Assembly: GCA_902384455.1 (NCBI GenBank) | Contig: CABMCB010000083.1 | Span: 1 to 17,106 of the forward strand | Direction: 5' to 3' | Length of the DNA: 17,106 bases | Source: an uncultured archaeon | GTDB taxonomy: Archaea; Altiarchaeota; Altiarchaeia; IMC4; SCGC-AAA252-I15 | Shown: in pieces, positions 1-17,106 of the stretch | Layout of the letters: each line of letters begins with the position of its first letter | Numbering within the stretch: position 1 is the stretch's first letter | Translations under genes and position numbers: made by a program | The notes under the pieces: generated by a model | Database searches by the model: none | What the model was told of the DNA's origin: nothing | Seen by the model: only the letters and a program-made list of their open reading frames with translations

Positions 1-130
1 TCCAACTTACAAGTGCGAGTTCTTTTCGTCCCATCAGTACAAGGAATTCGTTGCCGCTGTCTCTCTCGATGAGTAGGTCCATGCCGCCGTTGCGTTCGTT
101 AGGTTGCAATTTCATGACTTTTTGCTTCAA
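1..130 (-). CDS. Hypothetical protein, 5' part only (MKQKVMKLQPNERNGGMDLLIERDSGNEFLVLMGRKELALVSW...), runs off the window edge
   Basis: Translated by hand. TTG start lies 7 nt downstream of the GGGTG at 138-142, and the frame is open to position 1. Confidence 0.6.
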   Translation of the reverse strand, partial: MKQKVMKLQPNERNGGMDLLIERDSGNEFLVLMGRKELALVSW

Positions 131-157
131 TTGCTGTCACCCAAAAAAGTGAGCAAC

Positions 158-409
158 TTACGTTGCATGTCGGTCGTTATATTTTGGGCAGAATTCTTGG
201 CATCGCAAGTTGCCCATTCGGTCATCGGTTCCGTCTATGATGAAGGCGCAGGCGTTAGCGTCGAACGGGCAGGGGTCGCCTGTATCCATTCCCGGCTGTT
301 TGCGGTAGATTTCCATGCTTCCGCATTTTCCGTTTTTGCTACGGTAGAAACACATGCTGATTTTGACGTCTTCTCTGCTGTTGATTTCTGGCTTTTTCTC
401 TGAAGGCAT
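158..409 (-). CDS. Small Cys-rich hypothetical protein (83 aa)
   Basis: ATG 6 nt after GGGTG (416-420); six Cys; T-tract follows the stop. Confidence 0.7.
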   Translation of the reverse strand: MPSEKKPEINSREDVKISMCFYRSKNGKCGSMEIYRKQPGMDTGDPCPFDANACAFIIDGTDDRMGNLRCQEFCPKYNDRHAT

Positions 410-484
410 TTATTTCACCCATGCCGATACAAAAAATTTGTAGAACATTTATAACGATTCGCGGTAAATAACACTTGACCCAAC

Positions 485-2071
485 ATGAAACGCTCTGTTG
501 CTTTAGCTATAATCGGACTTTTACTATTATCCAGTTTACTATTGACCGTTAAATTTGCCAGCGCTGGGACCCTTATGCATAGTGAGGATTTCGAATCGGG
601 TGCCGCCGCTGATTTCTGGTCGTGGGAAACCGCACCATTCGATACATCAGGCACAATATCGACAACTGCTCAATATGTGCACTCAGGTACCCATGGTGCT
701 TATTTCTCAGGTCCATACACAAATTATCTAAATTGTGAATCAACTCCTAATAGTGCCGAAAAACAAACTTTTACTATTTGGGCTAAATTCTCAGATACCG
801 CTACGGACCCTAACCTTGGCACTTCTATAATTGACGCTTTTTGGGACTCAGATTATACCTATGCCAATCTTGGTACTGACGGGAATAACCACATCAACCT
901 TTCACTTATTGACAGTAATGCTGATTCCCATGGGGAAGCTCTTGTTTCAAGGAACACTTGGCATAACATAACCATGACTGTTTTGCTGACAGAAGGCGCC
1001 TCAATAGTTGATTCTGCTTTATACTTGGATGGCACTCAAGTTGGAACATCCTCTGTAACTTTGGGGAGTCCAACAGCAACAGATTCTTTTTCAATCGAAG
1101 TCAGCGTTTTCGCATACTCAGGGTACGTTGCAATGGATGACATTAAGCACTATTCTGGCTCTACGTTGGTTAACTCTGTAGACTTGGAATGTGGGGGTTG
1201 GGGCGCAGATTGGACGAAGGGGGTTTCGCCAAAAAGTGGCTATGTTGTCTCTGACACCGCAGATTATATCCACTCGGGCGATTATGGTGCATACTTCGCC
1301 CACTATGATGACGGGTCAACTTCCAACAACATGTACTACAAACCCGCTACGCTGTCTCCCACTGTAGAAAACAGTCTTGCAAATGCTCGGGTATTCACTG
1401 TTTGGGCAAAATTCTCAGCTACATCAAGCGACCCGACAGCTTTCAACTCTAATCCCGCGAACTTTTTCGTATTTTGGCTTACCGATGCCATGACAGGTTT
1501 TGCTATATCTTCCCCAAACGCTAACAACCAATTAACTATCGATACCTTTGACACGGCAAGTTCTATACCTCTTCAGCGCGATACATGGCTAAACTGTACT
1601 GCCGCATTCTATTTTACATCAAACACTGACCCTGAGTCAATGGAAGAGCAACCATACATACTCCATGCGCTCTTTTATGTCAACGGTGTTGCTGACGGTG
1701 CCCGTGAAATACCTCGAACTGAAGCTCAAGTATCAACTCCCACTGCTGGGAATGTTTATCTGTACAACTTCAATTGGGCAGACGGGTATGTTGCAGTCGA
1801 TGACTTCAAAGAAACAATTGGCGGCGACAGCGGTTCAACTCCAACACCCACTCCTACAGCTACGCCAACTTCAACTCCACATTCGGGAACTGTGAGCGGC
1901 AGTAGCGGAACCCACAAAAGCACTTCAACACCAACAGTTGCCCCCTCTGAAACCGACGCCGGTATCTTGGGCTTTTTAGCTCTCGTGCCATGGTGGCTCT
2001 GGGCGATAATTGCTGGCTGTATCGTTGTCGCTATACTGATTGTGGTACAAGCGAAAACGGACCACCCATGA
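485..2071 (+). CDS. Cell-surface protein: signal peptide, two tandem LamG/concanavalin A-like beta-sandwich domains, Pro/Thr/Ser linker, C-terminal TM anchor (528 aa)
   Basis: Hydrophobic N-terminus ending ASA. Duplicated motifs YvHSG..GAYF, FT.WAKFS, W.N.T, LY.DG/FYVNG and GYVA.DD.K, which resemble LamG. TPTPTPT linker and hydrophobic C-terminus. TTTATAA at 448-454. Confidence 0.8.
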   Translation: MKRSVALAIIGLLLLSSLLLTVKFASAGTLMHSEDFESGAAADFWSWETAPFDTSGTISTTAQYVHSGTHGAYFSGPYTNYLNCESTPNSAEKQTFTIWAKFSDTATDPNLGTSIIDAFWDSDYTYANLGTDGNNHINLSLIDSNADSHGEALVSRNTWHNITMTVLLTEGASIVDSALYLDGTQVGTSSVTLGSPTATDSFSIEVSVFAYSGYVAMDDIKHYSGSTLVNSVDLECGGWGADWTKGVSPKSGYVVSDTADYIHSGDYGAYFAHYDDGSTSNNMYYKPATLSPTVENSLANARVFTVWAKFSATSSDPTAFNSNPANFFVFWLTDAMTGFAISSPNANNQLTIDTFDTASSIPLQRDTWLNCTAAFYFTSNTDPESMEEQPYILHALFYVNGVADGAREIPRTEAQVSTPTAGNVYLYNFNWADGYVAVDDFKETIGGDSGSTPTPTPTATPTSTPHSGTVSGSSGTHKSTSTPTVAPSETDAGILGFLALVPWWLWAIIAGCIVVAILIVVQAKTDHP

Positions 2072-2078
2072 AAAAAAG

Positions 2079-2441
2079 TTAGGACTCATCAGCTTGAACT
2101 TCAAAGTCCTCTTGGTAGATGTCACGCAATGAGTCCTCAGCTTCCCCAACACTTTTTTCAGCTTTCTCAACTAAGAAGTAGGCGTCTGCCCTGTTGTCTT
2201 CAATGCGCTCTTTTTTGAATTTGCTGAGCTTTTCACTTAGCTCTGCCGCTTCCTCTTGAAGTGCTTTTGCTTCCTCTATGGGCGTCATAGGGCGCTTAAT
2301 TTTTATCGTAACAATGTCTTGAGGTTTCAATTCTAAGCGACGAGTAACTGACTTTTTCATGTTCTCGACGAATTCTTCCTGACTGCACTTTGGGTTGGGG
2401 AAATCTTCTGGTGCTCCCTGTACTATAACTTCAACTGGCAT
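2079..2441 (-). CDS. Hypothetical protein with a coiled-coil-like C-terminal half (120 aa)
   Basis: ATG 5 nt after GGGTG (2447-2451); E/K-rich helical segment. Confidence 0.75.
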   Translation of the reverse strand: MPVEVIVQGAPEDFPNPKCSQEEFVENMKKSVTRRLELKPQDIVTIKIKRPMTPIEEAKALQEEAAELSEKLSKFKKERIEDNRADAYFLVEKAEKSVGEAEDSLRDIYQEDFEVQADES

Positions 2442-2451
2442 TTTTTCACCC

Positions 2452-2480
2452 TAAAAATTTTTTTGATAAGCGCTAAATAG
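2452..2480 (+). promoter_or_regulatory. Conserved promoter (AT tract + GATAAGC + TATA-like box), copy 1
   Basis: TAAAAATTTTTTTGATAAGCGCTAAATAG; the first 20 nt are identical to 14347-14366. Confidence 0.65.
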
Positions 2481-2516
2481 GTAGCATACCCACTTCGCTA
2501 TTAAAGGTTGGTATTC

Positions 2517-3206
2517 ATGAAAAAATCACATGCATATGCTCTAATCGCAGTCGGCGTTATCGCCCTTGTCCTCAGCGCTGTCGTCCTACAATACACCAAC
2601 GTCTTCGCTACTGGCGCACCAAGCACTAAAATCGACGAAAAGAAAGCCACCCAAGATACTCAAGCGGCAGGCGGCATAGGCTACGTCTACGTTGCGGCAA
2701 TTTTGGGCTTTGAAGATGGAAGCACACAAGAAATCAGCACAAACACAACAATGTTCACACCCGTAAAACCGGCGTGGGTAGCATTCGAAAATCACACCCT
2801 TGTTTACATGCAAATTGACTTCAGAGCAACAATGGTTCAAGACATCGGAAGCTGGAACACCAAAGTAACATCACAAATAGAAGCATACAAAAGCTCATCA
2901 ATCCCTAAAACAAGCGCGTCTGCTGACTTCAAAATGAACGGTGCCTCATGGGGCGCTGGCGTAACAAAAACAATCTCTTCAACCACCCTGTCTCAAAGCC
3001 AAATCAACGAAGCTCTGACAAAGTGGGGCGACGGAGAATGGGTCTTCCAAATCAACAGCAAAGTAGCCCTAACATGCACTTTAAGCAACGGCGCTCAAGA
3101 CTACGTAGCAATTAACCCCTCGGCAGATATTAGCCTTACATTCGCAGGTCAAGAACCGACAAATGGCATGGCAACGATGAACGTCAACATCATGGCTGGA
3201 CAGTAA
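2517..3206 (+). CDS. Secreted or N-terminally anchored hypothetical protein (229 aa)
   Basis: MKK followed by a hydrophobic stretch; T/S-rich beta-like body. ATG 2517 preferred over TTG 2508 because AGGTTGG lies upstream. Conserved promoter at 2452-2480. Confidence 0.8.
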   Translation: MKKSHAYALIAVGVIALVLSAVVLQYTNVFATGAPSTKIDEKKATQDTQAAGGIGYVYVAAILGFEDGSTQEISTNTTMFTPVKPAWVAFENHTLVYMQIDFRATMVQDIGSWNTKVTSQIEAYKSSSIPKTSASADFKMNGASWGAGVTKTISSTTLSQSQINEALTKWGDGEWVFQINSKVALTCTLSNGAQDYVAINPSADISLTFAGQEPTNGMATMNVNIMAGQ

Positions 3207-3243
3207 ACTGTCCCTTCCACTCTTTTTTCACCCATAGAAAAAT

Positions 3244-3260
3244 GTAGCAGTTGCTACTTT
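3244..3260. repeat. Palindrome GTAGCAGTTGCTAC(TTT), identical copy at 9628-9644
   Basis: 17-nt exact repeat overlapping the TAG stops of two unrelated genes; variants at 7894-7907 and 11616-11629. Confidence 0.75.
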
Positions 3261-5362
3261 TCGGTTTTATCTGGGAGCTTCAGTTGGTCGTCTGAAAGCA
3301 TTATTCCCGTATGTCCCCAATGAATCGTAGTAACGTATGTGTTTGGCTTGTGGGTCTCGGCGTCAGGTGGTGTCAGCTTCTTTAGGCATCGGTTGCATAT
3401 TGGAATCGCCACCGATAATTCTGGGGTGTCGTCGTCCCAATATTCATATGCTTCCTCTTTTTTCTCGTCAAAGTTGTAGTTAGTATGCATTGAGTGCCGT
3501 CTAAAGAATGGGTCTCTGATTTTATCCATAGGGTCAACGTCTTGTAGTCGACTGTTGCCGATGTATGCATCGTTCTGTTGGTGTAGGTGCTCTACGATGT
3601 CGCGTTGTAGCTCTTCTGGTTTTACGCCGAAAAAGGCGCAGATTTGCCGGTAGTCTTGGAATTTCAACTCGACAATAACGTGCCATCTATACTTTTTACA
3701 GCATGGGCATGGCGTTTTGTATCTGTCCTCTGCGTACCTTGAGAGATGATACTTGCCGAGTTCGTTCCAAATTACAGAGGTCGTGTTCTTGAGACCATAT
3801 TTTGCATCTGTCATTGTGGGAATTGTATCGTGCCCCCATCGGTAGTATGAAGCTGGGCTTACTCCCCGCCGCATTCTTCCTTCGCGGTCCCTTTCTAAGG
3901 GGCGTATGTCTGTGTAGAGCTTTAGTATCGGCACCTGAATCAATGTAGGTTCTTTGACGTCTTGGGTTCCAAACTCAGTGTAGCGCTCAGTAAAAGCGGG
4001 GTACCCCATAAATGGGTAGAGCCTATTGCCTAGCGCTTTCTTAACTACTTCTACGACGTCATGGCTTTTTATGAAGGTTTCAAACCATTTGAAGGCTTGT
4101 TCAGCACTTGCTTTGTAGTCAATGTGAAGCTGTTTTTTCACTTCGATAGCGACTTTTTCTCTTTTCTGGTACTCGATGACTGCGGTCACGTATTCTTTTG
4201 TGCCGATTACTCCTAAGAGGCAATTGCGGTCAATGGGTGTGATGCTTGTAATTTTCGAGGCGTATTTGTTGACTAAGTAACTGCTCGCGTCTGCGTGGCT
4301 TTCTGATTTTGGTCTGGTGAAGTCGATTTTGCCTGTTTTGTCTTCCAGCATTTTTAGAGCTTCGTTAGGCGTGATGCCCTGCTCTATTTTGTTTTCTTGG
4401 CAGTTGATGTAGTGTAAGACTCTGAAAACGAAAAGACTGAGCCATGCTCCGTTTTCTGGCTCTTTTTCGAACATCGCTTTGAGGGACCCACGAATTAAGA
4501 CTTTGCGCTTTTTGATGGTGATTGCTGTGCAGGTTGACGGCTTGGCTTCCGTTAGCAGTTGGTCATAGGGTAGCCACATGTTGCCGAATCGTCGCTCAAG
4601 GTAATCGTCGGGTTTTCGGTCGCCAGATGGATTGTTGATGTCTAAACGTCTCTCTGAGTTTTCTACGACGTAAAGCGTTTGTTTCCATATGATAAAGAAG
4701 TACACGTTAGGCTTGTAGTAGTATATCTTGTGTCGCATGAATGTCATTATCAGGTAGTTACCTTTTTGTTGCTGGGTCTTCTCGAAGAACTTGTTTTCGA
4801 AATACCAGATTAGGTCTTCTGGGTCTTCGATTTCCAGTAAATCGTCAAACAAGATGAGGTCTTCGCTTTCTGTTGGTGCAATCTTTAGGTCGGCAATTTT
4901 GAGTACTTGGAATTGACATCGGTCGGTGCCGATTGATACTTTGGCACAGTCATAAACGGCTTGTAGAACCCGGTCATTAAGAATTGGCGTCAGCCACTGT
5001 TTGAGTGTTGCATAGGATTTTGTGCTGTTCATGACGATAGCGAGAAACTTGTTTCTGTCTTCCTCGCTGAATTCTTGAAGGTCTGTGATTAGGAAGTCAA
5101 TTTTGGTAGTGTAGTTCTGGTAGAGGTTGATTGCTTTTATGAGCCATTCCCAAGGTGTGCCCTGCGCCCGTTCAATAAGCTCTTTGATGTCGTCGTGAAG
5201 CCAACAATCGTTTCCTGAGCCTTGAAAGTAGTTTTTGTCTTTGAATTTTTGGTATAATTCAACGCCGCGTTTGTTGTTTAGCTGGCGATAAATGAGTAAA
5301 TCGTTAATTGCGTCCAGAATTGCTTGCGGGGGATTCATGTAACTTCTGAAGTCGAATGTCAA
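3254..5362 (-). CDS. Large hypothetical protein (702 aa) with possible Zn-binding CPCC...CNRC pairs near the C-terminus
   Basis: Long ORF; TTG 6 nt after GGGTG (5369-5373). I recognise no family. Confidence 0.85.
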   Translation of the reverse strand: MTFDFRSYMNPPQAILDAINDLLIYRQLNNKRGVELYQKFKDKNYFQGSGNDCWLHDDIKELIERAQGTPWEWLIKAINLYQNYTTKIDFLITDLQEFSEEDRNKFLAIVMNSTKSYATLKQWLTPILNDRVLQAVYDCAKVSIGTDRCQFQVLKIADLKIAPTESEDLILFDDLLEIEDPEDLIWYFENKFFEKTQQQKGNYLIMTFMRHKIYYYKPNVYFFIIWKQTLYVVENSERRLDINNPSGDRKPDDYLERRFGNMWLPYDQLLTEAKPSTCTAITIKKRKVLIRGSLKAMFEKEPENGAWLSLFVFRVLHYINCQENKIEQGITPNEALKMLEDKTGKIDFTRPKSESHADASSYLVNKYASKITSITPIDRNCLLGVIGTKEYVTAVIEYQKREKVAIEVKKQLHIDYKASAEQAFKWFETFIKSHDVVEVVKKALGNRLYPFMGYPAFTERYTEFGTQDVKEPTLIQVPILKLYTDIRPLERDREGRMRRGVSPASYYRWGHDTIPTMTDAKYGLKNTTSVIWNELGKYHLSRYAEDRYKTPCPCCKKYRWHVIVELKFQDYRQICAFFGVKPEELQRDIVEHLHQQNDAYIGNSRLQDVDPMDKIRDPFFRRHSMHTNYNFDEKKEEAYEYWDDDTPELSVAIPICNRCLKKLTPPDAETHKPNTYVTTIHWGHTGIMLSDDQLKLPDKTEK

Positions 5363-5385
5363 TTAAAACACCCAAGGAAAAAAGA

Positions 5386-5613
5386 TTAGGGATTTGTTGG
5401 AAGATTAACTTTGTCATCTTTGAAGTGTATCGTTAAGAACAAGAGTTTGCGCTGTTTTTCCTTTAGCTGAGCTATGGTTCCGTCGATTTCTTGATTGTTC
5501 TTTTGTAGTTTTTTGATGGTCTCAGCGTTTTCTTTTCGTAAGTCTTGAAGCTGTTTAATCGATGCGCCTATCTCTCGGTATTCATCATGTGGGTTCTTTG
5601 TGGGGGTGCTCAT
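5386..5613 (-). CDS. Small coiled-coil hypothetical protein (75 aa)
   Basis: Heptad-like pattern. Start overlaps the end of the upstream gene and uses GTGG rather than TGGGTG. Confidence 0.7.
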   Translation of the reverse strand: MSTPTKNPHDEYREIGASIKQLQDLRKENAETIKKLQKNNQEIDGTIAQLKEKQRKLLFLTIHFKDDKVNLPTNP

Positions 5614-6031
5614 TTAACCACTTTATGTATCGTTCATAGGCAAAGTCGCCGAAGGTGCCGTCACTGTTGAAGTCATAACCCTTATTTCCGTAAAAACCGG
5701 GATTCGCTGTTTCTTTTTGCAATGGTTCAACAACTTGCGCCATGAATTGGTCCCACGTATAGCGCCTGTCGTAGCTGTCGTAGATTGTTGCCGTACCGAT
5801 TACTTTCTTCCATTCTTCAATGGTTCTTGCTTCCAACTGTTGCCATTTGCCGTCGACTTTGATGTTGACGTATGGTCGCCACTCGAAGAGAAACCTGAAT
5901 TTTGTGCCGTTTTCTGATGTTTCCTTTATGGTTCTGCCTAGTAGAATCGCATCAAATCGTTCGCAACTTCCGCACTTGTTCGCTTCAAAGTAGAATTTTA
6001 CTTCAAAAAGACCGCTTGGAGCGTAGTCCAA
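5585..6031 (-). CDS. Hypothetical protein (148 aa; MDYAPSGLFEVK...) with CGSC motif
   Basis: Start moved from 6115 to TTG 6031, 6 nt after GGGTG (6038-6042), because 6051-6176 holds a separate gene. Confidence 0.7.
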   Translation of the reverse strand: MDYAPSGLFEVKFYFEANKCGSCERFDAILLGRTIKETSENGTKFRFLFEWRPYVNIKVDGKWQQLEARTIEEWKKVIGTATIYDSYDRRYTWDQFMAQVVEPLQKETANPGFYGNKGYDFNSDGTFGDFAYERYIKWLNEHPHKEPT

Positions 6032-6050
6032 TAAATTCACCCAAAAATAG

Positions 6051-6176
6051 TTATGGCGCTGGCAGTCCTCTTTTCTTCCAGCATTTTGAACAAAGTATTT
6101 CTCCCGTTCCCCCATGACGAGTGTTTTTAGGGACGGGATTATGGCACACGTCGCAAAATTCTATGTCACTACTCAT
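6051..6176 (-). CDS. 41-aa zinc-finger microprotein MSSDIEFCDVCHNPVPKNTRHGGTGEILCSKCWKKRGLPAP (not in the ORF track)
   Basis: Translated by hand. CxxC-x17-CxxC. ATG 8 nt after GGGTG (6185-6189); stop 7 nt before the next junction motif (6038-6043). Confidence 0.75.
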   Translation of the reverse strand: MSSDIEFCDVCHNPVPKNTRHGGTGEILCSKCWKKRGLPAP

Positions 6177-6207
6177 CTTAAATGCACCCAAATAGAAAAA
6201 GGAAAAT

Positions 6208-6849
6208 TTAGGGGTTAGCGGAGTTCGCCAACGTGGTTGATGTTACTGGCACGATTTCTGTCTCCGCAGGTGCTTCAGGCACGGGTTGCGGCTCAGTGGC
6301 GGCAACTGCCGGTACTGGCTCTTCAGTTTGTGGTTCCGCTGGGACTTCGACAGGTGTTTCCGCGGGCGCTTCAATTATCGGTATTTGCTCTTGGACTGGC
6401 TCGGGCTGAGACGCTGGCTCAGGCGGCGCTTCTATAACTGGCGCTGGGGGTGCTTCGATTGGTTGTGTTGGTGCCGGTGTTTGTTGGTCCGCGAAGGCTA
6501 CGGCAATTTCTTCCGTGAATTTCTTGATTACCTGCGCAACTCGAATGCATTTTTTCGTGATTATGATGTCGTCACCGCTTCCCCGTTTACGGTGATACTT
6601 GATTGCCAAGCCCATATCTATGGCTTCGGTTTTTCGGCGTTGTAGTGTAATGCTCGATATGGTTCCGCCATGGCTTTTAATCCATGCGAAAATGTCTTTG
6701 TTGCCGATTATGACCTGAACTTCTGGGTCAATGGGTTGTGGTAACAAAGCTTTTCGTGCGGCGTCAAGCTCAGCGATGGCGATGATGAAGTCGAAAGTAT
6801 GGCTACTGCCGTCCTTACCTGTGCTTTGTAGGTATTCTAAGATGTCCAT
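6208..6849 (-). CDS. Hypothetical protein with a Pro/Glu/Ala-rich low-complexity C-terminal tail (213 aa)
   Basis: ATG 7 nt after GGGTG; repeated IEAP / EP.P elements. Confidence 0.8.
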   Translation of the reverse strand: MDILEYLQSTGKDGSSHTFDFIIAIAELDAARKALLPQPIDPEVQVIIGNKDIFAWIKSHGGTISSITLQRRKTEAIDMGLAIKYHRKRGSGDDIIITKKCIRVAQVIKKFTEEIAVAFADQQTPAPTQPIEAPPAPVIEAPPEPASQPEPVQEQIPIIEAPAETPVEVPAEPQTEEPVPAVAATEPQPVPEAPAETEIVPVTSTTLANSANP

Positions 6850-6871
6850 TTGAGTTCACCCACGATTCATA

Positions 6872-6898
6872 CAAATTTTTTGAATAAGCGCTAAATAG
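6872..6898 (+). promoter_or_regulatory. Conserved promoter, copy 2
   Basis: CAAATTTTTTGAATAAGCGCTAAATAG; shares ATAAGCGCTAAATAG with copy 1. Confidence 0.65.
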
Positions 6899-6920
6899 TC
6901 TCTTCTACTATTTGAAACCT

Positions 6921-7190
6921 ATGCCCTCAGAAATTTCTAAAGCTGTTCAAGATGGCGAAGGACTCCGTGAAGCATTCACAAGCTGTGTCGAAGAAAACGG
7001 TCGACCAATTTGCGAAGCCCAGCTATTGACTGCCCTGATAGTTTCTGAAGCCGCCGCCCAAGAAAATTATGACGTCTCCGCCGAATTGATGCCTAACCAC
7101 GCACGTAAATTCACTGAAATAAAGGGCGAAGAAAAAGTGCACTGGCGCGAACTTGGTGCCATTTCAAAGACCCTCCTTATGAACAGGTGA
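6921..7190 (+). CDS. Hypothetical protein (89 aa), probably leaderless, first gene of a two-gene unit
   Basis: ATG about 25-30 nt after the conserved promoter at 6872-6898. Confidence 0.7.
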   Translation: MPSEISKAVQDGEGLREAFTSCVEENGRPICEAQLLTALIVSEAAAQENYDVSAELMPNHARKFTEIKGEEKVHWRELGAISKTLLMNR

Positions 7191-7196
7191 TAGTTT

Positions 7197-7877
7197 TTGC
7201 GAAAACAAGCTCTCACCGCTCAAGTAGTAAAACGCCAATTTGGTCCCCAACTCAAAGCAATAGTTGAGGCAACAAACAAAGACAACCTTGAGCGCGGCAT
7301 ACGTTTCTGCCGAACCATGGATGGCAAACTGTTTTTAGGCGGACGCGACGACCTCCGCGGTCACTTATTCCCCGGAGAACCAGACATTGGCACTTCCACC
7401 GAAACATCTTTCGGCGGCTGTCCAAACGACAGCGAAAACGGTCATGTTGGCGTAGGAAGCTTCCATACTCACCCAGCACCCGGTACTAACGGACCAAGCC
7501 CAGCGGACATAAACACCTATGGCAGTAACGCGCAACATCGCAAGTATCCCAGCATTTTCCATTATGACGACACGCCCTATGGCAAAAGCGAGCTTGATTG
7601 CATCGCTGACAGCAAAGGTGAAATGATTTGCATAACTGGCGTTGACAGGGGAAAAGCCGCTGGATACGACATTATTTTTGCTCTTGGCGGCGACAAAGAA
7701 ATGGCTGAATGTCTGAAAGAACTCAAGCGAAAGCATCCCGGCGAGAACATAAGTCCGTATGATACTGAAGGTGCTGACATCGGCATAGTTGCGGAAGCTG
7801 AATCGAAGTGCGCTGACCCCTTCTTTAGGCGATATGCGGATAGTAACGATATAACGTTCTCTACTGTGACTCTGTAG
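7197..7877 (+). CDS. JAB/MPN (JAMM)-like metalloenzyme domain protein (226 aa)
   Basis: E(RG)...GSFHTHPAPGTNGPSPAD fits E-xn-HxH-x7/8-SxxD. TTG start preceded by AGGTGA, which overlaps the upstream stop. Confidence 0.7.
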   Translation: MRKQALTAQVVKRQFGPQLKAIVEATNKDNLERGIRFCRTMDGKLFLGGRDDLRGHLFPGEPDIGTSTETSFGGCPNDSENGHVGVGSFHTHPAPGTNGPSPADINTYGSNAQHRKYPSIFHYDDTPYGKSELDCIADSKGEMICITGVDRGKAAGYDIIFALGGDKEMAECLKELKRKHPGENISPYDTEGADIGIVAEAESKCADPFFRRYADSNDITFSTVTL

Positions 7878-7903
7878 GCACCCAATAAAAAAAGTAGCGG
7901 ATG

Positions 7904-8158
7904 TTACTCTTTTTTAATTGTTTCGATGTAATAGACAAGCAAACCGTGGAAAACAACTGCATACATCATGAAGTTGCCCTTTCGTAGGTCCTTGAAAACG
8001 GGGACTTCGCCGGTAAGTCTTTTGTTGATGAAGTCGATGAATTCGTCTTCTGTGATTATTTCTATTGCGCTTGATTTTATGTGGATGGTTGCGCCGAGTA
8101 TGGTTACATTTTTTGCTTCATCTTTCAGGGTTTTCTCAAATTCTTCTATGTTGTCCAT
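7904..8158 (-). CDS. Hypothetical protein (84 aa)
   Basis: ATG 6 nt after GGGTG (8165-8169). Confidence 0.75.
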   Translation of the reverse strand: MDNIEEFEKTLKDEAKNVTILGATIHIKSSAIEIITEDEFIDFINKRLTGEVPVFKDLRKGNFMMYAVVFHGLLVYYIETIKKE

Positions 8159-8188
8159 TTAATGCACCCAAAGAAAAAAAGAAGAGAC

Positions 8189-8704
8189 TTATTTGGCTAT
8201 GATTGGCTGTTCAGGATTTTTCTGCTTTTTAGGACCGCGTGGACAATAATCGTTGCATACGCCCTTAAAACAGACGCATTCATAAAACGATTTGTCATGG
8301 CTGAAACCGTCTTCACGATGGATTTTGTGCTTCTTTCTACAGTATCTTTTCTGCTCTGCTTTGGTTTTGCCTTTCGGATTGCCCTTCACTAGATACCGGC
8401 AAATGTATTCTTCAAAGCCTTCCGTTCGAGCTTTGACAACCATTGCGATTGCTTCCTTCTCGGGAATGCCCAGAAGCTGTGAAGCTAACGCAATGTGATT
8501 ACAAAACATGCCGGCTTTGCATGCTGGACAGCTTACTAAGTGCTCTTTGTCGAGCATTAGTGTTTCAAAGTATGCTTTGAGTTTGGCGACCCACGTCTCA
8601 ATCTCTGCTCGGGAATATTCTACTGTGTCGTTTTTGCCTGACTCGCTACAGTGAATCATACCATGTGGAAAATTTGCGATTGTTGATTCTGGCATTGGTT
8701 CCAT
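8189..8704 (-). CDS. Cys/His-rich hypothetical protein (171 aa), possible SWIM-like Zn finger (CPAC-x5-CNH) plus a C-terminal Cys cluster
   Basis: ATG 6 nt after GGGTG; Cys pattern seen in the translation. Confidence 0.75.
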   Translation of the reverse strand: MEPMPESTIANFPHGMIHCSESGKNDTVEYSRAEIETWVAKLKAYFETLMLDKEHLVSCPACKAGMFCNHIALASQLLGIPEKEAIAMVVKARTEGFEEYICRYLVKGNPKGKTKAEQKRYCRKKHKIHREDGFSHDKSFYECVCFKGVCNDYCPRGPKKQKNPEQPIIAK

Positions 8705-8730
8705 TTATCTCACCCAAAAAAGGGCATCGC

Positions 8731-8907
8731 TTAATAGTTGCTTTTTTTCCGTTTGTACGTTTCACAGTGGAATGAATCGTTATCTTCGCCCCACGAGAAG
8801 TCAACTTCGGATGCTGAACAGTTGTTTACTGGCAACCCAGCGATGCTGATTGGTGGCTTTGGCATGTGATATTCACATGTTTCTGCTGGACAATTAATAC
8901 ATGGCAC
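8731..8907 (-). CDS. Small Cys-rich protein (58 aa; MPCINCPAETCEYH...)
   Basis: GTG 6 nt after GGGTG (8914-8918); CxxC-x4-CxxH. Confidence 0.65.
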   Translation of the reverse strand: MPCINCPAETCEYHMPKPPISIAGLPVNNCSASEVDFSWGEDNDSFHCETYKRKKSNY

Positions 8908-8931
8908 GTTTGTCACCCAAAAGAGAAAAAA

Positions 8932-9204
8932 TTAGGGTTTAACTGGCGCTACTTTTCTGACGCCCCAATTAGAGATTTCCGAGTGCTTTGCCGCGAAGCT
9001 TAACTGGATGTGGCTTTCACAAAACTTTGGTAGCTTTTTCGATTCAATGTCAATGCTGGGGTCTTCTCGCAGGTCATCTAAATCGCTTTCAATCATGGTT
9101 TCGGCGTCGTAAGTGTCGAAATCCGCATCATTGCTGTCGACAATGTCATGTCCTTGTTTCTGCCTGCCGTCCGCTCGAATCCACCAATAAACTGTAAATT
9201 TCAA
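8932..9204 (-). CDS. Acidic hypothetical protein (90 aa; MKFTVYWW...)
   Basis: Start moved to TTG 9204, 6 nt after GGGTG (9211-9215), which removes the overlap with the upstream gene. Confidence 0.7.
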   Translation of the reverse strand: MKFTVYWWIRADGRQKQGHDIVDSNDADFDTYDAETMIESDLDDLREDPSIDIESKKLPKFCESHIQLSFAAKHSEISNWGVRKVAPVKP

Positions 9205-9227
9205 TGTTAGCACCCAAAAAAGAGGGG

Positions 9228-9545
9228 TTAGGCTCTCTCGATGATTGCCCAAGCGGTCATGCGTTGCATTTTTCTGAATCCTTCTTTTAGTCCGATACAG
9301 CCCATGTCTTTGTATTCCCAGATGTCGCTCTGGATTACTTCACCTTTAACGTCATAGAGGGTAACTTTGAGCTTTAGTTTGTTTGTTATGCCTCGATAGT
9401 TGTTGATTCCGACACGATACTGGACTGCGAGCATTGGGACCTGCTCTGTTTTGTCGCCGATTTTCAGCGGCTGGGTTACTGCAATGTGACCGTCCAGCGT
9501 TTTTTCGTCGCCAACACAAGTTCTGAAATGTAGCCTAAAATCCAA
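9228..9545 (-). CDS. Hypothetical protein (105 aa)
   Basis: TTG 6 nt after GGGTG (9552-9556); alternative GTG at 9554. Confidence 0.7.
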   Translation of the reverse strand: MDFRLHFRTCVGDEKTLDGHIAVTQPLKIGDKTEQVPMLAVQYRVGINNYRGITNKLKLKVTLYDVKGEVIQSDIWEYKDMGCIGLKEGFRKMQRMTAWAIIERA

Positions 9546-9624
9546 GATTTTCACCCATTTCCGGCTCTAGCACTTTTTAGTCATTTAGGGTGGGTTTTTT
9601 GTGCTAAAAAGCCTCAAGACAAAA

Positions 9625-9644
9625 AAAGTAGCAGTTGCTACTTT
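9625..9644. repeat. Inverted repeat AAAGTAGCA-GT-TGCTACTTT
   Basis: 9-bp perfect arms overlapping the stop of 9638..9883. Confidence 0.75.
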
Positions 9645-9883
9645 ATGAAGACTATTATGTTTCTCTTTTGCAGACGCTTCAGCGCGTCTTTGACCTCGTC
9701 GCTTTTTTGGAATTCTTTGTTGATTTCATCGACAGTGACATCGTGGAACATGCAGTGTTTCTTGACGAATGTGATGATGTCTCGCTGAAGCTTTCCGCAT
9801 CGCCAAGTTGTGTTCGCTTTTAGGCGAACTATGGTTTTGTCGCTCTTCAGGTGTCTTACCTCTGTCTTAACGAATAATTCCAT
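9638..9883 (-). CDS. Small basic hypothetical protein (81 aa), possibly winged-helix-like C-terminus
   Basis: ATG 5 nt after GGGTG (9889-9893). The EVKDALKRLQKRNII helix suggests wHTH only weakly. Confidence 0.7.
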   Translation of the reverse strand: MELFVKTEVRHLKSDKTIVRLKANTTWRCGKLQRDIITFVKKHCMFHDVTVDEINKEFQKSDEVKDALKRLQKRNIIVFIK

Positions 9884-9917
9884 CTAATCACCCATATGTA
9901 CTTTTTAGACGTTTTGC

Positions 9918-11099
9918 TTACAAAGAAAAGGGGGGAAGCGTAAGCTTCGGTAGTAGCTCAGGGTGGACCCAAACGATTTGTGGTGGGTTCCAGTTGATTT
10001 TGGTGTAGCGCTCTTTGCAGGTTTCTTTAAGCCATGCTTCGGTTTTGGTTAGGTTTTCTTCCCAATTCTCTTTATTGAATAGCCGTTTTTCTGCGAGACT
10101 GCCGTGTAGTCCTGTTTCTTCAATGCTTGTACTCCACCAATCGCCAAACATTGTGTTGCCAGTTTCAGTGATGACCATAAGCTCAACTCTGCATAAGCGG
10201 TTGTAGATGACTCCGTCGACTTTGATTTTTTCCCATGCTGGACGGTTGTCTGGCGCTTTGAAGTCAGTGGCTAAGACGTTCTTTTCAACGTCTGAAGAGT
10301 AGTAGTATTTGTTGTAGATTCGCACTGTGGCGTCGCTCTTGTAGGATTTGATTGTGAAGACTATGGGTGCTTCTTTGTCTGCGACTTCTCGGATTGTTGA
10401 GATTGCTTCGAAGTCTGTGAGCTTGTATTTGCTGATTGTCTCTTCGTACTCTTCTTTGGTTGCCCGGTATTGCTGTAGAAAGCCTGAGTAAATGTGTGCT
10501 CGGTGTTTCTCTGCGTACCGCTTTAGCTCTTCAATTGTTGGTGCGTCCAAGATTTTCTGCTCAACGTTGGGGTTAACTCCGCCAGTGTTGACGTTTACGC
10601 CGCTATAGTATGTCTGTAGGTCCATAAGTGGTGTGAAGGCACAGCGCCCGTAGACCATAAGTGAGTACTTGTTTTTGGGTTTGTCATTTTCTGCGATGCA
10701 AAGGACTAAGTGCAGGTATTTGTCCCTGAAAAGGTCGGGTAGCCAGATGATTTGATGGTTGTTGTAGCCTGAGAACTTGGTTGTATCGACATTGATTGTG
10801 GCTGTTTTCTCTTCGATTTCCTTCTGGGCGTTAAGGATTTTTAGCTTGAAATCAACATCTTTGAAGGTTGCGCCGATGCTATCGATTTCAGCGTCCAGCT
10901 TGCTTTTTTCTTGTTCTGCCTCATCGTGGATGACTTTGATTCTTGCATCTTTTTCCTTCTTTAAATTGGCAATTATCTCGTCGTAGCCGTCAGTGATTTT
11001 CTGTTCTTTTGCACTGGCAATAGCCGCTTTTACCGATTTCTCGCCGGTTACCTCCAAAAGTTTGTCCCTGTTAGCTAAGTATTCTTCGACTTCTTTCAA
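9918..11099 (-). CDS. Hypothetical protein (393 aa) with an N-terminal coiled coil
   Basis: Long ORF; TTG 8 nt after GGGTG (11108-11112). Alternative ATG at 11114 overlaps the motif. Confidence 0.85.
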   Translation of the reverse strand: MKEVEEYLANRDKLLEVTGEKSVKAAIASAKEQKITDGYDEIIANLKKEKDARIKVIHDEAEQEKSKLDAEIDSIGATFKDVDFKLKILNAQKEIEEKTATINVDTTKFSGYNNHQIIWLPDLFRDKYLHLVLCIAENDKPKNKYSLMVYGRCAFTPLMDLQTYYSGVNVNTGGVNPNVEQKILDAPTIEELKRYAEKHRAHIYSGFLQQYRATKEEYEETISKYKLTDFEAISTIREVADKEAPIVFTIKSYKSDATVRIYNKYYYSSDVEKNVLATDFKAPDNRPAWEKIKVDGVIYNRLCRVELMVITETGNTMFGDWWSTSIEETGLHGSLAEKRLFNKENWEENLTKTEAWLKETCKERYTKINWNPPQIVWVHPELLPKLTLPPFSL

Positions 11100-11154
11100 A
11101 CTATTTTCACCCATACCGCAACGCTTTAATTTTCAGCGCTCGCAATAACATGAC

Positions 11155-11613
11155 ATGCAACTCCCACGCTACCATCCAATCGTTCCCTTTGTTCTCTTCG
11201 GCGGCATTGTTCTGCTATTCACAAGCCTTGATTTCCTAGTTAACAGCACGCTTTACCACTTTGGCTTAGTCTTCGACAATGCGTGGTTCGGACCCTACTC
11301 GTGGATTTACTTGTTCATGTATCAGTTTGCTATACTTCTGCTTTGGCTACCCAACCGGGATATGCGCTTCATGATTTTTGGTCAAGCGTTCTTTTGGAGC
11401 GCCACCCAAGACCTCGTCTACTTCATGCTCTGGCAAGGTTACATGCCAGCCGCTAATCAAGATTGGTGGTGGTCAAACTACCGTTTGGTTTTCGGCTCTT
11501 GGACAACACCCTTGCAAATAACAATTTCGACCATTGGGTGCACACTAGCCGTTACTGCCATACTTCTCATGACTGTGCGGGGCTATCGTCCACCAAAATG
11601 CGCTTGCGGATAA
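11155..11613 (+). CDS. Integral membrane protein (152 aa, about 4 TM segments)
   Basis: Several hydrophobic, aromatic-rich segments; TTTAATTT at 11125-11132. Confidence 0.8.
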   Translation: MQLPRYHPIVPFVLFGGIVLLFTSLDFLVNSTLYHFGLVFDNAWFGPYSWIYLFMYQFAILLLWLPNRDMRFMIFGQAFFWSATQDLVYFMLWQGYMPAANQDWWWSNYRLVFGSWTTPLQITISTIGCTLAVTAILLMTVRGYRPPKCACG

Positions 11614-11646
11614 AAGTAGCGTTTGCTACACCCATGAAAAAAGGGG

Positions 11647-11871
11647 TTACATTTCGTCTAACCCGTTTGAGCACTCGGAGCAAATGCTTGGGTTAAACGA
11701 CGTGATTTTGTAGCGTTTTCTGCATATGGTACAGATGCCTTGGCATACGCCTTTATGCTTGCATGTTTCGCAGTTATCAAAATTGTTTTTTCTTTTATGT
11801 TCATCAAAACAATTGCTGATTTGCGCGGGCGTTTTGCCATGGCGTGGTCCTATATAATGGTCAATTGTCAT
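11647..11871 (-). CDS. Small multi-Cys (Zn-binding-like) protein (74 aa)
   Basis: ATG 8 nt after GGGTG (11880-11884); CETC, CQGIC, CTIC and CSEC motifs. Confidence 0.7.
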   Translation of the reverse strand: MTIDHYIGPRHGKTPAQISNCFDEHKRKNNFDNCETCKHKGVCQGICTICRKRYKITSFNPSICSECSNGLDEM

Positions 11872-11904
11872 AAAGTGGGCACCCAATAAAAAAAGAAGAG
11901 AAGA

Positions 11905-12633
11905 TTAAACGGTAACAAACTCAAACTTTTTATCTTCCTTTTTAACGAGCAAAGACATTTTCGACAACGGTTCCTCTTGGTATTTCTCGATGCTGACCAT
12001 GAAACGATGCGTTATTGGAGGGTCTAAGACAAGCTCTAAACGGTACAGGTCTGGACCCCGCGTTGACTTTTCGACCGCGAATACGCCGGTTACTTTTGTG
12101 TTGACTTCGCCAACTACTGGATACGGCTCGGAAGTGGTAACTCCTTGTACGTCTTGCATGACTGCGTAAATGAGTGGTGGCAGGTTTAGCTCTTTGAGCT
12201 TTTTTATGGTCTCGGGTAAGGTTAATCCTTTCCATTCTGCCTCAAGTTGTCGTCGGTATTCGATTGTGACTTCATGTCTGATTTCTTCTATGATGTCGCA
12301 GATTCTGCGTTCGCCGATGAGGTAGTCTTTTGCGTTTTGGGACGCTTCAAGTACCGCTTTCTTTTCGTCCCAGAGTCCGTCGTAGTCTGACTTAAGCTCT
12401 TTTGAGAGCCGTTTCCAGACTGCATCAATTTTTATCATGTCTTCCACGGGTTGGTCAAAGAACTCTTGAAGTTTGTCGCTTTTGTACTCCATCAATCGCT
12501 GGCAGTAGTTTCTCTCTTTGAGGCTGTCTTTTAGCTCAGCGTCAGCGTTCCATTCGGTTTTTTCTTCTTTCATCCAATCGGACGTCAGAATTGCCGAAAG
12601 TATGTCTTTATCGCTTGGTTGCATTGAATGCAT
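11905..12633 (-). CDS. Hypothetical protein (242 aa)
   Basis: ATG 5 nt after GGGTG (12639-12643). Confidence 0.8.
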   Translation of the reverse strand: MHSMQPSDKDILSAILTSDWMKEEKTEWNADAELKDSLKERNYCQRLMEYKSDKLQEFFDQPVEDMIKIDAVWKRLSKELKSDYDGLWDEKKAVLEASQNAKDYLIGERRICDIIEEIRHEVTIEYRRQLEAEWKGLTLPETIKKLKELNLPPLIYAVMQDVQGVTTSEPYPVVGEVNTKVTGVFAVEKSTRGPDLYRLELVLDPPITHRFMVSIEKYQEEPLSKMSLLVKKEDKKFEFVTV

Positions 12634-12691
12634 TGATTCACCCATCACAAGTTTTAAATCTACAGAGCGGTCACAAGCTTATTGACCACAT

Positions 12692-12898
12692 ATGGCTGAA
12701 GTAATAACTGCATCAACTGCTCAAATCGTTGTCGGCACTACTATCGCCGTCACAAGTGCTTTGGTTCTTGAAGAGATACGCGAACAAAGAAAAAATGGGC
12801 GAAGCCCACTCAAGCTTGCCGGTTCTCTTCTATGGCGAGGTATCTGTGCGCTGGGTAGAGGATTCGCCGCTTTAATCCGCTATTGTCTTAAGCGGTAG
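12692..12898 (+). CDS. Small membrane-associated protein (68 aa)
   Basis: Hydrophobic N-terminus and amphipathic C-terminus; TTTTAAAT at 12652-12659. 3' end overlaps the convergent gene by 11 nt. Confidence 0.6.
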   Translation: MAEVITASTAQIVVGTTIAVTSALVLEEIREQRKNGRSPLKLAGSLLWRGICALGRGFAALIRYCLKR

Positions 12899-13253
12899 CT
12901 GAGAGTCCCTTTTTGCTCATAAATTCTGCATGGGCTTCATTTCCTTTCTTAAAAATCTCGTTCGGCTCTTTTTCTGCACATGAAGCACACATTGGTTTTA
13001 GAAGGTACTTATCGATTAATGCTTTCATCCATGGGCGAAAATAGATTGTAAGCCCACATTTTTGGCATTCCATTTTAACGCTGTCTCCGTAGTAGTCGAT
13101 AAGTGGTCCAGCGGCAACGCTGTTAACTGCGGCTTTGGCGCCATATTTTGCCACAACTTCTGAAAGCCGTTGCTCTGTCAGCGTTTTATTGTAGATGTCC
13201 CGCAGATTGCCAAGTGCTTGGCGGATATTCAGCTTCGGATTAAGAGTTGTCAT
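12888..13253 (-). CDS. Zn-ribbon-containing hypothetical protein (121 aa)
   Basis: CQKC...CASC; ATG 5 nt after GGGTG (13259-13263). Confidence 0.75.
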   Translation of the reverse strand: MTTLNPKLNIRQALGNLRDIYNKTLTEQRLSEVVAKYGAKAAVNSVAAGPLIDYYGDSVKMECQKCGLTIYFRPWMKALIDKYLLKPMCASCAEKEPNEIFKKGNEAHAEFMSKKGLSATA

Positions 13254-13274
13254 GCTGTCACCCAAAAAAAGAGG

Positions 13275-13670
13275 TTAGGAGTGTTTTCGGTTTTCGTCTC
13301 CTATGGCTGTGATGAATTTCGGGACTTGATTCATTGACCGTAACAATTCTTCGCTTATCTGGGCTTGAGGGTATCGCGGCTTGATTACTTTGAGGTATGT
13401 CTGCTCTATGCTCAGCTTGCCGTCGCCATCGTACCAGAACAATAATGTAGCAATTGCTACACTGCGAGATACGCCTGCTTGGCATTGGAGAATTACTCGC
13501 TCGGTCGAAAGTAGATTGTCGACACCTATCGTTTTCGCAAGGAGTTTTCCCGGGTGATTCTTCCCGTCAACAAGCTCCCGGCAGTCAACAATGATTGAGC
13601 CGTACTCTTCTGGTTTCAATTCATCGCTCGGTGTTTTAATCCCTATTTTGCTCGTTAACCAAATTACCAT
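13275..13670 (-). CDS. Dual-specificity/protein-tyrosine phosphatase family protein (131 aa)
   Basis: P-loop VILQCQAGVSRS (CX5R), upstream acid loop LVDG, downstream helix ending in RYP; ATG 7 nt after GGGTG. Confidence 0.85.
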   Translation of the reverse strand: MVIWLTSKIGIKTPSDELKPEEYGSIIVDCRELVDGKNHPGKLLAKTIGVDNLLSTERVILQCQAGVSRSVAIATLLFWYDGDGKLSIEQTYLKVIKPRYPQAQISEELLRSMNQVPKFITAIGDENRKHS

Positions 13671-13684
13671 TCGGTAGCACCCAT

Positions 13685-13712
13685 ACAAAATCTTTGAATA
13701 AGCCTTAAATTG
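13685..13712 (+). promoter_or_regulatory. Conserved promoter, copy 3
   Basis: ACAAAATCTTTGAATAAGCCTTAAATTG upstream of 13745. Confidence 0.6.
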
Positions 13713-13744
13713 ATTGCCCCTCGCCTAAAGAATTAGGCGAAAAA

Positions 13745-13948
13745 ATGGGAAGCCATGACGAAAACGCAAAAGCATTAAGAGCAATAGGGTCCAAAGTCTT
13801 CAAAGCGGCTAACGTCAAGGACTGCAAATCTCAAGGCTCAACCGTCATATGCGACGTTGACTTCAAAGTCCCTGATTCTGACGTTACAAAGCACACTGTT
13901 TGTACGTTGCCTGACGACACATTCCGCTTTGACTGCAAAGAAAAGTAA
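13745..13948 (+). CDS. Small hypothetical protein (67 aa, 4 Cys)
   Basis: Conserved promoter at 13685-13712; AGGCGA SD; T-tract after the stop. Confidence 0.7.
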   Translation: MGSHDENAKALRAIGSKVFKAANVKDCKSQGSTVICDVDFKVPDSDVTKHTVCTLPDDTFRFDCKEK

Positions 13949-13958
13949 GGACCTCTAC

Positions 13959-13969
13959 TTTTCTTTTTT
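13959..13969 (+). terminator. Oligo-T archaeal-type terminator after 13745..13948
   Basis: TTTTCTTTTTT directly before AGGG-CACCCA. A similar TCTTTTTT at 3221-3228 follows 2517..3206. Confidence 0.5.
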
Positions 13970-13991
13970 AGGGCACCCAAAAGAGAAAAAA

Positions 13992-14180
13992 TTAGGGAAG
14001 AGCAAGCCACTGCCTCACTTCGCCTTTTACTCTTAGCTCTTCGATAGCCGCTTGGAACGTCGCTTTCTCTTCAGGCATAACACTGAAGTCCCGTAGCATT
14101 TCCTCAACTTCAACAATATCGGGGCTTTCTTCGTCAAGCTTGTCTCGAATTAGTTTTTTAAAATCTTCTTTACTTCGCAT
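13992..14180 (-). CDS. Small hypothetical protein (62 aa; MRSKEDFKK...)
   Basis: Start moved to ATG 14180, 5 nt after GGGTG (14186-14190). Confidence 0.7.
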   Translation of the reverse strand: MRSKEDFKKLIRDKLDEESPDIVEVEEMLRDFSVMPEEKATFQAAIEELRVKGEVRQWLALP

Positions 14181-14233
14181 AAATGCACCCAAAAGGTGGT
14201 GGGACGTGCCAGCCGATGACTCCGCCAGATAGC

Positions 14234-14317
14234 TTATTTCTGACGGTGGTGCTTTAATGTCATCGGCGCGAAACGTTCCCTTTTCGCTAGGGCTTTGGCA
14301 CGTTGCAGTCTTTGCAT
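14234..14317 (-). CDS. Possible 27-aa basic peptide MQRLQRAKALAKRERFAPMTLKHHRQK
   Basis: Translated by hand; ATG 9 nt after GGGTG (14327-14331). The unit could instead be non-coding. Confidence 0.35.
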   Translation of the reverse strand: MQRLQRAKALAKRERFAPMTLKHHRQK

Positions 14318-14346
14318 TTCGGTGTACACCCATATAAAGCATCGCT

Positions 14347-14375
14347 TAAAAATTTTTTTGATAAGCTTTAAAATG
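14347..14375 (+). promoter_or_regulatory. Conserved promoter, copy 4
   Basis: TAAAAATTTTTTTGATAAGCTTTAAAATG upstream of 14410. Confidence 0.65.
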
Positions 14376-14409
14376 CTAAAGCACTCTACTTTGCAGTAGG
14401 TTGCCTCAA

Positions 14410-14679
14410 ATGAACAAAATCATGAAAGACCCAGCGATTCTATTACTTATCGCCGTTTGCATAAGTGCTCTGCTTGTCTTCGTTCTTCCTCTATACGTTC
14501 ACACCTATCAGCCCGGTTACGTCGACAGTGGTTACCCGCTTCCATGGCAACGAGTCTATGGTGGCGTAACACAACAAATCAATTGGGCATTTGCCCTGAT
14601 GGATTTCATACTGTGGATGTTTGCGGCTTTCGCCGTTCTAATCGCCATTTTCTTGGGGTACTACGGAGACAAAAAGTAA
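14410..14679 (+). CDS. Small two-TM membrane protein (89 aa) with a GYPLPW loop
   Basis: Two hydrophobic segments; conserved promoter at 14347-14375; stop abuts the next ATG. Confidence 0.75.
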   Translation: MNKIMKDPAILLLIAVCISALLVFVLPLYVHTYQPGYVDSGYPLPWQRVYGGVTQQINWAFALMDFILWMFAAFAVLIAIFLGYYGDKK

Positions 14680-15603
14680 ATGAACCAAAAACTCTCAAAG
14701 GGCATTATTGTTGCCCTCTTGTTTTCTTCCCTTCTTCTTGTTTCTTCCCTTACTGTACAACCAACCGCCGCATACGTTGGTTCAACGGTCCCTCCTGACG
14801 CCGTTCGTATTTGGGGCACCAACTGGAACAATATGACTCTCTGGCTGTGTGGTGGTACACCATTAGCAACATCACCCATTGATGGTGTATACACAGTCGC
14901 CGGTGACTTTCCAGCATTGGTCTTTAACAGCACCGAGTTTACCGCAGACACCGACTACTCAATTTATCAATTTGGTGACTCAGGTAGCTATCCTGACATG
15001 TGGTTCACAGTTAGCTACTCTTTTGAAAATCTAACAGCGGACAATTTTTTCTCTGCATTTCTGCTATCAGGCAAAGAAGGTGACACCCAATACGCAATAC
15101 AAGCTCTCGCTGATACATGGGCAACTTACCGCAATGGGTCCTCTATGAATATGACTGAGATAACTCCTGACCCAAGCGGTGTCATCGACGTTTTCATGCA
15201 TTTCGATAGTTCAGATGGTTACATAACAACTTACATGGACGGCGTGATGATTGATAACGCCACAAGTCTGAATACAAGCGACGGCGTAGGTGGTTTTGGC
15301 TTTCAAGTAGATAGCAATAACCATGAAGACGACATTGTTGTGAGGTTGTCGAACATGGGTGCTTATGTCCCTCTAGAGGATATTCCTACACCCACTCCTA
15401 CACCCTCTCCAACGCCTCACTCTGCGGGACCGGGACCTATGTGGTCTGGTTCTGGGTCTCACTCTTCGAGTTCAGACGGCACGCCTGTACCCGTTCAGCA
15501 AATAAGCATTTCACTGCATGGCTTAGAAGACTACTCTGTCCTCATAATCGTTATTGCCTTGGTGGTCGTTGTTTTGCTCGTGATTTATATTCGTAAAAAA
15601 TAG
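14680..15603 (+). CDS. Cell-surface protein: signal peptide, beta-rich (possibly LamG-like) domain, PT/S linker, C-terminal TM anchor (307 aa)
   Basis: Signal peptide, several N-x-S/T sequons, TYMDG motif, PTPTPTPSPTP linker, hydrophobic C-terminus followed by RKK. Confidence 0.8.
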   Translation: MNQKLSKGIIVALLFSSLLLVSSLTVQPTAAYVGSTVPPDAVRIWGTNWNNMTLWLCGGTPLATSPIDGVYTVAGDFPALVFNSTEFTADTDYSIYQFGDSGSYPDMWFTVSYSFENLTADNFFSAFLLSGKEGDTQYAIQALADTWATYRNGSSMNMTEITPDPSGVIDVFMHFDSSDGYITTYMDGVMIDNATSLNTSDGVGGFGFQVDSNNHEDDIVVRLSNMGAYVPLEDIPTPTPTPSPTPHSAGPGPMWSGSGSHSSSSDGTPVPVQQISISLHGLEDYSVLIIVIALVVVVLLVIYIRKK

Positions 15604-15604
15604 T

Positions 15605-15820
15605 TTAGGAACCGTCAAGGTCAGTTGGGCAGATAAACCCTTGATGCTGAATTATCTCGTCTTTAAACGCCTCAAGCACAGGTTTTCTCATTAGCCGAGG
15701 GTTCTTTTTGGTATAAAGCTCGCCGCAGACAAACATCGAAACTTCACCCGTTTTCAAATCTTCATCAAAAGAGATGTTGGTGCCCTCAGTGTTCATGTTA
15801 ACCTTTGTCATCTTTCCCAT
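15605..15820 (-). CDS. Hypothetical protein (about 71 aa)
   Basis: Fills the gap between two + genes. Start uncertain (ATG 15820 or 15811). No TGGGTG upstream. Confidence 0.55.
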   Translation of the reverse strand: MGKMTKVNMNTEGTNISFDEDLKTGEVSMFVCGELYTKKNPRLMRKPVLEAFKDEIIQHQGFICPTDLDGS

Positions 15821-15878
15821 CCCTTCTAAATTCCTTTGACAAGCGATATATACTTTATCAAACAATTTAGTGCTCACA

Positions 15879-17009
15879 ATGTCGTACTTCCCAACCCCTG
15901 AAGAGGTCGTCCATGTTCACGAGACCCGCGATAAACTCGTCAAATTGACACTGGAAGGTCTGAAAAACGCTCACATCAACGCTCACGTTGAAGCGGCTGG
16001 GTCAACAGCAAAGGATACTTGGGTTAGGGGCAAATTCGATTACGACATTTTCGTTGTTTCACCCAGCTACAAACATGCCTACTTTGCAATGTCTGAGACT
16101 TTCCCGCAAGGTTTTCACAAAGAAGCTAAGGGCACCTTAGAAATCTGGCACTTCCTGTACAACGGGGAAGACGTTGACTTAGTCTTCATTCCACCAGACC
16201 ACGAACGAATAGACACCCTCAAGCATACTGAATACATGAACAATCATCTAGACGCTAAAAAGCGAAAAGAAGTAATCACCGGCAAAGCATTCTTCGATGG
16301 CGTTGGTGTTCTACGTCCTGAAACTGGCGGGATTCCCAGCGTTGCCGTCGAAGCCGCTGTTATCCAATATGGTTCTCTAGAAAAAGTCTGCCAAGTATGG
16401 GCTAAAAGCGAAGCTGTCCCCTTCCTAGCGGACCCGGCAAAACCAACTCGAAACATGTTGGCTTCCGTTTACCCTCAGCGTTGGGCGCAAACCCGGTGGT
16501 ACTGCAACAACTTTACGAAATCTCTCAAACGCCAGCGGCAAGCAGAGATAGACGCAAAACAATACAGCCCTGAGAAATACGTGGAAGCACATGAAGACTT
16601 CACCCATATGCATTTTCCCCGCCATAGCGACAGAGCAACCGACTTCTTAACTGCCCTCTCTGCGTGTAACACTTCGCTTAGAGAGATTCAGAATCAGCAC
16701 AGAGAAGTCAAAGGTGTCTGCGATGCCTACGTCTTCGAGGACATAGTTGTCAGCTTCACCGTTACCCCAAAGGTACTTGGTGCTAAAAAACTACACTGCG
16801 GTCCGCCCCTTTCAATGACTCGGGAAGTAGAGGCGTTCACAAAAGAATACCCCGATGCGTTTGTTCAGGACGGCAGAGTATGCGTGGTTAAGGACCGTGG
16901 AGAAATTGACGTTAACGCTTTGATGCAAGAGAAAATCGCTAAACGATTCAATAGTTTTAAACCTCGCTCAAAACGTGAACGTGAAGAGGACATGCCTTAT
17001 CCTTTTTAG
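15879..17009 (+). CDS. cca: Divergent archaeal-type (class I) CCA-adding enzyme / tRNA nucleotidyltransferase homologue (376 aa)
   Basis: Motifs in the order known from archaeal CCA enzymes: GSTAKDTW..G..DYDIF, VDLV, DT..H, EV...K.F....G, E......YGS, DP..P.RN and the tail HCGPP. ATATATA at 15846-15852. Confidence 0.8.
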   Translation: MSYFPTPEEVVHVHETRDKLVKLTLEGLKNAHINAHVEAAGSTAKDTWVRGKFDYDIFVVSPSYKHAYFAMSETFPQGFHKEAKGTLEIWHFLYNGEDVDLVFIPPDHERIDTLKHTEYMNNHLDAKKRKEVITGKAFFDGVGVLRPETGGIPSVAVEAAVIQYGSLEKVCQVWAKSEAVPFLADPAKPTRNMLASVYPQRWAQTRWYCNNFTKSLKRQRQAEIDAKQYSPEKYVEAHEDFTHMHFPRHSDRATDFLTALSACNTSLREIQNQHREVKGVCDAYVFEDIVVSFTVTPKVLGAKKLHCGPPLSMTREVEAFTKEYPDAFVQDGRVCVVKDRGEIDVNALMQEKIAKRFNSFKPRSKREREEDMPYPF

Positions 17010-17106
17010 GGCTTCTCATAGTTTAGGCTGATTTGAACTGAAAAACTACTTACTGAGTTGAGAGGTAAGTCGGGAGAAATTGCTAAAGTAACATGGGTGC
17101 ACACCA

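Follow-up and report, generated by a model that had tools for sequence, protein, structure and literature searches.

The window analysed here, a 17,106-nt stretch of a contig from an archaeal MAG, raises the question of why one hexamer, TGGGTG on the minus strand (CACCCA on the plus strand), stands at nearly every gene junction. An earlier note had proposed that it is the crossover core or insertion scar of a cassette-capture system and doubles as a ribosome-binding site. CACCCA was found 38 times in the window versus 6.72 ± 2.50 expected from 200 dinucleotide-preserving shuffles, none of which reached 38 (maximum 13). Thirty-three copies were CACCCA on the plus strand and five had the opposite orientation; the latter were intragenic or at the contig end. 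Between 138 and 14332, the 28 plus-strand CACCCA copies comprised 24 at junctions and four inside plus-strand genes (1845, 2648, 7470 and 11403). With a one-mismatch variant, CACCCT, as the 25th, the co-oriented junction copies matched the number in the earlier note, 24 of them being exact. Successive junction copies lay 141 to 2140 nt apart, as computed from the hexamer coordinates, in agreement with the unit sizes of about 0.14-2.1 kb reported before. The junction copies are given below, those with no gene behind them being called orphans.

138-143, minus: T-run upstream; TTG 130 is the start of an ORF that runs off the contig end.
416-421, minus: promoter-proximal; after a 6-nt spacer, ATG 409 opens an 83-aa gene (158-409).
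2063-2068, minus: orphan; upstream, stop and T-run of gene 2079-2441; hexamer overlapping the 3'-terminal codons of plus-strand gene 485-2071.
2447-2452, minus: AGGGTG, the only variant in the window; promoter-proximal; ATG 2441 opens a 120-aa gene.
3229-3234, minus: orphan, after the 702-aa gene stop, hairpin 3244-3257 and a T-run; convergent plus-strand gene 2517-3206.
5369-5374, minus: TTG 5362 opens the 702-aa gene.
6038-6043, minus: TTG 6031 opens a 148-aa gene; stop of a 41-aa gene just upstream.
6185-6190, minus: ATG 6176 opens the 41-aa gene.
6857-6862, minus: promoter-proximal; ATG 6849 opens a 213-aa gene.
7879-7884, minus: orphan; upstream, stop of gene 7904-8158 with hairpin 7894-7907 and T-run; faces plus-strand gene 7197-7877.
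8165-8170, minus: ATG 8158 opens an 84-aa gene; divergence point of one X1 contig (see below).
8711-8716, minus: ATG 8704 opens a 171-aa gene.
8914-8919, minus: GTG 8907 opens a 58-aa gene.
9211-9216, minus: TTG 9204 opens a 90-aa gene.
9552-9557, minus: no T-run; TTG 9545 opens a 105-aa gene.
9889-9894, minus: no T-run; ATG 9883 opens an 81-aa gene.
11108-11113, minus: promoter-proximal; either ATG 11114, which overlaps the hexamer, or TTG 11099 starts the 398-aa gene.
11629-11634, minus: orphan at an operon end; boundary of a 251-nt unit absent from a relative.
11880-11885, minus: start of a 74-aa gene at ATG 11871; the 251-nt unit has its other boundary here.
12639-12644, minus: promoter-proximal; ATG 12633 opens a 242-aa gene.
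13259-13264, minus: ATG 13253 opens a 121-aa gene.
13678-13683, minus: promoter-proximal; ATG 13670 opens a 131-aa gene; boundary of a 296-nt unit.
13974-13979, minus: orphan; upstream, stop of gene 13992-14180; the 296-nt unit has its other boundary here.
14186-14191, minus: ATG 14180 opens a 62-aa gene.
14327-14332, minus: promoter-proximal; 9-nt spacer, then a 27-aa ORF only.

Nineteen window copies had an ATG, TTG or GTG 5-8 nt downstream on the minus strand that began an ORF of 40 aa or longer, in a position like that of a Shine-Dalgarno (SD) site. At 14327 the ORF was shorter and the spacer longer. None of the eight plus-strand genes in the window was preceded by TGGGTG, as had been claimed, and all five minus-strand operon ends (2063, 3229, 7879, 11629 and 13974) retained an orphan hexamer. 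Upstream of each orphan lay the last gene of the operon, ending in a stop codon and T-run, and opposite it a convergent plus-strand gene, which bears out the five copies between convergent stops.

TGGGTG forms the 3' portion of an extended junction, in the order stop codon, optional hairpin, T/C run, TGGGTG, spacer, start codon. This composite junction marks nine low-GC contigs of the MAG, 52 kb together, and its anatomy was tallied over the 112 TGGGTG copies on their gene strand. Of the 112, 65 combined a T4 run with an ORF stop no more than 30 nt upstream and an ORF downstream; 15 had the stop and T-run with no ORF of at least 40 aa within 3-9 nt, and 19 had a downstream ORF and no upstream stop. 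The start codon (n = 74) lay 4, 5, 6, 7 and 8 nt from the hexamer in 1, 27, 30, 9 and 7 cases, respectively, and was ATG (50), TTG (22) or GTG (2). Intergenic spacers were about 25-35 nt long. Full-context copies were exact in 73 of 75, and the adjoining T-run positions were T in only 70-88%, so that recombinational homogenisation is not by itself enough to explain why the hexamer is invariant. The 24-nt junction at 8914-8937 was identical to that at 13974-13997. No attC-like inverted repeat or other attC-like structure was found, and no Rfam family matched in the window. A reading of the hexamer as coding sequence was rejected because frame preference was absent.

The hairpin, GTAGC-N4-GCTAC, occurred near four window junctions: immediately ahead of the T-run at 3229 and at 7879, right behind the hexamer at 11629, and ~70 nt before the hexamer at 9552. 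The oligo-T run after the stop codon looks like a terminator or attenuator of archaeal type.

3244-3257, minus: hairpin GTAGC-N4-GCTAC followed by a T-run; terminator-like.
7894-7907, minus: hairpin GTAAC-N4-GCTAC followed by a T-run.
9628-9641, minus: hairpin GTAGC-N4-GCTAC with a T-run behind it; follows gene 9638-9883.
11616-11629, unstranded: hairpin GTAGC-N4-GCTAC with the orphan hexamer on one side and the end of plus-strand gene 11155-11613 on the other; flanked by T-runs on both strands.

The nine contigs appear to make up a single virus- or plasmid-like element rich in ORFans, which is incomplete (at least 52 kb) and paired with its host by binning only. Hexamer density was 2.43 per kb in the element (127 copies in 52,369 bp) versus 0.52 per kb in the other 2.36 Mb of the MAG; full-context junction copies numbered 74 versus 20. 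The composite junction does not mark the rest of the MAG and was absent from 60 genomes of the same phylum. TGGGTG is not the ordinary genome-wide SD, either of the MAG with which the element was binned or of the phylum. Contigs with homologues of the element's 702-aa protein ranged from 16 to 188 kb. Two other elements, L077 and L112, kept the same hexamer with protein similarity to the window element that was almost undetectable or only about 35% identity, which speaks against a plain SD and suggests that something recognises this sequence specifically.

The hexamer resembles an SD site in several respects. GGGUG pairs with CACCU near the 3' end of the 16S rRNA, with one G-U pair; the 3' ends of eight 16S genes of the same family read GGATCACCTCCA. 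In host contigs AGGTG was most frequent at 5-7 nt ahead of candidate start codons (29, 16 and 15 versus a background of about 5), in the register that the hexamer also occupies. TGGGTG 5-6 nt before the start codon would be a ribosome-binding signal of the SD type. Ordinary SDs differ between genes, and those of the host did, with AGGTG, GAGGT, GGTGA and GGAGG each enriched 2.4-2.9 fold. In the SD register the first T of the hexamer is left unpaired, and at its second position, which would pair better as A, only G occurs. In distant relatives, the 398-aa gene had ordinary SDs at the hexamer's place (AGGAGGTGA, AAGGAGGT and AGGTGA), on contigs with strand-biased AAGGAG (e.g., 32 versus 2). The proposed double role as ribosome-binding site fits in position and spacing, but an SD role alone does not explain the 73/75 exactness, the operon-end copies without a gene, or the plus-strand genes without a hexamer.

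The test proposed in the earlier note, whether units are gained or lost with breakpoints exactly at CACCCA, gave a positive result in assembled contigs of a wastewater run (X1). These carry a relative roughly 90% identical to the window (87-92% over the pieces listed), in which four joints had both ends at hexamer copies: 8171 to 8724, 8922 to 9207, 11628 to 11880 and 13676 to 13973. The corresponding units were missing or unaligned.

8172-8723, minus: unit with the 171-aa gene; no alignment of at least 80% in the X1 main contig, where other letters may stand.
8923-9206, minus: unit with the 90-aa gene; no alignment of at least 80% in the X1 main contig.
11629-11879, minus: 251-nt unit of the 74-aa gene, a T-run and one hexamer; cleanly absent from the X1 relative.
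13677-13972, unstranded: 296-nt unit of a 29-nt promoter module and a 67-aa plus-strand ORF (13745-13948); skipped in the X1 relative.

At the joint of the 251-nt unit, across which the X1 record is contiguous, the six shared letters were the hexamer itself; at that of the 296-nt unit there were seven, the hexamer plus one. One further X1 contig matched the window only from 8165 onward and had other sequence on the gene side. Within the MAG, contigs C31 and C91 shared a gene with 94.8% identity from the T-run onward and had unrelated sequences upstream.

The best reading of these results, which we hold with somewhat better than even confidence, combines a terminator-like T-run and a ribosome-binding hexamer in junctions whose repeated copies drive PeSL-like modular shuffling. 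Co-oriented small genes are joined by one composite regulatory junction made of both parts; its roughly one hundred copies, all pointing the same way, would offer sites for illegitimate or short-homology recombination, and hexamer-to-hexamer units would be deleted, inserted or swapped whole, with operon ends keeping an empty copy. The junction anatomy, the restriction to the element, the start-codon spacing and the indels that break at the hexamer are direct observations; the ribosome-binding and terminator roles and the lack of a dedicated recombinase are inferred from them.

A second reading, which we regard as unlikely, makes the hexamer a lineage-specific gene-start signal at the transcript level, either an initiator or restart signal after an oligo-T terminator or an endoribonuclease cut site. 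In the endoribonuclease version, long minus-strand transcripts would be cut to single-gene mRNAs with 5' GGGUG and 3' oligo-U. Such a signal would account for the operon-end and post-promoter copies, for the invariance, and for T-run and hexamer always going together. Archaeal RNA polymerase should, moreover, often stop at T-runs placed behind almost all genes, so that downstream genes would need restart or read-through. The window contains five copies of a 29-nt A/T-rich promoter-like module.

2452-2480, plus: promoter-like module in a divergent intergenic region.
6870-6898, plus: promoter-like module.
13684-13712, plus: promoter-like module.
14347-14375, plus: promoter-like module.
15825-15853, plus: promoter-like module.

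At five promoter-proximal hexamers an A/T-rich box begins 25-27 nt upstream, and in archaeal promoter geometry a box at this distance would place the start site at about the hexamer. Some promoter-proximal copies are so near A/T-rich boxes that their transcripts may start at or after the hexamer, and for those copies the SD role would fail. Against a transcript-level signal, the distance from A/T-rich box to hexamer varied from 13 to 37 nt, whereas that from hexamer to start is fixed. Position counts showed no conserved TATA-like signal 20-30 nt upstream of the 65 intra-operon copies, nor a conserved BRE, so these copies do not resemble separate canonical archaeal promoters. The lack of Rfam matches in the window, and of RNA polymerase or any recognisable nuclease family among the ORFs scanned, also speaks against it.

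We see a small chance that TGGGTG is a dedicated cassette-exchange site, a crossover core or duplicated target for a site-specific recombinase or a target-specific insertion mechanism, belonging to the element or to its host, with the hexamer also serving as ribosome-binding site. The two clean indels with junction identity of six and seven letters are consistent with this, as are the empty copies at 5/5 window operon ends, the lower variability of the hexamer than of its T-run, and the bounding of units regardless of content, one being a promoter module with an opposite small ORF. However, the nine contigs of the incomplete element had no match to Phage_integrase or Resolvase (tyrosine and serine recombinases), although such matches occurred elsewhere in the MAG (C78, C61, C1, C10, C59 and C97). 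Among 77 scanned ORFs (window, 20; element and neighbour contigs, 57) there was no transposase, reverse transcriptase, integrase or RNA polymerase family. Six base pairs are also very short for recombination, which needs no tight 5-6 nt spacing to a start codon, and T4-type phages give an equal indel pattern with no recombinase (PMC2839356). Of the cassette-capture proposal, whole-unit indels at the hexamer stand, and the recombinase, reverse transcriptase and attC-like site were not found in the element contigs and scanned ORFs.

That the hexamer is merely an ordinary, strongly preferred SD, inert in recombination, with selection sparing only whole-gene indels, is very improbable: its position and register are SD-like and spacers this short would force viable gene-sized indels to end near it, but the two clean joints fall inside it to the nucleotide, one lost unit (13677-13972) holds no minus-strand gene, and the orphan copies and near-total invariance are left unaccounted for.

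Compared with known systems, the element gave no sign, in its contigs and scanned ORFs, of integron-like capture driven by a recombinase. The closer likeness of the preferred reading, PeSL-like shuffling at repeated junctions, is to the PeSLs of T4-type phages, where recombination or slippage between repeated regulatory junctions has been shown experimentally, with indels arising without a recombinase (PMC2839356); PeSL junctions behave likewise (PMC2839356, PMC4122927). An indel pattern like that of X1 would be expected from such recombination or slippage, and the whole-gene gain and loss at a junction signal in this element resembles the regulatory-cassette shuffling of T4-type phages.

CACCCA occurred 38 times in the 17,106-nt window, versus 6.72 ± 2.50 times in dinucleotide-preserving shuffles; none of 200 shuffles reached 38, which rules out a chance origin of the count. 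Of these copies, 33 carried CACCCA on the + strand and are therefore read as TGGGTG (the hexamer) on the minus strand. Positions 138-14332 held 24 exact junction copies and a single variant, AGGGTG at 2447-2452, the same count as in the earlier note (25 junction copies, 24 exact). Neighbouring junction copies were spaced by 141-2140 nt, and the minus-strand context was nearly uniform: a stop codon, a T-run with few C, TGGGTG, 5-8 nt, and a start codon opening an ORF. The five copies described before as lying between convergent genes (2063, 3229, 7879, 11629 and 13974) were confirmed as orphan copies: each stands behind the final gene of a minus-strand operon, opposite a convergent + strand gene, and has nothing translatable after it. 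The absence of TGGGTG upstream of + strand genes also held (0/8 in the window). One 24-nt junction was repeated, 8914-8937 being identical to 13974-13997.

Nine extra CACCCA copies lay on the sense strand inside + strand genes, four within 138-14332 (1845, 2648, 7470 and 11403) and five beyond (14873, 15084, 15389, 16060 and 16601), which is above the compositional expectation; two of the nine stem from Pro-Thr linker repeats (1840-1869 versus 15384-15413, 83% alike). At 5585-6190, a plain ORF finder gives a single 176-aa ORF (5585-6115), whereas the junction suggests two genes, of 41 aa (ATG at 6176) and 148 aa (TTG at 6031). Divergent intergenic regions of the window contained five copies of a 29-nt A/T-rich module (TAAAAATTTTTTTGATAAGCGCTAAATAG and variants):

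2452-2480, divergent intergenic region, 29-nt A/T-rich module
6870-6898, divergent intergenic region, 29-nt A/T-rich module
13684-13712, divergent intergenic region, 29-nt A/T-rich module
14347-14375, divergent intergenic region, 29-nt A/T-rich module
15825-15853, divergent intergenic region, 29-nt A/T-rich module

These modules probably hold bidirectional promoters for a minus-strand operon and a plus-strand gene encoding a membrane or secreted protein.

Contig C83, which the window covers in full, belongs to a 2.41-Mb, 103-contig MAG. The MAG is archaeal (RNA polymerase subunit A' and archaeal-type LeuRS are present) and has a bulk GC of 0.49-0.54. Dense, strongly strand-biased hexamers were found on only nine contigs, with GC of 0.43-0.46 and a total of 52,369 bp (C83, C87, C73, C91, C15, C37, C75, C45 and C31; the element). 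The element had 127 copies (2.43 per kb) versus 0.52 per kb in the other 2.36 Mb, and 74 full-context copies, defined by a T4 run and a start opening an ORF of at least 40 aa, versus 20 in the rest of the MAG. A general low-GC trait was rejected, as contigs C26, C98, C99, C36, C57, C42 and C63 are low in GC yet free of the junction; these are cellular sugar and aromatic-biosynthesis islands. In 60 other genomes of the phylum, the junction pattern gave 0-5 matches per genome versus 75 in the MAG, where pattern matches with nested T-runs were counted repeatedly. It had been considered that TGGGTG could be the ordinary genome-wide Shine-Dalgarno (SD) sequence. This was not so in the 60 genomes or in the host contigs (the remaining MAG contigs), which showed diverse weak SDs and A/T-rich boxes and not TGGGTG. 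The hexamer feature is real and element-specific.

The scan outside the window covered 57 ORFs with a minimum length of 110 aa: C50 and the eight other element contigs supplied 39, and C24, C33 and C44 supplied the other 18. The families found were PCNA-like, AAA/clamp-loader-like ATPase, NADAR, GNAT, MarR/TrmB-type regulators, MazE and methyltransferase. Neither capsid, terminase or integrase, nor the reverse transcriptase or RNA polymerase envisaged in the earlier note, was among these 57 ORFs of the element and neighbouring contigs. Of 20 window ORFs scanned, one had a family match above the cut-off, a nucleotidyltransferase (15870-17009, + strand) weakly similar to the C-terminal domain of the CCA-adding enzyme; the others gave nothing, a weak coiled-coil or a sub-threshold match. 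Most scanned ORFs had no Pfam or PHROG family. The + strand genes had A/T-rich boxes at about the distance expected for promoters of archaeal leaderless or short-leader mRNAs. In our reading, the nine contigs are pieces of a single virus- or plasmid-like archaeal element, or of a few that are closely related. A k-mer script found no CRISPR-like arrays in the MAG, so that there is no spacer link between element and host, and the attribution of the element to the MAG is by binning alone.

Contigs C24, C33 and C44 have short regulatory stretches and one protein family in common with C83, and few hexamers. Contig ends overlapped at 84-95% identity in the pairs C31/C91, C24/C33 and C37/C44, which suggests that several strains of the element co-exist and broke the assembly. 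The sole 16S gene in the bin, on the 2.9-kb contig C6 (L001; 1064-2419, with the 3' end further on), is bacterial-looking, and because the remaining MAG is archaeal, C6 is probably mis-binned. Several hundred nt are inserted into this gene ahead of its final ~100 nt, whose end reads GGATCACCTCCTTTCT. The archaeal 16S of the MAG itself is absent from the assembly; archaeal LSU rRNA and McrA were looked for and not found, and archaeal RNase P was below the cut-off. Rfam gave no match to the window, and tRNA genes were found neither there nor in 14 loci.

The gene strand of the nine contigs carried 112 hexamer copies. An ORF stop within 30 nt upstream, a T-run and a downstream ORF accompanied 65 of them. 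In another 15, stop and T-run were present and no ORF of 40 aa or more began within 3-9 nt; about 10 of these are true orphans on inspection. A further 19 had a downstream ORF and no upstream stop, and are promoter-proximal; the remaining 13 were other or intragenic. The stop codon before T-run junctions was TAA in 63/80, and the gap from stop to hexamer was 7-27 nt in 79/80 and 0 nt in one. Positions -8 to -1 before the hexamer were 69-88% T, with almost no G. A T-run directly after the gene end is the hallmark of an archaeal oligo-T intrinsic terminator; T-runs were found at 92 of the 127 element copies and hairpins at 15. The hairpins have the form GTAGC-N4-GCTAC, with a fixed 5-bp stem and a variable 4-nt loop. 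The element has 19 of them, 15 followed by T-run and hexamer; the strict form with T-run occurred 12 times in the element's 52 kb versus 5 times in the other 2.36 Mb. The spacer from hexamer to start (n = 74) was 4 nt in 1 copy, 5 nt in 27, 6 nt in 30, 7 nt in 9 and 8 nt in 7, and the start codons were ATG (50), TTG (22) and GTG (2).

Many archaea use GGTG(A)-type SDs, which pair with CACC(U) near the 3' end of 16S rRNA at a spacing of 5-7 nt. The hexamer resembles these in complementarity and spacing. The 3' end of eight 16S genes of the same family reads GGATCACCTCCA, and GGGUG can form four Watson-Crick pairs and one G-U pair with CACCU. The spacer was 5-6 nt in 57/74 copies, and in host contigs AGGTG peaked 5-7 nt ahead of candidate starts, which is the hexamer's register. 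In other metagenomic contigs, distant homologues of the window's 398-aa gene had ordinary SDs at the hexamer's place, and these contigs had strand-biased AAGGAG or GGTGAA in place of TGGGTG. Coding overlap, with a TTG or ATG built with the hexamer, was ruled out, as 5- and 6-nt spacers were equally common; the hexamer is not coding because it shows no frame preference. The fixed distance of 5-6 nt ties the hexamer to the translation start, and on this sequence evidence an SD-type role is its most likely function.

The hexamer also departs from archaeal SDs, which would be expected to be degenerate and to occur only at translation starts. It was exact in 73/75 same-context copies, the other two being one-mismatch variants, whereas SD words in the host were diverse and weakly enriched (AGGTG 2.9x, GAGGT 2.6x, GGTGA 2.5x, GGAGG 2.4x and GGGTG 1.8x). 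Its first T is unpairable in the SD register, and it has a fixed G, giving G-U, where A would pair better. It is coupled to the T-run, and is present without a following gene in five window orphans and about 10 in the element. Homogenisation of copies is not by itself the cause of the invariance, because the adjoining T-run is much less uniform. Together with the retention of the junction in two other elements (see below), this pattern suggests that the exact hexamer sequence is read by something. The reader could be a regulator, a nuclease, a recombinase, or the ribosome working in some special mode.

The earlier note had proposed that relatives be compared for units (stretches from one hexamer to the next) gained or lost with breakpoints at CACCCA, and such joints were found. 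Assembled contigs from one public wastewater metagenome run (X1) contain a relative that covers all 30 window bins and is 87-92% identical over the listed pieces. Comparison with the window gave ten joints, four with hexamer copies at both ends, of which two are clean. At joint 11628>11880, 251 nt are skipped in one contiguous record and the six shared letters are the hexamer, so the relative lacks the 74-aa gene and has a single hexamer left at the operon end. At joint 13676>13973, 296 nt are skipped with seven shared letters (TGGGTGC on the gene strand), and the missing unit is a promoter module plus a 67-aa + strand ORF; the intervening X1 sequence is "not known". Joints 8171>8724 (552 nt) and 8922>9207 (284 nt) bound units that did not align at ≥80%, and these are replacements or very diverged alleles, since the X1 record may carry other sequence there. 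In another X1 contig, the match begins at window position 8165, the hexamer's first base, and the gene side is different.

The remaining six joints were a 199-nt replaced stretch (408>607), a diverged stretch in a surface-protein gene, and four gaps of ~100 nt in + strand genes beyond 14571. None had hexamers at both ends, and only 408>607 starts near one (416-421). About 4% of the window lies within 8 nt of a + strand copy (33 x 22 / 17,106), so that all 8 ends of the four joints would hardly fall at hexamers at random; a fair null, however, would place breakpoints at gene boundaries, and each of these carries a hexamer. The X1 evidence consists of contigs, not reads, and assembly artefacts at the joints are unlikely because assemblers normally use k-mers longer than these shared words. 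Within the MAG, C31 and C91 have a gene in common (94.8% identity) from the T-run onward, with unrelated upstream sequence.

On balance, we lean towards the junction being a combined terminator-like and ribosome-binding signal whose repetition drives cassette-like gene turnover. The repeated motif would combine an SD-like word with a T-run of archaeal style, to which a hairpin is sometimes added, and recombination between copies would insert, delete or replace units, as in the promoter-early stem-loops (PeSLs) of T4-type phages. By analogy with these, recombination between repeated motifs would be the simplest account of the turnover. Short-homology recombination or replication slippage is feasible, because copies share up to 24 identical nt within the window, and 34-47 nt between contigs at 86-97% identity. 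Orphan copies at operon ends may be remnants of a lost terminal unit, as at 11629/11880, or equally the insertion point of an oppositely oriented unit, as at 13678/13974.

It is unlikely, as we see it, that the hexamer is a start or processing signal at the transcript level. A regulator or nuclease could be what reads the exact word, and the constant spacing points to translation. Intra-operon copies are unlikely to be individual canonical promoters, because inspection of the sequence showed no conserved A/T-rich box 20-30 nt upstream; promoter-like modules were confined to about 19 promoter-proximal copies.

We regard a dedicated cassette-exchange site as distinctly improbable. The earlier note had proposed that TGGGTG is the crossover core of a cassette-capture system and doubles as the ribosome-binding site. 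The unit indels at the hexamer and its SD-like position are in keeping with this proposal; the recombinase that was to be sought did not turn up on the nine element contigs. PF00589 gave five matches over the whole MAG and none on these contigs, which represent an incomplete element (homologues of its 702-aa protein are on contigs of 16-188 kb). In its full form, in which TGGGTG would be the core site of a new non-integron exchange system in an archaeal virus lineage, units would be inserted or excised, also at the empty operon-end copies, by an enzyme that has gone unrecognised, and the site would give each captured gene its ribosome-binding signal. The exchangeable unit would then be a gene, or a promoter plus an oppositely oriented gene. 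We hold this full form to be just as improbable. A plain SD with no role in recombination is very improbable, since an SD role alone, for all its fit in pairing and spacing, does not explain the invariance, the fixed T and G and the orphan copies at operon ends.

Two other elements carried the junction. In L077 (IMG/VR contig IMGVR_UViG_3300006076_000613), the first 7 kb contained 13 co-oriented copies, 11 of them reading TGGGTGGT, with a T-run upstream in most and ATG 5-6 nt after the hexamer; two had no start there. The same 7 kb encodes a PCNA-like protein, which gave the one weak protein match to the element (E = 3.4e-4, between PCNA-like proteins). Because this match is single and weak, the hexamer has persisted through a divergence that left the proteins with almost no recognisable similarity. 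L077 (1-13572) has a GC of 0.42-0.49 in its first ~7 kb, with the T-run+TGGGTGGT junction, and 0.60-0.68 in the remainder, with DUF3164 and DUF2786, which we take to be Mu-like phage families; it looks like a chimeric assembly or an insertion. The other element, L112 (metagenome contig JRER01000528.1), had seven copies and a homologue of the 398-aa protein with 35% identity. A tRNA-like gene lies in L112 at ~4990-5157, directly before a T-run+TGGGTG; its anticodon loop has CAT, its CCA end is encoded, and it contains a long intervening stretch. ARAGORN made no call for it, and it may be either an intron-containing tRNA carried by a virus or what is left of an attachment site. In IMG/VR, two junction patterns matched 101 and at least 119 stretches, almost all single chance hits, and among the listed matches only L077 held an array.

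IMG/VR gave no relatives of the 702-aa protein, the 398-aa protein or alignment A4. The 702-aa protein (3254-5362, minus strand) has conserved CxxC pairs, no homologues in 100 related genomes, and only four homologues (38-43% identity) in 5.8 billion proteins. The family of the 398-aa protein (9918-11114, minus strand) is marked by an invariant E-N-D-K/R-P-K-N-K/R motif and was found on 32 metagenome contigs and in four GTDB MAGs labelled bacterium, Thermoplasmatota and Bacteroidetes. A confident AlphaFold model of this family (mean pLDDT 82) shows beta-rich domains and an N-terminal helix of 100 residues; no PDB fold matched it at E ≤ 0.001. A 290-aa element protein had no hits in a PDB sequence search and no similarity to the L077 PCNA-like protein.

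Little is understood of how archaeal viruses take up and turn over their many ORFan genes, and the element offers a concrete, testable substrate: almost every gene is preceded by a ~25-nt junction whose 6-nt core is invariant, and direct comparison of strains shows whole-gene turnover exactly there. If recombination between regulatory repeats is the correct account, viruses of archaea also follow the PeSL principle, using signals of archaeal style. The hexamer, if read instead by a dedicated factor (recombinase, nuclease or initiation factor), would represent a gene-boundary signal of a new type. A practical use of the junction is to call the true start codons of this lineage's small genes, such as the 41-aa and 148-aa genes, and to spot further fragments of such elements in metagenomes. 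A full-text literature search yielded no description of an archaeal junction of this kind, as far as titles and abstract openings go, and those of the listed matches for TGGGTG and archaea named no regulatory motif.

The attC sites of integrons are imperfect inverted repeats of roughly 55-140 bp between cassettes. Like an integron, the element has co-oriented, mostly single, unrelated small ORFs between repeated sites, and units are gained and lost there (the four X1 joints, two clean). Unlike an integron, it has no IntI-type tyrosine recombinase on its contigs, its repeated word stands at a fixed SD distance from each start codon, and its junction measures ~20-35 nt with no attC imperfect palindromes, judged from the 7-27 nt stop-hexamer gaps and the 15 short hairpins. 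We therefore did not file the element as an integron, and the earlier view that these junctions are much too short for a classical one stands. Integrons have been reported in Archaea, according to the available part of Ghaly et al. (bioRxiv 10.1101/2022.02.06.479319).

In the accessible text on halovirus HF2, intergenic repeats are regulatory elements conserved among related viruses (Russ et al. 2021, PMC8707807). These too are repeated intergenic regulatory sequences of an archaeal virus; unlike the hexamer, they are A/T-rich promoters of 58 and 29 bp, few in number and not before every gene, as far as that text goes. Their closer counterpart in the window is the 29-nt A/T-rich module, not the hexamer.

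The PeSLs are mobile regulatory cassettes of T4-type phages, short composite terminator/promoter motifs before ORFan genes, and recombination between copies gives insertions, deletions, replacements and mini-circles, going by the accessible portions of two papers (Arbiol et al. 2010, PMC2839356; Comeau et al. 2014, PMC4122927). What is known from these bacterial phages is the principle, not its archaeal implementation. As described in those portions, PeSLs share with the junction a short composite motif that is repeated mainly before small, mostly ORFan genes of a virus, and runs from the stop codon of the upstream gene to the SD and start codon of the next. The T-run may correspond to the terminator-like part of PeSLs. 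Close relatives differ by insertions, deletions and replacements that end at the motifs in the phages and in the element alike, and the C31/C91 mosaic also fits. Mini-circles have been demonstrated for PeSLs; the comparison with a relative here covered the assembled contigs of one run. PeSLs, in the same portions, have a full sigma-70 promoter and a G/C-rich stem-loop and belong to bacterial phages. The junction, by comparison, has an archaeal host, a putative terminator-like part that is mainly oligo-T, with only 15 hairpins before T-run and hexamer, no strong host-type promoter visible at intra-operon copies, and as its conserved core a practically invariant 6-nt SD-like word.

Follow-up and report, generated by a model that had tools for sequence, protein, structure and literature searches.

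The window analysed here is a complete 17.1-kb contig with a GC content of 45%, versus roughly 50% in the archaeon of its bin. It belongs to an archaeal virus or plasmid whose genes are nearly all orphans. The hexamer CACCCA on its plus strand, which reads TGGGTG on the minus strand, is present in 38 copies versus 6.7 expected from shuffled sequences, and 33 of the 38 lie on the plus strand. For comparison, we surveyed the motif in ten motif-rich related contigs, and compared the window with a relative, i.e. the contigs of a single population from one public run, roughly 90% similar to it.

A composite unit at the ends of minus-strand genes

We found that 15 minus-strand genes are followed by a unit composed, in minus-strand order, of the stop codon (TAA in 16 of 19), a pyrimidine or T run, and TGGGTG, with a GTAGC-N4-GCTAC hairpin before the run at some units. 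A run of at least four T is present in every one of the 15, 7-19 nt past the stop, and the unit core measures about 16 nt, a length that the hairpin, where present, extends to about 35 nt. In ten cases another gene comes next in tandem, and in five there is no next gene; the gap from stop to motif is similar in the two settings (7-19 nt in tandem, n=10; 10-19 nt at convergent ends, n=5). In one tandem unit (5369-5388, minus strand), TAA, a T-rich run and TGGGTG come before gene 3254-5362, whose TTG start is separated from TGGGTG by a 6-nt spacer; CACCCA starts at 138, 6038, 6185, 8165, 8711, 8914, 9211, 11880 and 13259 in the nine others. The tandem units contain no TATA-like element in the 7-19 nt between stop and TGGGTG, and promoter-like sequences are confined to divergent regions. 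Across the ten related contigs, 87 units combining a T-run and TGGGTG were collected into a position matrix.

The five units without a next gene occupy stop-to-stop junctions. A sequence-only reading had placed the motif at five of six such junctions between 2063 and 13979, and both coordinates and count were borne out. In the first (2063-2081, minus strand), the TAA of gene 2079-2441 (2079-2081) is followed by T7, CA and TGGGTG (2068-2063), with no start codon 3-11 nt past the motif. The 528-aa plus-strand gene (485-2071) reads through this unit and ends CAC CCA TGA, as had been seen; however, it does not take its stop codon from the motif, as had also been claimed, since its TGA is the complement of the TCA between T-run and TGGGTG, and so adjoins the hexamer (2063-2068) and does not lie inside it. 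A second opposite-strand gene with a CAC-CCA-TGA end is present on contig C37.

In the second junction unit (3229-3259, minus strand), the stop of gene 3254-5362 lies within a GTAGC-N4-GCTAC hairpin (3244-3257), followed by T5 and TGGGTG (3234-3229); 34 nt of this unit match a tandem junction of contig C75 at 97% identity. The third (7879-7907, minus strand) has the stop of gene 7904-8158 within an imperfect hairpin (7894-7907), then T7 and TGGGTG (7884-7879), and on the plus strand the TAG of a 226-aa gene (7875-7877) stands one base before CACCCA at 7879. The stop of gene 11647-11871 opens the fourth (11616-11649, minus strand), with C4T6, TGGGTG (11634-11629) and then a GTAGC-N4-GCTAC hairpin (11616-11629), and that of gene 13992-14180 the last (13974-13994, minus strand), with T6CTCTTT and TGGGTG (13979-13974). 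The copies starting at 3229, 11629 and 13974 lie 22, 15 and 25 nt past the plus-strand stops at 3206, 11613 and 13948. The one junction without a copy is, as reported, the pair 12692-12898 (plus) and 12888-13253 (minus), which overlaps by 11 nt (12888-12898) and also lacks a T-run. A possible seventh junction beyond that range (15603/15605) carries no motif copy, and the putative minus-strand ORF there (15605-15877) is without a TGGGTG signal.

That chance would be too low to account for five junctions could be quantified. Random placement of 33 copies reached at least five of the six junction windows, 225 nt in total, in 0 of 200,000 trials, and the probability at the in-gene motif rate (9 copies per 6,423 nt) is 3.9e-7; the earlier estimate of about nine copies inside plus-strand genes was exact. 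A paralogue of the plus-strand gene 2517-3206 on contig C24 has no CACCCA past its stop, which makes the motif part of the array and not of the plus-strand gene.

Two units typically share only 6-10 nt of identity; the copy at 13974 and the tandem unit at 8914 have 24 identical letters in common, and the copies at 7879 and 11880 have 18. Other copies do not come after the combination of a gene stop and a polypyrimidine run: the one at 416-421 (minus strand), which is preceded by a conserved promoter-like stretch, those starting at 6857, 9552, 9889, 11108, 12639, 13678, 14186 and 14327, and a CACCCT variant (2447-2452). After gene 9638-9883, a hairpin and T7 (9625-9644, minus strand) have no TGGGTG past the T-run, so a hairpin-plus-T-run unit can exist without the hexamer. 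On contig C73, solo units border a 59-80 nt non-coding insert in a tandem context, so that spare copies are not confined to convergent junctions.

Archaeal termination relies on U-tracts bound by aCPSF1, the terminator feature being 4-5 or more U right after the gene (PMC8716108), and all 15 units fit that definition as given there. The T-run probably acts as a terminator or attenuator of the archaeal U-tract type. An RNA-level role of the junction copies at the 3' end of the last minus-strand gene, with ribosome binding elsewhere as a second use of the element, appears unlikely. The motif could then act together with the U-tract as a termination or aCPSF1-type cleavage signal, or it could stabilise the 3' end as a landing site for a ribosome or protein. 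Such a role agrees with the part of aCPSF1-bound U-tracts in termination (PMC8716108), with the five junction copies being exact hexamers directly after a T-run and 10-19 nt past the stop, and with the best-supported differences among those listed around the first junction, six of which fall at 2035-2053 and the next at 2115, none of these in motif or T-run. However, the hairpin and T7 past gene 9638-9883 do without TGGGTG, solo units are also present in a tandem context, and the five junctions fold no better than shuffles (z +0.33 to -1.72); moreover, the hexamer would lie beyond the RNA 3' end if transcripts stop in the T-run.

TGGGTG as a candidate ribosome-binding signal

At the ten tandem units TGGGTG is positioned as the ribosome-binding site of the next gene, and a modelled minus-strand start follows 17 of the 33 plus-strand copies at a spacing of 5-8 nt. 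The ten motif-rich contigs contain 131 TGGGTG copies, 97 of which are followed at 3-11 nt by a start codon that opens an ORF of at least 30 aa, and enrichment of GGGTG before ORF starts is 15-fold in the element versus 1.3-fold in host contigs. The bin lacks the archaeal 16S of the host, and the one 16S that it contains (contig C6) is bacterial-type; in ten of ten family relatives, the 16S 3' end is GGATCACCTCCA. GGGUGA can form five Watson-Crick pairs and one G-U pair with the UCACCU of the relatives' tail, which leaves TGGGTG with its invariant T and its first G unmatched, the full complement being GAGGTGA. CACCCA is absent elsewhere in the 16S genes of the nine relatives scanned. Judged by position, TGGGTG is primarily a Shine-Dalgarno-type signal, and we infer that translation starts from it.

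Annotation guided by the motif places one start at TTG 6031 instead of ATG 6115, and reveals a 41-aa zinc-ribbon gene (6051-6176).

Ribosome-binding sites listed for Thermococcales plasmids include GGGTG-containing forms (PMC2926602). The present signal resembles such archaeal plasmid and virus sites, which are complementary to the 16S 3' tail, in being G-rich and a few bases before the start, and it may likewise pair with that tail. Unlike the sites described there, it is one fixed heptamer, TGGGTG(A/C), hardly varying and differing at two positions from the full complement of the family's 16S tail. Its use is restricted to one gene class, the plus-strand genes of the contig being leaderless or preceded by AGGTGA/GGAG.

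Because the junction copies share the unit of stop, T-run and TGGGTG with ten tandem genes, the part of the sequence-only reading that gave them a function other than translation found no support. Antisense ORFs past the five copies, which would speak against a boundary role, were sought, and none convincing was found: the sole case in the five is a 23-aa ORF (3149-3220) opened by a GTG 8 nt downstream of the copy at 3229, for which chance suffices, as a start with an ORF of at least 20 codons is expected at about one in eight sites on a rough codon-frequency estimate. That the junction copies are ordinary ribosome-binding sites of unannotated antisense micro-ORFs or of non-canonical starts is therefore very improbable, even though at the first junction a TTG at 12-nt spacing also opens about 24 codons, as read and counted by hand. 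No ATG, GTG or TTG stands 3-11 nt past the copies at 7879, 11629 and 13974, and where the relative is missing the plus-strand cassette, the one at 13974 would serve a full-length gene.

Strain differences at motif copies

Among the ten joints listed in the relative, four have both ends at motif copies or no more than 8 nt from them, and two of the four are exact, sharing 6 and 7 letters. The first exact joint concerns a minus-strand cassette (11629-11879) consisting of a spacer, a 74-aa zinc-ribbon-like gene (11647-11871), a T-run and TGGGTG. In the relative's contig, 11628 joins 11880 directly and unbroken, 251 nt are absent, and the 6 letters CACCCA are common to both ends, the copy at 11629 being the left edge of the indel. 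Judged by sequence, this difference between 11629 and 11880 shows that the role of a copy can differ between strains, from a predicted working signal to a spare. The second exact joint concerns a plus-strand cassette (13677-13972) with a promoter region, a 67-aa gene (13745-13948) and its own T-run. The relative skips it by joining 13676 to 13973 with 7 shared letters (GCACCCA), the intervening sequence being flagged "not known", and gene 13275-13670 would then be preceded by an ordinary tandem junction whose spacer is 7 nt; the copy at 13974 is the right edge of this 296-nt strain indel.

Two more minus-strand segments are skipped or replaced in the relative: 8172-8723, with gene 8189-8704, whose ends are 1 nt away from the copy at 8165 and 8 nt away from that at 8711 (joint 8171 to 8724), and 8923-9206, with gene 8932-9204, whose ends lie 3 and 4 nt from those at 8914 and 9211 (joint 8922 to 9207). 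For two of the four joints bounded by the motif, and for the one at 13676, the intervening sequence is flagged "not known", so that these may be replacements instead of clean deletions. In another contig of the relative, likeness to the window breaks exactly at 8165; a loose end at 13991 coincides with the stop-codon edge of a unit, and contigs C31 and C91 of the bin are 95% alike solely from a unit's T-run onward. The other six of the ten listed joints lie away from motif copies, in diverged stretches of plus-strand genes and in one promoter region.

The boundary role proposed earlier is supported: two of the five junction copies (11629 and 13974) are exact strain breakpoints, and the relative is colinear across the other three (2063, 3229 and 7879). 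Homology continuing past the motif had been named as an argument against a boundary, yet colinearity over three copies is expected for a syntenic, about 90% similar strain, and the two exact breakpoints stand.

A proposed cassette array and known systems

The account that we favour, and consider reasonably probable, combines cassettes with motif ends, spare signals at junctions and recombination at the units. The minus-strand genes would form an array of cassettes, each made of a short spacer, gene, stop, 10-nt pyrimidine/T run and TGGGTG, the latter serving as a Shine-Dalgarno-type site for whichever gene follows. If every cassette carries a terminal motif, the last one before an oppositely oriented gene ends in the motif too, and this spare copy would be what had been noticed at five stop-to-stop junctions. 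The plus-strand genes, which have their own TATA-like promoter and T-runs and are leaderless or preceded by host-like AGGTGA/GGAG signals, would be self-contained insertions, each between two motif copies; on reading, the sequences of most of their products in the array suggest membrane or surface proteins. Cassettes of both orientations would be gained, lost or swapped via recombination inside the short shared unit, which would make the motif a mosaic breakpoint. As read from this arrangement, the motif marks where one cassette ends and the next begins, and at a junction the last cassette ends in a copy that is a spare signal, a separate molecular function being conjectural. An identity of 6-10 nt is short for ordinary homologous recombination, so that the mechanism may rest on microhomology, be site-specific or amount to a selection filter. 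Against this account stand the six listed joints away from motif copies, the colinearity of the relative across three junction copies, and the T and first G of TGGGTG left unmatched by the 16S tail; functionless spare copies would also be expected to show some decay, yet all five are exact hexamers.

A dedicated cassette integration, in which TGGGTG, T-run and optional hairpin form the crossover site of a recombinase encoded by the element, is quite unlikely. It would resemble integron logic, with circular one-copy cassettes inserting after a resident copy. Direct copies flank every insert, coding or not and in both orientations, the left copy keeping the T-run and the right copy the spacer and start, and the exact strain joints share 6-7 letters, too few for ordinary homologous recombination. 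In addition, insertion upstream of the hexamer needs no duplicate, yet five of five junctions carry one, and GTAGC-N4-GCTAC hairpins exceed expectation (5 observed versus 0.26). However, three of the five junction units and only some tandem units carry the 14-nt hairpin, random events followed by selection for an intact ribosome-binding site could give the same pattern, and scans of 30 window proteins (Pfam, PHROGs) and of 50 from 11 sister contigs (Pfam) yielded no integrase, transposase or other recombinase family. Most of the scanned proteins are orphans and may include a novel recombinase. The hairpins open with GTAG and close with CTAC and resemble the GTAG-headed palindromes of REP/RAYT systems, a lead only; the Y1 (HUH) transposase family was not found in the same protein sets.

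Integrons are arrays of small cassettes, each with a terminal recombination element, the attC site, which is an imperfect palindrome of about 57-141 nt, and the end site accepts the next cassette. Our favoured cassette array is similar in having small cassettes that each end in a boundary element, and its terminal site could accept the next cassette. It differs in that cassettes can bear promoters and lie in both orientations. An integron array proper was rejected, as no IntI-type integrase family is present among the scanned window and sister-contig proteins, and no 57-141-nt site with paired inverted cores matches a unit core of about 16 nt. Morons of tailed phages are genes with their own promoter and terminator between genes that are adjacent in a relative, and the plus-strand cassette 13677-13972 fits this pattern, with the differences of an archaeal promoter type, an opposite orientation and direct copies of the array's ribosome-binding motif on both sides.

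The closest known analogue is the PeSL (promoter-early stem-loop) class of mobile regulatory cassettes in T4-type phages (PMC2839356, PMC4122927). As in these accounts, a short composite regulatory motif is repeated bordering small, mostly orphan genes, bounds insertions, deletions and replacements between close relatives (here one relative population), and includes a terminator-like stem-loop or T-run, whose activity is here predicted. Unlike PeSL as described there, the present unit holds a ribosome-binding site and not a promoter, is shorter (about 16 nt, or about 35 nt with hairpin), and belongs to an archaeal element where opposite-strand, promoter-bearing cassettes are inserted at the unit; mini-circles and terminator activity belong to the description of PeSL. 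A related proposal for phages is that of "linkers", short conserved boundary sequences for modular exchange (PMC3029335). Likewise, recombination at short gene-border sequences would yield mosaic junctions with genes intact; the difference from the linkers outlined there is a boundary sequence at nearly all gene ends of one class.

If the unit were the attachment site of a new cassette-capture system, with cassettes of either orientation docking right 3' of a resident TGGGTG, which is quite unlikely, each cassette would bring its own copy, a docking site open and ready for expression would persist at every array end, and one of the orphan proteins would act as the recombinase. More generally, boundary sequences are usually not visible, and here they can be seen at nearly every gene end of one class, with two strain differences landing exactly on them. 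The motif helps annotation by fixing start codons and revealing small genes. The contig would hold two modes of translation start, a fixed TGGGTG departing from the complement of host-type 16S versus a leaderless or host-like one, and the start mode may be a useful marker of resident versus acquired genes.

A motif-rich element in an archaeal bin

The 17,106-bp contig C83, which fills the whole window, belongs to a bin of 2.41 Mb and 103 contigs. A scan of the bin detected an archaeal SRP RNA on a 117-kb contig (153.6 bits, exceeding the family cut-off), which indicates that the bin is archaeal. C83 differs from the large contigs in GC content (45% vs ~50%) and in the density of the motif CACCCA, which reads TGGGTG on the minus strand (2.2 per kb vs ~0.5 per kb, the chance level). 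The same motif density and architecture are found in eight small contigs of 44-46% GC (C87, C73, C91, C15, C37, C75, C45 and C31), and some of the small motif-rich contigs overlap one another at 84-95% identity, as expected of strain-variant fragments.

Among the 30 proteins of the window, the sole Pfam match above cut-off is a nucleotidyltransferase domain in a 379-aa protein, and PHROGs returned two weak matches of unknown function. Products of the sister contigs include a PCNA-like clamp, an AAA ATPase, a NADAR protein and a GNAT protein. PDB sequence searches with three window proteins and an Atlas search with the 702-aa protein gave nothing usable, and no Rfam families or tRNAs were detected in the window. 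Moreover, no host-derived copies of window proteins were found, the single paralogue lying in low-GC contigs. We interpret the element as an archaeal virus or plasmid consisting largely of orphan genes, assigned to its host by binning only.

The 702-aa protein had no match in viral contigs, genome contigs or 20 other genomes of the family, and the whole window searched as DNA against 48 other genomes of the order returned nothing useful. A large protein database contains four homologues of this protein (38-43% identity). At one homologue locus, L124 (56% GC), TGGGTG occurs in 4 and 6 copies in 12 kb, none of them before starts, making it unsuitable as a conservation test.

The 226-aa protein encoded at 7197-7877 (+) carries an H-x-H ... 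S-x-x-D pattern, which we take to resemble that of JAMM/MPN+ metalloproteases; Pfam places it in no family at E<=0.01, and its one homologue in the large protein database is 63% identical. The 528-aa surface protein looks fast-evolving from the alignment with the relative, a ~90% similar population whose contigs come from one public DNA run: its promoter region and the 5' end of its gene (409-606), as well as a 370-nt interior stretch (859-1228), are replaced by segments of equal length that are unalignably diverged.

TGGGTG as a predicted ribosome-binding signal

TGGGTG lies 5-8 nt upstream of a modelled minus-gene start at 17 of its 33 copies in the window. In addition, copy 138 precedes a gene truncated by the contig end, copy 14327 stands 9 nt before a 27-aa ORF (14234-14317), and gene 2079-2441 has the variant signal AGGGTG. 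Across ten contigs, 97 of 131 copies are followed, 3-11 nt downstream, by a start codon whose ORF encodes 30 aa or more. GGGTG is enriched 15-fold before ORF starts in the element, whereas in host contigs the top pentamers at this position are the canonical AGGTG and GGAGG, with only ~1.5-fold enrichment. The 3' end of 16S is GGATCACCTCCA in 10 of 10 family relatives examined, so that five Watson-Crick pairs and one G-U pair are possible between GGGUGA and UCACCU. Taken together, start spacing, enrichment and possible pairing with a 16S tail of this type suggest a Shine-Dalgarno role for TGGGTG. Two of its constant letters, the T and the first G, differ from the full complement of the tail (GAGGTGA, with the tail taken from relatives), and no CACCCA was found elsewhere in the nine 16S genes of relatives that were scanned. 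GGGTG-containing sites are included in ribosome-binding-site lists for Thermococcales plasmids, as excerpted from PMC2926602. The literature found on archaeal GGGTG Shine-Dalgarno signals consists of generic lists of this kind, in which no TGGGTG unit is described.

The only 16S gene of the bin, on contig C6 (~150-2424), scores as bacterial (1242 bits vs 853 bits), and an archaeal host 16S is absent. Its tail is CCTCCTTTCT, and it is interrupted near the 3' end by ~900 nt, part of which (790-877) matches a group II intron domain; an intron within a 16S gene is unusual. C6 is probably a contaminant contig.

The motif also bears on gene models. It implies an unlisted 41-aa four-cysteine zinc-ribbon gene at 6051-6176 (-), with its start at 6176 and a weak DUF7685 match, and it favours a TTG start at 6031 over an ATG at 6115 for gene 5585-6031 (-). 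Within the 116-aa ORF 13992-14342 (-), an internal TGGGTG (14186) is followed after 5 nt by an in-frame ATG at 14180, and the locus may hold a 62-aa gene and a preceding 27-aa ORF instead of a single gene.

Plus-strand genes do not use the motif: starts closely follow TATA-like boxes without any signal, and other plus genes have AGGTGA (7197) or GGAG (14680). The two sets also differ in stop codons (TAA 4, TAG 4 and TGA 2 in plus genes; TAA in 16 of 19 minus genes) and in third-position composition. Every divergent region contains a conserved, partly palindromic promoter-like block (2455-2480, 6875-6898, 13695-13712 and 14345-14368) with TATA-like boxes in both directions. A 57-nt part of the block (2452-2508) has a counterpart of 86% identity in contig C33, and several operons have a conserved AAAGATTTTGTA-like leader directly ahead of TGGGTG, before the first minus gene. 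A sigma-70 promoter scan scored under the shuffle mean, the model being one that does not apply to archaea.

The gene-end unit and the junction copies

The sequence-only reading had reported CACCCA at five of the six stop-to-stop junctions of the array, and had argued from this that the motif marks a boundary and is not only a translation signal. Its coordinates are all correct. The motif is present in five of the six junction windows from 2063 to 13979 (225 nt in total), at 2063 (J1), 3229 (J2), 7879 (J3), 11629 (J4) and 13974 (J6), the sole exception being the overlapping gene pair at 12888-12898. The gene of the 528-aa protein does end CAC-CCA-TGA, and an opposite-strand gene of C37 is a second one with this ending. 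CACCCA occurs 38 times in the window against 6.7 expected, 33 of these on the plus strand; when 33 copies were placed at random, none of 200,000 trials reached five junction windows. The frequency inside plus genes is likewise too low to account for five junctions, as had been proposed (nine copies in 6,423 nt, giving a probability of 3.9e-7).

These nine in-gene copies (1845, 2648, 7470, 11403, 14873, 15084, 15389, 16060 and 16601) themselves exceed the 3.4 expected on the sense strand from synonymous-codon shuffles, nine being reached in 3 of 1000 shuffles. Two lie within identical Pro-Thr linker stretches.

The anatomy of minus-gene ends indicates what the junction copies are. Fifteen copies in the window stand 7-19 nt past a minus-gene stop, each preceded by a T run in a pyrimidine-only stretch. 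When 87 units of this kind, taken from ten contigs, are combined in a position matrix, about ten pyrimidines, mainly T, lead into the invariant TGGGTG and an A or C follows it; some units have a hairpin GTAGC-N4-GCTAC between stop and T-run (five in the window vs 0.26 expected, three of them at J2, J3 and J4). The start of a next gene follows 10 of the 15 units; the five that lack one are exactly the five junction copies. The distance from stop to motif is 7-19 nt in tandem units and 10-19 nt in convergent ones. Junction copy 13974 and the tandem unit at 8914 have 24 identical letters in common, copy 7879 and the unit at 11880 have 18, and a tandem unit of C75 matches the J2 unit at 97% identity along 34 nt. 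Since junction and tandem units are alike, the junction copies do not constitute a signal of their own; on sequence grounds, each is a normal minus-gene end with nothing placed behind it.

Translated antisense ORFs downstream of the five copies would have made these true Shine-Dalgarno sites. We found no ATG, GTG or TTG 3-11 nt downstream of J3, J4 and J6, nothing but a TTG at 12 nt for J1, and, for J2, a GTG at 8 nt that begins a 23-codon ORF. A short ORF at one of five copies is roughly the chance level, by a rough estimate. The five junctions folded no better than shuffled sequences. A paralogue of the plus gene 2517-3206, located in an array-free contig, has no CACCCA after it, which indicates that the motif is part of the array, not of the inserted gene.

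A U-tract, read with aCPSF1, is described as the archaeal terminator signal in the relevant part of PMC8716108, and the T-run is therefore a putative terminator or attenuator. A hairpin and T7 without TGGGTG follow gene 9638-9883, so that the hexamer is dispensable for the existence of such a unit. Between two minus genes, a 70-nt element at 9574-9643 (T-run, A-run and GTAGC hairpin), 90% identical to positions 1706-1774 of contig C24, resembles a bidirectional terminator with a new promoter behind it. A loose pattern of hairpin, T-run and TGGGTG gave >120 matches in viral contigs; as no examined locus has more than one unit-like site, these represent chance. A stricter pattern gave none in viral contigs and two chance matches in Bacteroidota genomes.

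Strain joints and proposed cassette exchange

The relative's contigs aligned to the window in 21 pieces, 19 of them less than 95% alike, with some depth in 30 of 30 depth bins. Ten joints were listed, and in four of these both ends fall at or within 8 nt of motif copies. Joint (a) connects 11628 to 11880, the 251 nt between copies 11629 and 11880 being absent and the six letters CACCCA common; what is lost is exactly one cassette, i.e. spacer, 74-aa gene (11647-11871), T-run and TGGGTG. Joint (b) connects 13676 to 13973 with seven common letters (GCACCCA); the missing 296 nt comprise a promoter region, the 67-aa plus gene 13745-13948 and its T-run, and the joined product would be an ordinary tandem junction in which 7 nt of spacer stand ahead of gene 13275-13670. 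Joints (c), 8171 to 8724, and (d), 8922 to 9207, each remove or replace one gene, with ends 1-8 nt from copies 8165 and 8711 and from copies 8914 and 9211, respectively; (b), (c) and (d) may each represent a replacement instead of a simple loss. Moreover, one loose end falls precisely on position 8165; in the contig of the relative that diverges there, a different gene starts a few bases from the motif. A second loose end, at 13991, coincides with the stop-codon edge of unit J6. The remaining six joints are diverged stretches within plus genes or one promoter region. As motif copies with 8 nt on either side cover ~4% of the window, four joints bounded at both ends greatly exceed the chance level. 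We assume that the relative's contigs were assembled with 31-letter words, in which case repeats of 6-25 letters should not yield false joins. In the bin itself, the 95% similarity of C31 and C91 begins only at the T-run of one unit.

The comparison shows copy 11880 as a predicted working ribosome-binding site in the window and a spare terminal copy in the relative, and copy 13974 as the reverse, spare in the window and a predicted working signal in the relative. The expectation that similarity stops at the motif was borne out at copies 11629 and 13974. However, the relative is colinear across J1, J2 and J3, which speaks against a strict boundary reading.

These data suggest a scheme in which each array cassette would end with the ribosome-binding site of the next. 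As each would carry the signal of its successor, the last cassette before an opposite gene would leave a spare copy. Plus genes would be self-contained, moron-like insertions, each between two motif copies; in every insertion, the T-run stays with the left copy, and spacer and start stay with the right one. In C73, two solo units are followed by 59-80 nt of non-coding sequence and then a second TGGGTG serving a gene (2386-2500, 3172-3262, 3663-3700); one C73 unit has the variant TGGGAG. Gain, loss and exchange of cassettes would occur by recombination within the short common unit. Unit pairs usually share 6-10 identical letters, with a maximum of 25, so that ordinary homologous recombination is an unlikely route. 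Possible mechanisms are microhomology-mediated events, a relaxed form of recombination driven by a protein of the element, and the action of a dedicated site-specific enzyme. No recombinase families were detected among the 30 proteins of the window (Pfam, PHROGs) or 50 proteins of 11 sister contigs (Pfam). A strand-polar motif of the Chi/KOPS type was rejected, as gene-end copies always come with a T-run and at a fixed distance from starts.

The closest system we found described is the PeSL cassette of T4-type phages, in which, as outlined in PMC2839356 and PMC4122927, composite promoter-plus-stem-loop motifs border orphan genes and bound indels between close relatives. Compared with that outline, the present unit is archaeal, contains a predicted ribosome-binding site where PeSL has a promoter, accepts opposite-strand cassettes bearing their own promoters, and has a fixed hexamer departing from the host-type signal. 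The unit is in keeping, too, with an earlier concept of short conserved sequences at module boundaries, which the portion of PMC3029335 bearing on them describes as usually undetectable at phage mosaic junctions. The view of the motif as a boundary is right at the level of genome evolution, where the strain joints bear it out; the part of that view that invoked a non-translational molecular function is not supported by the present data, and the predicted molecular role of TGGGTG is that of a translation signal.
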